Origin: a virus
Taxonomy: Duplodnaviria > Caudoviricetes
Length of the DNA: 64,000 bases
IMG/VR virus record: IMGVR_UViG_3300043803_000642
Location: 606 to 64,605 of that record
Strand: one strand, 5' to 3'
Part shown: piece by piece, positions 1-64,000 of the stretch
How the letters are laid out: each line of letters opens with the position of its first letter
Numbering within the stretch: the stretch's first letter is position 1
Position numbers and translations under genes: made by a program
The notes under the pieces: model-generated
Told to the model about the DNA's origin: nothing
Databases searched by the model: none
Seen by the model: only the letters and a program-made list of their open reading frames with translations

Positions 1-2
1 GC

Positions 3-440
3 GTGAGTCATATGCTTGTGTTCAACATTCGCAAGGAGTTGAAAGAATCGAAGCAACCGAAAGAATCAAAGACGAAGAAGCCCGATGAAAATGTAAATAT
101 TTACACTAAGCAAGAAGCAGGCCAGTTCAAGTCTGATGGCGTTGCAGAATTCAACGAGGATGAAATCCAGCGTGAGCAGATGCAAGCGTCGATTCAGATG
201 TTGCGTAAAGAAAACGAAGACCTGCAAGATCAGTTGACGGTGGTGCAAGCGGCAAGCATTGATGACATACAGAAGGAAAAAGCCGAGTCGATCATCAGGG
301 ATTTACGCGCACAACTTCGTGCGGCCGAGATAGAATTAAAAGAGATGACCATCAGTCGCGATATGTATCAGCGCGAGAATGGTGAATTAAAAAAGCAAGT
401 CACATCGCTACTCAAGAAACTTAAAAAGCTAGAGGGTTAA
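3..440 (+). CDS. 5'-truncated protein with C-terminal coiled coil (possibly the end of a ParB/HTH-type protein)
   Basis: Open from the window edge; heptad-rich C-terminus; directly upstream of the helicase. Confidence 0.6.
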   Translation: MSHMLVFNIRKELKESKQPKESKTKKPDENVNIYTKQEAGQFKSDGVAEFNEDEIQREQMQASIQMLRKENEDLQDQLTVVQAASIDDIQKEKAESIIRDLRAQLRAAEIELKEMTISRDMYQRENGELKKQVTSLLKKLKKLEG

Positions 441-483
441 TCGTATGCCCACACCAGCGGGCTAGTGCTGGCAGGAGGAATCA

Positions 484-1965
484 ATGTCGCTACAACTCAG
501 GGACTATCAAGAAAAAGCAATAGAGAAACTCAGAGAAGGATTTGCAAGGGGACACAGAACGCAGTTGTTGTATTTGGGGACGGGCGGTGGCAAGACGGAG
601 ATTGCTATCGCCATGCTGGAAGCGGCTCGCAAGAAGGGTAGTAAGGCCGCGATGATCTTGGATCGTATCGTGCTGTGCGACCAGACCAGCAAGCGGCTCG
701 ACAAGTACAGAGTCGATCACGGCGTACTGCAAGCAGGACACTGGCGGTATAAACCGTACGAACCTATCCAAGTCTGTAGCGCACAGACGCTGGAGAAGCG
801 CGGCAGCTTTCCTGGCCTTGATCTGCTGGTGGTAGATGAATGCCACGCGCAGCGCAAGCAGACCATCGAGTTCATCAAGAACAATCCGAACGTGAAGGTT
901 GTCGGGTTGTCGGCCAGCCCATTCACGAAGGGCTTGGCAAGCACATATTCAAACGTCGTTAGTCCTATCACTACTCGCCAGCTAGTCGAGCAGGGATCGC
1001 TCGTACCCTTGCGTGTGTTCATTGCAAAGGAAGTGGACATGACCGGCGCGAAGAAGGTTGCTGGTGAATGGTCACAGGCTGATGCGACAGAGCGTGGTCT
1101 GAAGATCACGGGCGATGTTGTGCAGGAGTGGGCAAAGAAAACACGCGAGATATTTGGTGAGCCACGCAAGACGATTGTCTTTGCTTCTGGTGTTGCACAC
1201 GGCGCAGACTTGGCCGCCAAGTTCCAAGCACTCGGCTACAACTTTGTCAGTCTGAGCTACAAGGATGACGAAGAATGGAAGCGTGAAGTCATCGAGGATT
1301 TTGCCAAGCCTGATTCAAAGATCATTGGCCTGATTGCCTGCGATATCTTGACCAAAGGATTCGACAACGAACACGTCATGATCGGCGTGTCTGCTCGGCC
1401 ATTCTCGAAGTCGTTCAGCTCTCATGTGCAACAGATGGGCAGGGTGATGCGCGCCAACCAGCTCGACCCTGCGGCCAAGCCTTTCGCTGTATGGTTGGAT
1501 CACTCTGGCAATTACCTGCGCTTCCGTGAGGACTGGGATCAACTGTTTGAGGATGGTGTTCACGAACTGCAAGACGGCAAAGAGAAGCCAAAGAAGGAAC
1601 CGTCTGAGCGTCAGAAGAAAGAGAGCAAGTGTCCTGTCTGCCAGATTCTGTGGAACGGTGGCGACACTTGTTTCAACTGCGGTCATGTGCGTGAGCGTCG
1701 GAACCTAGTGACAGAAGTCGACGGCCAGATGATTGAACTATCTGGAAGTGTGCCGCGCGAAAGCAAGCAGGCATTCTGGAATCAGATGGTCTGGCTCATG
1801 CGCTACCAGGGTTGGAGTAAAGGCAGAGCGAGTCACACATACAGAGATAAGTTTGGCGTCTGGCCTCGCGGTCTGAACGATGATTCGCCGCAGATGTTGG
1901 AGGCAGATACCAAGCGGTTCATCGATAAGAAACTGAAGCAGTTCTTGAAAAGTGTGGGGAGATAA
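484..1965 (+). CDS. Superfamily 2 DNA helicase (RadD/YejH-like) with C-terminal Zn ribbon
   Basis: Q-motif LRDYQ, Walker A GTGGGKT, DECH, LSASP, QQMGRVMR, CPVC...CFNC; SD GGAGG. Confidence 0.92.
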   Translation: MSLQLRDYQEKAIEKLREGFARGHRTQLLYLGTGGGKTEIAIAMLEAARKKGSKAAMILDRIVLCDQTSKRLDKYRVDHGVLQAGHWRYKPYEPIQVCSAQTLEKRGSFPGLDLLVVDECHAQRKQTIEFIKNNPNVKVVGLSASPFTKGLASTYSNVVSPITTRQLVEQGSLVPLRVFIAKEVDMTGAKKVAGEWSQADATERGLKITGDVVQEWAKKTREIFGEPRKTIVFASGVAHGADLAAKFQALGYNFVSLSYKDDEEWKREVIEDFAKPDSKIIGLIACDILTKGFDNEHVMIGVSARPFSKSFSSHVQQMGRVMRANQLDPAAKPFAVWLDHSGNYLRFREDWDQLFEDGVHELQDGKEKPKKEPSERQKKESKCPVCQILWNGGDTCFNCGHVRERRNLVTEVDGQMIELSGSVPRESKQAFWNQMVWLMRYQGWSKGRASHTYRDKFGVWPRGLNDDSPQMLEADTKRFIDKKLKQFLKSVGR

Positions 1966-1967
1966 TC

Positions 1968-2822
1968 ATGGACTTTATTCAATTCGCCAGATCACATGGC
2001 ATCATCATCGACGAGCTGCCGGCCGTCGGATCGTGGCATCGGTATCCTACGCAAGACCACCCGCGCAAAAGAAATGGGGCGGTCAAGTTCATGGGCGATC
2101 ATGGATTCGTGCAGAACCATGCGACCAGCACCGTCGTAAGTTTGTGGAAGCCTGACCAAATCAACCGTCTGAACTTAGATATGCGGGCGATCATCATCGA
2201 CCAAGCGAAGGCCGAGCGAGAGCGCACAAGGCTGGCAAGTGCGGCTGTCGGCAAGGCTGTCGGTATGCTGAACGCTAGCGGCAACCGGACTCACCCATAT
2301 TTGGAGAGCAAGGGGTTTCCAGATGAGCAGGGTATCGTGTTGGATATTGAGGGGCAGCCTGTCCTTCTGATCCCGATGAGGGCGGGCAAGTCGCTCGTCG
2401 GATTGCAACAGATCTGGCCTGACGGTACAAAGCGATTCTTGTACGGCCAACGTACAGCGGGCGCGACCTTTTGCTTCGACAACAAAGGCATCAACATTGT
2501 TTGTGAAGGGTACGCCACCGGCCTGTCTATTCGTGCGGCCATGCGTCAGATGAAGCAGCGGTACACCCTGCATATTTGCTTTTCTGCGGGCAACATGGTG
2601 CGCGTTGCTGAGTCGCTGCCACAGGGGTTGGTCATCGTGGACAACGACGAAAGCGGTACAGGGCAGCAAGCGGCGACTACTATCGGCTGGCCTACCTGGA
2701 TGTCTGATCAAGTAGGCGAGGATGCTAACGACTACCATCGGCGTGTTGGCCTGTTCGGGTTGACGCAAAGCCTGACCCAGTCAATGCTCAACATCGGTGC
2801 GGCCAGGCATTACGAACGATAG
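1968..2822 (+). CDS. Toprim-domain DNA primase
   Basis: HPYLESKG, VCEGYATGLS, DNDESGTG, DANDY motifs; adjacent to helicase. Confidence 0.85.
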   Translation: MDFIQFARSHGIIIDELPAVGSWHRYPTQDHPRKRNGAVKFMGDHGFVQNHATSTVVSLWKPDQINRLNLDMRAIIIDQAKAERERTRLASAAVGKAVGMLNASGNRTHPYLESKGFPDEQGIVLDIEGQPVLLIPMRAGKSLVGLQQIWPDGTKRFLYGQRTAGATFCFDNKGINIVCEGYATGLSIRAAMRQMKQRYTLHICFSAGNMVRVAESLPQGLVIVDNDESGTGQQAATTIGWPTWMSDQVGEDANDYHRRVGLFGLTQSLTQSMLNIGAARHYER

Positions 2823-2981
2823 CGCGCCGCCTGTGTGGGGCTGGATATCAGCAAGCGATTGCATGATCTCCACGCCCAACGCAAGGCAGCGATCCCCTTC
2901 TCCGCTGTAGTCGGTCACAATTCGTACCTGCCCGAGTTCATCTTCGAGCAGGTAGATTGTGAACATCCGTTGGCTAGTCAT
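2781..2981 (-). CDS. Hypothetical protein
   Basis: ATG at 2981 overlaps the end of the upstream ORF; last gene of the leftward early cluster. Confidence 0.55.
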   Translation of the reverse strand: MTSQRMFTIYLLEDELGQVRIVTDYSGEGDRCLALGVEIMQSLADIQPHTGGALSFVMPGRTDVEH

Positions 2982-3264
2982 CGATTGTTTCTTCTTCTGG
3001 CTCGTCGTACAGCATACCTGCGACAGTTTCCAGGACATCCCAATTGATGCCGATAGTAGCATCGTGGCGGCGCAGTACCGTATGCAATACGTCTTGCGCC
3101 TGATCGTCTGATAAGTGCGGTGCTACGTCTTGCACATCTTCGATGCCCCAAAAAATGCCAATCCAATCGGGGCTGGCTAGCATTTCACATTGGCGGGTTA
3201 GTTCTCTGATCTCCATCTCGCCAACGTTATCGGGTACGTTTAGGGTAATGGTTACTTGTTTCAT
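2974..3264 (-). CDS. Hypothetical early protein
   Basis: AGGAGATCAGAC leader; WGIEDVQ...LSDDQAQDVL...HDATIGINWD pattern typical of small phage proteins. Confidence 0.75.
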   Translation of the reverse strand: MKQVTITLNVPDNVGEMEIRELTRQCEMLASPDWIGIFWGIEDVQDVAPHLSDDQAQDVLHTVLRRHDATIGINWDVLETVAGMLYDEPEEETIDD

Positions 3265-3278
3265 CGTCTGATCTCCTG

Positions 3279-3437
3279 TTAATCGTTGTCTTGCGTGTAT
3301 AAAAACAGGCCATAGTCGTAACCCTGTTTATATGCTTGATGCTCGTCTGGCTTTTCCCATCCGTGATAGGGGTTGTTGTACTCGCCACAGTTGTAGGCAT
3401 CCAGCGCCCCATGTGCGTAGGCTTTGTGCGTGTTCAT
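3279..3437 (-). CDS. Hypothetical early protein (MNTHKAYAHG...AYKQGYDYG)
   Basis: Start reassigned to the ATG after the repeated AGGAGATCAGACGAT leader. Confidence 0.7.
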   Translation of the reverse strand: MNTHKAYAHGALDAYNCGEYNNPYHGWEKPDEHQAYKQGYDYGLFLYTQDND

Positions 3438-3450
3438 ATCGTCTGATCTC

Positions 3451-3609
3451 CTATTCTTCCTCGGCAAGCTCGCCCTCATTGCTTTCGAGCGCGACCAAAT
3501 TGTTATCCTGCCCGAAGTGGTAATCGACCTCGTCGTGCAGTTCTTTCAATGCTTCTTCGGCACTATTGCCCCTCACCCATACGACACATTCAAAGCGGTA
3601 TAAGTTCAT
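3451..3609 (-). CDS. 52-aa hypothetical early protein (MNLYRFECVVWVRGNSAEEA...), absent from ORF track
   Basis: Repeated SD leader; fills the gap exactly between neighbours. Confidence 0.7.
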   Translation of the reverse strand: MNLYRFECVVWVRGNSAEEALKELHDEVDYHFGQDNNLVALESNEGELAEEE

Positions 3610-3624
3610 CGGTCTGATCTCCTG

Positions 3625-3822
3625 TTAGGCTAATTCATGGTCAAATGCGTAGGTCGATGCTACCGGCTCGGCAAAAGGCTCGGCGCGTAGTTGCTCGGCA
3701 TTAAAAACGTCAACGATTATTCCCTCGTCGGTTGTGTGTAGGTAAACGGTAAACCCGCGAACGTCTACCCATACAGCGCAACTATCATTGGTTTTGTAAT
3801 CTCCATCGGCTAGTGGTTTCAT
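3625..3822 (-). CDS. Hypothetical early protein
   Basis: Repeated SD leader. Confidence 0.7.
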   Translation of the reverse strand: MKPLADGDYKTNDSCAVWVDVRGFTVYLHTTDEGIIVDVFNAEQLRAEPFAEPVASTYAFDHELA

Positions 3823-3835
3823 ATCGTCTGATCTC

Positions 3836-4126
3836 CTATACGTTTACCGTCTGATCGCCTGTCGCGCGGGCGATGGCGGCGATTAATCGTTCGAGCGTTC
3901 CGATTGATTCGTAGCACTCTGGATAGTCATCGAACAGCGAAAGGGCTTCGACGCAAGCGGCCAACAAATCAGGCGCGGCGGCTATGAGTCGGGCGTTGGC
4001 GATTAGTTCGTGATCTGGTATCTCTACCTCGTCATCAAGCATTGCGATGCGGATTGTTCCGGCGTAAACATCAACGGCGGTTGATAGGTCACCGCTAACG
4101 TGCCACGGGGCGCGGGTTGTATTCAT
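3836..4126 (-). CDS. Conserved phage protein (ANARLIAAAPDLL family)
   Basis: APWHV...ANARLIAAAPDLLAAC motif; repeated leader. Confidence 0.8.
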   Translation of the reverse strand: MNTTRAPWHVSGDLSTAVDVYAGTIRIAMLDDEVEIPDHELIANARLIAAAPDLLAACVEALSLFDDYPECYESIGTLERLIAAIARATGDQTVNV

Positions 4127-4141
4127 GGGTCTGATCTCCTG

Positions 4142-4342
4142 TTATGCGCTTGCCAGGGCGCGGAATGTTTTCGGGGCGGTTTGCTCTATCTCTATCTCAT
4201 AGCCGAGCAAGTCGATATCGCGCAGCGTTGCGCGGGTCAGCGTTTTAGTTCCGGCGATGCGGGCGAATAGTTCAGCGGCGTGGCAAGCGGGGTAAAAAGT
4301 TTCTACCCCATAATTTTTGTCGGCGCGAATAGTAATTTTCAT
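4142..4342 (-). CDS. Hypothetical early protein (MKITIRADKNYG...YPAC...FARIAGTKTLT)
   Basis: Start reassigned to the ATG after the repeated leader. Confidence 0.75.
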   Translation of the reverse strand: MKITIRADKNYGVETFYPACHAAELFARIAGTKTLTRATLRDIDLLGYEIEIEQTAPKTFRALASA

Positions 4343-4358
4343 ATCGTCTGATCTCCTG

Positions 4359-5039
4359 TTAATTGGCGGTCTGAATCGGTATAACTCGGCGGGCGCGTTG
4401 GTCGGTTTGTTTGGCGCGTGTACCATGCGCTCGGAAACCGACAATTACCTTGCGGTTACCAGCCGCGCATAATCCGCAAGTCTTGCAAGTCTTATCGTCG
4501 CGGGTCTGCGCGGGGCATACAACGATGGCTCGGCCTTCCGGCGTGGTCGTGCGCTCTGGCGTGTCCATTGGCACGATGCACACTACCGGCAAGCCGGTCG
4601 CGGCAAGCTTGTCCGCTTCACCGGCATCGTCGGCCGATAGGTTGACAGTAAAACCCCAGGCGTTGGCGTGTCGTATCCAGCCGATAGCATCGTCGGATTT
4701 TTTATGCGTGAACGTGAATCCTCGTTTCCCGATATTGGCTCGGACTATTTCACCCAGGGCGGCGGGGTCTACGGCTTCACCCTTTCCTGGTAGGTCACCG
4801 GCTACATTGAAACGCCATAATTGACCGTCTGGCAGGGCGGCGATGCGGTCGCAAGTGTCGGTCAATGATGCGCCCCTGGTCGGAACTTTGTTCCAGTTCA
4901 TCGCGGTGTAATAGTCCTCGGCATAACAGTCCGATCTATAGTGCGGGCATGATGGCGGGCAAGTGCTGCGTTCGCTGTAGGTTACCGGTATCGCGCCGGT
5001 CTTGCGGTTTTCTGATTTTGGGATGAAATGAATTTTCAC
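4359..5039 (-). CDS. Cys-rich Gp88-like protein, possibly Fe-S binding
   Basis: SENRKTG, CPPSCP...CYA, RFNVAGD, CPAQ...CKTCGLC, GFRAHG; GTG start after AAGGGGA. Confidence 0.7.
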   Translation of the reverse strand: MKIHFIPKSENRKTGAIPVTYSERSTCPPSCPHYRSDCYAEDYYTAMNWNKVPTRGASLTDTCDRIAALPDGQLWRFNVAGDLPGKGEAVDPAALGEIVRANIGKRGFTFTHKKSDDAIGWIRHANAWGFTVNLSADDAGEADKLAATGLPVVCIVPMDTPERTTTPEGRAIVVCPAQTRDDKTCKTCGLCAAGNRKVIVGFRAHGTRAKQTDQRARRVIPIQTAN

Positions 5040-5088
5040 AATTTTCCCCTTTGTGAGTGATACCCCGGCGATAACCGGGGCGGTCGGA

Positions 5089-5478
5089 TCAATACTCGCC
5101 CGGCAATAAGTGAGTCCAGCCAGCGCCGTTGTAGCAGGCGTAAAGCTTGATTTCGGCCAGCGGGAAGTCGGTAAATTCAATTCGCTGTGTGGCGTATATG
5201 TTTCCGTTGCCATCGTCTAACGTTAACTCGGCGGCATCGTTCGGCAAACGGTGGAGTCGTGCGACTGTAAACTCGGTCAAGGCGTTAGCGCCCCGAGTCG
5301 TTAGGTGCGAGTCGATAGCATCAAAAAGCCAGTACGCACCGGCATTCTCGGCCAGATACAGAGCGCCATCGGATAACAGCGAGCGGGTGAGCGGGCTCCA
5401 GCGGGTGAGCGAATCGCTTCCGTAGAATTGAGCGAGTGAGGATTCGAGGGCGGCGGCTGATTGTTTTGTGGTTTGCAT
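5089..5478 (-). CDS. DUF6876-like protein
   Basis: QFYGS...DGALYLAENAGAYWLFDAI...DDGNGN...QRIEFTDFP...LLPGEY. Confidence 0.75.
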   Translation of the reverse strand: MQTTKQSAAALESSLAQFYGSDSLTRWSPLTRSLLSDGALYLAENAGAYWLFDAIDSHLTTRGANALTEFTVARLHRLPNDAAELTLDDGNGNIYATQRIEFTDFPLAEIKLYACYNGAGWTHLLPGEY

Positions 5479-5494
5479 GGTCTGATTCTCCTGG

Positions 5495-5779
5495 TTAATT
5501 TAGGTCGAGAGCGCACTGCTGCGGGGTGAGCGCGTGGTTAGTGAAATGAAACCGTACTGTGTAGCAGTCGGCGTGTAGGTCGGAAACAGCGTCGACGGCA
5601 AAGCTAGGCTCATCGTCGACAATCTCAATAGTCATATCTGGCAAGCGGTCGTATCGACGCATAAAAGCGGCTAGGTCTGCGGTTTCCTCGTCAGATAGTC
5701 CGGTTTCATCATCGTTCATGAGGGCTGACAAATAATGTCCGGCGATCGTTTCCTCGTAGTAGTCATTCAGGCGTGTCAT
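5495..5779 (-). CDS. Hypothetical acidic early protein
   Basis: YLSALMNDDETGLSDEE; leader GAGGATACCGACCATG. Confidence 0.7.
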   Translation of the reverse strand: MTRLNDYYEETIAGHYLSALMNDDETGLSDEETADLAAFMRRYDRLPDMTIEIVDDEPSFAVDAVSDLHADCYTVRFHFTNHALTPQQCALDLN

Positions 5780-5790
5780 GGTCGGTATCC

Positions 5791-5874
5791 TCAGAATAAA
5801 AACAGAACAAAAAGAAAAGCCCACATTATCAAAAAGCCAATTGCTCCAGCGATGAGTTCGGCGATGGTTTGCAT
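5791..5874 (-). CDS. 27-aa single-pass membrane peptide (MQTIAELIAGAIGFLIMWAFLFVLFLF)
   Basis: Leader AAGGGAACCGACCATG; fully hydrophobic. Confidence 0.6.
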   Translation of the reverse strand: MQTIAELIAGAIGFLIMWAFLFVLFLF

Positions 5875-5885
5875 GGTCGGTTCCC

Positions 5886-6059
5886 TTATAAAGTTCCGAC
5901 AAGGGTTCCGTCCTCGTCGCGGATTTCGATAACGTAAGCCTGGCGGGTTCCCTTGTGAACCATCAGCGATTGCAGGATGTATTGCCAGTCGGGGTCGGCG
6001 GCGGCATTGGCGTTGCGGATCTGCTCGGCCTTGTCGTAGTCGCGAAAGAATGTAGTCAT
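5886..6059 (-). CDS. 57-aa hypothetical early protein (MTTFFRDYDKAEQ...), absent from ORF track
   Basis: SD GGAG; fits between neighbours. Confidence 0.65.
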   Translation of the reverse strand: MTTFFRDYDKAEQIRNANAAADPDWQYILQSLMVHKGTRQAYVIEIRDEDGTLVGTL

Positions 6060-6101
6060 GGTCTAGGCTCCAGGAAAGCCCGCTTGCGCGGGCGGGTCGG
6101 G

Positions 6102-6470
6102 TCAAGCGGATATCAAGCTGCGAACTTTTGATTCATCGTCGGCAAGCTTGAAGTCAAGCAAAGCGGCGCGCGCGGTTTCATCCCATTCGCGGAGTACGCC
6201 AAGCGGGTCGGCTTCGACGGTATATGCCCAGTCGCAAGCGGCTTCATTCTCATCGTCGAAAACAGCGCAAGCTTCGTAGTAGCTGCCGAAGTCGTGCGGA
6301 AACGATTTGACGGTCATATATCCTGCATCGGGTTCGGGATAGTGTCGGCGAATCTGGTCGGCGAATAGTCGTGCTTCTCGGCGTTGCGCGGTCGCATACT
6401 GTCCGGTCGGTTCGTTGTGGGTGCAGTCCTCGTCGGTCGGTACAGTTCCGATAGTGAGATAGTCTTTCAT
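6102..6470 (-). CDS. Hypothetical early protein
   Basis: IGTVPTDEDC...FPHDFGSYYE; leader AAAGGAAACCGACCAATG. Confidence 0.75.
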   Translation of the reverse strand: MKDYLTIGTVPTDEDCTHNEPTGQYATAQRREARLFADQIRRHYPEPDAGYMTVKSFPHDFGSYYEACAVFDDENEAACDWAYTVEADPLGVLREWDETARAALLDFKLADDESKVRSLISA

Positions 6471-6489
6471 TGGTCGGTTTCCTTTCGAG

Positions 6490-6678
6490 TTAAATAATTC
6501 CAGCGTCGATGTTGTCATGCCCAAATGTTGAGCGAGCCATATCTGCGGCTATATCGATTGCTTCAGCGATAAGCGAATCAGTCCAAGCGGGCTGCTCACC
6601 TTGTTCAAGGGTGTCAATCACTATGTCGGTAACTTCAATTTGTTTTCCGGTGGTTCGGTCTTGTATGCAAAAGCGCAT
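6490..6678 (-). CDS. First gene of the early cluster, hypothetical
   Basis: SD GGAG just downstream of a predicted promoter. Confidence 0.6.
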   Translation of the reverse strand: MRFCIQDRTTGKQIEVTDIVIDTLEQGEQPAWTDSLIAEAIDIAADMARSTFGHDNIDAGII

Positions 6679-6722
6679 GATGTTCTCCAAGTGAGCGATA
6701 CAGAGTGCATCGCATGGAAAGG

Positions 6723-6750
6723 ATATTAGTCGATGCAATAGGTTTGTCAA
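6723..6750 (-). promoter_or_regulatory. Sigma70-type promoter for the leftward early cluster
   Basis: Minus strand TTGACA-16 nt-TAATAT. Confidence 0.6.
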
Positions 6751-6954
6751 GGGGATGTATTGCATTATGCACGATGATATATTTCTATCGATTTGGCGGT
6801 ATCGATAGCACTGCTATTGCCAGGGTCAAGTCGATAGGCATTGACTATTCCGCATTTGTTCCGGTATTGTGCGGGCGTGTAGTGCTGCGAGTGATTGTCA
6901 TTGTGACAACACGATGCGCGGCGGCGAGTAACTGAGCGAAGCGAAGATCAGCCC

Positions 6955-7689
6955 ATGAGTAGGAAAGCCATAAGAGAGCAAGTAAGAGAAACAATAAAGA
7001 GCAAAGGCATCGATTCTGCATTGCGTCTTGGTCGGACAGGACTAACAGCAAAGCAAAAGCGGTTTGCAGAGGGGATTGTCTTGGAGGGTTTGACCGGTGC
7101 TGATGCTTATCGCCAGGCGTATGACACCAAGGCCAAGGCTCACGTTGTGGGAACTGATGCAAGTAAGCTTAAGGCAAATCCTAGAGTCGCCCTTGAGATA
7201 GCCGCGCTGGAACAGGCAAAACAGGTAGCTGCGTTGCATACCGCAGAAGCTTTGCGCTCTCTGGTGATTTCTTCCCTCACTTCTGCGCTCATCGACCCAG
7301 AGACAAAGCCGGCAACACGTATACAAGCGGCCAAAGTCCTGGGACAAGTGACAGAAGTTGCGGCCTTTACTGAGCGCAAAGAGATAACACACATACAGGA
7401 CAGCGGCGCGATACGTTCCCAGATACTCGACCAGCTTAAGAGCATGATGCTCGGCTCGGCTGATGCGGTCGACGTCGACGCGAATTCCCTGCTAGTGGAA
7501 TTGGCGGGCGATGAACCCCAGGGTACGGGTACACCCCCAAATGCAGAATGGGACTCCGGCGCGCATATGCATAGTAATGACCACGAACAATTCCCAGAAA
7601 AATCGGATTCCCCCGAATCCAGCGAACACCCCCCGTCACCTTCAGAAACGCAGACCCCCCGGGGGGATATTTCTGGAGAAAATACGTAG
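6955..7689 (+). CDS. terS: Terminase small subunit
   Basis: LTAKQKRFAE...ADAYRQAYD...ASKLKANPRV HTH pattern; upstream of terL. Confidence 0.8.
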   Translation: MSRKAIREQVRETIKSKGIDSALRLGRTGLTAKQKRFAEGIVLEGLTGADAYRQAYDTKAKAHVVGTDASKLKANPRVALEIAALEQAKQVAALHTAEALRSLVISSLTSALIDPETKPATRIQAAKVLGQVTEVAAFTERKEITHIQDSGAIRSQILDQLKSMMLGSADAVDVDANSLLVELAGDEPQGTGTPPNAEWDSGAHMHSNDHEQFPEKSDSPESSEHPPSPSETQTPRGDISGENT

Positions 7690-7703
7690 TTGCCAAACAG
7701 CTA

Positions 7704-7717
7704 TGTAAATATTTACA
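7704..7717. promoter_or_regulatory. Perfect palindrome TGTAAATATTTACA, candidate operator (also at 92-105 and 61158-61171)
   Basis: Three exact copies; this one lies 12 bp upstream of the LexA-like gene. Confidence 0.6.
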
Positions 7718-7729
7718 CAAGCAAGTTAT

Positions 7730-8032
7730 ATGCCAGATGTGCAGATAAATCGAGAAATGGTGCGTCGTCGGCGGGAGATGACGTATGAGGAGTGTGTGGA
7801 GGTAGAGATGACGCCGGCGCAGCGGCATGTATTTTTGATAATAGACGAATGGTGGAAGCAGTATGGGTTTGGTCCTTCTATACGGGATATATGTGAGTTA
7901 CGTGGGAAGGGTGGGATGGGGAACACGCATGAGATTATTAAGAGGTTGGTGAAGTTGGGTGTGGTGAAGAAGGTGAAGGGGGCGGGGAGAAGTGTGCGGC
8001 CGGTGTATATCAACTTCAGGACGTTGGAGTAA
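7730..8032 (+). CDS. LexA-type winged-helix DNA-binding protein (no peptidase domain)
   Basis: MTPAQRHVFLII...GFGPSIRDICE...IKRLVKLG...RSVRP. Confidence 0.8.
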   Translation: MPDVQINREMVRRRREMTYEECVEVEMTPAQRHVFLIIDEWWKQYGFGPSIRDICELRGKGGMGNTHEIIKRLVKLGVVKKVKGAGRSVRPVYINFRTLE

Positions 8033-8068
8033 TTGACGACGTGAAAATAAGGTGGTTAGGGGAATGTC

Positions 8069-8275
8069 GTGAGTCATGATGAAAAGCTAATGTTGGAGGC
8101 GTTCCGGCTGTTGTATCAGGTGTACCGGGAGCAAAAGGCTGGGCGGAAGTATTACCGGCCGGTGTCGATATATCCGACCTTGGCAAAGATACAGAAGCGG
8201 CTGAACGGGCCTGTGCGGCAAAATGAGTTGTCGATAGTGGCGATGAGAGAGAAGGCGAATAGTCCGTGGACTTGA
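8069..8275 (+). CDS. Hypothetical protein
   Basis: Co-oriented ORF overlapping the terL start. Confidence 0.5.
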   Translation: MSHDEKLMLEAFRLLYQVYREQKAGRKYYRPVSIYPTLAKIQKRLNGPVRQNELSIVAMREKANSPWT

Positions 8276-9741
8276 GTGAGCTGATAGGTAAGTTGCCGCC
8301 GGCCGAGCAGGATAAGTTGCTGGAGCAGGTGGCGCAGTACCGAGATGCGGTGGCCAGAGAGCGCGCGCAGAGTAAGTTCATGTCGTTCGTGAAAGAGATG
8401 TGGCCGGGATTTATACATGGCAGACACCATGCCATCATGGCCAAGAAGTTTGAGGAGATCGCGGAAGGGAAGTTAAAGCGGCTGATCATCAACATGCCGC
8501 CGCGACACACGAAGTCGGAGTTTGCGAGTTACTTATTGCCGGCGTGGTATCTGGGGAGAAACCCGGAGAAGAAGGTAATCCAGACATCCAACACGGCCGA
8601 ACTGGCGGTGGGATTTGGCCGTAAAGTCAGGAACCTGGTGGACAGCGACCACTACGCGAAGATCTTCCCCGGTGTGGGTTTGCGGGTGGACTCGAAAGCG
8701 GCTGGACGCTGGGCGACAAGTCACGGCGGCGATTATTTTGCGATTGGTGTGGGCGGTACTGTTACTGGTAAAGGCGCCGATCTATTAATAATAGATGACC
8801 CGCATTCAGAACAAGAGGCAAGACTCGCGCAGGGCGATCCGACGGTGTTTGACAGTGTGTATGAATGGTACACATCTGGCCCACGTCAGCGTTTGCAGCC
8901 GGGCGGGGCGATTGTGATGGTGATGACGCGCTGGTCGGACAAGGATCTGACTGGCCGAGTGCTGAAATCAGACGCGACAGAATGGGAAGTGATCGAATTC
9001 CCTGCGATTTTGCCGTCGGGGAATAGTCTATGGCCTGAATTTTGGCCTGTAAATGAGCTTCTGGCGCTGAAAGAGGAGCTTCCGCCGTACAAATGGAACG
9101 CCCAGTACCAGCAAAAGCCCACGGGAGAAGAGGGTGCGCTGGTAAAAAGGGACTGGTGGCAGCTGTGGGAGGCAGATAGAGCGCCTCCGTGCGAATTTAT
9201 CATCCAAAGTTGGGACACGGCGTACACAAAAAACCAGCGGAGTGACTATTCTGCGTGTACGACCTGGGGTGTTTTCCACAAAGACGAGGATGAGAACGAT
9301 GTGAACATCATTTTGCTGGATGCGTGGAAGGGGAAAGTGGAGTTTCCTGACCTAAAGCAGAAGGCAAAAGAGCTGTACGACGACTGGGAGCCGGACGCCT
9401 GCATTATTGAAGCGAAAGCAGCGGGTGCGCCCCTGATATTTGAGCTGCGCAGGATGGGTGTGATGGTTCAAGACTTCACACCGACACGCGGCAACGACAA
9501 GTTCGTGCGTCTGAACAGCGTTACAGACCTATTTTCTTCCGGTAAAGTGTGGGCGCCGGACAAACGGTGGGCAGAAGACGTGATTGAAGAGTTTGCCCGA
9601 TTCCCGAACGCAGAGCATGACGATTTGGTCGACTCTGGCGTACAGGCGTTGATACGATTTCGACAAGGCGGCTTCCTGCGGTTGGGTTCCGACGAGGAAG
9701 ATGAGCCACTGGACCTGCGGCGCAGGCGCAGTTACTACTGA
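8266..9741 (+). CDS. terL: Terminase large subunit
   Basis: NMPPRHTKS Walker A, LLIIDDP Walker B, MTRW, AQYQQKP, QSWDTA, HDDLVDS. Confidence 0.95.
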   Translation: MDLSELIGKLPPAEQDKLLEQVAQYRDAVARERAQSKFMSFVKEMWPGFIHGRHHAIMAKKFEEIAEGKLKRLIINMPPRHTKSEFASYLLPAWYLGRNPEKKVIQTSNTAELAVGFGRKVRNLVDSDHYAKIFPGVGLRVDSKAAGRWATSHGGDYFAIGVGGTVTGKGADLLIIDDPHSEQEARLAQGDPTVFDSVYEWYTSGPRQRLQPGGAIVMVMTRWSDKDLTGRVLKSDATEWEVIEFPAILPSGNSLWPEFWPVNELLALKEELPPYKWNAQYQQKPTGEEGALVKRDWWQLWEADRAPPCEFIIQSWDTAYTKNQRSDYSACTTWGVFHKDEDENDVNIILLDAWKGKVEFPDLKQKAKELYDDWEPDACIIEAKAAGAPLIFELRRMGVMVQDFTPTRGNDKFVRLNSVTDLFSSGKVWAPDKRWAEDVIEEFARFPNAEHDDLVDSGVQALIRFRQGGFLRLGSDEEDEPLDLRRRRSYY

Positions 9742-9750
9742 GGATAGACG

Positions 9751-12219
9751 ATGGCGACAAATATAGACAAGGCGCTGTACCAGCTGCCGGTGGGGATGGA
9801 CGAAGCGCTCATGGAAGCGGAGCCGATAGAGATTGAGATCGAGGATCCCGAGTCTGTATCTATAGGGCTGGGTGATTTAGAGATCACTTTGGAAAAAGAC
9901 GAGGAAGAAGACGAGTTTTCCGAGAATCTGGCCGAGAAAATGGCGACAGATGAGCTGGAATCCTTGGCCTCTGACCTACTCAGTGACTTTCAGGACGATA
10001 TCGATAGCCGCAAGGACTGGATGAAGACGTATGTCGACGGCCTAGAGCTGTTGGGCATGAAGATCGAAGAAAGATCAGAGCCATGGGAAGGAGCCTGCGG
10101 TGTCTACCATCCCCTTTTATCTGAAGCGCTTGTTAAGTTTCAAGCCGAGACGATTATGGAGACCTTCCCGGCTTCGGGTCCCGTTAAAACTAAGATCATC
10201 GGCAAAGAAACGCCGAAGAAACGAGATGCGGCGGAGCGCGTTCGGGATGACATGAACTACCAACTGACGGAAGTCATGACCGAGTACCGGCCTGAACACG
10301 AACGGATGCTGTGGGGCTTGGGGTTGGCGGGTAACGCGTTCAAGAAGGTGTACTACGACCCAAGTCTTGGCCGTCAGGTGTCGCTATTCGTGCCGGCGGA
10401 GGACGTGGTGGTGCCATACGGGGCGAGTAACTTGGAATCTGCGCCGCGCGTAACGCACGTCATGAGAAAGACCAAGAATGAACTGCGCCGCCTAATGGTA
10501 GCAGGGTTCTATAGAGACATCGACCTGCCGGAGCCAGAGAACTCGCTGGACGATATCGAGAAGTCGATTGCCGAGAAGATGGGTTTCCGCGCAACGACGG
10601 ACGATCGGTACAAAATTCTGGAGATGCAGGTGTATCTGGATCTGCCGGGGTACGAGGACACGGATGATAAGGGCAACAAGACGGAGATTGGTCTTCCGTA
10701 CATTGTCACTATAGAGAAGACCTCGCAGGAAGTTCTGTCAATCAGAAGAAACTGGCGGCCGGAAGATGAGACCTATCAGAAGAGGAACCACTTTGTTCAC
10801 TACCCATACATTCCCGGCTTTGGCTTCTATGCCTTCGGCCTTATTCATCTTATCGGTGCTTTCGCTAAGTCTGGTACTTCTATTATTCGTCAGCTGGTTG
10901 ATGCTGGGACTTTATCGAACCTGCCTGGCGGTCTCAAGACTAAGGGAATGCGGGTCAAAGGAGATGACACTCCAATTGCACCCGGCGAGTTCCGAGATGT
11001 GGACGTCGCGGCCGGCACAATCAGAGACAACATCCTCCCACTTCCGTACAAAGAGCCGAGCCAAGTACTTCTTGGACTGATGAACCAGATCGTCGAGGAA
11101 GGCCGCCGGTTTGCTGCTGCGGCTGACTTGAAGATCGCTGACATGTCGGCCAACTCACCGGTTGGCACTACCTTGGCAATTCTGGAGCGTACGTTAAAGG
11201 TGATGTCTGCGGTGCAGGCGCGCATTCACTACGCCATGAAGCAGGAGTTAAAGCTCCTGAAAGACATCATCCGTGACTACACGCCGGACTCCTACAGCTA
11301 CGTGCCGGTAGAGGGTACGCCCCGTGCGAAGAAGTCGGACTATGACGATGTGGATGTGATCCCGGTATCGGATCCCAACTCGGCCACGATGGCACAGAAG
11401 GTTGTGCAGTATCAGGCGGTGATGCAGATGGCGGCGGCCAACCCACAGATCTATGACATGGTGGAGTTGAACCGTCAGATGCTGGAAGTCTTGGGAATCA
11501 AGAACGTCGGCAAGCTAGTCCCGTCGGCAGAAGACCAGAAACCGAAAGATCCTGTGTCGGAGAACATGGCCATCCTGAACATGAAGCCGGTCAAGGCGTT
11601 CATTTATCAGGATCACCAGGCGCACATTGCTGTGCATATGTCGGCCATGCAGGATCCAAAGATAGCCGCAATCATCGGCCAAAACCCGCGCGCGCAGGTT
11701 ATGCAGGCAGCACTCATGGCTCACATTAACGAGCATGTGGCGTTTGAGTACCGTAAGCAGATCGAAGAAATGCTGGGTGTACCGTTGCCAGAGATGGACA
11801 AGGAGCTGCCAGAGGAAGTCGAAGTCGAGGTGTCGCGCATGATGGCGGCAGCGGCAGGCAAGTTGCTACAGAAGGACAAGGCGGAAGTTGCACAACAACA
11901 GGCGCAACAGACTGCGCAGGATCCGATTGTTCAGATGCAGCAAGCAGAACTCCAGCTCAAAGCGCAGGAGTTGCAACTCAAGCAGGCAAAGCTGGCGATG
12001 GACGCTACCGAGAAGGCGGACAGAATCCGCATCGAGGAAGAGCGTATTGCCGCGCAGAAAGAGATTGCGGGTATGCAGGTCGGCGCCAAGTCGGCAAAAG
12101 ACAAGGCAGATCTGGAGGCTCGCATGGAGTTGGAAGGCGTGAAGCTGGGTACGCAGATCGCCCGAGACCAAATTGAAATGAGGAAACCGCAGCCAAAACC
12201 TGCGAAGAAAAAGGAGTAA
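9751..12219 (+). CDS. Portal protein
   Basis: 822 aa directly after terL; AFKKVYYD motif; Gln-rich coiled-coil C-terminus as in P22-like portals. Confidence 0.85.
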   Translation: MATNIDKALYQLPVGMDEALMEAEPIEIEIEDPESVSIGLGDLEITLEKDEEEDEFSENLAEKMATDELESLASDLLSDFQDDIDSRKDWMKTYVDGLELLGMKIEERSEPWEGACGVYHPLLSEALVKFQAETIMETFPASGPVKTKIIGKETPKKRDAAERVRDDMNYQLTEVMTEYRPEHERMLWGLGLAGNAFKKVYYDPSLGRQVSLFVPAEDVVVPYGASNLESAPRVTHVMRKTKNELRRLMVAGFYRDIDLPEPENSLDDIEKSIAEKMGFRATTDDRYKILEMQVYLDLPGYEDTDDKGNKTEIGLPYIVTIEKTSQEVLSIRRNWRPEDETYQKRNHFVHYPYIPGFGFYAFGLIHLIGAFAKSGTSIIRQLVDAGTLSNLPGGLKTKGMRVKGDDTPIAPGEFRDVDVAAGTIRDNILPLPYKEPSQVLLGLMNQIVEEGRRFAAAADLKIADMSANSPVGTTLAILERTLKVMSAVQARIHYAMKQELKLLKDIIRDYTPDSYSYVPVEGTPRAKKSDYDDVDVIPVSDPNSATMAQKVVQYQAVMQMAAANPQIYDMVELNRQMLEVLGIKNVGKLVPSAEDQKPKDPVSENMAILNMKPVKAFIYQDHQAHIAVHMSAMQDPKIAAIIGQNPRAQVMQAALMAHINEHVAFEYRKQIEEMLGVPLPEMDKELPEEVEVEVSRMMAAAAGKLLQKDKAEVAQQQAQQTAQDPIVQMQQAELQLKAQELQLKQAKLAMDATEKADRIRIEEERIAAQKEIAGMQVGAKSAKDKADLEARMELEGVKLGTQIARDQIEMRKPQPKPAKKKE

Positions 12220-12222
12220 TCC

Positions 12223-12414
12223 ATGGAAAAAGCGCTTGAAGTACTGCTCAAACAGGTGCGTGACAAGCGCGATCAGATAGTGGAGGCCGTCGCCAACAGC
12301 GCGGCCAAAGACTACGCTGACTATCAAAAACTTTGCGGCGAGATCCGAGGTCTATCGCTTGCGGAGGGTTTTATCTTGGACCTTGCAAAGAAAATGGAGT
12401 ATTCCGATGAGTGA
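12223..12414 (+). CDS. Small head-module protein
   Basis: SD AAGGAG; DYADYQKLCGEIRGL. Confidence 0.7.
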   Translation: MEKALEVLLKQVRDKRDQIVEAVANSAAKDYADYQKLCGEIRGLSLAEGFILDLAKKMEYSDE

Positions 12415-12808
12415 AATCTTAATCGCCAGTCAAGATGGCGAGACATCCACGCTGCCAGAAACAGCGGAGGAAAAAGCGAAACAACTGCCAGAGCCTACCG
12501 GGTATCACATCCTGGTCGCGCTGCCGGAAGTTGAAGACAAGTTTGACAGCGGGCTAGTCAAGGCAGACCAAACTCTGTACGAGGAAAAGGTACTGGCGAC
12601 TGTCTTCTTTGTCATCAAGATGGGACCTGATTGTTACAAAGACGAAAAGCGGTTCCCGAATGGAGCATGGTGCAAGGAAGGGGATTTCATTCTCGCCCGT
12701 CCTAACACTGGCACCCGCCTGAAGATTCATGGCCGCGAGTTCCGTTTGATTAACGACGACGTGGTTGAAGCGGTGGTTCAAGACCCACGCGGGATCTCTA
12801 GGGCTTAA
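12407..12808 (+). CDS. groES: GroES-like co-chaperonin
   Basis: LPEPTGYHILV, MGPDCY, CKEGDFI, FRLINDDVVEAVV. Confidence 0.85.
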   Translation: MSEILIASQDGETSTLPETAEEKAKQLPEPTGYHILVALPEVEDKFDSGLVKADQTLYEEKVLATVFFVIKMGPDCYKDEKRFPNGAWCKEGDFILARPNTGTRLKIHGREFRLINDDVVEAVVQDPRGISRA

Positions 12809-12822
12809 CAAAGGAGAAACAC

Positions 12823-13776
12823 ATGGCGCAACAAGACGTGGAAGATTTCAAGTTCCCTGATGAAAAGGAAGACGAGGTCAAAGCCTCGGCTGCCGAGGAG
12901 CTTGAGTATGAGATAGAGGACGATACGCCTCCCGAGGATCGCGGCAAGGAGCCGATGCCCAAGGAGATTGTCCAGGAGCTTGATAACGACGAGCTGGAGG
13001 AATACTCCGACAACGTAAAGCTACGCCTGAAGCAGATGAAGAAGGTGTATCACGACGAGCGTCGGGAGAAAGAAGCGGCGTTGCGTGAGCAACAGGAAGC
13101 TATCGCTTATGCCAAGCGGATTCTTGAGGAGAACAATGCACTCAAGAGCCGGCTGACGCAGGGCGAGCAGGCGTTTGTTGCCACAGCAAAGTCGGCGGCA
13201 GAACTGGAATTACAGGCGGCCAAGAAGGCATATAAGGATGCCTACGACATTGGCGACTCCGATGCCTTGATAGAGGCGCAGGAGAAGTTGAATAACGCGC
13301 AGTACAAATTGCAGCGGGTGTCTGAATATGTTCCGTCTAGACAAGAGCCGGAAACTGATGTACAACCTGTTGCCAATCCAGCACCTCGTCCTGACCAGAG
13401 GGCAATTGCGTGGCAAGAGCGCAATCAATGGTTCGGTAAGGACGAGGAAATGACCAGCTTGGCTCTGGGCTTGCATCAGAAGTTGGTCTCTCAGTACGGG
13501 ACGGCATATCCGTCTACGGACGAATACTGGAAGAAGGTCGACGAGACCATGCGCCGTCGATTCCCAGAGCATTTTGCGGATCAGGAGGAAGCCCCTGCGC
13601 AGGAGCCAAAACCCCAGCGCGAGAAACCTGCTCCGGTTGTTGCACCTGCAACGAGAAGCACGGGATCAAAGAAGATCACGGTCAAGCAGTCCGCAGTCGC
13701 CATGGCAAAAAAACTTGGCGTACCGTTGGAAAGATACGTGCAGGAAATGCAAAAATTGGAGGGTAGAAATGGCTGA
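12823..13776 (+). CDS. Putative capsid scaffolding protein
   Basis: Acidic coiled coil; C-terminal AKKLGVPLERY helix; position before capsid genes. Confidence 0.7.
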   Translation: MAQQDVEDFKFPDEKEDEVKASAAEELEYEIEDDTPPEDRGKEPMPKEIVQELDNDELEEYSDNVKLRLKQMKKVYHDERREKEAALREQQEAIAYAKRILEENNALKSRLTQGEQAFVATAKSAAELELQAAKKAYKDAYDIGDSDALIEAQEKLNNAQYKLQRVSEYVPSRQEPETDVQPVANPAPRPDQRAIAWQERNQWFGKDEEMTSLALGLHQKLVSQYGTAYPSTDEYWKKVDETMRRRFPEHFADQEEAPAQEPKPQREKPAPVVAPATRSTGSKKITVKQSAVAMAKKLGVPLERYVQEMQKLEGRNG

Positions 13777-14215
13777 GAATCGCACACCGCGCAGTACCGA
13801 GAGTCGTAACCAAACGCAGCGTCCCCAGCAGTGGGCGCCGCCGGAGCTTCTGCCAGAACCAGATAAGCAACCGGGTTACAAATACCGTTGGATTCGCGTG
13901 TCGCTTGGAGGACAAGCTGACGCTCGCAACATCTCTATCAAACTACGAGAAGGTTGGGAGCCAGTGAAAGTCGAAGAGCAACCGCAGTATGGACTGCTAG
14001 TCAATGGCGAGGGGCGGTGGAAAGACTGCGTCCAAGTCGGCGACGTGTTGTTGTGCAAGACGCCAGAAGAGCTAACCGTGCAGCGTAACCAACACTACCT
14101 GCAACAATCGGAACAGCAAATCCGGGCGGTGGACAACAACCTGATGAAGCAAAATGACCCACGTATGCCGCTATTCAAGGAGTCGAGTTCCTCGACGACG
14201 CGAGGTGGTGGTTAA
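13769..14215 (+). CDS. Conserved head-module protein
   Basis: PGYKYRWIR...LREGWEPV...VGDVLLCK; start reassigned to ATG 13769. Confidence 0.7.
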   Translation: MAENRTPRSTESRNQTQRPQQWAPPELLPEPDKQPGYKYRWIRVSLGGQADARNISIKLREGWEPVKVEEQPQYGLLVNGEGRWKDCVQVGDVLLCKTPEELTVQRNQHYLQQSEQQIRAVDNNLMKQNDPRMPLFKESSSSTTRGGG

Positions 14216-14232
14216 ACTTATTGGAGTTATCA

Positions 14233-14889
14233 ATGGCATATCCTACTGTATCGAAGCCTTATGGGCTTCAGCCGATCAATTTGATCGGCGGGCAGGTGTA
14301 CGCCGGTTCGACTCGCCTATTCCGTATTGCTAGCGGCTATGCCACCAGCATTTACTACGGCGATGTCGTGAAAATCGCATCGGATGGCACTATCCAAAAG
14401 GATACTGGCACTTCGACTGCGACCCCGGTTGGCATCTTCTTGGGTTGCACTTACACCAACCCATCAACCAACCAGAAGCTGAACTACCAGTACTACGCTG
14501 GTGGCACTAACGCTCCTGACATCCAGGCGTACGTTGTGGACGACCCTGATGTTCTGTTCAAGATGGCTGCTGTTTCGTCCGGTACTACCGTTGCTTTCTA
14601 CAGCTCGGAGCAGATCGGCCTGAACGCTGCCTTGATTCAGAACAACGGCTCGAACACTACAGGTGATTCGCAGGTTGCAATTAATGGCGCTTCGTTTGCC
14701 ACTACTGCATCCTTGCCAATTCGCATTGTCGACATTGTCCCTGACACGTCGAACAGCGCAAACGGCTACTGCGAGTTCATCTGCAAATTCAACGCACCGT
14801 ACATCGTTTCCACGTTCACGAACACATCGAACCTCGTTACTTCTACAGTAACTGGCGGACATGCGTATCTGAACCCGACTGGTGTTTAA
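14233..14889 (+). CDS. Putative capsid decoration/cement protein
   Basis: Beta-rich, PYGLQPI...IYYGDVV...VVDDPDVLF; directly before the capsid gene. Confidence 0.65.
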   Translation: MAYPTVSKPYGLQPINLIGGQVYAGSTRLFRIASGYATSIYYGDVVKIASDGTIQKDTGTSTATPVGIFLGCTYTNPSTNQKLNYQYYAGGTNAPDIQAYVVDDPDVLFKMAAVSSGTTVAFYSSEQIGLNAALIQNNGSNTTGDSQVAINGASFATTASLPIRIVDIVPDTSNSANGYCEFICKFNAPYIVSTFTNTSNLVTSTVTGGHAYLNPTGV

Positions 14890-14899
14890 GGAGTAAGAC

Positions 14900-15808
14900 A
14901 TGGCTATTTCACGCGCACAACTACTGAAAGAGCTACTGCCTGGCCTGAACGCCTTGTTCGGCATGGAGTACGCTCGTTATGGTGAAGAACACAAAGAGAT
15001 CTACGAAACAGAGACCTCCGAGCGTTCTTTCGAAGAAGAAACCAAGCTGTCTGGCTTCAGCGCCGCACCGGTCAAGAACGAAGGTTCTGCGATCCGGTAC
15101 GACAATGGTCAGGAAGCTTGGACTGCACGATACAACCACGAAACCATCGCTCTGGGTTTCTCGCTGACCGAAGAGGCCATCGAAGATAACCTGTATGACA
15201 GCCTGTCGGCTCGTTATACCAAGGCGCTGGCTCGTGCGATGTCGTACACCAAGCAGGTAAAAGCTGCTGCTGTACTGAACAACGGCTTCTCGTCTAACTA
15301 CCCTGGTGGTGATGGCGTGGCTCTGTTCAGCACTGCACACCCGCTGGTATCTGGCGGCACCAACAGCAACACTCCGTCGACCCAAGTTGACCTCTCGGAA
15401 ACCGCGTTGGAAAACGCAGTCATCCAGATCGCTGCTTGGACTGACGAACGTGGCCTGCTGATCGCCGCTCGTCCCCGCAAGCTGATCGTGCCTCCAGCAC
15501 TCCAGTTTGTGGCGACCCGCCTGTTGGAGACCCAACTGCGTCCGGGAACCAATGATAACGACGTGAACGCGATCGTTAACAACGGTTCGATCCCGGAAGG
15601 CTATACGATCAACCACTTCTTGACCGACACGAACGCATGGTTCCTAACCACTGACGTTCCAAACGGCATGAAGCACTTTGTTCGTATCCCGTTGCAGAAC
15701 TCCATGGACGGAGACTTCGACACCGGCAACGTCCGTTACAAAGCGCGTGAGCGTTATTCGTTCGGATGGTCCGATCCTCTGGGTATGTTCGCATCCCAGG
15801 GTGCTTGA
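14900..15808 (+). CDS. Major capsid protein (Mu gpT-like, HK97 fold)
   Basis: ETSERSFEEE, EEAIEDNLY, PRKLIVPPAL, DFDTGNVRYKARERYSFGWSDP; followed by a terminator. Confidence 0.9.
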   Translation: MAISRAQLLKELLPGLNALFGMEYARYGEEHKEIYETETSERSFEEETKLSGFSAAPVKNEGSAIRYDNGQEAWTARYNHETIALGFSLTEEAIEDNLYDSLSARYTKALARAMSYTKQVKAAAVLNNGFSSNYPGGDGVALFSTAHPLVSGGTNSNTPSTQVDLSETALENAVIQIAAWTDERGLLIAARPRKLIVPPALQFVATRLLETQLRPGTNDNDVNAIVNNGSIPEGYTINHFLTDTNAWFLTTDVPNGMKHFVRIPLQNSMDGDFDTGNVRYKARERYSFGWSDPLGMFASQGA

Positions 15809-15811
15809 TAG

Positions 15812-15837
15812 AAGGGGGCTTAAATGCCCCCTTTTTT
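15812..15837 (+). terminator. Rho-independent terminator after the capsid gene
   Basis: AAGGGGGC-ttaaat-GCCCCCTT followed by a T-run. Confidence 0.85.
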
Positions 15838-15865
15838 CATAGATTTATGCTATAACGCAGTAATT

Positions 15866-15939
15866 CCGGGAATACCGGGTGTGGCAAACAGTCCCGGCTG
15901 ACGTCAAGCAGATTGCCATACCGAACTCGCTTGAGAGGA
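15866..15939 (+). ncRNA. Pseudoknotted RNA downstream of the gpT-like capsid gene (probably the Mu-gpT-DE motif)
   Basis: Interleaved helices CCGGGA/TCCCGG, GGTGTGGCAA/TTGCCATACC, TCAAGC/GCTTGA; TGCTATAAC extended -10 upstream. Confidence 0.65.
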
Positions 15940-15946
15940 CAATTCG

Positions 15947-16420
15947 ATGGCTGTATCTACTACCCAAAGCATCTGGCGTTCGGGCGGCGGTGATAACACC
16001 CGCCAAGCTTATTGCGGCACCGGCGTCATGGCAGCAACTTTCTATGTTGCAAACGCGGCTGTTGCCGGCAACGTTGTCGTTGCTTCTGGCACTACCACTC
16101 CCCTGATTCTTCCTGCAAACGCTGTTGTCACGTCTGTGATCATCACGAACGGTCTGACTTCAGGCACGATGAATGTCGGCTACACCACTATTGATGGTGC
16201 AACTTCGAACGCTGCGTTCTACGTTTCGGCGTTGGCTGCTACCTCTGCAAAGACTGTCACCCCAGGCGCGACTGGAGCAGGCGCTGGCATCGGAACAGCA
16301 GGCAGCCCAACCAAGAACTTCACCGTTACAAGTGAAAGCGCAAGCTCGGCTGTTGGCGATGTTGCTGGCTACATTACGTACTACGTAAATGACCCTCTGT
16401 TCGGTCAGCAGAACAACTAA
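15947..16420 (+). CDS. Putative virion structural protein
   Basis: Beta-rich Ala/Thr/Gly composition; SD GAGGA. Confidence 0.65.
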   Translation: MAVSTTQSIWRSGGGDNTRQAYCGTGVMAATFYVANAAVAGNVVVASGTTTPLILPANAVVTSVIITNGLTSGTMNVGYTTIDGATSNAAFYVSALAATSAKTVTPGATGAGAGIGTAGSPTKNFTVTSESASSAVGDVAGYITYYVNDPLFGQQNN

Positions 16421-16432
16421 TAGGGGGCCAGC

Positions 16433-16702
16433 ATGGCTCAACAAACAGACGTAAAAGCGCAGAGTCGCGGATCGTCGGGAGTAATCTTTGAAGGCCGAAC
16501 TCGTGTGAAGGGCATGATCATTGCCCCGACATCGAGCGCTGGTAACGTAACTATCCAAGACGGTGGCACGAACGTGTTCACTGTGCAGACTGTTGCGAAC
16601 GGCGAGGCTTTCAACTGCCTGATTCCTGCGGACGGCATCCTCTTTTACACAAACGTAACAGTGACGTTGGTCAACACTTCTGTGACGGTGTTCTATGGCT
16701 AA
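16433..16702 (+). CDS. Small beta-rich virion protein
   Basis: GRTRVKG...IPADGILF...VTVFYG. Confidence 0.7.
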   Translation: MAQQTDVKAQSRGSSGVIFEGRTRVKGMIIAPTSSAGNVTIQDGGTNVFTVQTVANGEAFNCLIPADGILFYTNVTVTLVNTSVTVFYG

Positions 16703-16949
16703 GACCCCGGCTTGGCAGCGCAAGGAAGGCAAGAACCCTGAAGGCGGTTTGAACGCCAAGGGTCGCGCCTCCTACAACAAAGCCAATCCGGGCAAGCCTG
16801 GCCTGAAAGCACCGCAGCCAGAGGGCGGTTCTCGCAAGAAGTCATTCTGCGCCCGGATGTCCGGGATGAAGAAGAAGCTGACTTCTGCAAAGACCGCCAA
16901 CGATCCAAACAGTCGTATCAATAAATCTTTAAGAAAGTGGAAGTGTTGA
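16695..16949 (+). CDS. DUF6321-like basic protein
   Basis: AWQRKEGKNPEGGLNAKGRASY...SFCARM...SLRKWKC. Confidence 0.7.
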   Translation: MAKTPAWQRKEGKNPEGGLNAKGRASYNKANPGKPGLKAPQPEGGSRKKSFCARMSGMKKKLTSAKTANDPNSRINKSLRKWKC

Positions 16950-16951
16950 CC

Positions 16952-17200
16952 GTGGATATCAATTTGGTCTGGAACGGCGCGCTGTCGCTGTTTGTGGGCT
17001 TGTTTGCGTATGTCGCCCATGAGAAGTTCTCTGAGCTAGCGCGGATCACCATCTTGTTGAACAAGACGCGTGAGGAGATAGCACGGGATAACGTGACAAA
17101 GGCGGAAGTTGACCGCATCACCGATCACATAGATCAGCGATTCAACCGGCTGGAGAACAAGATCGACCAGCTGATTGAGTCACAGAGGAGAGTGTTATGA
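16952..17200 (+). CDS. Small membrane-anchored coiled-coil protein
   Basis: N-terminal hydrophobic helix; RFNRLENKIDQL. Confidence 0.65.
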   Translation: MDINLVWNGALSLFVGLFAYVAHEKFSELARITILLNKTREEIARDNVTKAEVDRITDHIDQRFNRLENKIDQLIESQRRVL

Positions 17201-17916
17201 AGCGCAAGACAAAGCGTTATCAAGACGGCGGCAAGACTGAAGACCAGTACAAGAAAGAAGGTCTTGAGTCATCCAAAGACGAAAAGGTCGGCTTCTTTGA
17301 GCGGCTTCGCATGGGCAATATAGATAACCCAAGCTCAGAAGCATATCGACGTTTTGGTGCCGGACGCGCAAAGATGGCAGAAGAGGCCAGAACGCCTGTG
17401 CCTGAGATGAGTAGCGACTACAGTGGTCGTGGCGCAAAATCCCAAAGTTCTTCTGGAAGTAGTGAGATGATGCCAAGAACCAAAGTCAGCGCTTCTGATA
17501 TTGGATTTACTGGCGGCGGCGAAGATGTAACAAATGAAAGTAGTTACATGCCGCGCAGCACATACAAGATGGAAGATATTGGTGATGCAACAAACGACGA
17601 TATAAAACCAAAACCAAAACCAAAGCCAAAACCTCGTAAGCGTGTAAGTCAATCGTTTGGAGAAACTGACTCTGATGCTTTGAACAAACGTCGTCTAGAA
17701 GGCTTGAAGAAAGAAGACTCTCCATACGGCAAAAGCGAAAGGCTTAAAGCGCTTATGGGAACCTTCTCCCCAGAGCGTTCTTCCAAGCGTTATGCAGAGT
17801 CCACTCCTTATGCACGTTCAAAGATGGGCATGAAGTCTGGCGGCAAGGTTAGTTCTGCATCCTCGCGCGCGGACGGTATCGCCCAGCGTGGCAAGACCAA
17901 GGGAAGGATCTGCTAA
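17197..17916 (+). CDS. Disordered protein with GG motifs and conserved C-terminal tag
   Basis: YQDGG; MKSGGKVSSASSRADGIAQRGKTKGRIC. Confidence 0.75.
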   Translation: MKRKTKRYQDGGKTEDQYKKEGLESSKDEKVGFFERLRMGNIDNPSSEAYRRFGAGRAKMAEEARTPVPEMSSDYSGRGAKSQSSSGSSEMMPRTKVSASDIGFTGGGEDVTNESSYMPRSTYKMEDIGDATNDDIKPKPKPKPKPRKRVSQSFGETDSDALNKRRLEGLKKEDSPYGKSERLKALMGTFSPERSSKRYAESTPYARSKMGMKSGGKVSSASSRADGIAQRGKTKGRIC

Positions 17917-18179
17917 TGGCTGACATGGCAAAAATGCAGATGCGCATTCGTGAGCTTGAGACTCGCCGCGAGAAGGGTGAGTCAGTTCCTGAACTTGATG
18001 CGCTCTACAAAAAGATGGATGCGTTAACCGAAAAAGGCTACGCCGAGGCTACAAAGACTGTGACGGGAGAAACACCGCCTGCGCCAGTGAAGAAAGCAAA
18101 AGGCGGTTCGGTTTCATCTGCTTCTGCCCGTGCTGATGGCTGCGCTATTCGCGGCAAAACCAAAGGAAGAATGGTATGA
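17916..18179 (+). CDS. Small protein with GG motif and conserved C-terminal tag
   Basis: KAKGGSVSSASARADGCAIRGKTKGRMV. Confidence 0.75.
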   Translation: MADMAKMQMRIRELETRREKGESVPELDALYKKMDALTEKGYAEATKTVTGETPPAPVKKAKGGSVSSASARADGCAIRGKTKGRMV

Positions 18180-18766
18180 GAAAGCGCAAAAAGTTTGCAG
18201 ATGGCGGCGTGACGGGTCAGACCCAGCAGCCTACATATCCGTTCTACGGTAATCAGCCTATGGCCGGTGGTCAGAGCGGCGGCATGAATCAGACGTTCAA
18301 CATGCAGCCACAAGCCATGTCTGGTCCTAACGATCAAATGACACAGCGCTTTGCCAAGGGTGGTCAGGCAAAGGTAGGCAAGGTCATGTCTGAGTTCAAG
18401 TCCGGCAAGCTGAAGAGTTCGTCGGGTCAGAAGGTAACGAATCCCAAGCAGGCCATCGCTATCGGGCTGTCCGAAGCTGGTCTTTCCAAGAAAGCTAAAG
18501 GAGGCGAGATGAAAGAGTCCAAAGCAATGGTCAAGAAAGAAGTGTCGTTCATGAAGAAGAAGGGCGCTCCTAAGTCTATGGTCAAGCATGAGATGGCAGA
18601 AGCCGGCATGAAGTACGGCGGCAAGGTCAAGAAGATGGCAAGCGGCGGCCTAGCTACTGGTCACAAGTCGGCTGACGGCGTTGCCACCAAGGGCAAGACC
18701 AAGGCTATGCAGGTCAAGATGGCCAAAGGTGGCATGACCAAGATGCGCAAAGGCGGCTACTGCTAA
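18176..18766 (+). CDS. Basic polyprotein-like protein with a DUF6496-like segment and multiple GG motifs
   Basis: KVGKVMSEFKSGKLKS...PKQAIAIGLSEAG; FADGG, FAKGG, KAKGG, MKYGG, MASGG, MAKGG, MRKGG. Confidence 0.75.
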   Translation: MRKRKKFADGGVTGQTQQPTYPFYGNQPMAGGQSGGMNQTFNMQPQAMSGPNDQMTQRFAKGGQAKVGKVMSEFKSGKLKSSSGQKVTNPKQAIAIGLSEAGLSKKAKGGEMKESKAMVKKEVSFMKKKGAPKSMVKHEMAEAGMKYGGKVKKMASGGLATGHKSADGVATKGKTKAMQVKMAKGGMTKMRKGGYC

Positions 18767-18778
18767 CAGGAGGCTGAC

Positions 18779-19054
18779 ATGATGCCCTCACGCGGGATGG
18801 GAGATATTGCTGCAAGCAAGATGCCCAAGGCTAGAACTAAGCGTCGCCGGGACAACACCGACTTCACGCAGTACAAAGAAGGCGGCAAGGTGAACGCTGC
18901 TGGTAATTACACCAAGCCAGAACTGCGCAAGCGGATCGTGGCGCAAGTAAAAGCAGCGGCTACTCACGGCACTGGCGCAGGTCAATGGTCAGCCCGCAAG
19001 GCACAGCTGGTGGCAAAGAAGTACAAGGCAGCAGGTGGAGGTTATCGTGGCTGA
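18779..19054 (+). CDS. DUF5872-like protein, N-terminal half
   Basis: YTKPELRKRI...GQWSARKAQL...YKAAGGGY. Confidence 0.65.
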   Translation: MMPSRGMGDIAASKMPKARTKRRRDNTDFTQYKEGGKVNAAGNYTKPELRKRIVAQVKAAATHGTGAGQWSARKAQLVAKKYKAAGGGYRG

Positions 19055-19559
19055 TGAAACCACTAGATACAAGTTGTGGGATCGAATTGAGAAAGTGTAT
19101 GTAGGCAACGACTACACAGACAAAAACCGCGCCAGATCTGCCGCAGATAAAAAAGACATGGAATATGGATCTGGTCGATATGCGGTTGATCCAATTAATT
19201 ACAAAGAGGGTGCATGGCGCGGTAGAAACAATCAAGCAACCAACGTTAAAGGTGGTCATGCACTTGCTGAAAGACTTGGTTTAGCATCAACATCGGAAGA
19301 AAAATTTAAGCCTTTAAGCCCGTCAGAAGACCCAGAGTTTCTTAAAAGGATGGGGGAGATAAAGAAACCACAGCCCAGGTCGGGCGGTGGTAGTGGTGGG
19401 GCGGCTTCTGATCGTCGTGAAATGCAACTTGGTGCTGAAATGGACCCAAAAGCTCTGATGAAGCGTGAAGAATACAAGCGTGGTGGCAAAGTTGTTGGTG
19501 CGTCACAACGTGGGGATGGTATTGCGCAGCGGGGTAAAACTCGTGGAAGGATGGTGTGA
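19047..19559 (+). CDS. Cargo-like protein with GG motif and conserved C-terminal tag
   Basis: YKRGGKVVGASQRGDGIAQRGKTRGRMV; GTG start after GGAGG. Confidence 0.75.
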   Translation: MADETTRYKLWDRIEKVYVGNDYTDKNRARSAADKKDMEYGSGRYAVDPINYKEGAWRGRNNQATNVKGGHALAERLGLASTSEEKFKPLSPSEDPEFLKRMGEIKKPQPRSGGGSGGAASDRREMQLGAEMDPKALMKREEYKRGGKVVGASQRGDGIAQRGKTRGRMV

Positions 19560-19560
19560 G

Positions 19561-19836
19561 ATGGCTAGCAAGTTTCCAGATCTGACCGGCGACGGCAAGG
19601 TAACGCAAGCAGACGTCCTGAAGGGTCGTGGCGTAGAGGGTATGAAGAAGGGCGGCTCCACAAAAAAGTGGATTCAGAGCGCAATCAAGAAGCCGGGCGC
19701 CCTGCGCGCTCAACTTGGCGCAAAAGAAGGCAAGCCGATTTCCCCTAAGAAGCTAGCCTCTGCTGCCAAAAAACCAGGGAAATTGGGCCAAAGAGCAAGA
19801 CTTGCCCAAACTCTGAAGAAAATGGGCAAGAAGTGA
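19561..19836 (+). CDS. Basic protein with an EF-hand-like DLTGDGKVTQAD loop and MKKGG
   Basis: Start reassigned to ATG 19561; WIQSAIKKPGAL...RARLAQTLKK. Confidence 0.7.
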   Translation: MASKFPDLTGDGKVTQADVLKGRGVEGMKKGGSTKKWIQSAIKKPGALRAQLGAKEGKPISPKKLASAAKKPGKLGQRARLAQTLKKMGKK

Positions 19837-20066
19837 AAGCACCGCAGCAGAGCCTGAAAGATTGGGGCGAGCAGAAATGGCGCACCAAAAGCGGCAAACC
19901 ATCGTCGAAGACAGGCGAGCGGTACTTGCCGGAGAAGGCTATCAAAGCGTTGTCTCCAGCGGAGTATGCGGCGACGACGCGAGCAAAGCGGGCAGGAAAG
20001 AAAGCGGGCAAGCAGTTCGTGAAACAACCCAAGGGCATAGCTCAGAAGACGGCGAGATTTAGGTAA
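19833..20066 (+). CDS. DUF5872-like protein, C-terminal half
   Basis: QQSLKDWGEQKWRTKSG...ERYLPEKAIKALS. Confidence 0.65.
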   Translation: MKAPQQSLKDWGEQKWRTKSGKPSSKTGERYLPEKAIKALSPAEYAATTRAKRAGKKAGKQFVKQPKGIAQKTARFR

Positions 20067-20806
20067 TGGCCTACACGACTTCTACGACCTCGTTTAATCC
20101 GACGGTCAACGACATCTTCGAAGAAGCCTTTGAGAGAGTCGGGCTGGAGATGCGCACGGGCTACGATTTTCGTACCGCCCGGCGCAGTCTGAACTTGCTG
20201 CTGACGGAGTGGGCAAATCGCGGCATCAACTTGTGGACTATCGAGCAGGGAACGATCCCGCTCGTACAGGGACAGATTACCTATGATCTACCTAATGACA
20301 CCGTGGATCTTCTGGAACATGTTATTCGAACCAATCCTGGGCAGATCGGGACTCAGTCAGACATTAACATCAACCGAATCTCTGTTTCCACCTACGCCAC
20401 AATCCCGAACAAGCTCACGCAAGGGCGCCCGATCCAAGTCTGGATAAACCGTCGCAGCGGCCAGACCAGTGATGCGCCCGGCGCTACGCCGCAGTATCCA
20501 CAGATCAACGTGTGGCCAAGCCCAGATCAAGGTACGGCACAGACACCGTACTACTACTTCGTGTACTGGCGGTTGCGTAGGATGGTGGATGTAGGCAACG
20601 GTGTAAACGTAGAAGATATCCCATTCCGCTTTCAGGAGTGCCTGATCTGCGGGTTGGCATATCGTCTAGCCATGAAGTTGCCGGGCGGTCTGGAGCGGTT
20701 GCAGTTCTTGAAGGCGCAGTACGACGAAGCGTGGGAGATGGCAGCGGGCGAAGATCGTGAGAAGGCACCTGATCGGCTGGTGCCACGCATGATCACGTAC
20801 AGGTGA
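20066..20806 (+). CDS. Putative head-tail adaptor/connector
   Basis: ARRSLNLLLTEWANRG, GRPIQVWI, VWPSPD, GLAYRLA. Confidence 0.65.
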   Translation: MAYTTSTTSFNPTVNDIFEEAFERVGLEMRTGYDFRTARRSLNLLLTEWANRGINLWTIEQGTIPLVQGQITYDLPNDTVDLLEHVIRTNPGQIGTQSDININRISVSTYATIPNKLTQGRPIQVWINRRSGQTSDAPGATPQYPQINVWPSPDQGTAQTPYYYFVYWRLRRMVDVGNGVNVEDIPFRFQECLICGLAYRLAMKLPGGLERLQFLKAQYDEAWEMAAGEDREKAPDRLVPRMITYR

Positions 20807-20809
20807 TGT

Positions 20810-21232
20810 ATGCCAAGTAAGTACGCTAGTGGCAAGAACAGTATTTCCGAGTGTGACCGGTGCGGTTTCCGGTACATGCTCAAAGAGTTGAAGACACTGA
20901 CGATCAAGACGAAGAACGTCAACATCAAGGTGTGCAGAACTTGCTGGGAACCTGACCAGCCGCAGTTGAGTCTGGGCTTGTACCCGGTGAATGACCCGCA
21001 GGCTGTGCGGGATCCGAGACCGGACAAGTCGTACTGGCAGTCGGGTTTGACTGGATTGCAGACGCAGTACAACTCTGGTACAGGTGAGTTACAGGATGGG
21101 TTTCCTGCTGGTGGTAGCCGGATCATTCAGTGGGGCTGGTCGCCGATTGGTGGCTCAAGAGCGAATGATGCTGGGCTAACGCCCAACAACTTGGTGGCAC
21201 AGACTACGGTCGCAAACGTGACCATTAACTAG
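20810..21232 (+). CDS. Zn-finger-containing morphogenesis protein
   Basis: CDRCGF...VCRTCWEPDQPQL...DPQAVRDPRPD. Confidence 0.7.
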   Translation: MPSKYASGKNSISECDRCGFRYMLKELKTLTIKTKNVNIKVCRTCWEPDQPQLSLGLYPVNDPQAVRDPRPDKSYWQSGLTGLQTQYNSGTGELQDGFPAGGSRIIQWGWSPIGGSRANDAGLTPNNLVAQTTVANVTIN

Positions 21233-21241
21233 GAGTGAGAG

Positions 21242-21391
21242 ATGGACAAGATGAAGCAGGTAGCCAAAGCCGAGGTGAAAGCGCATGAGAAGCGTATGCA
21301 CAAAGGCATGAAAAAGGGTGGCGTGACCACGTCCGATCTGAAAAAATACGGGCGGAACGAAGCTCGCATTCAGAACCAGAAAACCAAGTGA
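21242..21391 (+). CDS. 49-aa basic protein with MKKGG, absent from ORF track
   Basis: SD AGGAG; MDKMKQVAKAEVKAHEKRMHKGMKKGGVTT... Confidence 0.7.
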   Translation: MDKMKQVAKAEVKAHEKRMHKGMKKGGVTTSDLKKYGRNEARIQNQKTK

Positions 21392-21398
21392 GGTTGAG

Positions 21399-21620
21399 AT
21401 GGCTATCAAGAACATGGGTACGCCCAAGCCTGTAAAGGGTAATGGCAAGAAGTTGCCTGACCCGAACAACATCGCGGTAGACAAGCTGGGGCCGAAGACG
21501 GCTGTGCAGCGCGTGTCTGCTGGCGATCCTGGCCGCGAGGACACCAAGACTACCGGCATCAAGATCCGTGGCACTGGTGCGGCTACCAAGGGCGTGATGG
21601 CTAGAGGTCCGATGGCATGA
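21399..21620 (+). CDS. Small basic protein ending RGTGAATKGVMARGPMA
   Basis: SD GAGG; C-terminus loosely resembles the GxAxRG tag. Confidence 0.7.
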   Translation: MAIKNMGTPKPVKGNGKKLPDPNNIAVDKLGPKTAVQRVSAGDPGREDTKTTGIKIRGTGAATKGVMARGPMA

Positions 21621-22300
21621 CGTACACCGAGTTAGTCACGGCGATACAGGACTACACGGAGAACTACGAACAGACGTTCGTAGATAACATCCCGCTGTTT
21701 GTCCGTCAGACGGAGACCCGCATCTACAATGCGGTGCAGCTGCCGCCTATTCGCCGCAACTCGACAGGTACGCTGCTGACCGGTAACAAGTATCTGACCG
21801 CGCCGACAGACTTCTTGGCGGTGTACTCCATGGCTGTGATCGAGAACTACGGCACGGCAAACGAGGAGTATCACTACCTGCTGAACAAGGATGTGAACTA
21901 CATCCGTGCTGCGTATCCCACGCCGGCAGACACAGGGTTGCCGCAGTACTACGCGATCTTCGGCCCACAGGTAACGAGCAACACCACGACGGACGAACTG
22001 AGCTTTATCTTTGGCCCTACGCCGGATGATGCCTACACACTGGAGCTGCACTACTACTATTACCCAGAGTCGATTACGACAGCGCCAGATGGCCGTACGT
22101 GGCTGGGTGACAACTACGATCCGGCTCTGCTGTATGGCTCTTTGCGCGAGGCGTACTTGTTCATGAAGGGCGAGCAGGATTTGATTGCCAACGTCGAGGC
22201 CAAGTACAACGAGGCTATGGGTGAACTGAAGCGTCTGGGCGATGGCATGGAGCGTCAGGATGCGTACCGCAGCGGTCAGGTTAGGGTGAAAGTGACATGA
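21617..22300 (+). CDS. Putative tail tubular/adaptor protein
   Basis: MTYTELVTAIQDY, GLPQYYA, GPTPD, LLYGSLREA. Confidence 0.7.
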   Translation: MTYTELVTAIQDYTENYEQTFVDNIPLFVRQTETRIYNAVQLPPIRRNSTGTLLTGNKYLTAPTDFLAVYSMAVIENYGTANEEYHYLLNKDVNYIRAAYPTPADTGLPQYYAIFGPQVTSNTTTDELSFIFGPTPDDAYTLELHYYYYPESITTAPDGRTWLGDNYDPALLYGSLREAYLFMKGEQDLIANVEAKYNEAMGELKRLGDGMERQDAYRSGQVRVKVT

Positions 22301-22722
22301 CGATTTACCAAGGCCTGACCACATCGTTCAAGGTGGACATACTGAACGGGCGACAGAATATAGCGTCGGACTCTTTGAAGATGGCGCTGTATGACGGGTA
22401 TGTAGAGTTAGGTGAAAGCACGACCGCATATTCCACAACGAACGAGATTAGTGGTGCGGGCTACACGGCTGGTGGCGAGGGCTTGTCAAACGTCTCGATT
22501 GAGTCTACAAGCAACGGTATTGTGTATGTAAGTTTTGCCAATGTGGTTTGGACGAACGCTGAGTTCATCGCCAGAGGTGCGTTGATTTACAACGCTACTC
22601 GGGCGAATGCGTCGGTAGCCACGTTGGACTTTGGGAGCGACAAGACGCAGGCTGCGAATGGCACATTTACTGTGACGCTGCCACCAAATACGCCGTCCAG
22701 TGCGTTAATACGTATCAACTGA
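22297..22722 (+). CDS. Virion structural protein
   Basis: SFKVDIL...LKMALY...NEISGAGYTAGG...LDFGSDK. Confidence 0.7.
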   Translation: MTIYQGLTTSFKVDILNGRQNIASDSLKMALYDGYVELGESTTAYSTTNEISGAGYTAGGEGLSNVSIESTSNGIVYVSFANVVWTNAEFIARGALIYNATRANASVATLDFGSDKTQAANGTFTVTLPPNTPSSALIRIN

Positions 22723-22731
22723 GGAGTCATC

Positions 22732-23307
22732 ATGACGATTGAAAAATCAAAATCCAGCGAGACTGTCAGCGGCGGTGTAGAGCGCAAGACAGGTTTTGCT
22801 GAAGGTGCGTCTGGCGGCGGTGTGTTCACCGTTACTTGCTACGACAAAGACGGCAAAGAGAAGTGGGTAGACATGGGTCACAACCTGGTGGTGAACACCG
22901 GCTTGCAGGACATGAACACCAAGTACTTCAAGGGTTCGACCTACACGGCTGCTTGGTACATCGGGCTGATCAACAACACGTCGAGCAGCACCACGTTCTC
23001 CGGTGGAGACACGTTGGCATCTCACGCTGGCTGGGATGAGAACTCCAGCTACAGCGGCACTCGCCCGCAGGTGACGTTTGGTAACGCCACACTGGCAGAT
23101 CCGTCGAACATCAACAACTCGGCGTCTTTGGCTACGTTCACAATGACAGCGAATGCCACGATCTCTGGCGCGTTCTTGTGCAACGTGGCGTCTGGTACAT
23201 CTGGTCTGCTGTTCTCGGCGGCCGATTTCCAAGCGCCTGGCGATCGTACTGTTGTCAGCGGTGATGTTCTGAACGTGACGTACTCGTTCAACCTAGATGC
23301 AACTTGA
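22732..23307 (+). CDS. Virion structural protein
   Basis: HNLVVNTG, WYIGL, GDVLNVTY; beta-rich. Confidence 0.7.
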   Translation: MTIEKSKSSETVSGGVERKTGFAEGASGGGVFTVTCYDKDGKEKWVDMGHNLVVNTGLQDMNTKYFKGSTYTAAWYIGLINNTSSSTTFSGGDTLASHAGWDENSSYSGTRPQVTFGNATLADPSNINNSASLATFTMTANATISGAFLCNVASGTSGLLFSAADFQAPGDRTVVSGDVLNVTYSFNLDAT

Positions 23308-23319
23308 TAGGGGGTAGTC

Positions 23320-23493
23320 ATGTTTAAGAAGGGCGACGTAGTCAAGCTGAAGGCGGTGATTCCGCAGGGTCCAATCGTGAAGATGCGTATGGACGATGAC
23401 GGCAATATCTGGTGCCTGATGGAGTGGACGTCTGAAGATGGTCAGGCGCACAGTCGATGGTTTATGGATAGTGAGCTTGAGGCTGCGGAGTAA
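23320..23493 (+). CDS. 57-aa SH3-like (YodC-like) protein, absent from ORF track
   Basis: MFKKGDVVKLK...GP...W...F..SELE. Confidence 0.65.
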   Translation: MFKKGDVVKLKAVIPQGPIVKMRMDDDGNIWCLMEWTSEDGQAHSRWFMDSELEAAE

Positions 23494-23496
23494 TGC

Positions 23497-24459
23497 GTGG
23501 ATGGCGGCTTTGGTAGCGGCACATGGGGGCAGGCTGGCTGGGGCTGTTCAGTATATGACCGGCTGATATCGAACGGCGGTTGGGGTAACGGTGCTTGGGG
23601 GTCAGATGGCTGGGGTCTTGGTGATGGTGGGCTGGTCAAAGGCGCTGATACAGTCAGTGCAGAGATACAGCCCAAGATCGTTGCAAACATCGCCGAGTCT
23701 GCTGTTGTTACTGACTTCTACTTTGCTAGCCTCAATGTCACCGGCGCTGTTGCCGAGTCTGCTGCTGCTGCCGATACTGTTGCTAGCGCTCTGTCTGTCA
23801 CAGGCGCAGTTTCTGAGACGGTCACGGGCAGCGATACAGTCAGCTCGCTGGCGTCGGTAGGTGCGCAGGTAACAGAAACCGCGCAGACGGCAGATGTAGT
23901 CAGCAGTCTGGCAAACATGAACTCTCAGGTATCTGAGAGTGCGACAGGAAGTGATGCAGTAACACCGAGGAACAACAGGTTTGGTACTGTCAGTGAGTCG
24001 GTAGCAGGAAATGAAACGGTAGCGTCGCAGGTGTCGTTCACGAGTGTGGCGGCGGAGACGGTAGCGGCGCAGGATCAGGTAGTAGGCAGGTTTGGTATTT
24101 CAGGTGCGATTGCGGAGAGCGCAAATGCGACAGACATACTGGAAGTGTTCAACAGCATCGCCTTCGCTATCAGCGAGGATGCCAGCGCTTCTATCACGGT
24201 GTCTGCGCAGGCCAACTTTGCTGCAAGCGTGTCTGATGCTGTGGTTACGTCAGACAGTGATAGTGCGAGTGCAAGCTTCATCGCAAGGATTCTGGAATCG
24301 GTTGTGGCAGAAGATGTTGCCCGCCGCAGATTCTTGTGGGAGCCTATTGAAACAGGCGGTAATGTTACATGGTCGGCCATCAACACCGGCGGTGCTGGTA
24401 CATGGACACCAATAGTCACGGGCAACGCGGCGACCTGGACGGTCATCAATACAGTTTAA
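23497..24459 (+). CDS. Repetitive virion fibre/stalk protein
   Basis: N-terminal WG repeats; about 19-aa (V/I)xE(S/T)xxxxD repeats. Confidence 0.7.
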   Translation: MDGGFGSGTWGQAGWGCSVYDRLISNGGWGNGAWGSDGWGLGDGGLVKGADTVSAEIQPKIVANIAESAVVTDFYFASLNVTGAVAESAAAADTVASALSVTGAVSETVTGSDTVSSLASVGAQVTETAQTADVVSSLANMNSQVSESATGSDAVTPRNNRFGTVSESVAGNETVASQVSFTSVAAETVAAQDQVVGRFGISGAIAESANATDILEVFNSIAFAISEDASASITVSAQANFAASVSDAVVTSDSDSASASFIARILESVVAEDVARRRFLWEPIETGGNVTWSAINTGGAGTWTPIVTGNAATWTVINTV

Positions 24460-24468
24460 GGAAAGATC

Positions 24469-25137
24469 ATGCCAAGCACATACTCATCGCTCAAAATTGA
24501 GTTAATCGGCACGGGAGAGCAGGCTGGCACTTGGGGTGCTACGACCAACGTCAACCTTGGTACGGCGATAGAGGAGGCGATCACCGGATCGGCCAACGTC
24601 ACGTTCGCCAGTTCTAACGTAGCGATTGCTCTGGCCGACACGAACGCGGCGCAGGTTGCTCGTAACCTAGAGCTGAATCTGGTTGGCACGATCACCAACC
24701 GGCAGACGCTATTCATCCCGGCGATAGAGAAGCAGTACCTGATCGTCAACAACCTATCGAACTCGGTTGTCATCTCTAACGGCACGAACGCATCGCCTAC
24801 CGGTACGACTGTCACGATCCCAGCCGGCAGAAACATGGGCGTGTACAACGACGGAGCCAACGTTTCTGAGATCATCAACTACATCACCGAGTTTGCTGCG
24901 TCTAACGTGACGATCACAAACCCGCTGACAGTAGCAAACGGCGGTACAGGCAGGGCAAACCTGACGCTTGGCAGCGTGATGATAGGCAACAACACGGGCG
25001 TGGTAACCATGGTAGCGCCCGGCACGGCCAACAACGTGCTGACTAGCAACGGCACAACTTGGGTTAGTCAGGCTCCGGCGGCGGGCGGTATCAGCACAGG
25101 AAAATCTATAGCTATGGCGCTCATTTTTGGCTTCTAG
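24469..25137 (+). CDS. Tail fibre-related protein
   Basis: GEQAGTWGATTN, LTVANGGTG, VLTSNGT, AMALIFG. Confidence 0.7.
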   Translation: MPSTYSSLKIELIGTGEQAGTWGATTNVNLGTAIEEAITGSANVTFASSNVAIALADTNAAQVARNLELNLVGTITNRQTLFIPAIEKQYLIVNNLSNSVVISNGTNASPTGTTVTIPAGRNMGVYNDGANVSEIINYITEFAASNVTITNPLTVANGGTGRANLTLGSVMIGNNTGVVTMVAPGTANNVLTSNGTTWVSQAPAAGGISTGKSIAMALIFGF

Positions 25138-25172
25138 TCAATTTGATAACACGAACATTCAAGGAGTAAATT

Positions 25173-25574
25173 GTGCCAAATCCAAATATTGTCAATGTGA
25201 CACAAATCTACGGTCAGACGACATATCTGACCCCTGCGAACACGGCAAACTTTGTGCTGGTCACAAACACCACCAACTCGGGCAACGTGTTCAAGTTGGA
25301 TCAGATTGTGGCGGCAAACTTGACCAACACGGCGGCAAACTGCACGGTGGCTATCTTTACCAGCGGCAACGTTGTGGCCGGCAACGCTGTGGTGGTGAGT
25401 TCTTCCAACGTGTTCCCGATTGCATCTAACATCTCGGTTCCAGCGTTTGCATCGCTGATCGTGATGGACAAGACTACATCGACGTATCTGCTGGAAGATA
25501 AAGCGATTGTCGTGTCGAGCGGCACGAACAGTGCTATCGCCTTCTCAGTTAGCTACGAACAAATCAGCTCGTAA
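25173..25574 (+). CDS. Virion structural protein
   Basis: PNIVNV...ISVPAFASL...YLLED...SYEQIS. Confidence 0.7.
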   Translation: MPNPNIVNVTQIYGQTTYLTPANTANFVLVTNTTNSGNVFKLDQIVAANLTNTAANCTVAIFTSGNVVAGNAVVVSSSNVFPIASNISVPAFASLIVMDKTTSTYLLEDKAIVVSSGTNSAIAFSVSYEQISS

Positions 25575-25583
25575 AGGTACGAC

Positions 25584-27233
25584 ATGCCTATTCACGGCTA
25601 TCCCGGACAGGTAATCAGCGCTACTGCGCCGTTGTTTTCTGGCATCTGGACGCTGGGAACGGTTCCCAAGTCGTTCACAGTTATTGAAACGTTTACGGCA
25701 AGCGGTTCGTGGACGTGTCCTGCCGGTGTCACGCAGGTAGACTATCTAGTGGTAGCGGGTGGCGGTGGTGGCGGCAATAACTCTGCTGGCGGTGGCGGCG
25801 CAGGTGGATTTAGGACAGGCACAGCTTTTGCCGTCACAGCTGGAACGACCTATACAATTACTGTTGGCGGTGGCGGTGCCGCTGGAACGCCAAACGCTAA
25901 TCCCGGTGGAACTGGTAGCAGTTCTGTCTTTAGTACTATTACTGCAAATGGTGGTGGTGCGGGTGCTGGATATGGTAGCCAAGGAGGAGCAGGCGGGTCT
26001 GGCGGCGGCGGCGCTGGAACACCATCAATTGCTGGTGGAGCAGGTAATACACCATCTACTTCACCATCACAAGGGAACAATGGTGGTGCTGGAGGCGCTG
26101 GCGGGGCTGGCGCTTTGTATGCCGGAGGAGGAGGTGGTGGTGCTAGTGAAGCTGGAGCAACACCTCCAAATAATACAAGTAACGCAAAAGGCGGAAATGG
26201 CACGGCATCAACCATTTCTGGTTCAAGCGTAACTTACGCAGGCGGGGGTGGTGGCGGCATAAACACGCCGGGAACCGGCGGTGCTGGAGGAACCGGCGGC
26301 GGTGGAAATGGCGATTCGGGGAATACCGCAGGCTTTAATGGCACAGCAAATACTGGCGGTGGTGGCGGCGGCGGCAGTAACGATAGATATTTGTCCCCAG
26401 CCCAGTTAGGCGGCTCTGGCATAGTCATCATCAGATATATATCACCAGTACAGCAGACTGTGGCTGTCTTTACAGCTTCTGGATCATGGACTGCTCCTAC
26501 GGGTGTGACAGCCGTAGCCTACTTGGTAGTTGCTGGTGGAGGTGGGGGCGGTTCTGCTGGTGGCGGTGGAGGGGCAGGGGGTTTTAGAACTGGTTCTGGA
26601 TTATCGGTTACTGCCGGAACTACATACACAATTACTGTTGGTGCTGGCGGTGCGGCAGGCGCCGGCGGGGGCAGTGGCGCAAACGGTGTAGCTGGAAGTG
26701 ACTCTGTATTTAGTACCATCACATCTAATGGTGGTGGTTTTGGTGGTGGTAATTTGTTTGGTGTTGCTAATGGTGGCAATGGCGGCTCAGGCGGTGGTGC
26801 CGGTGTAAGAGGTATTCAATATAACGGTGGAGCAGGCAATACTCCTTCCACATCGCCATCACAAGGTAATAATGGCGGCAACAATCAAACTGGCGCTAAT
26901 TATGGTTCAGGCGGTGGTGGAGGTGCTGGCGCAGCAGGAACAAGTGGAGCAACAACTGCTAGTGGTAATGGTGGAAATGGAACGGCGTCTACTATTTCTG
27001 GTTCGTCAGTAACGTATGCTGGTGGTGGAGGTGGTGGTGGGTCTCAAGTAACTCTTGGCACAGGTGGTGCAGGCGGCGGTGGTAATGGGTCTGTAGACAT
27101 TGCTATTGTAGGCGGTGCAGGAGTGGCCAATACTGGTGGTGGGGGTGGTGGGGGCGCCTGTAACACCCCTTATAACACTGCTTATGCTGGCGGCGCCGGC
27201 GGCAGCGGTATCGTGATTATCAGATACATTTAA
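25584..27233 (+). CDS. Glycine-rich fibre/receptor-binding protein with two tandem Gly-rich domains
   Basis: Two FTASGSWT-YLVVAGGGGG...GSGIVIIRY modules. Confidence 0.8.
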   Translation: MPIHGYPGQVISATAPLFSGIWTLGTVPKSFTVIETFTASGSWTCPAGVTQVDYLVVAGGGGGGNNSAGGGGAGGFRTGTAFAVTAGTTYTITVGGGGAAGTPNANPGGTGSSSVFSTITANGGGAGAGYGSQGGAGGSGGGGAGTPSIAGGAGNTPSTSPSQGNNGGAGGAGGAGALYAGGGGGGASEAGATPPNNTSNAKGGNGTASTISGSSVTYAGGGGGGINTPGTGGAGGTGGGGNGDSGNTAGFNGTANTGGGGGGGSNDRYLSPAQLGGSGIVIIRYISPVQQTVAVFTASGSWTAPTGVTAVAYLVVAGGGGGGSAGGGGGAGGFRTGSGLSVTAGTTYTITVGAGGAAGAGGGSGANGVAGSDSVFSTITSNGGGFGGGNLFGVANGGNGGSGGGAGVRGIQYNGGAGNTPSTSPSQGNNGGNNQTGANYGSGGGGGAGAAGTSGATTASGNGGNGTASTISGSSVTYAGGGGGGGSQVTLGTGGAGGGGNGSVDIAIVGGAGVANTGGGGGGGACNTPYNTAYAGGAGGSGIVIIRYI

Positions 27234-27244
27234 CAAGGTGAAGC

Positions 27245-28915
27245 ATGAGCGGTAACTATCCCGGAAACTTCATCACAAGACAGCCGATTACTGTATCGAC
27301 CACGCAGGCGTCGGGCATTTGGACGCTACAGCAGGCTTTGCAAGCGATACAGAATGGCACATGGCCAGGCAGCCCTACAAACACGGTTGTTCTAACGTTC
27401 ACCGCGTCTGGAAGTTGGACTTGTCCTGAAGGCGTATCCCAAGTTGATTACTTGGTGGTGGGTGGCGGCGGTGGTGGCAATCGTGGTTCTTCTGGCAACC
27501 CAGCTGGTGGTGGCGGTGCGGGTGGATTCAGGACAGGAACAGGATTGGCTGTAACTGCCGGAACAACTTACACAATTACCGTTGGAGCTGGTGGACGGGA
27601 GTTTACTGCCGGAGACTCTTCTATTTTTTCTACAATCACCTCTGCCGGTGGTGGTCGTGGCGGCGGCAGAATTACTGCTGCAAGCGGCGGTAATGGCGGT
27701 TCTGGTGGCGGCGCAGGCGCTGGCGGCGAGCCGGGCGGACTTGGAAATACACCATCTACATCACCAAGCCAAGGGAATAATGGCGGCGGTGGCGTTGGCG
27801 GCGGAGGCGGCGCAAGCGAAACTGGTAGAAATAGTGTAGGCAGTGTTGGAGGCGCCGGCGGAAATGGCACAGCCTCATCTTTGTCTGGCTCATCTGTAAT
27901 TTATGCCGGTGGTGGCGGAGGCGCAAATAATTCTGGTGTGCCAGGTGCTAGTGGTGGTGCTGGCGGTTTGGGTGGAGGCGGAAATGGAGCCGGCTCTAGT
28001 GCCGCAACTTCCGGAACCGCAAATACAGGCGGCGGTGGTGGCGGAGGCGGTGCAGATAATCCGGGTCCAATTTTTGGCGCAACCGGAGGATCCGGGATAG
28101 TTATCATTAAATATGTTGTTCCTAGAACATCAACAGTACTAATCTTTAATGCCTCCGGTAGTTGGACATGTCCGCCGGGTGTGACTAGCGTTGATTATCT
28201 AGTTGTTGGCGGCGGTGGTGGCGCTGGATCCCAAAGCAACTTTTCTTCTGGTGGCGGGGGTGCCGGCGGATTTCGTACGGGAACTAATTTTGCTGTAACA
28301 AGGGGAGTAACTTATACAATAACCGTTGGTGGTGGCGGGCCTGGCATGCAGAACGGGGCGGCAATAAACGGTGGTAACTCTGCTTTTAGTACCATCACGG
28401 CAACTGGTGGCGGTGGTGGCGGGGTTGGCAACATTTCTCCAAGTGGAAATAATGGTGGCTCTGGCGGTGGCGGTGGAGCAACCAGTGGAAGTGGTTTTGC
28501 AGCTGGTTTGGGGAACGTTCCATCTACAACACCACGCCAAGGAAATAACGGCGGTAGTGGTGCTGCTGGTTCTCCTTCTGGCGGCGGAGGCGGTGGCGGG
28601 GGCGCAAGTGAAGAAGGCTCTCCAGGATCTGGAAACTCTGGCGGCAAGGGTGGTAACGGCACAGCGTCAACTCTATCTGGATCAAGCGTTACCTACGCTG
28701 GTGGTGGGGGTGGTTCAGCCGGAAGAGCATCTCCGGGAAGCCCCGCGCTAGGCGGAACAGGCGGCGGCGGTAACGGCAATACGGCAATTAATCAATACAA
28801 CTCTGAAAACGCAAGAGCAAACTCCGGCGGAGGTGGAGGCGGCATTGGAAATGATGCAAACCCCGCAATTGGATATGGTGGTAGTGGTATTGTTATCTTA
28901 AAACTAAACTCATAA
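27245..28915 (+). CDS. Second glycine-rich fibre/receptor-binding protein with two tandem Gly-rich domains
   Basis: SGIWTL N-terminal motif; two modules paralogous to the previous gene. Confidence 0.8.
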   Translation: MSGNYPGNFITRQPITVSTTQASGIWTLQQALQAIQNGTWPGSPTNTVVLTFTASGSWTCPEGVSQVDYLVVGGGGGGNRGSSGNPAGGGGAGGFRTGTGLAVTAGTTYTITVGAGGREFTAGDSSIFSTITSAGGGRGGGRITAASGGNGGSGGGAGAGGEPGGLGNTPSTSPSQGNNGGGGVGGGGGASETGRNSVGSVGGAGGNGTASSLSGSSVIYAGGGGGANNSGVPGASGGAGGLGGGGNGAGSSAATSGTANTGGGGGGGGADNPGPIFGATGGSGIVIIKYVVPRTSTVLIFNASGSWTCPPGVTSVDYLVVGGGGGAGSQSNFSSGGGGAGGFRTGTNFAVTRGVTYTITVGGGGPGMQNGAAINGGNSAFSTITATGGGGGGVGNISPSGNNGGSGGGGGATSGSGFAAGLGNVPSTTPRQGNNGGSGAAGSPSGGGGGGGGASEEGSPGSGNSGGKGGNGTASTLSGSSVTYAGGGGGSAGRASPGSPALGGTGGGGNGNTAINQYNSENARANSGGGGGGIGNDANPAIGYGGSGIVILKLNS

Positions 28916-28921
28916 AAGCCT

Positions 28922-29179
28922 ATGGATACGAAAATACGCATGATGTACGGTATTGATACAGCGATGCACCTGCTACGTCCGGGTGCGCGCTGGGAGATCA
29001 CGAACAACTTTTTCAGCCTCTGGGATGACCCACGTCCTTGCCCGACGATGGAAGAAGTCCATGAGACCATGGAGAAGATCCGTGCGTTCGAGGACAGCAT
29101 CAACACGATCTACACAGAGGAGCAGCTGGAGAAGATTACCGGACAACAGCGAGTTTACGACAAGGCGGTGAACGGATGA
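28922..29179 (+). CDS. Small fibre-associated protein (XkdW-like)
   Basis: LRPGARW...W.DPRPCPT.EE. Confidence 0.55.
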   Translation: MDTKIRMMYGIDTAMHLLRPGARWEITNNFFSLWDDPRPCPTMEEVHETMEKIRAFEDSINTIYTEEQLEKITGQQRVYDKAVNG

Positions 29180-29784
29180 ACATCCAGAACCTATTCCCAC
29201 TTCCTGTCGGGTTTGCTCGCTTGGGGCGTGATCTGACCGAGAAAGAACTGAGCTTTATCCTCGGCCAAGACAAGTATGCCAACCAAGGCAACACCACAAG
29301 CTCTGACCGCATGATCTTGAAGAACAAGGAACTGACGGACATCCGTGAGTTCATCGAAGATGCGATGGTGGACTACTTCAAGACGGTACATGACCCCAAA
29401 GGCGATGTGGCGCTGTACGTTACGCAGTCGTGGGCAAACTACACAGATCCAGGTCAGTACCACCACAAGCACGCGCATCCAAATAGCTTTATCTCTGGCG
29501 TGTTCTACCCGCAGGCTGACAGAGAAGTGGACAAGATCTACTTCTACAAGAGCGGCTATGAGCGGATCAAAGTACAACCGGCCACATGGAATCACTGGAA
29601 CTCGGAGAGCTGGTGGTTCGAGGTAGGCGCAGGAGATCTGATCTTGTTCCCGTCGCATTTGGAACACATGGTCGAGACGAAGGTTGGCAATCAGACCCGC
29701 GTGAGTATCGCATTTAACACTTTTCTCAAGGGACACATAGGTGTCGATGAGAGTTTGACTGGACTGCAACTAGGAGAAGATTGA
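29176..29784 (+). CDS. 2OG-Fe(II) oxygenase-like protein (TIGR02466-like)
   Basis: QSWAN, HHKHAHPNSFISGVFY, LILFPSHLEHMV, RVSIAFN. Confidence 0.85.
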   Translation: MNIQNLFPLPVGFARLGRDLTEKELSFILGQDKYANQGNTTSSDRMILKNKELTDIREFIEDAMVDYFKTVHDPKGDVALYVTQSWANYTDPGQYHHKHAHPNSFISGVFYPQADREVDKIYFYKSGYERIKVQPATWNHWNSESWWFEVGAGDLILFPSHLEHMVETKVGNQTRVSIAFNTFLKGHIGVDESLTGLQLGED

Positions 29785-30152
29785 TGGCGCACTTTGCGAA
29801 ACTTGGCCCCGGCAACGTGGTCGAACAGGTGATCGTCGTTGACAACCGTGACACAGCGGACGCTAACGGCGTGGAGAAGGAACATATCGGCGCAGCGTTC
29901 TGCGAGAAGTTGTTTGGCGGTACGTGGAAGCAGACCAGCTACAACGGCAACAAGCGCAAGAACTACGCTGGTATTGGTTTTACCTACGACGAGCAGCGTG
30001 ATGCGTTCATCCCGCCCAAGACGTTTGCAAGTTGGGTGTTGGACGAAGATAAATGCCAGTGGAAGGCGCCGGTAGATATGCCTACTGACGGCCAGCTGTA
30101 TTCATGGGACGAAGCCACGACATCGTGGGTTGTTACTCCTATAGGTGAGTGA
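29784..30152 (+). CDS. Conserved fibre-associated protein
   Basis: MAHFAKL...WKQTSYNG..RKNYAGIG.TYD..RDAFIPP. Confidence 0.75.
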   Translation: MAHFAKLGPGNVVEQVIVVDNRDTADANGVEKEHIGAAFCEKLFGGTWKQTSYNGNKRKNYAGIGFTYDEQRDAFIPPKTFASWVLDEDKCQWKAPVDMPTDGQLYSWDEATTSWVVTPIGE

Positions 30153-30412
30153 TGAGCTGGGCAGACGCGCTTAAAGCGATCATCCCTATCGTCGTAGCAA
30201 GCCTTGCGTGGCTGCTGGGCGAGGTGGGTAGCTTTAACACTCGCCTGACCAAGATAGAAGGACAGATGCCGGCTTTGATTACGCCGCAGGGAACTCCTAC
30301 GGACAGCCCTATATCTGCCGAGCGTCGCCATGCACTGAAAGAAGAGATATACAAAGATCTCCACGACCTGCAAGTTCGTATCAAGCTCATGGAAGAAAGG
30401 GCTAAAAAATAA
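30149..30412 (+). CDS. Small membrane protein in the lysis cassette
   Basis: N-terminal hydrophobic helix; precedes holin and endolysin. Confidence 0.6.
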   Translation: MMSWADALKAIIPIVVASLAWLLGEVGSFNTRLTKIEGQMPALITPQGTPTDSPISAERRHALKEEIYKDLHDLQVRIKLMEERAKK

Positions 30413-30906
30413 TGTTGCCATTACTTGCACCGATCTTGACGCAGCTCGCGGGCGCAGGGCTACAGAAGGTGGCCGACTCTGTGCTTGAGCAGGGCTTGGA
30501 TCATGTCGAGGAGAAGCTCGGCATCAAGCTGGAGCCTAACGAGAACGGTGTGCTGGATGACACCAAGCTGGCAGAGATTCAGATGGCAGCCATGAAACAT
30601 GCAGAGTTCATGGCAGAACTGGATTTGAAGAACACGCAGGACGCGCGGGAGATGCAGGAAAAAGCCATGGAGAATGCTGATCCTTTGGTACGCAGGTTTG
30701 TGTACCTGTTTGCTGGGTTCTGGTCATTGTTTGCCACGGGCTATATCGTCTTGATTACCGTTGCAGAGATCCCGGAAAAGAACATCCGGTTTGTAGATGT
30801 GGTTCTTGGTTTTATCCTTGGTACGGTGGTAGCTACCATCCTGAACTTCTTCTTTGGTTCTAGCCAGAGCAGCAAGGACAAGACCAAGGAGTTGCTGAAA
30901 AAATGA
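30412..30906 (+). CDS. Putative holin (GTA 3TM-like)
   Basis: DAREMQ, two TM helices, FFFGSSQSSKDK. Confidence 0.7.
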   Translation: MLPLLAPILTQLAGAGLQKVADSVLEQGLDHVEEKLGIKLEPNENGVLDDTKLAEIQMAAMKHAEFMAELDLKNTQDAREMQEKAMENADPLVRRFVYLFAGFWSLFATGYIVLITVAEIPEKNIRFVDVVLGFILGTVVATILNFFFGSSQSSKDKTKELLKK

Positions 30907-31364
30907 AGCTCTCGCCGAACTTCACGCTGGAGGAAATGACCGTCAGCGACTATGCGGCGCGACATGGGTTAGATAATACTCCGCAGAACGAACACCTGAA
31001 GAACCTCAAGCGGCTCGCAGTGTTCTTGGAGTCTCTGCGGGCGCTGCTGGGCAAGCCGATCAGCATCAACTCGGCCTACCGCAGCCCAGAAGTAAACACA
31101 GCAATCCGTGGGTCAAAGACAAGTCAGCACTGTCACGGTACAGCGGCAGATATTCGTGTGTCGGGGATGGTCCCAGATCAGGTAGTAAAGCGTATCATTG
31201 CTTCTACGTTGCCATTTGATCAGGTGATCCGTGAGTTTTCTGACCCGGTGCGCGGCGGTGGGTGGACGCACGTCAGCATCCCGAACACGCCAGAAGCCAA
31301 GCCGAGAAAGATGGCGCTTATCATCGACAAAAAGGGTACACGCCCGTACAAGTCAGGTGGGTAG
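30903..31364 (+). CDS. Endolysin, peptidase M15A family
   Basis: LSPNFTLEE, SAYRSPEVN, SQHCHGTAAD, WTHVS. Confidence 0.9.
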   Translation: MKLSPNFTLEEMTVSDYAARHGLDNTPQNEHLKNLKRLAVFLESLRALLGKPISINSAYRSPEVNTAIRGSKTSQHCHGTAADIRVSGMVPDQVVKRIIASTLPFDQVIREFSDPVRGGGWTHVSIPNTPEAKPRKMALIIDKKGTRPYKSGG

Positions 31365-31366
31365 AA

Positions 31367-33502
31367 ATGCCATTACAGAAACTACAACTTCGGCCTGGTG
31401 TAAACCGCGAAGGAACTACGCTTTCCAACGAGGGCGGCTGGTTTGACTGTGACAAGATTCGCTTCCGTTCTGGCTATCCTCAGAAGCTAGGTGGCTGGCA
31501 GCCGATCTCTGCCAACACGTATGAAGGCACTGCACGTAGTCTGTGGAACTGGGTAACGCTGCGGGGCTACAACCTGCTGGCAGTCGGCACTAACGTCAAG
31601 TACTACATCGAGAGTGGCGGCGCGTACAACGACATCACGCCCATTCGCAGGACTGCGACGCTCACCAATCCGTTCACGACTACGCTCGGCTCGGCTATCG
31701 TCACGGTGACAGATCCGGGGCATGGCGCGACTAACGGCGACTATGTGACGTTTTCTGGTGCGTCTACCGTTGGTGGCCTAGACCTGAACAACGAGTACCG
31801 GATCACGTATGTTAACAGTAACTCCTACACCATTACCGCTGCTTCTGTAGCTACATCTTCTGCGACCGGCGGCGGTACAGTGACTGCCAGTTACCAACTC
31901 AACACCGGCCTTGAGATCTACGGCTTTGTAACCGGCTGGGGCGCTGGCCTCTGGGGCGGTTTTGCAACTGGCGCCACACAGACTGCTCTGACAGCAGCGT
32001 TGAGCGCATCCAACACCACGATTACGGTAGCGTCGACTACAGGGTTTTCCAACGCTACAGGCACGGTACTGATAGATCAGGAACTGGCAACGTACACAGG
32101 CAACACGGCCACGACGTTTACTGGTGCTACACGCGGCGCGAATGGCACGATAGCTACAACACACTCCAACGGCGCGATTGTTTACAACGCCCGCACGTTT
32201 ACAGGCTGGGGTGACTCGGCATCGTTTGGTATCACACAACGTCTGCGACTGTGGTCGGAAGCCAACTACGGCGACTATCTAATCATCAATCCACGCGGCG
32301 GTGCGCTGTATATGTGGGTGCCGCAGTACACAGCAGGCGGTGTTTTGGAGTTCACTACTCCAGCAACTATTCTGTCTAGTACTAGCAGTGGCGTGTATCA
32401 GACAGATACTAGCTGCCCGATAGTTGCCAACTTTGTGATGGTGTCGGACTCGTCGCGCTTTGTGATTGCGTTTGGCTGCAACGACTACGGTTCTACCACG
32501 CAGGATCCGATGTTGATCCGCTGGTCAGATCAGGAGGACTACGCAACTTGGGCGCCGGCAGTCACGAATCAGGCCGGCAGCTTCCGCCTGTCTTCGGGGT
32601 CAGAGATCATCACTGCGCAGCAGACGCGTCAGGAGATATTGGTATTCACAGATGCAGCGGTATTTTCGATGCAGTATCTGGGGCCGCCGTATGTCTGGGG
32701 CTTCAATATCATGTCGGACAATATCTCTATCGCTGGTCCAAATGCGGTAGCCACGGCCAACAACATCACGTACTGGATGGGCGTAGATAAGTTCTATGCC
32801 TACACCGGTCGGGTAGAGACGTTGCCCTGCGCGTTGCGTCAGTACGTCTTTGGCGATATCAATCTGGATCAGAAGGATCAGTTCTTCGCCGGCACGAACG
32901 AGGGTTACAGTGAGATCTGGTGGTTCTACTGCTCGGCAGGCAGTGAGGTAATCGACAAGTACGTGATCTACAACTATCTGGATCAGGTCTGGTACTACGG
33001 AACCATGGGGCGTACGGCATGGCTGGACAGCCCGCTGCGGTCATACCCGATGGGCGCGACGTACAGCCACACGATTGTGTATCACGAGAACGGCAACGAC
33101 GATGTCGAAGTTAACGGTACACAGCTGCCTATCAACGCGTACATCCAGTCATCTGATTTTGATATTGGCGACGGGCATAACTTCGGGTTTGTGTGGCGCA
33201 TGATCCCTGACATCACGTTTGATGGATCGAGTACGCCAGCGCCAGAGACTCCGCAGGTCACATTTACGGTACGTCCACGACAGAACCCAGGTTCACCTTA
33301 CGGCACAGCAGATGTGCCAACGGTAGCATCTGCACAGAGCTACGCGGTTGTCAGGAACTATTTGGTGCAGGAGTTCACGGGTATTGTGTACACCCGCCTG
33401 CGCGGCCGGCAGATGGCATTTAAGGTAGAGTCAAATCAGCTTGGCTGTCAGTGGCAGCTGGGCGTTCCACGAGTTGATGTACGTGCTGATGGCAGAAGAT
33501 GA
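31367..33502 (+). CDS. Tail nozzle/stabilisation protein (P22 gp10-like) with inserted beta domains
   Basis: IRWSDQED beta-propeller-type repeats; start reassigned to ATG 31367. Confidence 0.7.
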   Translation: MPLQKLQLRPGVNREGTTLSNEGGWFDCDKIRFRSGYPQKLGGWQPISANTYEGTARSLWNWVTLRGYNLLAVGTNVKYYIESGGAYNDITPIRRTATLTNPFTTTLGSAIVTVTDPGHGATNGDYVTFSGASTVGGLDLNNEYRITYVNSNSYTITAASVATSSATGGGTVTASYQLNTGLEIYGFVTGWGAGLWGGFATGATQTALTAALSASNTTITVASTTGFSNATGTVLIDQELATYTGNTATTFTGATRGANGTIATTHSNGAIVYNARTFTGWGDSASFGITQRLRLWSEANYGDYLIINPRGGALYMWVPQYTAGGVLEFTTPATILSSTSSGVYQTDTSCPIVANFVMVSDSSRFVIAFGCNDYGSTTQDPMLIRWSDQEDYATWAPAVTNQAGSFRLSSGSEIITAQQTRQEILVFTDAAVFSMQYLGPPYVWGFNIMSDNISIAGPNAVATANNITYWMGVDKFYAYTGRVETLPCALRQYVFGDINLDQKDQFFAGTNEGYSEIWWFYCSAGSEVIDKYVIYNYLDQVWYYGTMGRTAWLDSPLRSYPMGATYSHTIVYHENGNDDVEVNGTQLPINAYIQSSDFDIGDGHNFGFVWRMIPDITFDGSSTPAPETPQVTFTVRPRQNPGSPYGTADVPTVASAQSYAVVRNYLVQEFTGIVYTRLRGRQMAFKVESNQLGCQWQLGVPRVDVRADGRR

Positions 33503-34380
33503 CATCACAGATCGTTACTACGGAATCTCTTGTACTCACCCGGACGAAAGCCCCGGCGCTCCCTATCGCCCCGACAGAGTACAGCCGCCAGTACATTGAT
33601 CAGCTGAACAATGTTCTACGACTGTACTTTTCTCAACTTGATAACTTTGTAGGACAGCTGACCGCAAACGGTTCCAACGTTACGTCCAACATAGTATTGC
33701 CGCATGGTGCTTTCCATCAGGACGGGTACACCACGCTGTCGGTAGATATTCCGAACCCAACGTCCACCGCAAACATCGTCGTTGCGTCCACGACAGGATT
33801 TCAAAACACCGGCACGATCTTGATTGGTGCCGAGTTTATAAATTACAGCGGCGCAACTAGCAACACGTTCACCGGTATCACTCGCGGGATGTACAGCTCG
33901 ACAGCGTCTTCCCACAACGCCGGTGTTTACGTATCGGAATCACAAGCAGTAGCCAATTCGACAACTGCTCTGGCAGTTATCATGTCAGCAACAGATGCGA
34001 GTGAAGGCGTTTACATAGATCCGGCGGACAAAACCAAGATTGTTTTTGATTACGCTGGGTACTACAACATCCAGTTCAGTATTCAGTTATTAACGTTTGA
34101 CGGCGATGACAACGTAGTACTGTGGTTCAAGCAGAATGGTAACGATGTTGCCAACAGCGCGGGTGTGGTGACAGTGCCTGCCACGCATGGCGGCCAGCCG
34201 GGGGCGGCGATTGTGTCGTGGAATTTGGTTTTGCCGCTGAACGTAAATGACTACATCCAGCTGTACATGGCATCTGGCACAGGAAAATCTTTGGCCGCAA
34301 CCTACCCGCCAGGGACTACGCCTGTGCATCCTGCTTCTCCCGCAGTCATCTTGACGGCAACCTTTGCCTCGGCGCTGTAA
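33499..34380 (+). CDS. Tail spike/needle-like protein with C-terminal C1q-like domain
   Basis: LNNVLRLYFSQLD helix; AGYYNIQFSIQL...DYIQLY. Confidence 0.6.
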   Translation: MTSQIVTTESLVLTRTKAPALPIAPTEYSRQYIDQLNNVLRLYFSQLDNFVGQLTANGSNVTSNIVLPHGAFHQDGYTTLSVDIPNPTSTANIVVASTTGFQNTGTILIGAEFINYSGATSNTFTGITRGMYSSTASSHNAGVYVSESQAVANSTTALAVIMSATDASEGVYIDPADKTKIVFDYAGYYNIQFSIQLLTFDGDDNVVLWFKQNGNDVANSAGVVTVPATHGGQPGAAIVSWNLVLPLNVNDYIQLYMASGTGKSLAATYPPGTTPVHPASPAVILTATFASAL

Positions 34381-34437
34381 CAGTATGTTTATAGCGAGCA
34401 AAATGATACGATTGACAAAATTTTGTAAGGATGTGCT

Positions 34438-37400
34438 ATGAGCCTCCATAACTTAGCCCAACACCTCCAGAGCGCTGGTAGGGGCGACGATAAAGTCCTA
34501 GTCCACATGACGCCGGGCGAAGTGCAGGGCTTGCAATCACTGGCCATGGCGCACGGCGGTAGTCTGACTATCAATCCGCAGACCGGACTTCCAGAGGCAG
34601 GATTTCTAGACAGCATCTTGCCGATGATCGCAGGCTTTGCTCTAGGACCAGCAGGCTTTGCTTTGATGAGTCCTATGCAAGCAGCCTTGACGGTAGGCGC
34701 TGTTGGCACGTTGGCTACCGGCAGTCTGGGCAAAGGCTTGATGGCAGGCCTTGGCGCGTTTGGTGGCGCAGGAATAGGTGGTGCGTTAGCAGGCGGAACG
34801 GCAGGTGCTGTTGCATCAAGTGCCGATGATGTTTTAAGTGCCGCCAACACGTTTAAAGGTGCCACGCCAGCACAGATACAACAAGTTGCCAGTGGTCAGG
34901 CGGTTACTGGTCCTACTGGTATCACTCAATCTCTAGCGTCTAAAGCGCTGACCCCGACGCAGCAAATGCAGGCAAACGTGCTTGCTTCTCCCGTCGGAAA
35001 GCTTGGGACTAATTTGGCCCAGCCACAGTTTGTCGGAGAAGGCTCGCGCATATTTGCGACGCCGGCAGATCTGGCTCGCGGCGTTACTAACACCGGTGTG
35101 CAAAGCCTAGCCAAAGTAGCGCCAGAGACCTTTTCCGAAAGATTGTCTGCTGTGGGTCAAGGGCTGAAGAACATTACTTCTGATCCCAAGAAACTAATTC
35201 AATTTGTCAAAGACAATCCGTACGAGTCTGCGGCATTAGCAACAAGCTTGGCTTCGGGTATGCAAGAAGACACCAAGTTCCCAGAGCGCAAAAAGGGCGA
35301 GCCACTCAAGAAACTGCAATATGAGTACGAGCCGATACCTATAGGCGTTGCAGGCACGTCCGAGCGCAACTACTTCCCGAACGCACGATTCACACCGACA
35401 GGAGAGGTCTACGCAGCGGGCGGTGGCCTGATGGGCTTGGCAGAAGGCGGCACAGTCGAGGAAATGTCACGGCTGAATGCTGTCGGTGCAAACACGATGT
35501 ACCCGATGGCAAACCAGATGTCATACAAGTACAGCACTCCAAGACAGCGCCCTATCTCTGAGAACGTTATCCGTCCTGCGGGAGAAGCCCGGATAGATCC
35601 GTACACAGGAGAGCAGCAGCTGGCCGAGGGTGGCGCTATTGCAGCTGCGTATGAAAAGTACTTAGGTCGTGCGCCAGATCCAGCAGGCTTGGCGTTTTAC
35701 TCCGATCCGAACATTTCTAATGAGCGTGTAATTGCCGATCTGTCTTACGCCAACAACCCAGAGAGAGCGCAGTTTTTGTCAAGAAGTTCTACCGGTGGCG
35801 GTGGTAGCACTGTAAGTACGGGTGGTGGCACAGCAGCCAACCAAGCAGCGGTTGCTCAAGCAATATCTTCCGGTCAAGCATCGTCAGGAACAGTCAACAT
35901 CCCGCAAGGCGCGTTTTACTACGGCGGCGGCATCCCGGATCCATTTGGTTATGGAAAAACTGGAACTACCACAGGTGATGCACAAGCCGTGGAATCTCCG
36001 TTTGCAAAGACAAGCTTCCGTCTTGGTAGTCAAGCACCGACTATCGGCGCCCAGACCACTGCCGCATCACCTAGCCAAGTGGCAGACATCTACGAGCGTG
36101 TACTCGGCCGTCAGGTAGATCTACCGGGGTTGGAATTCTACGCAAGACAACAGCGTTTGGCGCCATCTGCTCTTGAGCAGACGTTGCAGTACTCGCCAGA
36201 GTTCTTTGAGAATCTTGCCAAGCCCTTAGTGCCGAAGCTGGTGTACGACCAATCCGGCAGAGCAATGATCGAGGGTAGTGGTGTTCCATACAACCCTGCA
36301 CAGTACGGTTATCCCGGCCCTGTGGTGCAACCGCCGTCTCTGCCAAAGATGTCGGCAACTGCGCCGTCTGGTGGTATTACGGGTGGCATTACAGGCGGCA
36401 CTACAGGTGGAACCACAGGCGGCATCACAGGCGGCATCACTGGTGGGACTACCGGCGGAACTACGGGCGGTACTACAGGTGGGACCACAACCGGAACTGG
36501 CAGAGAAATCAGCACAGCACCGGGCGCGTACCAGTACAACTACTTCGAGAACAAGCCCGAAGAGAACGCGCTCATTAGACAGTACCAGACTGGTCCAAAC
36601 GAGAAGGCACGGGCAGACTTGACCGAGTTGTATCTCAGACAGCTTGGCCGTTTGCCAGATGCACCGGGCTTTGATTACTACATGAAGACTATCGGCGCGG
36701 ACAACATCATTGATCCGAAAGAAGCTGAGATGTTTATAAACAACGCATCGCCCGAGCTTGCAGACAGACGGGCGCTGACAGCGTTGTACCGCGAGGTTGG
36801 TGGTCGTGACCCAGACATCCCTGGCCTTGAGTACTACATGAGCGAGATAGGCAAAGCAGGTGGCATTGATCCTATCAAGGACAGACTTATTGCTGGCCTG
36901 AAGCAAGAAGTGGACATGGCCAACGCAGGTTATCGCGCACCCACCCCAAATCAGATGGGTAGTCGTATGACAGAAGCGGAGGCTGCTGCATTGCAGGCGA
37001 AAGCACCGTTCTTGTACGGCACGATCCCCGGCACAGTAAGTTCTGAATATCCTGCCGGGAGAGACAACAACAAAGCGCGCGAGCAGCTGTACAACCTGTA
37101 TGAGCAGAAGCTAGGCCGCACACCAGACATGGCAGGATTCAATTATTGGATCAACGAGTTTGGTCGCGATAACCAGATCGATGCAGCAGAAATGGCAAAG
37201 TTCTTGCAAGGCGCAAAAGAGGCTGGTGAAACCGTGCGTATGGCTGGCGGTGGTATCGCTGATCTTGGCGGTTATTCTGACGGTGGCAGACTACTGAAAG
37301 GACCCGGAGATGGAGTTTCTGATTCTATCCCTGCTGTCATTGGCGACCGGCAGCCTGCTCGTCTTGCTGATGGTGAGTTTGTAATCCCTGCACGTATCGT

Positions 37401-37545
37401 GTCAGAGCTTGGCAACGGTTCCACAGATGCTGGCGCTCGCAAGTTGTACGCGATGATGGACAGAATCCAGCGCGCCCGCAAGAAGTCTGTAGGCAAGCAG
37501 AAGGTAGCGGTCAACAGTAGAGCAGAGAAGTATCTGCCCGCATGA
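34438..37545 (+). CDS. Internal virion/ejection protein with five DUF4214-like repeats and GG motifs
   Basis: GRGDDKVLVHMTPGEV...INPQTGLPE; (L)YxxxLGRxPDxxGxxY x5; GPGDGVSDSIPA...LADGEFVIPA. Confidence 0.7.
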   Translation: MSLHNLAQHLQSAGRGDDKVLVHMTPGEVQGLQSLAMAHGGSLTINPQTGLPEAGFLDSILPMIAGFALGPAGFALMSPMQAALTVGAVGTLATGSLGKGLMAGLGAFGGAGIGGALAGGTAGAVASSADDVLSAANTFKGATPAQIQQVASGQAVTGPTGITQSLASKALTPTQQMQANVLASPVGKLGTNLAQPQFVGEGSRIFATPADLARGVTNTGVQSLAKVAPETFSERLSAVGQGLKNITSDPKKLIQFVKDNPYESAALATSLASGMQEDTKFPERKKGEPLKKLQYEYEPIPIGVAGTSERNYFPNARFTPTGEVYAAGGGLMGLAEGGTVEEMSRLNAVGANTMYPMANQMSYKYSTPRQRPISENVIRPAGEARIDPYTGEQQLAEGGAIAAAYEKYLGRAPDPAGLAFYSDPNISNERVIADLSYANNPERAQFLSRSSTGGGGSTVSTGGGTAANQAAVAQAISSGQASSGTVNIPQGAFYYGGGIPDPFGYGKTGTTTGDAQAVESPFAKTSFRLGSQAPTIGAQTTAASPSQVADIYERVLGRQVDLPGLEFYARQQRLAPSALEQTLQYSPEFFENLAKPLVPKLVYDQSGRAMIEGSGVPYNPAQYGYPGPVVQPPSLPKMSATAPSGGITGGITGGTTGGTTGGITGGITGGTTGGTTGGTTGGTTTGTGREISTAPGAYQYNYFENKPEENALIRQYQTGPNEKARADLTELYLRQLGRLPDAPGFDYYMKTIGADNIIDPKEAEMFINNASPELADRRALTALYREVGGRDPDIPGLEYYMSEIGKAGGIDPIKDRLIAGLKQEVDMANAGYRAPTPNQMGSRMTEAEAAALQAKAPFLYGTIPGTVSSEYPAGRDNNKAREQLYNLYEQKLGRTPDMAGFNYWINEFGRDNQIDAAEMAKFLQGAKEAGETVRMAGGGIADLGGYSDGGRLLKGPGDGVSDSIPAVIGDRQPARLADGEFVIPARIVSELGNGSTDAGARKLYAMMDRIQRARKKSVGKQKVAVNSRAEKYLPA
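36370..36500 (+). repeat. Coding tandem repeat GG(I/T)T, about ten copies
   Basis: GGITGGITGGTTGGTTGGITGGITGGTTGGTTGGTTGGTT. Confidence 0.85.
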
Positions 37546-37988
37546 ACTTAGAGGGCAAGTTAGAGTGGTTTGGTGGCAACGAAGATGCGCTTGCCATGTA
37601 TCGGATGTTCATTGACTTGGCACACACCTGGGATGACTTGGTAGACAAGGACAAGGAAGTTTCCGAGGCAAGGATTAACAACGCGTTCATGATCTGTTTG
37701 GTGTATCTGCCCATGAACAAGTTTTATCAAACCATACAGTATGCGATCTTGCCCATGTGGATCGCGGTAGTGTCGGCGTATCAGACGGCCAATCACTACG
37801 AAAGAACGAAAGACGAGCATGGCATTGAAATAGCGCACGGCCTTCGGTATGCGGTTGGCAACATCATTACCTACGCCGTGCATGTTTGTATAGGCCCAGA
37901 GCAAGCAGCGAATTACATGCCGGAAGTGTGGAAGCAGATCATGGTTGAGCGGTACGACAATTACCGCAAGGAGCATCTAAATGTTTAA
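37542..37988 (+). CDS. All-alpha protein with DDxxD motif (isoprenoid synthase/prenyltransferase-like)
   Basis: LAHTWDDLVDKD; helical pattern; lies between ejection genes. Confidence 0.55.
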   Translation: MNLEGKLEWFGGNEDALAMYRMFIDLAHTWDDLVDKDKEVSEARINNAFMICLVYLPMNKFYQTIQYAILPMWIAVVSAYQTANHYERTKDEHGIEIAHGLRYAVGNIITYAVHVCIGPEQAANYMPEVWKQIMVERYDNYRKEHLNV

Positions 37989-39015
37989 TTTTTTCAAGTG
38001 GCTGTTTAACCCTTCTTGGTTTACGTTCAACATGGGCGATGGTGGTGGTGGCACTCCCACCGCGATGACGCAGACAGCGCTGTCGTACTCGCCGGAAGTC
38101 CAGCCACTGGTCAATCAAGTGTTGATGGAGTCTGCCGGTCTAGCGCAGCAGCAGTACCAGCCATATCAGTACCAGCGTATCGCAGGCTTTGACCCTATGC
38201 AGCTGCAAGCGCAGCAGGCAACGGCCAACCTCGCGGTATCTCCGTATGTGAACCCGGCTGCCCAAGCTGCTACCGGCGCGACACAAGCTGGTCTCGCAGG
38301 CATCTACAACCCATCTCTTTTGGCTGGTGAGTCATTCACAGCGCCTGGCATGGCAGCGTCCTACATGTCACCGTACATGCAGAACGTGGTGGACATCGGC
38401 AAGCGTGAGGCGCAGAGACAGGCAGATGTTGCTCGTACACAGCGTGGCTTTCAGGCTGCCCGCGCAGGTGCGTTTGGTGGCTCGCGTCAGGCCATCATGG
38501 AGGCAGAAGCCCAGCGTAATTTGGCGCAGCAGATGGGCGACATCCAAGCCAGAGGATCGCAGGCTGCATACGAGCAAGCAGCACAGCAGTTCCAGTCTGA
38601 GCAGGCGCGTCGCCTACAGGCATCGCAGCTTGGTCTGACATCGGCGTTGCAGGGTGCGCAACAGCTGGGTCAGTTAGGCCAACTACAGTTCGGTCAGGCC
38701 AAGGATATCGTCGGCTTGCAGGCAGCAGCGGGCGCAGAGCGTCAGGCGTTGCAGCAGAAGAAGCTGGAGCAGGACTACCAAGACTTCCTGCGTCAGAAGC
38801 AGTTCCCATATCAGCAGGCGCAGTTCATCATGGAGATGGCGCGTGGTATGCCGATGCAATCGACAGAACAAATCTACAAAGCGCCGCCGTCTGCGCTGGG
38901 TCAGTTGGGCGGTCTTGCGGCTATCTATGCTGGCACACGAGCAAATCAAGGTATGCCCATCTTTGGCGCCAAAGGCGGCCTGATGGAACTAGGCCTGCAC
39001 AACTTGAAGGACTAA
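37981..39015 (+). CDS. DNA transfer/ejection protein
   Basis: Gln/Ala-rich; YMSPYMQNVV, AGAFGGSRQAI; aromatic N-terminal leader then GGGG. Confidence 0.7.
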   Translation: MFNFFKWLFNPSWFTFNMGDGGGGTPTAMTQTALSYSPEVQPLVNQVLMESAGLAQQQYQPYQYQRIAGFDPMQLQAQQATANLAVSPYVNPAAQAATGATQAGLAGIYNPSLLAGESFTAPGMAASYMSPYMQNVVDIGKREAQRQADVARTQRGFQAARAGAFGGSRQAIMEAEAQRNLAQQMGDIQARGSQAAYEQAAQQFQSEQARRLQASQLGLTSALQGAQQLGQLGQLQFGQAKDIVGLQAAAGAERQALQQKKLEQDYQDFLRQKQFPYQQAQFIMEMARGMPMQSTEQIYKAPPSALGQLGGLAAIYAGTRANQGMPIFGAKGGLMELGLHNLKD

Positions 39016-39019
39016 GAAC

Positions 39020-40549
39020 ATGGCTATCCCTGGCATCCAAGAGATACAGACGCTGGCAACCAAGTACAGCAAGACACAGTTGCAGCAGATGGCGCAGAGG
39101 GGTCTGATAGATCCGACCAAGGCCGTGATGGCCGGGATGATGATCGACCGCATCCAGCAACAGAACATGCAACCTCCGCAGCAGACAGTGGCAGATGAGG
39201 TGCTGGGGGTCAACGTCCTGCGCGATCGCTTTGGCAACGTGGTTCGTTCTGGCTCTGGGCAAGCAGTCCGCACTGGCGTTGAGCAAGACCGATTTGGTAA
39301 TGTAATTCGCCCAACCGAGAAACAATCAGCGGGCGTGACAGCGCTACCTTCGGGCTTGCCAGAGGAAATGGCAGGCGGCGGTCTTGTGGCGTTTGCTGAA
39401 GGTGGCGATGTACCGGGCTATGCCAAGGGTGATCTTATTGATGCCGCAGATACTGTAAGACGTTCCGGCATGACGCCTGATCAGCTTGCCCAGATGTTTT
39501 CTTCAGCTGCTCCGGGCGCACCTGCTGATTCTGGCACTCCTGCCGTCCAGCCTGCGCAAAGCGGTATTCAGAATTTGGCGTTTCCAAAAGAAGCCGGCAT
39601 GGGTGGCGTGAAATTGCGAGACTACCCGACACGCCCAGAACCTTCTCTCAAAAGCGAGTTTGATTTATTGCGTGAGGCGCAAAAAGAAGCTGGGCTGGAT
39701 GACGCGGCTATGTTCAGGCAGATGCGCGAGGAAGAGAAAGCTCGGCGCGAGGAATTGAAAGGGCGCAAAGATCAGGCGTTTGGTAATGCTCTAATCATGG
39801 CGGGCTTTGGTTTGCTGGGCGCTCGCAAGGGCGAGGAGTTTGAGGTTCTGTCCACGGTCGGTAGACAAGGCGTCATGCAGTATGGCGCAGCCCTAAAAGA
39901 TATCAGAGAGACAGAAAACGATATCAGGAAAGCCGAGCGTCAATTGACATTGGCAGAGAATCAACTCAAGCGTGATCAATCTTCTAAAGCGCAAGATCGT
40001 TACGACACCAAGCTCAAAGAACTGCGTGATATAGAGATCAAGTCTGTTGATCAGTACAATAAAACTGTTGGCGATCTTGCAAAACTCAACATGGATGTGT
40101 TCAAGCTTAACGAAGAAAAGGCGTATCGCATGGCGATTGCCCAGCTTGAATCCCAGACTAGGCTTGATGTTGAAAAGTTGCAGCAAAGCGGTGCGTTTGC
40201 AAGAGCCGGAATGGGCGAGACATCTACATTGGCAAAAGAAGTTTTGGCGGATTTACGCAAGACCAATCCAAATGCCACGCTTGCTGATGCTGTTGCTATC
40301 GTTAAAGGTGGTGGTGGCGTTAGCGCAGCATCTTTGGCGGACAAAGCTGCCGACAATGTATCCAAGCGAGCGCAGGTTGATATGAACTTTGCCATGAGTT
40401 TGCGTGATCCAAATGCATATGCAAAAGCCGTGGAAGAAGAAACTCGCAGACTGCAAGGGCAGGCTGGGAGGCCATCGACAACCGGCGCCTCGGCATATCA
40501 ATTAAGTCCAGAAGCACAGAAAGCCCTGCAACAGTACGGCGGAAAATAA
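39020..40549 (+). CDS. Internal virion/ejection protein
   Basis: MAGGGLVAFAEGG; long coiled coil. Confidence 0.65.
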   Translation: MAIPGIQEIQTLATKYSKTQLQQMAQRGLIDPTKAVMAGMMIDRIQQQNMQPPQQTVADEVLGVNVLRDRFGNVVRSGSGQAVRTGVEQDRFGNVIRPTEKQSAGVTALPSGLPEEMAGGGLVAFAEGGDVPGYAKGDLIDAADTVRRSGMTPDQLAQMFSSAAPGAPADSGTPAVQPAQSGIQNLAFPKEAGMGGVKLRDYPTRPEPSLKSEFDLLREAQKEAGLDDAAMFRQMREEEKARREELKGRKDQAFGNALIMAGFGLLGARKGEEFEVLSTVGRQGVMQYGAALKDIRETENDIRKAERQLTLAENQLKRDQSSKAQDRYDTKLKELRDIEIKSVDQYNKTVGDLAKLNMDVFKLNEEKAYRMAIAQLESQTRLDVEKLQQSGAFARAGMGETSTLAKEVLADLRKTNPNATLADAVAIVKGGGGVSAASLADKAADNVSKRAQVDMNFAMSLRDPNAYAKAVEEETRRLQGQAGRPSTTGASAYQLSPEAQKALQQYGGK

Positions 40550-43500
40550 ATGGCTACAGCACAAGAGCTTGAACGCGCTTTTCTAAACGCACACAGGGCG
40601 GGCGACAAGCAGGCTGCTCAAGCACTTGCTGATGCGCTGCGTTCCACTATGGCTGCGCAACCAGCAGAAGCGCCTGCTGCCCCGAAAGAGCGCACGTTTG
40701 GTGAAGCGGCGAAGGATATTGGTGCTGGCGTAGTCTCCGGCGCTGGCGCACTGACGCAGCTGCCAGGCCAGTTATATGGTCTGGCTACCGGCGACTTCTC
40801 TGACACAGGTCTGACCAGAATCGGTCGCGAGATGCGCGAGACTGGCGAGGCCATGAAGTCGGAAGAGCTGAAGCGCCGCGAGGCAGAGCGCGCAGCCAAG
40901 ATCAAAGAAGCAGGAAAAGAAGGCGAGATATCCAAGGGTGTTACCGCCTTTGTGGAGACCATCAAAGATCCTGCGCTGCTATCTAACTTCATCGCAGAAC
41001 AAGCACCAAACCTGCTGCCGGGTCTGGCGGTTGCTCGTGGTTTGAGCCTAGCCGGTGCTGGCGCTAGAACTGCTGTGGCTGGCGCTGTAGGCACGGGCGC
41101 AACACAACAAGGTGCTGATATCGGCGCCGACACGTATGTCCAGCTGTACAAAGAGATGGTGGACAAAGGCGTGTCCGAGTCTGAGGCTGCTGGCCGCGCG
41201 CTGGGCTACGCTCGTGCGTCGGGGGCAAGTGCTGCGGTAATCTCACTGGCAGCCCAGATGTTGCCTGGTGGCCGCGCTATCGAACGTGCCATGGCGAAGG
41301 TGCCAATCAAAGGCGGTCTTGCTGCTAGAGGTGCTGCTGCTGCCAAGGGTGGCGCAGGCGAGACTATCAGCGAGATGATCGAAGAAGGCGGCGGCAAGGT
41401 AGCGCAGAACCTTCAGGCACAGAACGTTGATCCTACTCGCAGCCTGACAGAAGGCGTGGGCGAGACTATGGGTATGGCTGCTGTTGGCGGCCTCGGTCTT
41501 GGCACTGCTGCTGGACTGACACGCAGGGCAGAAGCACCAGAAGCCAGACCAACAGAAGAACCCACGGCAGAACCAGCAGTACAACCTGCTGCACGGGTAG
41601 AGCCTGCGCCTGCTGTGCCGCCTGTTCCTGGCGTACCGGAAGCGGCTGTGTCAGAAGACGAGCTGCGCGCACGGGCGGAAGCGCCGCCGATTGCAGAAGC
41701 AGAGTTTGTTGCAGGAGAGCCTGCGCCACGTCCACCAGAGCTTGCCGAGATGGAGCAAGACATGGAGACGCTGGGCAAGGAAGCCAAACGCTTAGAGCGC
41801 GGCGAGCCAGGCAAGAGTCTGTGGTCGGCCATCAAAGGCAGCCTTACGCCGTCTGACTTCAGTGAGCTAGATGACAAGAAGTTCAGGATGCTGCTTGCAC
41901 CCAAGGGTACGAGAGGCGTGTCGATTGCTGACCTGACCGCAAGTGGACAGCTGAATGACTGGTTGCCAGAGCAATATCACGGGTCACCAGATCAGCTTGA
42001 GTTCGGGCGCCTTGAAGGCGATGAGCTTGGGAAAGCGAAGGACGCTGAAGAGTACATCAAGGACCAACTACGCCAAGGAAACTATCTGACCTACGCAACC
42101 AACATGCGATTGAAACAGATCGGTGTTGAGTTATCAAACATAGAAGACGCCTACAGGGAGTATGCAGATGCAGAAACGTTCAACACCCTCATCCAAGAAG
42201 CCCTTGATGAGCAAAGAGCAGTTTATGAAGACCTTACGGGCGCTCCCACCGAAGCAGAGACTGGAGTTACTGAGCCACCTGCGCGAGTTCTCGAACAAAT
42301 CCCAGAAGAGCGAGTAGAAGAAGAGTACTTCCCAGATCAGGAAGAACTGCCACAAGGTCAAGGCCGATTAGCGGAAAAGTTAATAAGCAGAGCCCCCGAT
42401 TGGGTTCCGCAGAAGATTTGGGATTTGCACGAAAAATTGAACAGAGCTGATGCCGAGGCATCTGGTCGCGTCCCTTTGCGCCCGAATAAACAAGGCGCCG
42501 TGCCAACGTCTGGCATGTTAGCTCGCAATCAAACCATGATATTCCGCCGCTTAAATCAAGCGGTGAATGAATACTTTAATGGCGATGAGCAACAAGCTCT
42601 AGCCTTTATGGTTAGGATGAATCAAGAATCCAGTCGCCGAGAAGAAGATGCATCACGCGATGAGCGCGAGGAGCGCGAGCAGCTTGTCATCAACAAGGAC
42701 AAAGAGTTTGAACGCATCGAGAAAGAGCTGACCGGCAAGACGCTTCTGCAAGTATCAAAGTGGGCTGTCGATAACGCGCCCAACAAGTTTGCCAAGGCTA
42801 TTGCGCAGAAGGTGCTGAACCGTTTGAACGGCATGGCATCTCGCGGCATCAAGCTGGAGTTTGATATTGCTGGCGGAGATCGTCGTCCGTTGATGATGCG
42901 CGGCGCCCGTGGGGTGACGGAGTACACCTTCGGGGAAAGAGGCAAGCCCGGCGTTGCAGAAATCAAGATCACACTCAACGGCGCTCCTGTTGTAGACAAT
43001 CAATCAGGCTACCCGCCTGGCACTCGGTACATTACCGTCCTACATGAGCTGCTCCACGCGGCAACAGTAGGTCAGATCAACGTCCTCAAGGGTGATGATC
43101 CGCTAGTCAAAGAGCTGCGTGATCTGTTCAACAAGGTTGTGACGCACTTCAATACAGAGGTGCGCGCGGGTCGCCTGACTCCGTTTATGGAAAAGATGTA
43201 TGCCGGCCAGATAAACGCCCTGACCGGCCCTGATGAGCTAGTCGCATGGGGTATCGCAGATCAGGACATGCAGCAGTTCCTGTCAGAGATCAAGGTAGGC
43301 GATAAGACCATCATGGACAAGCTTGTGGAGTTGATCCGCAAGATCCTGAACATCACCAAGCCATACCTGACCGCGCTGGATCAGCTGGTCAAGACTACCG
43401 AATCCATCCTTGACGAAGATGTCAACGTGGTGGGAGATAAGATTATTGCCAAGCAGTACAGCTTTGGAGTGAAGCCTGGTGCTGCGCCTGTGCAGGGCTC

Positions 43501-46500
43501 ATTGTTTGAGCAGGGGCGGAACGTTAAGACGCCCGAGTTCCGCAAGTGGTTTGGCAAGAGCAAGGTTGTGGATCAGGACGGTCGGCCGCGTGTGATGTAT
43601 CACGGTACGGTGTCAGACTTTGATACGTTCATCCCTGATTCGCACTTTGGTACAGCTCGGGCAGCTAATCAGCGGGCGCGGTCATGGAGCGCACAGAACG
43701 GCGAAAGGCCGACGCAGATCATGCCCGTGTATCTGCGCATCGAGAATCCACTGCGAGTGATGGACAATGAAGCCTCCGACGAGGCGGCGTTGCTCAACGC
43801 TATCAAGCGCGGCAAGTATCCACAACTTGATTTGGGTATCGCAAATCGAGATGGCGCGTACGCTGCGGCAAAGGCAGCGGGCTACGATGGTCTTGTCTAT
43901 CAAAACAAGGTAGAAGACAGGAACAAGCTATCGTACGTAGCTTTCGATCCTAATCAGATCAAGTCCATCTTCAATGAACGCCCGACAGAAGCAGCCGGTA
44001 TCTTGCGGGAGCAGGCAGAAAAGCCAAGCCCCGCACAGAAAGCCAAGGCCGCTGCACAGAAGGCGTTGCAGAAGCGCACCCTGAAGAAGAGTCAGTTTGA
44101 TGGTGTGCCGGATGATCTGTACAACGCGCTTGAGCCGGTGTTTGCGCCTGAGAAGAAAACCATCATCGACAAGATAGATGGGATGCGTGACGGCTTTTTC
44201 ATGAAGCTAGCGCAGGGCGTGGCAGACCAGTATCGCTCTATCAAAGACATCAGCCAAGAAGCCTACATGAAAGCCCGCATGTCGAAGACTATCGACGGCG
44301 CGCTGGAGGGTATCTTGTTTAACGGTCGAGTCAAGCTGACTGACGGCGCTTTGGATATTGCCCCCAACACAAAAGGCTTGCTCAAGGTTCTGGAGCCTGT
44401 GGGTAATGAGGTAGACCGGTATCAGATCTGGGTGGCGTTACAGCGTGATGCTGAGTTAGTAGCGAAAGGGAAAGCGCCATCTGTTGATCGCGACATTGTA
44501 GCCCGTAGAGATGAGCTATCTGCCGGAAAAATTGGCAATCAATCCAGGTTGAAGGTATACGAGCAAGTTCAGCGCGACATGAAGATACTGAATGGTTCTG
44601 TGTTGACCGTCGCGTTGCGTCAAGGAATCATCGACAAAGAAGCGTACAAGATTTACCGCCGCGATATCAACTACATCCCTTTCTACAAGGTGATGGATGA
44701 GAACGGCGACGTGCAGGGCGCTGCCACCAAGTCTGGCCTGATTAATCAGTACTTCTCGAAAGCGCTGAAAGGCGGAGAGAAACCTTTTGGCGATCTGATG
44801 GAGAACACCCTGCGCAACTGGAGTCACATCCTGTCTGCGTCCATGAAGAACGAGGCTGCCAACGCTACCGTACGGGCAACTATGGATCTGGGTGGTGCGT
44901 TCCCCAACCTGAAGGTCGGTCTGGAATGGCGTGATGGCAAGGTCTACAGCAGCAAGTCAGGCGAGTTGATTGGTGACGGCAAGCTAAAGCCGGAGTACAC
45001 CACCAGCGGCAAGGGCATGATCAAGACTATGATCGATGGCAAGCCTGCGTACTTTGACATCGTGGATCCTATGTTGCTGGAATCCATCATGTCGATCGGC
45101 TACATGGGTCCAAAGTCCAAGTTCCTTGATATTGCTCGCGACTTCAAGAATCTGCTCCAGTTTGGTGTCACGCTGTCACCGGCATTCAAGATTCGTAACT
45201 TGTTCCGTGATTCGATCTCGGCTATCGCTGTGACGGATCTGAAGAAGAATCCATTTGCCAACGTCATTGAAGGCTGGGCGGCATCTGACCGCAACAATCC
45301 TGCGCATATCTCTGCGCTTGCAGGCGGCGCGATCTTTAACTTCGGTTCCGCATATGAGGGCGATCAGGCCAAGCTGATCAAGCGCTTGCTCGACAGCGGC
45401 ATCAAGGGTGAGAACATCCTAGATAACGAGAAGAAGATCGAGGCTGGGCTGCGTACTGCGTGGCGGGCGTATCAGGAACTAGGCAACAAATCAGAATCCG
45501 CTAACCGTATGGCGCTGTACAAGCAGCTGAAGGATCAAGGCTATAGCCATCTGGAAGCATCGTTCTACGCCAGAGACATGCTGGACTTCTCCATGCAAGG
45601 CTCATGGCCTGCCTTCCGCTTGGTCACGCAGGTAGTTCCATTCTTAAATGCCCGCGTGCAGGGTCTGTACAAACTAGGCAGAGATGGCATCGTGCCTACC
45701 AGCCGAGTGATCTACAACACGGTCACTGGCAAACCCATAGAGGCCACAGACAAGCAGCGGGCAGAGCAGTTTAGCGTCGTGATGGGCGCTGTCGTGTTGG
45801 CCTCTCTGATGCTGTACATGGCATTCAAAGATGACGAAGAGTTCAAGAAGCGGGAGCAGTGGGACCGCGATAACTTTTGGTGGTTCAGGCTTCCAGGTAT
45901 GGATGCCGCCATCCGTGTACCCAAGCCATTTGAGATCGGCGCTATGGGTACGTTGGCAGAGCGTACGCTAGAGCAGATCATTGATCAGGGCGCAGAGGGC
46001 AAGGTATTTGGGCAGTCAATCAGCCGTATGCTGACGGATACCTTTGCGATCAACCCGATCCCGCAGGTCTTCAAGCCATTGGTAGATCTGTACGCCAACA
46101 AGGATAGCTTCACCGGTGCGCCGATCGAGACTGCGGGCATGGAGCGTCTGTCGAAAGCAGAGCGCATAGCAGAGAGAACCAGCCCGCTGGCCATCGGTCT
46201 ATCGCAGGTGGCAAACGTATTCCTGCCAGAGTCGATGGAAGTATCTCCGGTACAAACAGACTACGCGATCAAGGGATATCTTGGCTGGCTAGGCGGCACC
46301 ATTTCTGCAACGTCACACTACGCTGTGATGCCATTCTCCAAGTCTGCCTACCCAGATGCCAACTGGACAGAGACCATGTCGATGGGCTTCATCAAGACGT
46401 TGCCTGCCACGCAGTCCAAGTACGTCACGGCGTTCTACGAGAACAACAAAGAGATCAGCCAGGCATACGCTGACATGCGGCACTTCGCGCAGCTAGGTCA

Positions 46501-46750
46501 GGCAGACAAAGTGCAGGAGATCTTGAAGGAGAAGGGCGACAAGATTGCGATGGCCAAGTTCTACGACAACGCTTCCAAGGACATGGCCAAGATGCGTCAG
46601 GCAATCATTGCCATCCGTAACGACGAGAACATGACCGGCGCTCAGAAGAAGGAAGAGACGGATCGGATAAAGATCCTGATCGGCGAGCTGGCCAAGCAGA
46701 TGGAAGAAGCGCGGATAGAGGTCAAGAAGACTTATGCAGCCGCTCGATAG
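40550..46750 (+). CDS. Large polyvalent ejection protein (zincin HELLH, ADP-ribosyltransferase-like domain, LPD38)
   Basis: TVLHELLHAA; FRKWFGKSKVVD..G.P...YHGT...PVYL...GYDG...FDPNQIKS; RVPKPFEIG...NKDSFTGAPI. Confidence 0.8.
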   Translation: MATAQELERAFLNAHRAGDKQAAQALADALRSTMAAQPAEAPAAPKERTFGEAAKDIGAGVVSGAGALTQLPGQLYGLATGDFSDTGLTRIGREMRETGEAMKSEELKRREAERAAKIKEAGKEGEISKGVTAFVETIKDPALLSNFIAEQAPNLLPGLAVARGLSLAGAGARTAVAGAVGTGATQQGADIGADTYVQLYKEMVDKGVSESEAAGRALGYARASGASAAVISLAAQMLPGGRAIERAMAKVPIKGGLAARGAAAAKGGAGETISEMIEEGGGKVAQNLQAQNVDPTRSLTEGVGETMGMAAVGGLGLGTAAGLTRRAEAPEARPTEEPTAEPAVQPAARVEPAPAVPPVPGVPEAAVSEDELRARAEAPPIAEAEFVAGEPAPRPPELAEMEQDMETLGKEAKRLERGEPGKSLWSAIKGSLTPSDFSELDDKKFRMLLAPKGTRGVSIADLTASGQLNDWLPEQYHGSPDQLEFGRLEGDELGKAKDAEEYIKDQLRQGNYLTYATNMRLKQIGVELSNIEDAYREYADAETFNTLIQEALDEQRAVYEDLTGAPTEAETGVTEPPARVLEQIPEERVEEEYFPDQEELPQGQGRLAEKLISRAPDWVPQKIWDLHEKLNRADAEASGRVPLRPNKQGAVPTSGMLARNQTMIFRRLNQAVNEYFNGDEQQALAFMVRMNQESSRREEDASRDEREEREQLVINKDKEFERIEKELTGKTLLQVSKWAVDNAPNKFAKAIAQKVLNRLNGMASRGIKLEFDIAGGDRRPLMMRGARGVTEYTFGERGKPGVAEIKITLNGAPVVDNQSGYPPGTRYITVLHELLHAATVGQINVLKGDDPLVKELRDLFNKVVTHFNTEVRAGRLTPFMEKMYAGQINALTGPDELVAWGIADQDMQQFLSEIKVGDKTIMDKLVELIRKILNITKPYLTALDQLVKTTESILDEDVNVVGDKIIAKQYSFGVKPGAAPVQGSLFEQGRNVKTPEFRKWFGKSKVVDQDGRPRVMYHGTVSDFDTFIPDSHFGTARAANQRARSWSAQNGERPTQIMPVYLRIENPLRVMDNEASDEAALLNAIKRGKYPQLDLGIANRDGAYAAAKAAGYDGLVYQNKVEDRNKLSYVAFDPNQIKSIFNERPTEAAGILREQAEKPSPAQKAKAAAQKALQKRTLKKSQFDGVPDDLYNALEPVFAPEKKTIIDKIDGMRDGFFMKLAQGVADQYRSIKDISQEAYMKARMSKTIDGALEGILFNGRVKLTDGALDIAPNTKGLLKVLEPVGNEVDRYQIWVALQRDAELVAKGKAPSVDRDIVARRDELSAGKIGNQSRLKVYEQVQRDMKILNGSVLTVALRQGIIDKEAYKIYRRDINYIPFYKVMDENGDVQGAATKSGLINQYFSKALKGGEKPFGDLMENTLRNWSHILSASMKNEAANATVRATMDLGGAFPNLKVGLEWRDGKVYSSKSGELIGDGKLKPEYTTSGKGMIKTMIDGKPAYFDIVDPMLLESIMSIGYMGPKSKFLDIARDFKNLLQFGVTLSPAFKIRNLFRDSISAIAVTDLKKNPFANVIEGWAASDRNNPAHISALAGGAIFNFGSAYEGDQAKLIKRLLDSGIKGENILDNEKKIEAGLRTAWRAYQELGNKSESANRMALYKQLKDQGYSHLEASFYARDMLDFSMQGSWPAFRLVTQVVPFLNARVQGLYKLGRDGIVPTSRVIYNTVTGKPIEATDKQRAEQFSVVMGAVVLASLMLYMAFKDDEEFKKREQWDRDNFWWFRLPGMDAAIRVPKPFEIGAMGTLAERTLEQIIDQGAEGKVFGQSISRMLTDTFAINPIPQVFKPLVDLYANKDSFTGAPIETAGMERLSKAERIAERTSPLAIGLSQVANVFLPESMEVSPVQTDYAIKGYLGWLGGTISATSHYAVMPFSKSAYPDANWTETMSMGFIKTLPATQSKYVTAFYENNKEISQAYADMRHFAQLGQADKVQEILKEKGDKIAMAKFYDNASKDMAKMRQAIIAIRNDENMTGAQKKEETDRIKILIGELAKQMEEARIEVKKTYAAAR

Positions 46751-47006
46751 TCATGGCCATCAAGTCCCACTCTGTGAGCTTGTACCGTGTATAGAACCCT
46801 CTGCTTCCCAGCCCATGATAGCCTGACGCTCCCTGGTGGTGTTCTGGACACAGGGGGATCACGAGCCAATCTGACGCTCGCTGCGCTCCTCCAGCCGCGT
46901 CGCGTGGATGATGCAGGTGGGCAGGCGTGTGACCGTAGCCAAGATGGTGGCAAAGAACGCAGCCTACCTCTGCTACTTCGTTCATATACTCCTTAAGCGT
47001 CTTCAT
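46722..47006 (-). CDS. Ref/DUF968-like HNH-type nuclease
   Basis: GCVLC...HLHH...RASDWLVIPLCPEHH. Confidence 0.8.
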   Translation of the reverse strand: MKTLKEYMNEVAEVGCVLCHHLGYGHTPAHLHHPRDAAGGAQRASDWLVIPLCPEHHQGASGYHGLGSRGFYTRYKLTEWDLMAMTIERLHKSS

Positions 47007-47190
47007 TTTCCTCTTGCTCTGGGCGATAGTGTTTTTCCCACAGATCCTTGGTTATCTCGATAGACGAGAATCTATGCCCGCAGTCACGGCATATCCGGCG
47101 ACGTTCAACGAAGTCAAACGTGCGGGATATGTCCTGATACTTGCGGGTGTCTATCACCTGCGTTGGCTTATCACACGTCGGGCACCACAT
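46993..47190 (-). CDS. NrdR-like Zn-ribbon protein
   Basis: CPTC...TQVIDTR...RRRICRDCGHRFSSIE. Confidence 0.8.
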   Translation of the reverse strand: MWCPTCDKPTQVIDTRKYQDISRTFDFVERRRICRDCGHRFSSIEITKDLWEKHYRPEQEENEDA

Positions 47191-47323
47191 TTTTTGGCCT
47201 TGTTTTCTGGTAGCAGTCGTAGCATAGCCACTGTCTTCTGCCGTGTTTGATCTTAAAGTAACCGCCCGGACAGCGGCGAAAGCTGGCGCAGGTAGCGCAC
47301 CAGCGAGTCTGTGTCAGATTCAC
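47171..47323 (-). CDS. 50-aa Zn-finger protein (WCATC...WLCYDC), absent from ORF track
   Basis: GTGA overlap with the upstream stop; two CxxC motifs. Confidence 0.55.
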   Translation of the reverse strand: MNLTQTRWCATCASFRRCPGGYFKIKHGRRQWLCYDCYQKTRPKNVVPDV

Positions 47324-48222
47324 TTGAGTAACTTGTCAGCTTCTTCAAAGATGGTTTCAAGAGAGGTCAGCGTTGGCCTATATCCCAGCGTGTACGCCGC
47401 CGTGTTGGTGGAGTAGTAGCAGGGCTTGACTGTCGCAGGGTGGTGCGGAGATCCGGCGCTCACCACATACTTCATGCCATACCGCTGCGACATCCCCTCC
47501 AGCAGTTTCTCTTTGGTCACGGGCGCTCTGCTGTAGCAGTCCACCGCCTGATTGATATTGTTGTTCTTCAGTAAGACCTGGATCATCTGGTAGAAGTCCT
47601 TGGGTCCCATGTAGTCACGGGATAGGCGGTTCTTGTCTGCCCTGAACGTTTCATTTCTCATGACCGCCTGCACCATCTGGCTGACCATGAACTGGTGATC
47701 AGGATTCATGGTGCTGCTGTAGTAACTGAACACGCGTAGGTCGATGATGTTTCTGTCAGATAGCCGATGACGGTACTCCGCCTGCGCCTTGGCGACCCCG
47801 TAGTAGTGGTGCGGCTGGATGTCGTTGATAGGGAAGGATGACATCTTCTGTGCGCTGGCAGGCGTGTCAAAGTTATCCCCGAACACCGCGCCGCTGGAGA
47901 TGAAGATGTACTGGCAGTCTTTGTGCTGCTCCAGATAGTCCAGCACCATCAGGTCATAGAACCCTGTGACGTAGGAGATGTTGCTACCCATCTGCTGGAT
48001 ACGCTCTGGGCTGCCGGCACCGATGAAGTTGATGATGGCGTCAAACTCATGATGCCGCGAGAAGTCAGACAGGAATCTGGTGGGATGCTTCTTGTTGTTC
48101 TCCACCAGCCAGCGGTCGAGCGCCAGCTTGTTGCGAGCAAACAGGTATAGCTCTGCTCCTTCAAAAGACAGAATCAGATCCTTGGCTATCTCGCTGGTAG
48201 CCCCGAGTATTGCAATCTTCAT
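47320..48222 (-). CDS. NAD-dependent nucleotide-sugar epimerase/reductase (extended SDR, YerF-like position)
   Basis: ILGATSEIA, FISSGAVFG, YGVAK, RDY. Confidence 0.8.
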   Translation of the reverse strand: MKIAILGATSEIAKDLILSFEGAELYLFARNKLALDRWLVENNKKHPTRFLSDFSRHHEFDAIINFIGAGSPERIQQMGSNISYVTGFYDLMVLDYLEQHKDCQYIFISSGAVFGDNFDTPASAQKMSSFPINDIQPHHYYGVAKAQAEYRHRLSDRNIIDLRVFSYYSSTMNPDHQFMVSQMVQAVMRNETFRADKNRLSRDYMGPKDFYQMIQVLLKNNNINQAVDCYSRAPVTKEKLLEGMSQRYGMKYVVSAGSPHHPATVKPCYYSTNTAAYTLGYRPTLTSLETIFEEADKLLK

Positions 48223-48230
48223 GTTCTCCC

Positions 48231-50012
48231 CTATTCCATCAAGTCTATGTACATCAGACTGCGTAGTTCTTCTCTGTCTAGCAGTGGCGCCATATCTTCC
48301 AGCGGTCTGGATGACATCGTGCCGTCTGCCCGCATGAACGAGCCAATCGTTGGCGTGGTTGGCTTATGCGGATCCATGATGACCTCTATGATCTCAGGAT
48401 CATCGTTGCTCAGTATGCTGTCGATCAGCGTCGCTACCTGAATGTTGTTGTGCATCTTCCTGTATCTCAGGCCGAAGCAACTTGCCACGTTTGAGAATGG
48501 TCGGATATGCACTCCTGTGTCTTCGGTCGATCCTACGTACCGGCTGTCGAAGTACTTCTCCTGCGTAATCCTGATCGCGTGATAGCCAGCGTTGTTGAAC
48601 ACGAAGACCTTGATAGGCAGTTGGTGGTGCTTGATGATGGCTAGCTCTTGCAGATTGAGCTGGATGCCGCCGTCGCCTGTGACGCAGATGACGCGCTTGC
48701 CGGTAGCCATGTGCGCGCCGATGGCAGACGGCAGGCAGGATCCCATCATGGCCAGGTTCTTGGCGCCAAACATCCGAGTGTTCTCTTTTATCTCCAACAC
48801 TTGGTGGCCGATGATAAAAGCCTGTCCTGATCCTGTCGGCGTGAGAACAGCATCCTCTGGTAGTTGCTTGCCCAGTTCTTGGTAGAAGTAGTACGGGTTG
48901 ACGTACTGCTCATCCCGCACTTCCTTGAACGTTGCACCGGCAGGGAATCGCTCCTTGACCTTGCGGCAATAGTCCAGCCACTCCTGTGACGCAGAGACAG
49001 GCTTCTCGTACAGCAGTGCGTCTATCAGCTTCTTGGCACAGACCCGTGAATGCCTGCCGACATTCAGCCCCGGCTTGTTGGCCTCTGCCGGATCAAGGTC
49101 AATCATGTCAACGAACGCACCTCTGGCAAACGTTTCGATGTTGTGGCTAGTGTGCTGCACACCCAGACGCGCCCCGATAGACAGGATGTAATCGGCGTTC
49201 TGGATGATGATGTTGGGGTAGCGTGGGCCGAAAGAGTTTGACCGCCCGAAGTAATTGGGATGGCTGTCAGGGATCAGATCAACCGCGCCCCATGTTGTCT
49301 GCACAGGGACGGTGAAGGCTGATGCCAACGCTCTGGCTGCGTCCTTGCCACCGCTGGTGAACACGCCGTTGCCGAACAGGATCAGCGGGCGCTTGGCTGA
49401 TTGCAGGCGCTGCCGGATGTCCTTGATCAGATCCTTCGTCGGTGCTGCGTTAGAACTGAATCCTGTGTAGCCTGCGAGCGTGTCCGGCGTGATGTCAGCA
49501 CACTGCACGTCCAGCGGGATGTCCAGCCACACAGGTCCAGGGCGGCCGTCGTTTGCCATAAACACAGCCTTCTCCAACTCCATCTTCACGTCGGCAGCCG
49601 AGCTGATGAACTTGGCATACTTGGTAATCGGCTTGACTACCTCAATGATGTCTAGTTCTTGGAAGCCTCGTATGCGCAGGTTCAAGCCATGGGCAGAGAA
49701 CGTCTGTGTGATGTTGCCGGAGATGATCAGCATAGGTACGCTGTCTGTAAATGCAGAGGCGACAGCCGTGATGGCGTTAGTGCCGCCGGGGCCGCTGGTT
49801 ACAAACAGCACACCTGTCGAGTTCACAGTTCTGCCATAGGCATAGGCTGCGAACCCGCAGGACTGCTCATGATGCAGGTGCATGTAGCGCAGGCCGTCGG
49901 TCTTCCCAACGCTGTCCAGCAGGTGCATCATGCCACCGCCAGACAGCAGGAAGACAGTATCTGTACCAGTTAGCTCTTTGATCCTTGAGCAAATGTAGTC
50001 AGATACTTTCAT
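48231..50012 (-). CDS. ThDP-dependent acetolactate-synthase-like enzyme (YerE-like)
   Basis: HHEQ, VTSGPGGTNA, GFQE, GRPGPVWLDIPLDVQ, GDGG...NN. Confidence 0.88.
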   Translation of the reverse strand: MKVSDYICSRIKELTGTDTVFLLSGGGMMHLLDSVGKTDGLRYMHLHHEQSCGFAAYAYGRTVNSTGVLFVTSGPGGTNAITAVASAFTDSVPMLIISGNITQTFSAHGLNLRIRGFQELDIIEVVKPITKYAKFISSAADVKMELEKAVFMANDGRPGPVWLDIPLDVQCADITPDTLAGYTGFSSNAAPTKDLIKDIRQRLQSAKRPLILFGNGVFTSGGKDAARALASAFTVPVQTTWGAVDLIPDSHPNYFGRSNSFGPRYPNIIIQNADYILSIGARLGVQHTSHNIETFARGAFVDMIDLDPAEANKPGLNVGRHSRVCAKKLIDALLYEKPVSASQEWLDYCRKVKERFPAGATFKEVRDEQYVNPYYFYQELGKQLPEDAVLTPTGSGQAFIIGHQVLEIKENTRMFGAKNLAMMGSCLPSAIGAHMATGKRVICVTGDGGIQLNLQELAIIKHHQLPIKVFVFNNAGYHAIRITQEKYFDSRYVGSTEDTGVHIRPFSNVASCFGLRYRKMHNNIQVATLIDSILSNDDPEIIEVIMDPHKPTTPTIGSFMRADGTMSSRPLEDMAPLLDREELRSLMYIDLME

Positions 50013-51241
50013 GCGTACTCCTCCATGAACGCGTCAATCTGGTCACAGACGTAGGACAGCATCTCCTCCGTCAGCGCAGGCTGCACACCCAGCCAGAAGG
50101 TGTTGTTCATGATGTAGTCCGTGTTCTCCAGCAGCCCCTTGACGGCATACTTCTGGCCTTTCATGAACGGCTGCTTAGTGGCGTTACCTGCGAACAGCAA
50201 CCGGCATCCGATCTGCTTGCGCTCCAGATGCTGTGTCAGCGCATCCCGTGTGAACTTGGCCGTAGGAGACAGGGTGATAGGGAACCCGAACCAGCTAGGC
50301 TGTGCGTCAGGGTAGACCGCCGGCAGCCAGAACTCTTCGTACGTACTCAGTCTCTCTTTCAGGAAGCCGTAGTTAGACTTCCGTGCGGAGATGAAGTGGT
50401 GCAGCTTCTCCAGCTGTGCCACGCCGCAGGCAGCCTGCATCTCTGTGATCCGCAGGTTGTAGCCCAGATGGGTGTACACGTACTTGTGGTCATAGCCGTA
50501 GGGTAGTTCGCCGAACTGCTGATCGAACCGCCGCTTGCAGGTGTTGTTCTTTCCTGGCTCGCACCAGCAGTCTCTGCCCCAATCACGGAAGGACTCCACC
50601 AGCCGGCTGAGTTTGGTGTTGTTGATGATGACAGCACCGCCCTCGCCGGTAGTGATGTGGTGCGCAGGGAAGAACGACAGCGTGGCCAGATCCCCAAACG
50701 TGCCGACGTACTGATTACGCCAGCGAGCGCCCAGCGCGTCACAGGTATCCTCGATGACCCACAGCTTGTACCTGTCTGCCACGTCCATGATCACGTCGAT
50801 GTTGAACGGGTTGCCCAGCGTGTGAGCAATCATGATGGCTTTGGTCTTACTGGTGATGGCCTGCTCCAGCATCCTGGTATCTATGTTCAGGGTGCTGTTC
50901 ACATCCAAGAACACAGGGATAGCGCCGAACTGCACGATAGGCGCGATCGTCGTAGGAAACCCGCAGGCAACGCTGATGACCTCGTCGCCCTTCTGGATTG
51001 CCCGCTTGCCCAGAGACGGGCTGGTCAGCGCAGAGAAGGCGATCAGGTTGGCAGAGCTACCGGAGCTGGTGGTGCGTACTGCCTTGCACCCCAAGAACTT
51101 GGTCAGCCCTTCTTCCAGTTGTCGATTGAACGCACCGGCTGTCAACCAACCACGGTCGACAGCCTCGTGCATCAGCTCCTTCTCCCTGTCCCCGACCACT
51201 TGGCCGGAGGCAGGAATGTACGTCTTGCCGGGGATGAACAT
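50009..51241 (-). CDS. rfbH: CDP-4-keto-6-deoxyglucose 3-dehydratase (RfbH/DdhC)
   Basis: SGSSANL, FPTT, AHTLGNPF, EDTCDALG, SFFPAHHITTGEGG (His in place of Lys), RDCWCEPGKNNTC, YDHKY. Confidence 0.92.
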   Translation of the reverse strand: MFIPGKTYIPASGQVVGDREKELMHEAVDRGWLTAGAFNRQLEEGLTKFLGCKAVRTTSSGSSANLIAFSALTSPSLGKRAIQKGDEVISVACGFPTTIAPIVQFGAIPVFLDVNSTLNIDTRMLEQAITSKTKAIMIAHTLGNPFNIDVIMDVADRYKLWVIEDTCDALGARWRNQYVGTFGDLATLSFFPAHHITTGEGGAVIINNTKLSRLVESFRDWGRDCWCEPGKNNTCKRRFDQQFGELPYGYDHKYVYTHLGYNLRITEMQAACGVAQLEKLHHFISARKSNYGFLKERLSTYEEFWLPAVYPDAQPSWFGFPITLSPTAKFTRDALTQHLERKQIGCRLLFAGNATKQPFMKGQKYAVKGLLENTDYIMNNTFWLGVQPALTEEMLSYVCDQIDAFMEEYA

Positions 51242-52006
51242 TTATACCTCTTGAGATTGAGGAGGTTGTGGCTTCTCTGTCAGGATGCCGTCGAACTTGT
51301 GTGTGCCGATATGCGAGAGCTGCGCCCATGGTGCTGCCCAGACGGAGCCTTGGCACTTGTCACGCCAGACTTTGCAGAAGTGATAGTCCTCAGACAGCAG
51401 GCGCTCACCCAGCGGTTCGATACTGGTAGCAAAGAACTCATGAATCCTCTCATTGCCAATGTTGCCGCCCAGATCATTGGTGTCGTTGATGTACGACGGT
51501 ACATGTTCTTTCAGCTGCTCGAACACCTCACGCTTGATCATCATGAAGCCGGTGCCACCGTTCCAAATCTCTACTGGCTTGTCTAGTTCTACGCGCTGCT
51601 CGTTCTGGTAGTTGATCAGGTTGACCACGAAGGATCCGCTGTACTTGCGCAGTTCGTGTGGCGGTACGCCGGCGAGCGCTGCTGCGTGGATCTGCTGCCA
51701 GTTGATTTCCTTCTTGGGGTAGATACCGCAGATCACCGGCTTGTCGGCCAACAACATCGGCAGGACATCGGCAGGATTGAAGTGGATGTCTGCGTCGATG
51801 AACATCATGTGCGTGAAGTCTGTCTTCAGGAACCCGTGTACCAGTGCGTTACGCGCGCGCTGGATCAGTGATTCGTTGAACAGGAAGCTACATGCCATGT
51901 CCACACGGTTGTCGCGCAGGTTGTTCTGCAAGGTCATCAGGGACTGGGCGAAATAGCCGAAGCATTGGCCGCCGTACATCGGTGTCGCAATATAGAGTTT
52001 TGCCAT
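51242..52006 (-). CDS. GT-A-fold glycosyltransferase-like protein
   Basis: IATPMYGG, ESLIQRARN, FIDADI, GTGFMMIKR, LSEDYHFC. Confidence 0.7.
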   Translation of the reverse strand: MAKLYIATPMYGGQCFGYFAQSLMTLQNNLRDNRVDMACSFLFNESLIQRARNALVHGFLKTDFTHMMFIDADIHFNPADVLPMLLADKPVICGIYPKKEINWQQIHAAALAGVPPHELRKYSGSFVVNLINYQNEQRVELDKPVEIWNGGTGFMMIKREVFEQLKEHVPSYINDTNDLGGNIGNERIHEFFATSIEPLGERLLSEDYHFCKVWRDKCQGSVWAAPWAQLSHIGTHKFDGILTEKPQPPQSQEV

Positions 52007-52015
52007 CTAGTTCTC

Positions 52016-52732
52016 CTAGTAGTTAAAGATCTGCCGCTTTGTCCACGGGAAGTCTGTGAACTTGCTGCGCATGAAGTTGTTGTTATCGGTGAATGCCTCC
52101 TTGCTCATGCCTCCTGACCCGTCATGGGATAGTCTGTAACTGACACTGTGCTTGCCGCTGGTGCCGCAGCGAACTCTGGCCTGCATCAATGAAGCCTGGA
52201 ACGATCTGTCTGACACCACCGGGATGTACCAAGCGTGGCTGTGCTTGCGGGCGACATCTGCCCTGACCGCGTAGCAAGAGTTGTCCACGAGGTAATGACC
52301 GCTGGCGTTCGGCTGGCAGCCCAGCGACTCGCAGTTGTCATCGAACAGATAGTTGCCGTCGTTGTCTACGATCTTGCGCAGGCTGTACGCCCAGCCCAAG
52401 TCATGCTGTTCTATCAGCGTGACGAGGGATTCGATATGGTCGGGGTCGTAGAAGTTGTCGTCATCGAGGTAGAAGACAACGTCTTCGTCGATGATGTAGG
52501 GGGCAGCAGCAAATACAGGAGCCATAGCAAGACCACCACGCCCATTAGCACGAGGTAGGTGGACGGTGATCGTGTCAGGCGATACCAGAGACTGGACTTT
52601 GTCGGAATACTCTTGGCCATGGGCGAATACATAGTGGGTCGCTCTATAAGTTTGGTTGTGGACGCTTTCGATACACCGTGTGAGGGTGTCTCTGCCCTGT
52701 GTGCTGGTGACTACCGCGACGGACAGACTCAT
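52016..52732 (-). CDS. Family 2 glycosyltransferase
   Basis: CIESVHNQTY, YLDDDNFYDPDHIESL. Confidence 0.85.
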   Translation of the reverse strand: MSLSVAVVTSTQGRDTLTRCIESVHNQTYRATHYVFAHGQEYSDKVQSLVSPDTITVHLPRANGRGGLAMAPVFAAAPYIIDEDVVFYLDDDNFYDPDHIESLVTLIEQHDLGWAYSLRKIVDNDGNYLFDDNCESLGCQPNASGHYLVDNSCYAVRADVARKHSHAWYIPVVSDRSFQASLMQARVRCGTSGKHSVSYRLSHDGSGGMSKEAFTDNNNFMRSKFTDFPWTKRQIFNY

Positions 52733-53649
52733 AAATTAGCCTTCATTATGTGCCGGCGCAGGAAATCTTTGAAGGTTTCATTGACACCATCTGCCAAAGA
52801 AGTCTTCGCTTTCCAGCCTAGTTTGTTGATCTTGGATACATCTAACAACTTGCGCGGTGTGCCGTCAGGCTTGGAGTTGTCAAACACCAGCTTGCCTTCG
52901 TACCTAACCACGCGGCAGATCAGTTCTGCTACTTCGCGGATCGTCACGTCTTTGCCTGTGCCGATGTTGATCAGCCCGCCGTTGTAGCCCTTCTCCATCA
53001 GGAACACGCAGGCGTCAGCAAGATCATCTGCGTACAGGAACTCGCGCATAGCCTTGCCTGTACCCCAGACAGTCATCGTTTCCTCGTTGTTCTGCTTGGC
53101 TACGTATGCCTTGCGGATCAACGCCGGCAGCACATGGCTGTTCTGCAAGTCGTACTTGTCGCCGATGCCAAAGAGATTGGTCGGCATGACGGCCACGTAG
53201 TTGCGCTTGTACTGCTTGCGGTACGCTTCACACAGCTTGATGCCTGCAATCTTGGCGATGGCGTAGGCTTCGTTGGTTGGCTCCAGCGGCCCTGTCAATA
53301 GATGCTCTTCCCTGATTGGCTGCGGCGCGTGTTTGGGATAGATGCAGCTTGACCCCAAGAACATCAGGTTCTGGACGCCTGACTCGTGCGCCAGGTGCAA
53401 CACACTCATGGCGATCATTGTGTTGTCGTACAGGAACTCTGTTGGGTACGTGTCGTTGGCAAGGATGCCGCCCACCTTCGCGGCACAGATGAACACGTAG
53501 TCCGGCTTGGCTGCGAACAGATCCTTCGGTGGATGCCGCAGGTCAGCATCTACCGTCAGGACTTCATACTTCTTGTGCTTCAGGAGTCTGGCTATGGCAC
53601 CACCCACCATACCCTTGTGACCCAGCACCATGATCTTTTTACCTTGCAA
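52729..53649 (-). CDS. fcl: GDP-L-fucose synthase
   Basis: [54 protein letters not shown]. Confidence 0.95.
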
Positions 53650-54628
53650 GTTCGGCCTCCACCATCTCGTCTACCAGTTGGTCAAATGTGTACTCAGGCA
53701 CCCAGCCTAGTTTCTCTTTCGCCTTGGTGGCATCTCCGCACAGGGTGTCTACCTCTGCCGGACGTAGGTAACGGGGATCTACGCCCACCACTACCTTGCC
53801 ATCTAGGATCGCGCACTCAAGCTGGCCTCTGCCGCCCCAGACAATCTTCATGCCTAGTCTTGCAGCAACAGCTTTCACGAAGCCGCGCACGGTGTGCATC
53901 TCGCCAGTAGCAATCACGAAGTCCTCTGGCTTCTCCTGTTGCAGCATCAGCCACATGGCGCGGACGTAGTCCTTGGCATGACCCCAATCTCTGCGAGCGT
54001 CGAGGTTGCCAAGTAACAGGATGCTTTGCTGGCCACGTTTAATCCTGACCAACCCCTGCACGATCTTGCGGGTGACGAATGTCTCGCCACGGCGGGGAGA
54101 CTCATGGTTGAACAAGATGCCCGAGCAGGCGTACATGTTGTATGCCTCGCGGTAGTTGACCGTGATCCAGTGTGCGTACAGCTTGGCTGCACCGTACGGG
54201 CTTCGCGGATAGAACGGCGTCGTCTCTGACTGTGGTGCAGGGCTAGCGCCAAACATCTCGCTGGTGGATGCTTGGTAGAACTTGGCACCGCTCTGCCGGC
54301 AGGCTTCCAGCAGGCGCAGCGTACCCAGCGCATCTGCGTTGGCGGTGTACTCAGGCTGTTCAAAGCTGACAGCCACATGGCTCTGGGCTGCCAGGTTGTA
54401 CACCTCATCAGGCTCAATCTTCCTGACCAAGTGAGCAAGGTTGCTGCCGTCCGTCATGTCACCGTAGTGCAGGTGGAACTTGGGATTGGCAAAGAGATGA
54501 TCCACCCGCTCGGTGTTCAGGTTGGAACAACGGCGCTTGATGCCGTGTACCTCGTAGCCTTTCTCCAATAACAGCTCTGCTAGGTACGAACCGTCTTGTC
54601 CGGTCACGCCCGTGATCAGTGCCTTCAT
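53639..54628 (-). CDS. gmd: GDP-mannose 4,6-dehydratase
   Basis: [54 protein letters not shown]. Confidence 0.97.
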
Positions 54629-55569
54629 TTGTTCTCCTCGATCAGTCGGTATAGCTGGTTGATCTCGTGCTTGTTGCTGAACTGCTTGTCTGACCGGATG
54701 AACGCGTCGATGTTCTCCAGATACTCACAGTAGCGTGGGTAGTCCACGCCACGCAGGAAGCCGTACAACTCCTCCCAGCTACCGAAGTCCGTCATGTCAA
54801 TAAAGCAGTCTCGCGGGATGTGGTCATGGATGTTGGGCGCGCCCCAGTACACAGGCACGATGCCGGCCATGAATGCGTCCAAGATCTTCTCGCTGATATA
54901 GCCGACCGCGTTGTTACAGTTCTCGAATGTCAGAGCAAACTTGTAGTTGTGCAGCGTAGCCAGCTTGTTGTCTGTCGTACCCTTGGCGCAGAAGAAGGTC
55001 TTGATATCCCAGCCTCTGCCGTAGAGATCAAACTCGAACATGGCGTTCTGCTGGAACCAGAAGATGGCTTCTATCCGCTTGGGGTACAGGCTGTTGGGGT
55101 GCTGGTTGTTCTTGGCCGTCTGCATCAGCGTCAGTAACTTGCGGCGTTCGAACTCCGATCTGTGGATCTCGGTGTTCAGCCTGCTGCTCCAGTCCACGGT
55201 GAAGTTGTGCTTGACGTAGTTGCCACGCCCGACCAGCCGGTCATCCCATGTCAGGACTTTTGCGAACTGATCGTGATACGCGGTATCCCAGTTCTGCGGC
55301 AGGATCAGGTCTGGTTCGTACAAGATCAGCGCCTTCTTGGCGTTGCCAATCTCAGGCTCTGTCTGCGGCCTGTCCATGTAGATCACGAAGTCCAGCTCTG
55401 CCGGATCAACCTGGTCAAGCGTGTAGAGTTCTATACCGTTGGCTTGGCACAACTTGTACAACTCTACCCACGGGCGTAGCAGGTTGTGACCGACATCGCT
55501 GTTCTCGTTCTTGAACAAGTAGCCGTCGCGGGTGATGAACTCGTAGTGATTGTGTACGGCGACTTTCAA
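54625..55569 (-). CDS. GT10 alpha-1,3-fucosyltransferase-like protein
   Basis: [16 protein letters not shown]...[21 protein letters not shown]. Confidence 0.88.
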
Positions 55570-55766
55570 GTGTTCTTCTCCATTTCTTTGCCTGCTTCCA
55601 TGCCCATCTTGTAGGCACCGTCCCAGCCGTTAACATTGATTGATGCCGCATCCCAACCACGGGAGAACGCTTGCCAGTGCGAGGACTTCTTGATCGTGTC
55701 CCAGTCGTACTCAACGTAGCGATTGGATTCTTGCATCCACATAAGCCATGCTTCTTCTTTGGTCAT
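55566..55766 (-). CDS. Hypothetical protein
   Basis: SD AGGAG; overlaps next start. Confidence 0.6.
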   Translation of the reverse strand: MTKEEAWLMWMQESNRYVEYDWDTIKKSSHWQAFSRGWDAASINVNGWDGAYKMGMEAGKEMEKNT

Positions 55767-55927
55767 GTGTTCTCCTGTTTAACTAAGGTTCCGCACACCT
55801 TGCAATGGTCATATAAACCCTCGCTTCGCTCGTCCCATTCTGACCTAAATGGGTGTTTACACACACGGCACAACCATGCAACAGGCATAAACAAATACCA
55901 AATTACTGCCGCCAAAAAACCGCTCAT
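55763..55927 (-). CDS. 54-aa hypothetical protein with CxxC motifs, absent from ORF track
   Basis: ATGA overlaps at both ends. Confidence 0.55.
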   Translation of the reverse strand: MSGFLAAVIWYLFMPVAWLCRVCKHPFRSEWDERSEGLYDHCKVCGTLVKQENT

Positions 55928-56166
55928 GGCGCACCTCTCTTGTGGATGGCGTAATCGACACGATTGGCCAAACCACGATCAGCGCCTAGCAGCGCGATCC
56001 CTGCCCTGTACGCACACGCCTCGCGCTCCGCTGCTACAGTGTTTCGATATAACTGCGAATATGTTCCCTCGCCTATGGTTAAAAACGTATAACAAGGCAT
56101 ACATAAAAACCCGACGAACACGCCTTGGTCAGTGTGGTTTTCGCAGTCTTTGACTTTGCATTTCAT
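55924..56166 (-). CDS. Hypothetical protein (AEREACA motif)
   Basis: ATG overlapping the upstream stop. Confidence 0.6.
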   Translation of the reverse strand: MKCKVKDCENHTDQGVFVGFLCMPCYTFLTIGEGTYSQLYRNTVAAEREACAYRAGIALLGADRGLANRVDYAIHKRGAP

Positions 56167-56477
56167 TCCTGCCCCCTTGCTCGAATAGCAGCAGCACAAC
56201 TTGCCCAAGACGCATCGACTCGTTCTCCTTCAGCCTCACACACCTTCGCACACATTTCGCGCTCGTCTTCCCTAGCCCTCCTCACCGCAACACAAGCAGG
56301 GCGATCACAGTGTGGATGACAGGAGTGAATGGTGTCCCATTTAATTTTTTCACGCTCCGCTGCTGCGACTAGGTTTGCAAAGCGTTCAAGTTCTTCCCAA
56401 GTCCACTCAACGCCGCCAGACCATGCAGGTTCACCACACGCCGCCCGCGCCATGCGGATAATGTCATCTCTGTTCAT
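56163..56477 (-). CDS. Hypothetical protein (DDIIRMAR...LERFA...AERE family)
   Basis: Recurring small phage protein motif. Confidence 0.7.
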   Translation of the reverse strand: MNRDDIIRMARAACGEPAWSGGVEWTWEELERFANLVAAAEREKIKWDTIHSCHPHCDRPACVAVRRAREDEREMCAKVCEAEGERVDASWASCAAAIRARGQE

Positions 56478-56674
56478 TCCTCCCCCTTGCGTATAGTTGC
56501 TGCTATGTCTTTGTGTCCGGCCTCTTCACACAGCCGAGCGCAGCGCTCACGTTCTGTTGCCACTACCATCTTGGAGAACTTGCGCATCCAAGACATGGCC
56601 GCAGAATCTGGGGCATAGATCAACTGCTCATCTTCTGCCGCCAGATTTGCCATCTCAAATAACTTGCGGGTCAT
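56474..56674 (-). CDS. Hypothetical protein (ERERCA motif)
   Basis: ATGA overlaps. Confidence 0.65.
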   Translation of the reverse strand: MTRKLFEMANLAAEDEQLIYAPDSAAMSWMRKFSKMVVATERERCARLCEEAGHKDIAATIRKGEE

Positions 56675-56913
56675 CCAAAGATGAAGTGAAACAACTCACG
56701 CAGAGTCGTGATCACAACCGCCAGCGCCACGTAGATCAGGATCATGATTGCGCCAACATCAAAGCTGGAAATGTTCTTGCGGTAGAACGCCTGCCACCGG
56801 CTTTCCTGCTCGATGATCCGGCTGGTGTCCTGCACTGTCTGGTAGAACTGCGGCACGTAGTGGCTGCCAATCTTTGGTGGCGGCTCTTTGACGAATTGTC
56901 CATCTCTTAGCAT
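56671..56913 (-). CDS. Small membrane protein
   Basis: KEPPPKIGSHY; C-terminal TM helix; SD AGGAGG. Confidence 0.65.
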   Translation of the reverse strand: MLRDGQFVKEPPPKIGSHYVPQFYQTVQDTSRIIEQESRWQAFYRKNISSFDVGAIMILIYVALAVVITTLRELFHFIFG

Positions 56914-56922
56914 TGCTTCCTC

Positions 56923-57687
56923 CTATGTGTTGTTGCGCCCCGCACGCATGAGATCCCCTGCGTAGACGTGCTGGCCTACGTGGCGTAACTCAATCGTGGG
57001 GTCTGCATAAATTTTACCGCCCTCCTTCTTCCACAACTCGCAGAAGTGATAGTCCTCTGACAACAGCAATCCTAGCTCTGTGATGCTGGTGCCGAAGAAC
57101 TCTCGGGTGAGTGGGGCGAGAAACTGTCCGTTATCCTGTATCAATGACGTGCGGTAGGTGGGTACTTTGAAGCGCATAGCTTTCAGTACGTTCCTGTGGA
57201 TCATCATGAATCCTGTGCCGCCGTGCAGTACTTCTACCAGGCCGTCGGGTCCGAGCGGTACTGCGTCAGGATCACCCTGATCGTCTACCGCATTCAGTAC
57301 ATACGAGCAGCCGAACTTCTCGATATCCTTTTCACCGCGCAGGGCAGCCTGCCGGATCCGTTCCCAGAACATGAACTTCTTGGGATAGATCCCGCACACC
57401 ACATCCTTCTCATGCTGGAGCAGCCGGTAGATACCGTCGGTCGGGAACCAGATGTCAGCGTCGATGAACATCAGATAGTCATCCCGCGTTTCATCCAAGA
57501 AGTATCTGGCTATCTCATTACGCGCACGGGTGATCAGCGCCTCTTTGTTCATGAACTGCCAGCGCGTCTTGATCCCTTTGCTTTCAAGGAAGCTGATGTT
57601 CCGCACGAGACTGTCGACATACTCCATGAACATCGCACCGCCGTACGCAGGGGTGCCGATCATGATGGTTGGCTTGCCGTCAATCAT
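56923..57687 (-). CDS. Second GT-A-fold glycosyltransferase-like protein (paralog of 51242-52006)
   Basis: IGTPAYGG, ITRARN, FIDADI, GIYPKK, GTGFMMI, LSEDYHFC. Confidence 0.7.
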   Translation of the reverse strand: MIDGKPTIMIGTPAYGGAMFMEYVDSLVRNISFLESKGIKTRWQFMNKEALITRARNEIARYFLDETRDDYLMFIDADIWFPTDGIYRLLQHEKDVVCGIYPKKFMFWERIRQAALRGEKDIEKFGCSYVLNAVDDQGDPDAVPLGPDGLVEVLHGGTGFMMIHRNVLKAMRFKVPTYRTSLIQDNGQFLAPLTREFFGTSITELGLLLSEDYHFCELWKKEGGKIYADPTIELRHVGQHVYAGDLMRAGRNNT

Positions 57688-57964
57688 TTGCCATGCTCTC
57701 TATCTGATCTATCAAGTGGTCAGAGATCCGTCTGTCGTTCACAGATACTGAGCCGGCGAGATCATCCTTGTGGATCAAGCTGGACACGTCACGCAGCGCC
57801 TGCTTGTAGCCGCTAGAGAATTGATCACCGCCTTCCAGGATCATGGTGATTGCATCCCGCACGATTTTGCTGGCCTGCCGGTTGCGAGCCTTCTCTTTCA
57901 GCGCGTCATGTATCTCAGGATCCAGATAGACCGAGTACGGGATCAGTCGCTTCGACTTCTCCAC
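57680..57964 (-). CDS. Ribbon-helix-helix DNA-binding protein
   Basis: PYSVYLDPEIHDALK...ASKIVRDAI; GTG start after AGGAG. Confidence 0.6.
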   Translation of the reverse strand: MEKSKRLIPYSVYLDPEIHDALKEKARNRQASKIVRDAITMILEGGDQFSSGYKQALRDVSSLIHKDDLAGSVSVNDRRISDHLIDQIESMAND

Positions 57965-58365
57965 GCGGCGAACTCCTGCTTTATTCCCAGCATCTTTTCC
58001 GTCGCCTGCTGGCTTTTTCCAATGTCGGCGCGGCTTTCCACCTTCAGGTATGTCTTTAACCATTCTGTCGCTTCCTTGTCTGATTTCTCAATGATCTGCC
58101 CGGACTCCGAGAGGAACTCCCAGAACTTGGGATCTCGGCACAGCATCCCCGATACCCGCACCATGTCCTTGGCTAACTCTGCCTCGCGGTTCATGGGCTT
58201 CTCTTCTTCGTTCAGCCTGACCATCACCGTCATGTATCTGGCGCCTACGAAATCCCGCATGATCCGTTCATCCAGATCGTCGGGGTGAATGCGCAATGTC
58301 AGGATGTAGCCGCTGTTGTCCTGCTTGATCCCTACTTTGACTGCTTCAAACTGGCTAGTTTCCAT
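57943..58365 (-). CDS. Conserved phage hypothetical protein
   Basis: QFEAVK...GMLCRDPKFWEFL. Confidence 0.7.
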   Translation of the reverse strand: METSQFEAVKVGIKQDNSGYILTLRIHPDDLDERIMRDFVGARYMTVMVRLNEEEKPMNREAELAKDMVRVSGMLCRDPKFWEFLSESGQIIEKSDKEATEWLKTYLKVESRADIGKSQQATEKMLGIKQEFAAWRSRSD

Positions 58366-58544
58366 TTTTTTCCTCTCGCTTCCATCATTGCGTCTGCAAA
58401 TACGTACGCGTCTTGCGCAACCCTCTCCACCGTTGGCAGGCCAAAGGTCGATTTGTTAGCTAAAAATCCTTGTAACGCCTTTGCGGCAAAGTAATCTCGC
58501 AAGTCCATGCCCTTCTCGTTTGTCATATTTGGAAATGCTTTCAC
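58332..58544 (-). CDS. Conserved phage protein (GMDLRDYFAAKALQG family)
   Basis: Motif plus AYVFADAMMEAR. Confidence 0.75.
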   Translation of the reverse strand: MKAFPNMTNEKGMDLRDYFAAKALQGFLANKSTFGLPTVERVAQDAYVFADAMMEARGKKWKLASLKQSK

Positions 58545-58858
58545 GATATGTCCTCCACTCTCAGTGCGTACTTGCCGTTAGCCCGCTTGGTCCAGCCGTG
58601 TACTTCCACTCTGATGCCTGCCTCTCTGACGTGCGCGATAGTGTCGGACTCCTGGATCTTCTTGATCCTTGATGACACGCCACTGCTTGTCACCTGCACG
58701 GCCAGCACTTCATCCCGACGGATAGCCAAGATGTCGCACCAGCCCCACAGATCCTGACGCACACGCTTCCACGGGTTCCACTTCTCTACCACCTCACAGT
58801 GATAGCCCTGCTCCCGCAGATACTCAAGGCTGCGCTGCGTCGGAGACTTAGCTGACAT
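58541..58858 (-). CDS. PD-(D/E)XK nuclease, putative Holliday junction resolvase
   Basis: YLREQGY...QDLWGWCDILAI...AVQVT. Confidence 0.7.
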   Translation of the reverse strand: MSAKSPTQRSLEYLREQGYHCEVVEKWNPWKRVRQDLWGWCDILAIRRDEVLAVQVTSSGVSSRIKKIQESDTIAHVREAGIRVEVHGWTKRANGKYALRVEDIS

Positions 58859-59051
58859 TCGCTATCCGCTTGATCTCTTTGATCGGGATATCAAAAGCTT
58901 CGTGGATCTTCAAGATGACAGACGGCGTTAGGTTTACATGGCCATGCCGCAGCTTGGAGATCGTAGGCGGGTGTACGCCTATGATCTTCGCAAGGGCTGC
59001 ATCGCTACGCAGGTTGGCAACACTGATCAGGTGGTCGATAAGATCGTTCAT
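58848..59051 (-). CDS. XRE/Cro-type HTH protein
   Basis: SDAALAKIIGVHPPTISKLRHG. Confidence 0.8.
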   Translation of the reverse strand: MNDLIDHLISVANLRSDAALAKIIGVHPPTISKLRHGHVNLTPSVILKIHEAFDIPIKEIKRIANVS

Positions 59052-59058
59052 GGCATCC

Positions 59059-59340
59059 TCAGAATGGCACGTCGCTGTCATCTACTACTGGCGGCTTGGG
59101 TGCCTCCAGTGTCTCGGTCTTCTTCCACGTGTTCACCTTCAGCTGGAAGAACGTGCCGTACTGGCCATCGTTCTGCCATGCGTCCAGCTTGATCGTGATG
59201 TCATCACCTTCCGTTTCCTGCAAGAGCGTACGCAGGTAGCTGCGCTCCAGGGTGATGTCGCCGTAGAGATCAGGTGACTTCGGATGGATCTTGCGCTTGC
59301 TGTAATTCAAGCGGCCAGAGTTGGGGTACTTATTTGTCAT
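59059..59340 (-). CDS. Putative single-stranded DNA-binding protein
   Basis: PDLYGDI; acidic C-terminus DDSDVPF; next to ERF. Confidence 0.7.
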   Translation of the reverse strand: MTNKYPNSGRLNYSKRKIHPKSPDLYGDITLERSYLRTLLQETEGDDITIKLDAWQNDGQYGTFFQLKVNTWKKTETLEAPKPPVVDDSDVPF

Positions 59341-60031
59341 CTTTAAATGCTCCCTTGTAGGTTCCGAAGGTATCGACCAGCTCTCTGTAGGCGACGTTAT
59401 CCTGCATCTCAATCTGCTTGTAGATGTTGGCGTTCGTGCGCCAGATGTTCATGATGTCGTCCAAGTTAGAGGCCGAATCAAGTGCCGTGACAGTCGCTTC
59501 AACGACAACAGTCAGCCAGTTTTCCCACTCTGTATCCGGTTCCGCAGATACTTTGAGCTGCCACTCACGATCGTGGCCTTCCATCTTCTTCGGTGGAGCG
59601 GGTGGTGCAGGTGGAGTTGCAGGCTTGGCTACTGGCTTTGGTGCTGCGACTGGTGCAGTCTTTGTTGCATGATTGCCATCGTCCTCTTCTGGCGCGATAC
59701 CGCAGGCGGCCATCAGGCTATAGCGACGGGCGTACGACAAAGCGCTGCCAAAGCCCTGCGCGTCATGCTTGGTTGCCGGCATGAACAGACTGCCGCCGGA
59801 CAGTTGCTCGCCTGACTCATGAATGAATGTCGTGCTGACCTTCACGCCGCCATCATGCTCTTCTGTCAGCTGCATCAGGTAGATGCCGTTGTTGTTCAGC
59901 GCATCCAGCACAGCCTCCACGCAGGCAGACAGATCTGCGTAGCGGCTGCGGAAATGCGGGTTGGTACTGGTCTTCAGCGCAGGGCCAAACTCCCGCTGCG
60001 CTTTCACCAGTGCTGTGGCGATGTTTTTCAT
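59330..60031 (-). CDS. erf: ERF-family single-strand annealing protein
   Basis: NPHFRSRYADL, IHESGE, QGFGSALSYARRYSL...EDDGN. Confidence 0.9.
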   Translation of the reverse strand: MKNIATALVKAQREFGPALKTSTNPHFRSRYADLSACVEAVLDALNNNGIYLMQLTEEHDGGVKVSTTFIHESGEQLSGGSLFMPATKHDAQGFGSALSYARRYSLMAACGIAPEEDDGNHATKTAPVAAPKPVAKPATPPAPPAPPKKMEGHDREWQLKVSAEPDTEWENWLTVVVEATVTALDSASNLDDIMNIWRTNANIYKQIEMQDNVAYRELVDTFGTYKGAFKDDK

Positions 60032-60039
60032 TTGTTCTC

Positions 60040-60189
60040 CTAGTTGCAGGTGGTGTTGCACACGCCGCCATAACAGCATGTCGTACAGAACGTGCAGTTG
60101 CCACGGTTGTCACAGAAGTTGTGGGATGTGCAGCTTGCGTAGGCCATGGATGCGGAAGCGATAGCCCAGATAGCGATCAGATATTTCAT
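60040..60189 (-). CDS. 49-aa secreted Cys-rich peptide, absent from ORF track
   Basis: SD CAGGAG; MKYLIAIWAIASASMAYA signal peptide followed by SCTSHNFCDNRGNCTFCTTCCYGGVCNTTCN. Confidence 0.75.
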   Translation of the reverse strand: MKYLIAIWAIASASMAYASCTSHNFCDNRGNCTFCTTCCYGGVCNTTCN

Positions 60190-61061
60190 GATTTCTCCTG
60201 TTGGTAAAGTTTGTACTGCTCACAAAATGGAGCGACCTGACAGAAAGATTCACAGCGTGTCCTGCCGCCCTCTCTAACCTCGACCTCGTGGCCGGGGAAC
60301 TTAGTCTTAATCAATGCGTCTGCTTCTTCCTGCGTGGCGCATACCTTCTTCGCACGAACACCACCGGCTTTCATGATGGCGAAGGTGGTTGGCTTCTCCC
60401 ACATTTCCTCTGACGTGCAGGTTGGCATCTGGCCAGAGACGGCCGCGAAGTTAGCCTCGTTGTGCAGGCGCAGTCGGTCACGCACAAACCGCTCGCGTGT
60501 CTCTGCATCCCACAGCGGAATGTCCAGCGTGACGATCGGTGCCTGCGGGTAGGTGTCCTTCAGGGCAGCTTCTCTGCGGCTCCAATCCCGAACGATGCCG
60601 ATGATCTGTAGACCAGTAACCGGATGCGCTTTCACGCGCTCGACTAGCCATGCGTACAGGTTCAGCTGATCTACCCACTCGGTCTTCTGCTGCTGGACTG
60701 CCCAGGCAGATGTCACCTTGTAGTCAGAGATAACGACGGAGCCGTCAGACTGGAAGGTCTGCAAGTCGATAGCACCAGAGATACGCCAGCTATCAAACGT
60801 GGTGAACAGACGCTCCTCGACAACGTGGTTCTCGTCTTGGCCATGCTGCAATATGTTGTGGACTGCGGAGCCAAACAGACTCCATACCTGATCTGCCGCA
60901 TCGACTTCGATATCATCTGCATGACGGCGGCGTAGCTGCACTAACTGCGGTGGCGACAGGATCTCGGTGACGCTGATCTCAGAGCTGCCCCTGCTGTACG
61001 TAGGCCGCTGAATGACATTGATAAAGGTCTGTGGCAGACCATGCTTGTTGGTAAGTTTCAT
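60186..61061 (-). CDS. PD-(D/E)XK (Cas4/RecB-like) exonuclease
   Basis: GSAVH, ISGAID...SDYKVT, QLNLY, C-terminal Cys cluster. Confidence 0.85.
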   Translation of the reverse strand: MKLTNKHGLPQTFINVIQRPTYSRGSSEISVTEILSPPQLVQLRRRHADDIEVDAADQVWSLFGSAVHNILQHGQDENHVVEERLFTTFDSWRISGAIDLQTFQSDGSVVISDYKVTSAWAVQQQKTEWVDQLNLYAWLVERVKAHPVTGLQIIGIVRDWSRREAALKDTYPQAPIVTLDIPLWDAETRERFVRDRLRLHNEANFAAVSGQMPTCTSEEMWEKPTTFAIMKAGGVRAKKVCATQEEADALIKTKFPGHEVEVREGGRTRCESFCQVAPFCEQYKLYQQEKS

Positions 61062-61071
61062 CTTGCCTCCC

Positions 61072-61114
61072 CTAGATGTAGGATGATAGTACAACTACAT
61101 CTAGCGTATGTCAA
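61072..61114 (-). promoter_or_regulatory. Sigma70 promoter of the leftward operon overlapped by an inverted repeat
   Basis: TTGACA-17-TACTAT on the minus strand; CTAGATGTAG (61072-81) / CTACATCTAG (61095-104). Confidence 0.8.
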
Positions 61115-61156
61115 CAGGCAATTTGATACCGGAATCATGTGTTGCAAAAATGGCTT

Positions 61157-61185
61157 TTGTAAATATTTACACGGTGTGCTATTGT
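61157..61185 (+). promoter_or_regulatory. Rightward promoter overlapped by the TGTAAATATTTACA palindrome
   Basis: TTGTAA-17-TATTGT with TG extension. Confidence 0.65.
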
Positions 61186-61191
61186 CTGTTC

Positions 61192-61326
61192 AGACATTCC
61201 GGTGGGCTTCTACTCCCCTTCACGTGTAGATCTCCCCTTCGCTCCTGGAATGTCTCCCTGTTGGCGACAGCAGCGACTCAGGCGCTGCCTTGACCCCGGT
61301 TACTCCCCTTTCCGGGGTCTTTTTTT
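61192..61326 (+). ncRNA. Putative sRNA with three CUCCCCUU motifs and an intrinsic terminator
   Basis: Own promoter; AGACATTCC/GGAATGTCT stem; GACCCCGG/CCGGGGTC plus T-run. Confidence 0.6.
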
Positions 61327-61340
61327 GTATAATGCCGGCA

Positions 61341-61406
61341 GCTGGAAGCCAGTCGAGCGGCTGACAGCATCACAGCCACTGAGAAAGCGGCTGGTTTTCA
61401 GCACCA
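61341..61406 (+). ncRNA. Putative small structured RNA: 15-bp closing stem ending in ACCA
   Basis: GCTGGAAGCCAGTCG/CGGCTGGTTTTCAGC with G-U pairs; inner GGCTG/CAGCC hairpin; TATAAT at 61328. Confidence 0.55.
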
Positions 61407-61407
61407 C

Positions 61408-61436
61408 TTGCATCACATCTGAATCTGTCCTACACT
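61408..61436 (+). promoter_or_regulatory. Rightward sigma70 promoter
   Basis: TTGCAT-17-TACACT. Confidence 0.7.
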
Positions 61437-61447
61437 GTGCTTGTCAC

Positions 61448-61550
61448 TGTAGCGGCAGAGACAATCCCCGAAGCCCTCAGGCCTCGGTTCTCTCCCGAAA
61501 GGGAACGTGCCGCTACACGTGAGAGCCAGAGGCCTGAGGGTTTTTCTTTT
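61448..61550 (+). ncRNA. C4-like antisense RNA with upstream target site and terminator-like closing stem
   Basis: Target TGTAGCGGCA (61448-57) complementary to TGCCGCTACA (61508-17); TCCC-GAAA-GGGA tetraloop; CCCTCAGGCCTC/GAGGCCTGAGGG plus T-run. Confidence 0.65.
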
Positions 61551-61941
61551 GGCGCTCACGACTAGGCTGTACTTTATGCGTCGGTTGGTGTCAGTACAAA
61601 ACAGTGGGTAGGAAGCCGCGAGGTGTAGTCCCCACGAGCGCGACACAACAACTCGTTTCGGGTACAGCTGAATCCGCCGGGAGAAAGTTCACCAGACCGG
61701 CAACAGTGGTTGGGCGCTGGAGGAATCCGCAGAGATTGCGGTACCAACTGAAGGCGACAGAGAGCTGGGTGTGGCCCTCCTGCAAGGGGCAAAGTCTCTG
61801 ATTCGGCACTGCCAGGACAGCGGTCGGACGATGCGAAGACTCACCGGGAACTTCACCCACGCATAGACCCCATACCTGACCCTGCTGCGGCTGGGTTGGG
61901 TTGGGTTTTGCCCTCAGATCTACCGTTGCTTACCCTTGCAT

Positions 61942-62148
61942 ATGATCCTTTACTTGTACAAGAATCATCCTGACGGTGCTGCCCACATCTGGGATGACGG
62001 TGATACTTACTGCCGCCAGTTTTCTACCGGCGGTTTGAACCCTCGGCGTTATCATGTTCACGAGGATCGCGGTCACCGGCGGATTTGCAGTATGTGCCAC
62101 GACGTGTTCGAGGAATACTCTGGCTATCGCATCACAGATGTTGATTAA
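61942..62148 (+). CDS. Small Cys/His-containing protein
   Basis: AHIW...TYC...ICSMC. Confidence 0.6.
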   Translation: MILYLYKNHPDGAAHIWDDGDTYCRQFSTGGLNPRRYHVHEDRGHRRICSMCHDVFEEYSGYRITDVD

Positions 62149-62216
62149 AATTTGCAATGACACAACATACATTGTTCCGCTAGGATTACGTCTGTTGCAA
62201 TCATTGGGAGTTAGTG

Positions 62217-62411
62217 ATGAACATTGAAGTACGTGAGATGTTGGAGCGCTGCGGATTGCTGGACGTGGATATTGGTACGTACAACAGGCTACGGGCGTTG
62301 ATTGTGTTGGCGAAGGAACGGGAGCGGGAGCGGGCGGCGATGATTTGCCATGCTTGCCGTGATTTTGAATATGCGAGCGAGGAGGTCGCCCGCAGGATAC
62401 TTGCAAACTAG
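62217..62411 (+). CDS. Hypothetical protein (ERERAA motif)
   Basis: SD GGGAG. Confidence 0.6.
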   Translation: MNIEVREMLERCGLLDVDIGTYNRLRALIVLAKERERERAAMICHACRDFEYASEEVARRILAN

Positions 62412-62420
62412 GAGGGGAGT

Positions 62421-62837
62421 ATGGAAGCAGTCTTTCAAAAGATACTGAGGTCGGCCTTGATTGGCTTGAAGCAGCTGGAGAGCAAGGGTCACATCCAGTT
62501 CAAGGTGATCTGCGGCGAGAACGAGTGGGGAAGCCTACAGGTCGTGAAGGAAAAGCCCAAGGACAAGAAGCCACGGTACTACGAGTCTGGCGATATTCAG
62601 TACGGCTTCATGCGGGAATATGTACTCAAGTACCTGACCCCGGTGCAGCCCAACGAGGTGGTGGAGATACCGTATCCGCCGCACGACTCTGAGGTGGTAC
62701 GCACCAACGCGTGTGCCTACGCAACCAAACTGTGGGGCAAAGCAAGCTACACGTCGACGATAAACAGAGAGAAGCAGATCATCGAAATCTACCGGCATCC
62801 TGAGATCAGCGAGTTAGATTTGGGAGGCTTCGAATGA
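62421..62837 (+). CDS. Hypothetical protein
   Basis: SD GGAGG; ATGA overlap with next gene. Confidence 0.7.
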   Translation: MEAVFQKILRSALIGLKQLESKGHIQFKVICGENEWGSLQVVKEKPKDKKPRYYESGDIQYGFMREYVLKYLTPVQPNEVVEIPYPPHDSEVVRTNACAYATKLWGKASYTSTINREKQIIEIYRHPEISELDLGGFE

Positions 62838-63952
62838 TCCAGTTCAACCGCTACCGGCTGCCGGATGAAACGCCGGATCTCCACGCCGACATCGTGAAGT
62901 TAGTCGGCCTGATGTCACAAGGCCTCAGAACCGCACCAGAAGCCGGTGTGCCGCTGTTATTCGAGATGGCCTACAAGTACCCCGGCAACCTGCGTGTCGC
63001 GGCCATAGGGGCGCGTCTGCACCACTGGGGGGTGTTGGGTTGGGATGAGATCCGCGACATGATCCCGGCCGAACTGCCACGTCACTTCTGGTACGCACAG
63101 GAGATCGCCGGCTGCTTGGGATACGAGCAGACCAACCGGCATTGGCACATTGAGGAGGACGATTGGTACATCCTCCAGGGTCAGGCCGATGACGTGGTTG
63201 CCCCCGGTGCTGGTGTCATGCACGGCTACATCAGCTACCAGCCGCCGAGCGCAGGCTTCTTCTCAGTTGTCGAGAACATCGTCGCGGCCTCAATGGCGGC
63301 AGAGCAGGATGGCTACGGCCTGAAGGTGGATCTGTCTGGCAACTGGTGGGCGTACGACGAGCCGTTCGAGGACATCTTCGAGGACGTATTTGAATTCTGT
63401 AACGGTGGCCTGCCGATCATGCGGTTTGAGTTCATGCGCAAGCGGTTCTTCGATGCTGATCTGGCACAGGCACAGGAGCTGGCGCGCCGCAAGATCGGTT
63501 GGTACAACGAGATCTACTACGCCATCGGCAGCTACGCTGGCACAGGGGCGGTCGAGGATGACGTTGGCACGATGTTCCTGCGGGGCGGGGATAAGCTTCA
63601 GACCGAGACCATCCTGCCACCAGCGCACATCATCCTGAAGGAGCTGGCTTGGATGAGGCGGCATTGCCGGCGGCGTGTGATATTGTCTGACGATCCGATG
63701 ATCGGGCAGATGATTACAGCCCGCGACCCGGATGTCATGGATCGAAGCAACCAGTTGCCCGGCGGCTACCACCATTTGCCGCAGCGCAAGCAGTCTTGCA
63801 TCCCGATCCTTCAAAACTACTTGGCCATGGTGGAAGCCAAGCACAACTTCTCTTGCCCGTCTGCAAACCTGGCGAACGCCGCGCAGTGGAGCAGGAGCGA
63901 TGACGATAACTACTCGTTGTCGAATCCAGTTGGGAGGTATCTGCTGATATGA
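62834..63952 (+). CDS. GT23/NodZ-like fucosyltransferase with an N-terminal extension
   Basis: AGFFS, motif I FLRGGDK, motif II VILSDDP, motif III NYLAMVEAKHNFSCPSANL. Confidence 0.6.
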   Translation: MIQFNRYRLPDETPDLHADIVKLVGLMSQGLRTAPEAGVPLLFEMAYKYPGNLRVAAIGARLHHWGVLGWDEIRDMIPAELPRHFWYAQEIAGCLGYEQTNRHWHIEEDDWYILQGQADDVVAPGAGVMHGYISYQPPSAGFFSVVENIVAASMAAEQDGYGLKVDLSGNWWAYDEPFEDIFEDVFEFCNGGLPIMRFEFMRKRFFDADLAQAQELARRKIGWYNEIYYAIGSYAGTGAVEDDVGTMFLRGGDKLQTETILPPAHIILKELAWMRRHCRRRVILSDDPMIGQMITARDPDVMDRSNQLPGGYHHLPQRKQSCIPILQNYLAMVEAKHNFSCPSANLANAAQWSRSDDDNYSLSNPVGRYLLI

Positions 63953-64000
63953 AATCTTGGTACGACTTGATGCTGCATATCCCGTTTCTTTCGGGAGTTC

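Follow-up and report, generated by a model that had tools for sequence, protein, structure and literature searches.

A short C-terminal tag on interchangeable basic proteins in the head gene module of a podophage lineage: a candidate docking motif

Within a 64,000-nucleotide stretch of a tailed phage genome (the window; positions 606 to 64,605 of IMG/VR record IMGVR_UViG_3300043803_000642), three genes lying between the major capsid gene and a head-tail adaptor gene end in one shared tag of about 28 residues, which recurs in sequence databases behind many different upstream parts at the same locus of one podophage lineage. The tag is strongly constrained but shows no fold of its own, a combination that motifs folding upon a partner typically show. 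We therefore tentatively interpret it as a short linear docking motif without a fold of its own, carried by basic, disordered proteins that turn over between relatives, and propose that it serves capsid loading, a reading to which we give slightly less than an even chance.

Tag copies and neighbouring genes in the phage genome

As the original prediction had it, tagged proteins 1, 2 and 3 (Table 1) end in a nearly identical peptide, and the translations of the three genes agree with this. A fourth copy, described there as internal to the 18176–18766 protein, is present as well but is better called near-terminal, i.e. it stops 17 residues before the end; proteins that, like this one, continue past the tag with a short M-x-K-GG-x-C extension form a common class. 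Searched with a profile built from all four copies, the whole 64,605-bp record yielded only these four (E 1.4e-21 to 1.2e-13), and the loose core pattern DG-[ICVLM]-[AS]-x-[RK]-G-[KR]-T had four occurrences in the six-frame translation, whereas 200 shuffles gave a mean of 0.0.

Synonymous differences between the tags had been taken to place their conservation at the protein level; indeed, 11–13 of 17–19 identical residues are encoded by different codons, and the three terminal tags share 61–68 % protein identity versus 51–62 % DNA identity. The absence of similarity between the N-terminal parts was likewise confirmed, the best pair in a permissive all-against-all BLASTP of the four upstream parts reaching E 0.004 at 20 % identity, and the four fell into four separate clusters when upstream parts were clustered. 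This best alignment, between the 18176 and 17197 proteins, begins at residues 2–3 of each, where both, by eye, show a basic M-[KR]n-[FY]-x-D-GG start. That two of the genes are more AT-rich holds modestly (GC content of 0.49 for the 17197 gene and 0.48 for the 19047 gene versus 0.52–0.57 for the other cassette genes).

The capsid gene forms the upstream and the adaptor gene the downstream boundary of the cassette, and the tagged genes between them share the strand of the adjacent genes and are closely packed, with frequent overlaps. Of the 11 small proteins tabulated from 16695–20066 and 21242–21620, ten have a pI of 9.7–10.9, a net charge of +6 to +29 and 12–18 % hydrophobic residues. The conserved first cassette gene, found in 67 of 81 loci, encodes a DUF6321 protein (71.9 bits versus a PF19846 gathering cut-off of 28.5), a domain that is C-terminal in 103 of 120 longer relatives (83–98 % identical). 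The following 87-aa protein has a hydrophobic fraction of 0.38 and a homologue in 48/81 loci, and its N-terminal segment is, judged by eye, a candidate membrane helix. For tagged protein 2, AlphaFold2 (71-row alignment) predicted helices at residues 2–19 and 26–49 with pLDDT 84–96, and 52–60 in the tag region. The 18176–18766 protein passes the gathering cut-off of PF20106 (DUF6496; 38.5 bits versus 24) and contains five [FYM]-x-x-GG motifs by pattern and a sixth, MKYGG, by eye; its homologues in the loci occur both with and without the tag. The phrog_17747 gene was found in 72 of the 81 loci. Tagged protein 3 starts at the GTG at 19047, matching its homologues, with an earlier GTG in frame at 19035; its AlphaFold2 model (30-row alignment) reaches pLDDT 82–86 over residues 6–51 and 42–60 over the remainder, with a best Z of 4.8 in a fold search. 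The extended-tag block of this protein is conserved on at least eight upstream parts, which look unrelated when their alignment is judged by eye. Downstream of the adaptor gene, the gene at the position of 21242..21391 begins with the tag core in some relatives (e.g. L017, L036, L052, L076 and L081).

Table 1. Features of the cassette and its borders (positions in the window)
Feature	Position	Strand	Basis and remarks
Major capsid protein, 302 aa	14900..15808	+	PHROG major head protein; Pfam Phage_capsid_4, 57.8 bits versus cut-off 27
DUF6321 small basic protein, 84 aa, pI 10.8, last residue Cys	16695..16949	+	Pfam PF19846
87-aa protein	16937..17200	+	Translation; hydrophobic N-terminal segment, then helical region with many charged residues
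Tagged protein 1, 239 aa, pI 9.8	17197..17916	+	Basic N-terminal M-[KR]n-Y-x-D-GG, low-complexity middle, C-terminal tag
Tag copy 1, 28 aa	17830..17913	+	Core position Ile, last residue Cys
Tagged protein 2, 87 aa	17916..18179	+	Predicted helical hairpin, then tag
Tag copy 2	18093..18176	+	Core position Cys, last residue Val
Basic 196-aa protein, pI 10.3, net +29	18176..18766	+	DUF6496 domain at residues 58–101
Near-terminal tag copy and M-x-K-GG-x-C extension ending in Cys	18629..18766	+	Profile E 1.2e-13
Untagged conserved small basic protein, 91 aa	18779..19054	+	phrog_17747, E 3.5e-23; contains YKEGG
Tagged protein 3, 170 aa, GTG start	19047..19559	+	Small predicted beta-beta-alpha-beta domain, disordered linker, extended tag
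Extended tag of protein 3, ~58 aa	19383..19556	+	Gly-rich linker, REMQLG..DPK block, 28-aa tag; core position Ile, last residue Val
Untagged small basic protein, start ATG 19561	19561..19836	+	phrog_20603; contains MKKGG
Untagged small basic protein, 77 aa	19833..20066	+	phrog_14910, E 1.4e-37; in 50/81 loci
Head-tail adaptor	20066..20806	+	Pfam SU10_adaptor, 32.9 bits versus cut-off 27; in 74/81 loci
Basic 49-aa protein with MKKGG	21242..21391	+	Translation

Tag family, locus and cassette turnover

A profile of the tag, the check that the original prediction had named, matched 6687 representative proteins at E ≤ 0.001 (518 at E ≤ 1e-10), and at least 7037 proteins at E ≤ 0.001 were matched in one tag search; as predicted, the upstream parts vary while tag and locus stay fixed. 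The tag is without a match in Pfam, NCBIfam and PDB, and its region was hit by none of the PHROG profiles; the PDB sequence search gave a single chance-level match (E 5.2) for the tag profile and none for the 18779 protein as query. Thirteen tag columns are invariant among 71 proteins, the non-basic ones including Val, Ala, Ser, Asp, Gly, Ala and Thr, and the GG before the terminal tag is found in all 71. The tag terminates in a Lys/Arg/Gly cluster and ends no more than three residues from the C-terminus in 257 of 265 fetched database proteins and, within the loci, in 162 of the 218 ORFs that carry it, with Cys, Val, Ile or Leu as its last residue in 414/471. The core motif also occurs off the free end, i.e. 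in tandem (P0001, P0003) or 7–26 residues from the end, and a class of 61–68-aa proteins carries it at the N-terminus. Over the tag, AlphaFold2 gave pLDDT values of 52–60 and 42–58 in two proteins, whose upstream domains reach 82–96.

All informative tag loci belong to one podophage lineage, with capsid proteins 72–99 % identical (79.9–99.7 % among 37 viral loci). In all of the best 80 viral loci the genes follow the order portal, scaffold-like, capsid, DUF6321, tagged genes, phrog_17747 and adaptor, and in the window the locus is flanked by terminase, portal and two adaptor genes. Lineage markers accompany the tag in 111 of 113 tag-bearing loci of a pattern-based sample, and across the genomes of 185,579 species the tag was found only on 15 MAG or uncultured-bin contigs, 12 of which carry the markers of this lineage. 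Among more distant relatives, the cultured Planktothrix phage Pag-Yong1 has one divergent tag copy (E 0.005), and phage DSL-LC04 has, by eye, a similar basic cassette with no canonical tag.

The view that the tag is a modular label, with the locus fixed and the parts ahead of it exchangeable, is thus supported by its terminal position, by the 80 best loci and by the clustering of upstream parts, those of 459 tagged proteins falling into 202 clusters and a smaller set of 202 into 83. Cassettes contain zero to four tagged genes and span 1447–7515 bp (44 loci); 31 of the 44 complete cassettes have at least two tagged genes and 11 have a single one. The closest relative (L006; capsid gene DNA identity of 94 %) is without 18891–20063, and so without the gene for tagged protein 3, and compared with tagged protein 1 its middle part (17232–17655) is replaced with both ends retained. 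Such turnover amid nearly identical capsids marks a likely site of phage–host conflict. The upstream parts are small, basic, mostly of low complexity and predicted to be disordered, and no enzyme domain was found among 10 tagged relatives scanned; the term cargo, as originally proposed, is therefore generous. Two tagged relatives (P0002 and P0005) have an N-terminal module with which PHROG families annotated as 'virion structural protein' also begin.

A new finding concerns cysteine, which is located either at the core position of the tag or as its last residue, the two occurring together in just 3 of 477 tags (odds ratio 0.02, p 2e-28). This exclusivity, a sharp constraint on structure, holds with each upstream cluster counted once per class (3 versus 96 and 54, p 1.5e-12); no cysteine is present in 171 of the 477 tags.

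Docking, capsid loading and alternative roles

Capsid loading is the best reading of the tag because of the gene position, the disorder of the tag and the analogy with T4. Docking and loading are favoured by the conserved position of the locus, the constraint at the chain end and the links to virion proteins, and the turnover of the upstream parts is typical of accessory injected proteins, the capsid proteins by contrast being 80–99 % identical. The mechanism that we infer has four steps: the late structural genes would be expressed together; the tag would bind a conserved component of the procapsid interior, e.g. the scaffold-like protein, the inner face of the capsid or the portal; the tagged proteins would hence be retained in the head with the DNA; and they would exit with it at infection or help to neutralise it. 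A virion proteome or structure of any tag-bearing phage was not found in the literature. The tandem, near-terminal and N-terminal occurrences of the core motif and the presence of at most a divergent tag in more distant relatives speak against this reading. Moreover, the likeliest packaged effector of this phage, a 2066-aa polyvalent protein (40550–46750), carries no tag, so that the tag is not a general packaging signal, and since the upstream parts are mostly disordered and of low complexity and without an enzyme domain, the tagged proteins might act whole, e.g. on DNA, and not as carried cargo.

A more specific version is possible but distinctly doubtful: the tag would be a C-terminal, encapsulin-like address peptide, mirroring the N-terminal signal of T4, that loads and injects interchangeable disordered basic proteins held by a single-disulfide tether. 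If true, the rule of one cysteine would amount to one disulfide per protein, holding it at a fixed site of the particle, and the cassette would serve as a plug-and-play slot filled by host-interference proteins.

Alternatively, the tag could be a nucleic-acid-binding hook, with the cassette supplying DNA-coating or charge-neutralising proteins that reside in the head or act on phage or host DNA. The strongly basic composition of ten of the 11 small proteins, with few hydrophobic residues, and the Lys/Arg/Gly cluster at the tag end are consistent with this, tandem tags would make sense with a polyvalent ligand, as DNA is, and restriction to a single lineage is no argument against a universal ligand. 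A parallel is described for cyanopodophage A4, in which the first DNA circle has basic residues of ejection proteins inserted into its grooves (PMC12002296). Regardless, we consider such a hook unlikely, considering that the invariant tag positions include non-basic residues, that simple electrostatic DNA binding does not need the preference for a hydrophobic residue or Cys at the end, and that no known DNA-binding family was matched in Pfam and PDB sequence searches. In addition, DNA-bound proteins cannot pass the portal during packaging, and entry into the head would therefore still need a protein contact.

Somewhat less probable still is that the tagged proteins are late-made effectors in the infected cell, not virion components, with the tag read by a host machine, e.g. 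an unfoldase or protease. Their C-termini, basic and then hydrophobic or Cys at a free carboxyl end, resemble the MuA-type C-terminal ClpX signal; the quick gain and loss of upstream parts is consistent with host conflict, and Gly-rich hydrophobic segments seen by eye in some long tagged proteins could enter membranes. However, in every locus the genes lie within the module for head and connector and not with early or lysis genes, and 28–58 conserved residues are far above known degrons. In the 185,579 species' genomes, the tag is confined to the 15 MAG or uncultured-bin contigs, and with lineage markers on 12 of these it lacks the broader use that might be seen for a host-machine signal.

We regard it as improbable that the tag serves assembly through homotypic or heterotypic contacts, i.e. 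that tags pair, perhaps by a single disulfide, and thereby join unlike proteins into an internal body or plug. Several tagged proteins per genome, as in the cassettes with two or more, would suit such pairing, the exclusivity of the cysteines would be expected if one thiol per tag were used and two would short-circuit, and a precedent is described in phage A4, where an intermolecular disulfide links two ejection proteins (PMC12002296). However, a disulfide cannot be essential because more than a third of the tags (171/477) are without cysteine, a single tagged gene is all that 11 of the 44 cassettes contain, and AlphaFold2 shows no defined tag structure.

Clipping at the GG, another part of the original prediction, was not supported, since no protease gene was recognised and the motif also stands away from tag boundaries. 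Neither a prohead nor a cysteine protease was recognised by Pfam in 58 ORFs covering most of the genome or by PHROG in the head module, the only peptidase in the Pfam scans being an M15 cell-wall peptidase domain, though a host protease or one that these profiles miss might act. Hydrophobic-x-x-GG is also found at the N-terminus of both the 17197 and the 18176 protein, within cassette proteins that carry no tag, in the stretch joining tandem tags and next to DUF6321 in fusions. Adenovirus core precursors are cut by the viral protease at Gly-Gly sites; comparable processing here, in which a cut after GG would release into the head short N-terminal peptides as well as a free basic peptide some 23 residues long, is very improbable, for while [FYM]-x-[KRDES]-GG is enriched in the cassette (11 in 1246 residues versus 7 in 15,829 residues of 47 other ORFs, Fisher p 6e-9) and marks module junctions (before terminal tags, between tandem tags, after basic N-termini and on both sides of DUF6321), the M15 cell-wall peptidase domain is the only protease recognised, the junction motif may equally be a flexible linker or a piece of a binding motif, and one protein class begins directly with the tag core with no GG ahead.

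Comparison with known systems and significance

The closest analogue is the targeting sequence of the T4 internal proteins, a signal of about ten residues that is removed by the prohead protease. As with the tagged proteins, the internal proteins (IPI, IPII, IPIII and Alt) share only a conserved peptide, the rest varying while peptide and locus stay fixed. In contrast to the N-terminal, cleaved T4 signal, the tag is C-terminal, comprises 28–58 residues and comes with no recognised protease gene, and there is no sequence likeness between the two. The T4 proteins are described as diverse, quickly exchanged small proteins with one short conserved terminal peptide in common, the capsid targeting sequence, which sends them into the scaffolding core (PMC3012670). 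They are known virion components, whereas the tagged proteins are candidates.

Encapsulins, with a shell of the HK97 fold, load cargo by a short, disordered, Gly-containing C-terminal peptide, and thus share with the tag both the position of a short peptide on unrelated proteins and the HK97-fold shell system. However, encapsulins are not tailed viruses, and their cargo consists of folded enzymes, whereas the upstream parts here are mostly disordered and basic, in a tailed phage with portal, terminase and adaptor genes; again, no sequence likeness was seen. Podophage ejection proteins (T7 gp14–16, P22 gp7/16/20 and A4 gp26–29) are packed in the head, as is proposed for the tagged proteins, and encoded with late structural genes, but are large, mostly helical, folded, arranged in a symmetric stack and without a shared tag. 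For those of A4, Lys/Arg contacts to DNA and a disulfide link are described (PMC12002296).

Thousands of metagenome proteins bear the tag, and all are labelled hypothetical. If it is a packaging or tethering signal, it would provide an annotation for a whole class of proteins inside the virions of a widespread, uncultured lineage of phages, represent a second, independent cargo-loading solution in HK97-fold phage heads, C-terminal and perhaps uncleaved, and offer a handle for putting foreign proteins into such capsids. Should DNA instead be its ligand, the cassette would be the phage equivalent of viral core proteins.

DUF6321 and DUF6496 share the cassette with the tag and are equally basic, the former being C-terminal and ending in Cys and the latter occurring with and without the tag; they differ from it as domains modelled in Pfam. 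In one database protein (P0333), DUF6321 is fused directly to an adaptor homologue.

A conserved terminal peptide on unrelated upstream parts

According to the original prediction, three genes of this genome end in nearly the same peptide and a fourth carries an internal copy; the peptides quoted there agree exactly with the translations. The peptide (the tag) has about 28 residues, and the fourth copy proves to be near-terminal. A tag profile finds these four matches only in the whole genome (E 1e-21 to 1e-13), and a loose core pattern occurs 4 times versus a mean of 0.0 in 200 shuffles. The proposed conservation at the protein level is confirmed, i.e. identity among the terminal copies is 61-68 % for the protein and only 51-62 % for the DNA, with different codons at 11-13 of their 17-19 identical residues. 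These synonymous differences imply that selection acts on the peptide, and they rule out both a conserved RNA or DNA element and recent gene conversion among the copies. The four upstream parts, i.e. the portions N-terminal to the tag, are unrelated, as had been supposed, apart from one basic motif, M-[KR]n-[FY]-x-D-GG, at the N-terminus of the proteins starting at 17197 and 18176. Two genes are indeed richer in AT, if modestly so (GC 0.48-0.49 versus 0.52-0.57 in their neighbours). In the 170-aa protein the tag is extended to about 58 residues, a form kept on at least eight upstream parts unrelated by eye.

The original prediction further held that the tag is a modular label whose upstream parts vary while the locus stays fixed. 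The search proposed with it was run, and clusters, gene order and gene turnover all favour this view. In a first set of loci together with the window (81 sources), 218 tagged ORFs were found, with the tag no more than three residues from the stop in 162; most of the others have a 7-26-residue M-x-K-GG-x-C extension after the tag, while a small class of 61-68 aa, encoded 3' of the adaptor gene, has the tag core at the N-terminus. Single-linkage BLASTP sorted the 202 upstream parts of at least 30 residues into 83 clusters, and the 459 of all sets pooled into 202 clusters. Among the 81 loci of the first set, only 4, 4 and 0, respectively, have homologues of the three upstream parts of the window.

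The four-copy profile, searched against 1.84 billion representative proteins, matched 6687 of them at E <= 0.001, including 518 at E <= 1e-10; the top 150 have lengths of 30-258 residues. A word-indexed search of 5.8 billion proteins gave at least 7037 at E <= 0.001 among the 8000 candidates scored, and none of the 120 tag proteins among its matches listed had a Pfam domain or a name past 'hypothetical protein'. In 257 of 265 database proteins the tag ends no more than three residues before the C-terminus.

The tag is undescribed in the sources consulted: it has no entry in Pfam or NCBIfam (the latter returning only Lys-Pro repeat noise against TonB), PHROG gave no profile match over its region in the proteins scanned, the PDB sequence search with the tag profile gave a single chance-level match (E 5.2), and six tag strings of 9-10 letters do not occur in the literature searched. 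PDB sequence searches with the capsid, adaptor and 18779 proteins gave no matches. No literature was found on Pag-Yong1 or DUF6321 by those names, nor a virion proteome of the tag-bearing lineage under related phage names. When the tag alone, the 87-aa protein and a double-tag protein were compared by tblastn with 50,697 phage records, tag matches were absent, and the 170-aa protein gave only weak ones (E >= 0.02) over its first 50 residues, to Pseudomonas and Achromobacter phages. Real copies were probably hidden from tblastn by the low-complexity filter and the short query, since a divergent copy in Pag-Yong1, on a 308-aa protein encoded at 51312-52238 of OL906435, is visible by eye and to the profile (E 0.005).

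One phage lineage and one locus

A scan of viral contigs gave at least 510 confirmed tag places among the 599 candidates listed. The best 80 viral loci share one gene order, i.e. portal, Cpn10-like, scaffold-like, two unknowns, capsid, (two small genes), DUF6321, (small hydrophobic protein), tagged genes, phrog_17747, (tagged genes), phrog_14910 and adaptor. A second, less biased sample of 118 further loci was drawn with a degenerate DNA pattern; 113 of them have a tag at profile level, and lineage markers are missing in only two of these, both fragments of 1.0-1.2 kb. Among prokaryote genomes, taken as one per species for 185,579 species, only 15 contigs carry the tag, all from MAGs or uncultured bins attributed to many phyla. 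Twelve have the same phage-lineage markers and are therefore probably binned phage contigs, while the other three comprise two short fragments and a contig that may be chimeric; an origin of the tag as a host-derived motif is ruled out by these counts. The agreement of the three samples, together with capsid proteins 72-99.7 % identical to that of the window, indicates that the tag is a trait of one phage lineage, well represented in the collections sampled.

On one MAG contig (L095:6261-8102), an ORF for a 613-aa membrane protein ends in a perfect tag 167 bases from the contig end. The surrounding DNA is high-GC, looks actinobacterial and lacks phage genes; the tag probably marks a chimeric junction in the assembly.

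The source virus record (64,605 bp, of which the window covers bases 606-64605) is that of a tailed phage and is rated 100 % complete. Likeness to cultured phages at the DNA level is confined to the capsid gene, with about 70 % identity to Planktothrix phage Pag-Yong1 and near-identical records; the capsid gene of the metagenome-assembled Phage DSL-LC04, whose record uses the wording 'Pam1 adaptor protein', is 66 % identical.

Features of the window, with positions on the stretch
Feature	Position	Remarks
Large terminase	8266-9741	start of late-gene order
Portal	9751-12219	next after large terminase
Weak Cpn10-like gene		between portal and scaffold-like gene
Scaffold-like protein	12823-13776	317 aa, acidic coiled coil; then two genes of unknown function
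Major capsid protein	14900-15808	after the two genes of unknown function
DUF6321 gene	16695-16949	untagged
Tagged gene (protein 1)	17197-17916	terminal tag
Tagged gene	17916-18179	87 aa, terminal tag
Tagged gene	18176-18766	near-terminal tag
Tagged gene (protein 3)	19047-19559	170 aa, terminal tag
phrog_14910 gene	19833-20066	untagged
SU10-type adaptor paralogue	20066-20806	
Zinc-ribbon-like gene		140 aa, between adaptor paralogues
Two tiny basic genes	21242-21391, 21399-21620	between adaptor paralogues
SU10-type adaptor paralogue	21617-22300	tail genes next
Gly_rich_2 proteins	25584-27233, 27245-28915	adjacent, about 550 aa each
M15 cell-wall enzyme domain	30903-31364	
Polyvalent protein	40550-46750 (+)	2066 aa; ART-PolyVal (residues 1008-1146), LPD38 (1762-1928)
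Glycan gene cluster	47320-57687 (-)	about 10 kb

The tagged genes belong to a variable cassette between the capsid and adaptor genes. In the 44 loci holding both, this interval measures 1447-7515 bp and contains 0, 1, 2, 3 or 4 tagged genes in 2, 11, 10, 15 and 6 loci, respectively. Turnover is seen even in the closest relative (L006; capsid gene 94 % identical as DNA), in which the middle part of protein 1 differs (17232-17655) and 18891-20063, i.e. protein 3 and the next two small genes, is missing. DUF6496 occurs in tagged and untagged versions in many loci, and in L045, a further locus, the tag is found on DUF6321.

As DNA, the untagged DUF6321 gene is 70-77 % identical over 150-240 bases to the T4-like Synechococcus phages ACG-2014f and S-BM3, and the phrog_14910 gene shares about 70 % identity with Pelagibacter phage HTVC033P and Roseobacter phage CRP-13; such small untagged modules appear to move between unrelated phages. 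In a 389-aa metagenomic protein (P0333), DUF6321 (residues 1-84) is in frame with a head-tail adaptor homologue, which reflects either a natural fusion or a stop codon lost in assembly. The more distant DSL-LC04 has a similar cassette of small basic genes (L220:10000-12300), encoding DUF6321, a small protein of hydrophobic character, and proteins rich in Met, Lys and Gly that contain hydrophobic-x-x-GG motifs. Since no canonical tag is visible there by eye, the cassette seems older than the tag.

Elsewhere in the genome, the scaffold-like protein is very acidic over its first 60 residues and has a short helix-turn-helix-like stretch at its C-terminal end, by eye like the 'AKKVGIP' / 'SLRDFLNKERGL' small modules of several tagged relatives. 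Promoter and terminator sites in 12000-23500 were no more numerous than in shuffled sequence. The Gly_rich_2 domain is N-terminal in one of the two adjacent proteins and C-terminal in the other, and these are probably tail fibre or spike paralogues. The glycan cluster, unusually large for a 65-kb phage, encodes GDP-mannose 4,6-dehydratase, two epimerases/dehydratases, a DegT-type aminotransferase, a thiamine-pyrophosphate enzyme, family 2 glycosyltransferases and a family 10 (fucosyltransferase-like) enzyme.

Tagged proteins and candidate functions

AlphaFold2 with alignment modelled residues 2-49 of the 87-aa protein confidently as a helical hairpin and residues 6-51 of the 170-aa protein as a small beta-beta-alpha-beta domain; the remainder of both models, tags included, has a pLDDT of 42-60. 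For the latter protein, a fold search against 48,161 chains gave no match at Z >= 5 (best Z 4.8), and the ESM Atlas returned viral 'hypothetical' clusters only (scores 0.86-0.87). Judged by eye, the longest tagged relatives (250-381 aa) are of low complexity, and some contain a hydrophobic segment rich in Gly; none of ten relatives scanned has an enzyme domain. The idea of swappable cargo must therefore be given up as far as folded enzymes are concerned.

We tentatively favour a role as a linear docking motif, at somewhat less than even confidence: the tag would hold the tagged proteins in the procapsid and hence in the head. This reading is based on the gene position within the head and connector module, the tag's strong conservation although it lacks a fold of its own, the fact that the chain end matters, an N-terminal module of tagged relatives that recurs in PHROG families annotated as virion structural proteins, and one DUF6321-adaptor fusion. 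Against it counts that the core motif also works as tandem copies, close to the chain end and in an N-terminal position. A complex prediction with the capsid protein (35-row alignment) and the tag (residues 53-87, 71-row alignment) scored 0.00 in two runs against a mark of 0.32, an outcome that carries no weight either way as to binding.

In its logic, the tag comes nearest to the T4 capsid targeting sequence among known systems. Assignment to the T4 family fails because that signal is N-terminal, whereas the tag is C-terminal; the T4 signal is also removed by a protease. Encapsulin cargo-loading peptides are C-terminal and act with an HK97-fold shell, features in common with the tag, but their biology differs. 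Any kinship in kind to such loading signals holds only if the packaging reading is true, but the motif and its spread hold good under any mechanism, as do the cassette and the cysteine rule.

Ten of the 11 small proteins tabulated (16695-20066, 21242-21620) have a pI of 9.7-10.9 and a net charge of +6 to +29, with only 12-18 % hydrophobic residues in these basic proteins. That the tag is instead a DNA-binding hook is unlikely. Also counted against docking is the polyvalent protein, of a class for which PMC5512222 predicts virion packing and injection: the tag-profile search of the whole record found no copy in it. A host-directed motif, with the tagged proteins outside the virion, appears more doubtful still.

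Cysteine and GG constraints

Of 471 non-redundant tagged proteins, 202 end in Cys, 164 in Val, 28 in Ile and 20 in Leu. Among 477 canonical-end tags, Cys occupies the core position (the residue after Asp-Gly) in 155 and the last position in 154, and both in only three (odds ratio 0.02, p 2e-28). Counting each upstream cluster once per class gives 96 and 54 for the single-Cys classes, 79 for neither and 3 for both (p 1.5e-12), so that the exclusivity holds across the 202 upstream-part clusters (database proteins P0001-P0265, loci L006-L218). The window's own copies span all three common classes, and DUF6321 likewise has a C-terminal Cys. This constraint on the tag is new here. One thiol at either position, almost never two, suggests that these positions, twelve residues apart, are near each other when the tag is in its functional state and that a second Cys is harmful. 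Assembly of tags with one another through a single disulfide is improbable.

Clipping at the GG, as the original prediction had it, is possible but unsupported, given the many sites of the motif and the lack of a recognised protease: Pfam recognised no prohead or cysteine protease in 58 ORFs across the genome, the M15 domain being the sole peptidase match, and PHROG scans recognised none in the head module. Least credible of all is GG processing that frees a basic peptide. Within the cassette, [FYM]-x-[KRDES]-GG has twenty times the density found elsewhere (11 in 1246 residues versus 7 in 15,829; p 6e-9). It precedes every terminal tag, with GG invariant in 71 of 71 aligned proteins. It also follows the basic N-terminal stretch in two tagged proteins, occurs within untagged cassette proteins and between tandem tags, and flanks DUF6321 on either side in fusion proteins. 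Judged by these sequence settings, hydrophobic-x-x-GG is best regarded as a cassette-wide junction or binding motif rather than a tag-specific boundary.

Follow-up and report, generated by a model that had tools for sequence, protein, structure and literature searches.

In a near-complete 64.6-kb (64,605 bp) podophage genome, rated 100% complete and akin to HTVC023P and Pag-Yong1, the φ-x-x-G-G pentapeptide, with a hydrophobic residue at φ, clusters in the small basic proteins of the head and in the DNA-ejection proteins. It is tentatively explained here as a hinge or docking element that stays uncleaved in cargo carried inside the capsid. The window analyzed was a stretch of 64,000 nucleotides of this genome. 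All motifs listed in the initial annotation were located: YQDGG (17218), MKSGG (17830), KAKGG (18093 and 18491), FADGG (18194), FAKGG (18350), MKYGG (18608), MASGG (18635), MAKGG (18719), MRKGG (18743), YKEGG (18872), YKRGG (19473) and MKKGG (19642 and 21308) in the small basic genes, and LAEGG (two copies), MAGGG (two copies), YSDGG, GAKGG and FAEGG in the ejection proteins. The shuffle control proposed with that list was carried out by permuting the residues inside each protein (5000 shuffles). The pattern [MFYLK][AKQSR]xGG gave 14 matches in six small basic proteins where 1.76 were expected (0/5000 shuffles) and 8 in four ejection proteins where 2.16 were expected (10/5000), as compared to 0 against 1.23 in a 2066-aa protein and 3 against 3.03 in 35 other + strand proteins, a control group that leaves out two proteins of 33–34% glycine at 25584–28915. 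The corresponding values for [MFY]xxGG were 12 against 1.45 (0/5000), 9 against 2.69 (13/5000) and, in the other proteins, 6 against 4.49, which bears out the proposed concentration in proteins of virion-internal type. Four of the copies represent one paralogous C-terminal module and two represent one N-terminal leader; with about nine independent copies, the excess is still far above expectation.

The enrichment was specific to one position. Seven small basic proteins contain 21 GG runs, 12 of which have M, F or Y at −3 (binomial P = 1.8e-7 with a background of 10.4%), and enrichment of these residues was absent at −4, −2, −1, +2 and +3. The signal was weak in the four ejection proteins (6/35 GG runs, P = 0.14), as their (I/T)TGG repeat supplies many GG runs. 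M, F, Y and L were found to replace one another at the φ position. Among related phages, the ortholog groups of the small basic proteins contained 29 motifs against 2.7 expected, 16 against 1.5, 146 against 17.3 (42 ORFs, group of 18176..18766), 37 against 4.2 (35 ORFs, group of 18779..19054) and 13 against 1.4, whereas the portal had 3 against 11.8, the capsid protein 0 against 15.1 and the scaffold 0 against 1.6. The initial annotation had not seen the motif in terminase, but the terminase carries FRQGG at residue 468, kept in 31 of 32 ORFs of relatives. The ortholog group of 22297–22722 showed 35 matches in 32 ORFs, and the M15 endolysin ends in YKSGG. Conserved single matches in ordinary folded proteins, such as terminase and the 22297–22722 group, indicate that the pentapeptide alone is not diagnostic.

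The small basic genes are placed in the head module, between the capsid and adaptor genes, and their products have a pI of 9.7–10.9 and a net charge of +6 to +29. From this position and basicity, and from segments shared with the ejection proteins (RDRFGNxVRSGSG is common to both), we infer that these proteins are packaged with the DNA. The motif is absent from the 84-aa DUF6321 protein of pI 10.8 (16695..16949, +; Pfam E 6.8e-20), which ends in KWKC; tblastn matches to it were obtained in 549 phage records, chiefly of cyanophages and pelagiphages, and Cys is the last residue in 42/48 ORFs of its relatives. The 239-aa protein at 17197..17916 (+) consists of the leader MKRKTKRYQDGG, a variable middle and the tail MKSGGKVSSASSRADGIAQRGKTKGRIC. 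It has 761 homologues at E ≤ 0.001, and an alignment of 26 showed K4, K6, R7, G11, G12, G215, G216, D226, G227, A229, G232, K233 and T234 to be invariant and the middle to be rich in indels. Sequence and tail alignment revealed a helical N-terminal part followed by the tail KAKGGSVSSASARADGCAIRGKTKGRMV in the 87-aa protein at 17916..18179 (+), and the tail YKRGGKVVGASQRGDGIAQRGKTRGRMV in a protein of up to 174 aa, with an uncertain start, at 19035..19559 (+).

The mosaic protein at 18176..18766 (+; 196 aa, charge +29, 9% Met, 16% Gly) contains, in order, the leader with FADGG, a Q-rich stretch, FAKGG with DUF6496 (residues 58–101, Pfam E 1.5e-9), KAKGG with a helical stretch, MKYGG-KVKK-MASGG with the GKT tail, MAKGG, MRKGG and a C-terminal YC. 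Motifs stand between nearly all pairs of its recognizable modules, in agreement with the initial annotation, which had placed them at segment boundaries; in the relatives the copy number varies and Cys is the C-terminal residue in 32/42. In the 91-aa protein at 18779..19054 (+), YKEGG opens a phrog_17747 domain (PHROG, residues 32–90, E 3.5e-23). Another 91-aa protein (19561..19836, +; pI 10.9, 22% Lys), whose ATG at 19561 directly abuts the stop of the preceding gene, contains MKKGG, as does a basic ORF of 49 aa (21242..21391, +), where it follows AHEKRMHKG; this AHEKRMHKG-MKKGG stretch is also present in the mosaic proteins of relatives.

Three module types recur in these proteins. The leader, found in two of them, is a basic N-terminal MKKKxKRYxxGG of 11–12 residues with GG at its end. 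The C-terminal tail of ∼30 residues, φ-KxGG-KVSSASxRADG(I/C)AxRGKT(K/R)G-R-φ-(C/V), for which Pfam has no family, was matched by 7,799 or more proteins of the database, and in all 73 of those newly listed it is no more than 21 residues from the C-terminus; GxxxxG(K/R)T is present in 9/9 aligned copies. The third type comprises tandem Met/Lys-rich repeats. The modules are very common in metagenomes, and at least four unrelated ones, namely DUF6496, the phrog_17747 domain, the GKT tail and the GEFV domain of ejection proteins, are each headed by the motif.

The ejection protein at 34438..37545 (+; 1035 aa) has DUF4214 repeats (Pfam) and ten copies of (I/T)TGG, and the array MAGGG-IADLGG-YSDGG (37240–37287) opens its conserved C-terminal domain, RLLKGPGDGVSDSIPA...GEFV (37213–37542). 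This GEFV domain of ∼105 residues, preceded by arrays of 2–4 pentapeptides, was found in 12,955 representative clusters at E ≤ 0.001. Among the 150 listed representatives, drawn from 50%-identity clusters, it was C-terminal in all 150, a motif stood exactly 4 residues before GxG in all 150, and at least two motifs lay within 45 residues upstream in 144; the N-terminal parts ahead of the domain measured 19 to about 1,100 residues. The Q-rich ejection protein at 37981..39015 (+; 344 aa, PHROG 'DNA ejection protein' E 1.1e-12) has the C-terminus ...FGAKGGLMELGLHNLKD (motif 38965–38979), which in relatives reads F[AK]xGG-LxxLxLHNM. In the third ejection protein (39020..40549, +; 509 aa), homologue comparison showed that MAGGGLVAFAEGG (39368–39406) separates a conserved N-terminal part from a variable C-terminal part; [MYF]AxGG-[IL]VA-FxxGG is kept in 18/18 homologues, some of which bear tandem additions, FADGGDIDDYADGGVVGYAGGG, and the downstream sequence differs among them. 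Spacer-free pentapeptide arrays also exist, e.g., MAAGGMADGGYNLGGYSDGG. The next gene (40550..46750, +) encodes the 2066-aa polyvalent internal protein with ART-PolyVal and LPD38 (Pfam, PHROG), the N-terminal part of which resembles N4-type virion RNA polymerase.

Several known systems resemble this arrangement in part. Adenain cleaves basic core proteins at (M/I/L)xGG-x and (M/I/L)xGx-G, and ASFV polyproteins are cut at GG-x. The phage proteins similarly have a hydrophobic residue upstream of a diglycine, are basic and presumably DNA-associated, and would release short terminal peptides; a basic C-terminal peptide with Cys at or near its end recalls adenovirus pVIc. However, the adenovirus analogy drawn initially fails on register, as [MIL]xGG occurred once against 1.70 expected and enrichment was confined to −3. 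In the phage, one more position separates the hydrophobic residue from GG and Gly is not found at P2, a clan CE protease is undetectable, and the pentapeptides form directly adjacent arrays. The internal proteins of T4 carry capsid-targeting sequences that are cut off by the prohead protease. The conserved ∼11-residue N-terminal leader of two small basic proteins and many homologues is comparable, but it is basic and ends in GG rather than LxE/IxE, a prohead protease was not found, and the capsid protein lacks a delta domain, the scaffold being a separate one. Encapsulin cargo-loading peptides are short conserved terminal peptides on proteins entering an HK97-fold shell; the phage tail is likewise a short Gly/hydrophobic/basic terminal peptide on diverse proteins, although the sequences are unrelated and its binding to the capsid protein is putative. 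The KGG repeat of stress proteins (Pfam PF10685) shares the KGG tripeptide in small hydrophilic basic proteins, but even with the threshold relaxed to E ≤ 10 its HMM matched nothing in this genome.

Tape measure proteins, which also exit through the tail channel, share the order [YF]-[AS]-x-G-G, x-[LI]-x-G-P-G-x-G-x-S-D-S-[IM], G-E-F-[VI], found twice in mycobacteriophage Douge gp16 and also in JBD30 gp46. The likeness is marginal (E 0.014–0.061 against PDB sequences, 0.0044 against the TMP PHROG), and, in contrast, this podophage has no tape measure protein and carries the domain at the C-terminus of ejection proteins. Lambda gpH has FATGG...GEFV and YATGG, although its domain profile score is only 0.3 bits. 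Its glycine-rich region contains FATGG, YATGG and MRDGG ([MFY]xxGG 4 against 0.51 expected, 9/5000 shuffles), and gpH is reported to lose a ∼14-kDa C-terminal piece from this region by an unexplained mechanism (PMC12617516).

The absence of a canonical prohead protease, stated in the initial annotation, was confirmed. A six-frame search of the whole 64,605-bp genome gave zero matches to Peptidase_C5, C48, C39, S78, Prok-JAB and JAB, and when the other late genes were scanned with Pfam and PHROG, the M15 endolysin was the sole protease-type match. The gene preceding the capsid gene (14233..14889, +), inspected because a prohead protease may occupy this position, appears from its AF2 model (pLDDT 89.8) to encode a decoration/cement-like capsid protein, with Foldseek matches to capsid-associated proteins of HFTV1, Sf11, TW1 and Pam3 (probability 0.6–1.0). 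The sole candidate protease in the genome is an HExxH domain of the 2066-aa protein (42737..43519, +; HELLH at 43043–43057), identified by conservation and AF2 modeling (pLDDT 71), with H, E and H invariant in 11 sequences. VIA-align matched it best to the PhiM1 tetrameric ejection protein (Z 8.7), followed by zincins (Z 5.3–3.7). Zincin domains have been proposed to process polyvalent proteins (Iyer et al. 2017; PMC5512222). Similar to those, the invariant HExxH lies inside a large protein with ART-PolyVal and LPD38; unlike those, it gave no match to the MPTase-PolyVal Pfam HMM, which had zero matches in all six frames of the genome, and its nearest structure is a T7-type ejection protein domain.

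Cleavage after or within φ-x-x-G-G, which would make the motif a cutting code for a protease, is regarded as possible and somewhat less likely than the hinge or docking reading. Such cleavage would strip leaders, free basic C-terminal peptides of ∼23 residues, split mosaic proteins into modules and part the variable effector regions of ejection proteins from their conserved C-terminal domain; the cut could be made by the packaged HExxH domain, by a protease of the host or autocatalytically. The motifs do lie at module junctions, including the conserved/variable border in 18/18 and 150/150 ejection-protein homologues, the leader ending in GG recalls the T4 sequences, and the invariant HExxH shows weak zincin-like fold matches. 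The junction positions and the unexplained gpH cleavage keep this reading alive, and a cut after R1127 has likewise been reported for T5 pb2 (PMC10038345), although that site is not GG. The 13.9-kDa lambda fragment, moreover, would begin near residue 720, whereas a fragment following FATGG would be of 12.2 kDa. Besides the register and the null searches in a complete genome, the HExxH domain was detected in only 1/5 related cultured or assembled phages, and DSL-LC04 and HTVC023P have some motif proteins with no detectable copy. Adjacent pentapeptides, and the 27 copies that stop 2–4 residues short of the C-terminus, would give products of 2–5 residues, which argues against a pure cleavage code; proteins of relatives never stop exactly at GG, the minimum being 2 residues beyond.

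It is improbable that K-K-φ-K-x-G-G-K-V is a minor-groove/phosphate-binding unit of the small basic proteins, with a Met/aromatic wedge and a glycine turn, by which histone-like core proteins neutralize the packaged DNA, the acidic look-alikes in ejection proteins being unrelated. The charge and pI, the K at −2, −1, +1, +2 and after GG in the motif logo, the GxxxxG(K/R)T of the tail and the head-module position agree with this, and T7-like marine phages have similar very basic small genes flanking the capsid gene. However, those basic proteins are without the motif, and the regions examined in CRP-901 and Caulobacter phage RW have no small basic motif proteins; basic head proteins in general can thus do without the motif. 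Also, the φ-xx-GG core is conserved in acidic settings (FADGGD, YSDGG, FAEGGD), and DNA-binding families were unmatched in Pfam and PHROG. Least probable is the absence of any specific function, the excess then being a product of paralogy, of slippage where the sequence is low-complexity and Gly/Lys/Met-rich, and of recombination between short GC-rich GGCGGC stretches whose coincidence with module borders is accidental. Several copies are indeed paralogous, copy number varies with tandem arrays present, mosaicism is high, as the RDRFGNxVRSGSG segment illustrates, and GG is mostly encoded by GGCGGC. Against this, GG and the −3 hydrophobic residue are (near-)invariant across homologues of 43–70% identity while the neighboring regions are indel-rich, the enrichment is restricted to one position, and the array precedes the GEFV domain in all 150 listed representatives.

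The reading of the motif as an uncleaved hinge or docking element is favored, still tentatively, by the undetectable GG-cutting protease and by the confinement of the enrichment to likely internal proteins rather than portal, capsid or scaffold. In the module alignments, the residues following GG were as conserved as those preceding it, which is more in keeping with a module than with a cleavage site alone. Successive motifs are spaced with a peak at 8–9 residues (30 among the spacings listed; 3 at 5), and this, together with the spacer-free arrays, the near-C-terminal copies and a copy number that differs among close relatives, is the behavior of multivalent linear motifs. Counting against it, 18176–18766 is polyprotein-like, with motifs between nearly all modules; the signal is portable, heading no fewer than four unrelated modules, which would be as suitable for cleavage as for docking; and the basic (MKKGGK) and acidic (FADGGD, YSDGG) versions may not share a single docking partner.

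As a hinge or docking element, φ-xx-GG (φ being M/F/Y, after which K/M and V/A are frequent) would form a turn in proteins that travel within the capsid, and most copies would remain uncleaved. It is no free-standing code but the common core of larger modules, which would link variable 'cargo' to a conserved 'handling' part: the basic leader of 11–12 residues, the ∼30-residue tail, whose GxxxxGKT and basic flanks would suit binding of DNA phosphate, the Met/Lys-rich tandem repeats, which would be multivalent, and the arrays of 2–4 pentapeptides heading the ejection-protein domain GPGDGVSDSIPA...GEFV. The hydrophobic residue and the diglycine turn may dock into a partner, for which the scaffold, the portal, the inner side of the capsid and other internal proteins are candidates, or the motif may simply be a flexible joint.

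The virus record (64,605 bp; completeness 100% by CheckV), of which the window spans bases 606–64605, carries its late genes as a block on the + strand at ~8.2–46.8 kb. The block comprises the large terminase (8266–9741), the portal (9751–12219), a GroES-like (Cpn10) protein in the portal/scaffold interval (12359–12808), a scaffold-like protein (12823–13776) followed by two small genes, the major capsid protein (14900–15808) followed by decoration-like genes, a run of small basic genes (16695–20066), the adaptor (20066–20806) with the tail genes after it, a 2OG-Fe(II) oxygenase (29176–29784; PF13759, E 4e-20), the M15 endolysin (30903–31364), the ejection proteins (34438–40549), and a 2066-aa polyvalent protein (40550–46750), whose N-terminus resembles that of N4-type virion RNA polymerases and which also has ART-PolyVal and LPD38 domains. 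The portal showed 40–45% identity to those of MinM2 (Synechococcus), Pag-Yong1 (Planktothrix), the pelagiphages HTVC023P/HTVC027P, and Roseobacter CRP-901/CRP-902, and 33% identity to those of Caulobacter phages. The position of the GroES-like gene is kept in HTVC023P, Pag-Yong1, CRP-901, DSL-LC04, and Caulobacter phage RW. A relative of the capsid gene was encoded in 599 of the first 600 IMG/VR capsid-gene pattern matches, the best 80 among which were taken as the set of close relatives. Megablast of 14000–34000 against phages gave no match, a PDB sequence search with the portal, the capsid protein, and 14221–14886 gave no useful match, and the ESM Atlas returned viral clusters without a name for 13769–14212. 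On the − strand, 47320–57687 harbors a sugar-nucleotide/glycosylation gene cluster encoding GDP-mannose 4,6-dehydratase, two epimerase/dehydratase family proteins, a DegT-type aminotransferase, a TPP enzyme, two GT2 glycosyltransferases, and a GT10 fucosyltransferase-like protein. An auxiliary role of the cluster in modifying either the virion or the host surface is possible.

Every diglycine motif listed in the initial annotation was found in the sequence, the second MKKGG being located in a 49-aa ORF at 21242–21391. When residues were permuted inside each protein (5000 shuffles), the pattern proposed there, [MFYLK][AKQSR]xGG, was present 14 times in the small basic proteins against 1.76 expected (0/5000 shuffles), in agreement with the concentration it had described. 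The four ejection proteins contained eight copies against 2.16 expected (10/5000 shuffles), the polyvalent protein none against 1.23, and the 35 other + strand proteins, a control group that leaves out two proteins of 33–34% glycine, three against 3.03. The narrower form [MFY]xxGG (phi-x-x-G-G, phi being M, F, or Y) occurred 12 times in the small basic proteins, with 1.45 expected. Given GG, a hydrophobic residue was enriched solely at position −3, in 12/21 GG runs of the seven small basic proteins (P=1.8e-7), the corresponding values being 6/35 in the ejection proteins (P=0.14) and 8/55 in the remaining proteins (P=0.13). Hence, the small basic proteins show a strong enrichment tied to one position, and the ejection proteins, within this window, a weaker one. 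The terminase, in which the initial annotation had seen no motif, has FRQGG, and the M15 endolysin has YKSGG at its C-terminal end. Two neighboring paralogues of 549 and 556 aa (25584–27233 and 27245–28915, + strand), with 33–34% glycine and nearly no Lys/Arg, contain repeated GGGGG runs and units such as TYAGGGGG and ANTGGGGGG, and are probably tail or fibre components.

The 239-aa small basic protein (17197–17916) had 761 homologues at E≤0.001. Across an alignment of 26 of these, little or no variation was seen in the N-terminal MKKKxKRYxxGG (G11 and G12 being invariant) or in the C-terminal GMKxGGKVSSASxRADGIAQRGKTRGRIC; the middle is variable and filled with indels. Such GG-ended N-terminal leaders include MKRKTKRYQDGG and MRKRKKFADGG. 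The C-terminal module of ~30 residues, referred to as the tail, was also found at the end of 17916–18179, 19035–19559, and, modified, 18176–18766. Of 8,000 candidates scored with a profile built from nine tails, at least 7,799 reached E≤0.01. In all 73 newly listed proteins (72–379 residues, with unrelated N-terminal parts), a tail copy lay ≤21 residues from the C-terminus, at least one [MFY]xxGG was present in 68 of them, and no Pfam family was found in the tail proteins listed except DUF6496 in one. GxxxxG(K/R)T was present in 9/9 aligned tails (window copies at 17860–17900, 18120–18160, and 19500–19540); it resembles Walker A in pattern and no further, and may be a phosphate-binding loop. 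The tail peptide is far too short for an NTPase.

Short modules, including the leader, a Q-rich stretch, DUF6496, a helical FMKKKGAPxSMxKHE stretch, and tails, are combined in mosaic fashion in the 196-aa protein at 18176–18766 and in its relatives, together with Met/Lys-rich repeats such as MKKGGMMKKMAKGGYADGG. The motifs separate these modules, so the earlier placement of motifs at segment boundaries holds for this group. The small proteins of the relatives comprised 137 distinct proteins with 238 distinct motif contexts, giving the logo K-K-[MYF]-[AK]-[KSE]-G-G-[KMS]-[VAT]-K. A Pfam scan of five mosaic proteins from relatives gave noise-level matches only, and the ESM Atlas returned solely DUF6496 viral clusters for 18176–18766. 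The 196-aa and 239-aa proteins gave no tblastn match against phages, and a 52-aa tail gave a single chance-level match (E=7), masking by the low-complexity filter being probable in both searches. Three database proteins (P0126, P0127, and P0135) have internal tail copies followed by ...GK(M/V)C-QE(N/I)xM..., a junction that looks like a stop codon, ribosome-binding site, and next ATG read through; either genuine fusions or the use of a TAG=Gln code in gene calling could account for it.

A feature overlooked in the initial annotation is the C-terminal Cys of 16695–16949 (KWKC), 17197–17916 (RIC), and 18176–18766 (GYC), three mutually unrelated proteins. Cys was the last residue in 42/48 DUF6321 ORFs, 32/42 of the 18176 group, and 10/22 of the 17197 group, and no ortholog group outside the small basic genes ended mainly in Cys. 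It could serve in disulfide links or metal binding within the particle. The small basic proteins are presumably packaged, judging from gene position, charge (pI 9.7–10.9), and the segments common to ejection proteins. One such segment, RDRFGNxVRSGSGxxVRTG, is present in two copies in the 509-aa ejection protein (39200–39320) and as an alternative N-terminal segment in some homologues of the 239-aa protein; this sharing is a module exchange between ejection proteins and small basic proteins.

In the 509-aa ejection protein (39020–40549), [MYF]AxGG-[IL]VA-FxxGG was kept in 18/18 homologues, with a conserved N-terminal part and a PQ-rich linker before it and a C-terminal part that varies among homologues after it; some homologues have tandem additions, e.g., FADGGDIDDYADGGVVGYAGGG. 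F[AK]xGG-LxxLxLHNM forms the end of the 344-aa protein (37981–39015) and of its relatives. In the 1035-aa protein (34438–37545), MAGGG-IADLGG-YSDGG forms the start of a C-terminal domain of ~105 residues, RLLKGPGDGVSDSIPA...ADGEFVIPARIV..., termed here the GEFV domain. At E≤0.001, its profile identified 12,955 representative clusters, 2,800 of them reaching ≤1e-30. In all 150 proteins listed, the domain was C-terminal, behind N-terminal parts ranging in length from 19 to about 1,100 residues, with a motif exactly four residues ahead of the GxG turn; two to four motifs occurred in the 45 residues upstream in 144/150, often spacerless, e.g., MASGGMAGGGYNLGGYSDGG. The 1035-aa protein also contains a (I/T)TGG tetrapeptide repeated 10 times (36370–36490, + strand; residues 645–684) and at least two DUF4214 repeats.

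Among the 80 close relatives, orthologous small basic groups carried 29, 16, 146, 37, and 13 motifs against 2.7, 1.5, 17.3, 4.2, and 1.4 expected, counts that are inflated by kinship. No enrichment was seen in the portal (3 vs. 11.8), capsid protein (0 vs. 15.1), or scaffold (0 vs. 1.6). Conserved matches of their own were present in some folded proteins, namely, those of the terminase (31 matches in 32 ORFs), the 22297–22722 group (35 in 32 ORFs), and the 20810–21232 group (14 vs. 3.2 expected). Pag-Yong1 encodes a 308-aa protein with YAKGG...YASGG and the tail, ending, as in MinM2, in YAKGG...YASGGMIGRDGCAKRGRTKGRFI, and also an 83-aa MKKGG protein. HTVC023P has a few motif copies; in DSL-LC04, three small motif proteins were found, along with one of 825 aa opening with FAMGG...MADGG...FAEGG. 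Small basic motif proteins were not found in the regions examined of CRP-901 and Caulobacter phage RW. In the T7-like marine phages P-SCSP1h and Jormungand, the capsid gene has DUF6321 and one more very basic small gene next to it, but motif enrichment was absent. The motif-bearing genes thus form an accessory, fast-changing set.

A search for proteases among the late genes and ten minus-strand genes (Pfam and PHROG) yielded only the M15 endolysin. A six-frame HMM search of the whole 64,605-bp genome gave no match to Peptidase_S78, C5, C39, C48, MPTase-PolyVal, Prok-JAB, or JAB (cut-offs E≤1 for Peptidase_C5/C48 and E≤10 for MPTase-PolyVal). The earlier remark that no canonical prohead protease is recognizable is thus sustained by the S78 search and by the portal-to-capsid genes, among which Pfam and PHROG detected none; 14233–14889, directly ahead of the capsid gene, folds like a capsid decoration/cement protein (model pLDDT 89.8). 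The sole HExxH among ORFs ≥120 aa is HELLH, in the domain at 42737–43519 of the polyvalent protein; sub-regions of this protein gave no Pfam match. In the HExxH domain, H103, E104, and H107 were invariant in 11 sequences of 37–84% identity. VIA-align matched the domain model (pLDDT 71) best to the PhiM1 tetrameric ejection protein (Z 8.7), followed by zincins, i.e., an anthrax lethal factor domain (5.3), 3e11 (4.3), botulinum light chain (4.2), PPEP-2 (4.1), and minigluzincins (3.7–3.8). The top Foldseek row was a putative zinc metallopeptidase (E 0.31), with no row at E≤0.001. The model thus points to a candidate zincin-like domain and to nothing beyond that. In a survey of polyvalent proteins, zincin peptidase domains are reported as the most frequent domain, and self-processing was proposed (Iyer et al., 2017; PMC5512222). 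A homologue of the HExxH domain was present in Pag-Yong1 and was not found in HTVC023P, DSL-LC04, CRP-901, or Caulobacter phage RW.

Adenain sites follow (M/I/L)xGG-x or (M/I/L)xGx-G, in which P4 is hydrophobic and P2 is Gly. The adenovirus-type analogy drawn in the initial annotation did not survive the count, as [MIL]xGG occurred once in the small basic proteins against 1.70 expected; here, the enrichment of M/F/Y lies three residues before the first G (−3) and not at −2, and the clan CE protease of the adenain system was undetectable (Peptidase_C5/C48, six frames, E≤1), although a highly divergent enzyme may have escaped these HMMs. The double-glycine leader/C39 system shares the GG-ended N-terminal leader, but the leaders here are basic and of only 11–12 residues, and its C39 peptidase had no HMM match in this genome. 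The T4-type capsid-targeting system relies on a prohead protease, a gene for which was not found in the head module here (S78, Pfam, and PHROG). Encapsulin-like cargo-loading peptides, which attach to the inside of the HK97-fold shell, are comparable in that a conserved terminal peptide occurs on diverse proteins (the tail, 73/73 listed), and the zincin-like MPTase of polyvalent proteins in its conserved HExxH, its family HMM giving no match. Pfam KGG (PF10685) had no match in the genome at E≤10. RTX nonapeptides (hydrophobic residue in another register), the GroES mobile loop (hydrophobic residues after GG), a lanthipeptide-type leader and core (modifying enzymes absent, core conserved), and a JAB/MPN isopeptidase (no HMM match) were considered and dropped. 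A complex prediction with the capsid protein, the scaffold-like protein, and the tail (residues 196–239 of the 239-aa protein) gave no verdict (score 0.00).

A likeness to tape measure proteins was observed for the GEFV domain, with weak matches to Douge gp16 (matched twice; E 0.025 with a single sequence and 0.014 with the profile), JBD30 gp46 (E 0.061), and the tape measure family phrog_7025 (E 0.0044). The motif stands directly ahead of a GPG turn here (YSDGG-RLLK-GPGDG), and the same order was found in Douge (YAGGG-FLS-GPGTG and YANGG-FLS-GAGTG) and JBD30 (FASGG-HIK-GPGTG), the aligned tape measure proteins having [YF][AS]xGG immediately before GPGTG. The tape measure protein of lambda, gpH, has four [MFY]xxGG against 0.51 expected (9/5000 shuffles), its last 120 residues containing FATGG...GEFV, YATGG, and MRDGG. 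In lambda gene H, these three motifs fall within residues 733–853 (FATGG at 733–737 and YATGG at 778–782), in the C-terminal region removed or retained as gpHC. As the GEFV-domain profile scored only 0.3 bits with gpH, the likeness to lambda is a resemblance of pattern and not demonstrated homology.

Weighing the points for and against cleavage, the motif is tentatively regarded as an uncleaved, turn-forming hinge or docking element of capsid-internal cargo. That it is a cleavage code, as first proposed, is a possible but more doubtful reading, which would suit the motifs standing between modules and at the conserved/variable border of ejection proteins, the short conserved leader with GG at its end, the HExxH domain packaged in the polyvalent protein, and the precedent of lambda, whose gpH is cut in its glycine-rich region (PMC12617516); T5 pb2 is cleaved too, after R1127 (PMC10038345). 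Against cleavage, the register is unlike that of adenain sites, a suitable protease was undetectable in the complete genome, motifs occur back-to-back, 27 copies lie 2–4 residues from C-termini, GG is the end of none of the relatives' proteins, and conservation after GG equals that before GG. In lambda, the 13.9-kDa fragment implies a start near residue 720, whereas a start after FATGG would give 12.2 kDa.

A motif for condensing DNA would be confined to basic proteins and is considered unlikely, and a by-product of paralogy, slippage, and recombination ranks lowest, as improbable. The widest form of the cleavage reading, in which phi-x-x-G-G arrays would be the recognition element for a widespread, unexplained cleavage of proteins leaving phage particles together with the DNA, the same event as that of lambda gpH to gpH* and gpHC, extended in this phage lineage to a set of basic core proteins, is a speculative proposal of low probability. 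Under this proposal, each basic core protein would free a ~23-residue, P-loop-like, Cys-ended DNA-binding peptide, and the system would be a phage counterpart to adenovirus core maturation, with a packaged HExxH domain or self-cleavage in place of a prohead protease.

A literature search covering mostly listings and passages found no paper naming the motif or its modules, and none was found on DUF3008, DUF6321, or DUF6496. Passages on P-SCSP1u, PhiM1, and Douge are silent on small basic proteins and the motif; supplementary tables, e.g., of virion proteomes, may hold relevant peptides. The phenomenon is known in kind, both from the glycine-rich parts of tape measure proteins and from the signals and linkers of internal proteins in phages; as far as those texts go, this motif and the two abundant modules appear to be undescribed.

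At least two modules of great abundance and without a family name are marked by the motif, the tail (at least 7,799 proteins) and the ejection-protein domain (12,955 representative clusters), both occurring in a podophage group common in aquatic metagenomes. Little is understood of how internal proteins are loaded, held, and released in podophages lacking a prohead protease. A portable signal combining variable cargo with a conserved handle would help to annotate "dark" phage genes and to load foreign proteins into capsids. If the motif directs cleavage, it would offer a concrete candidate for the cleavage site of lambda gpH.
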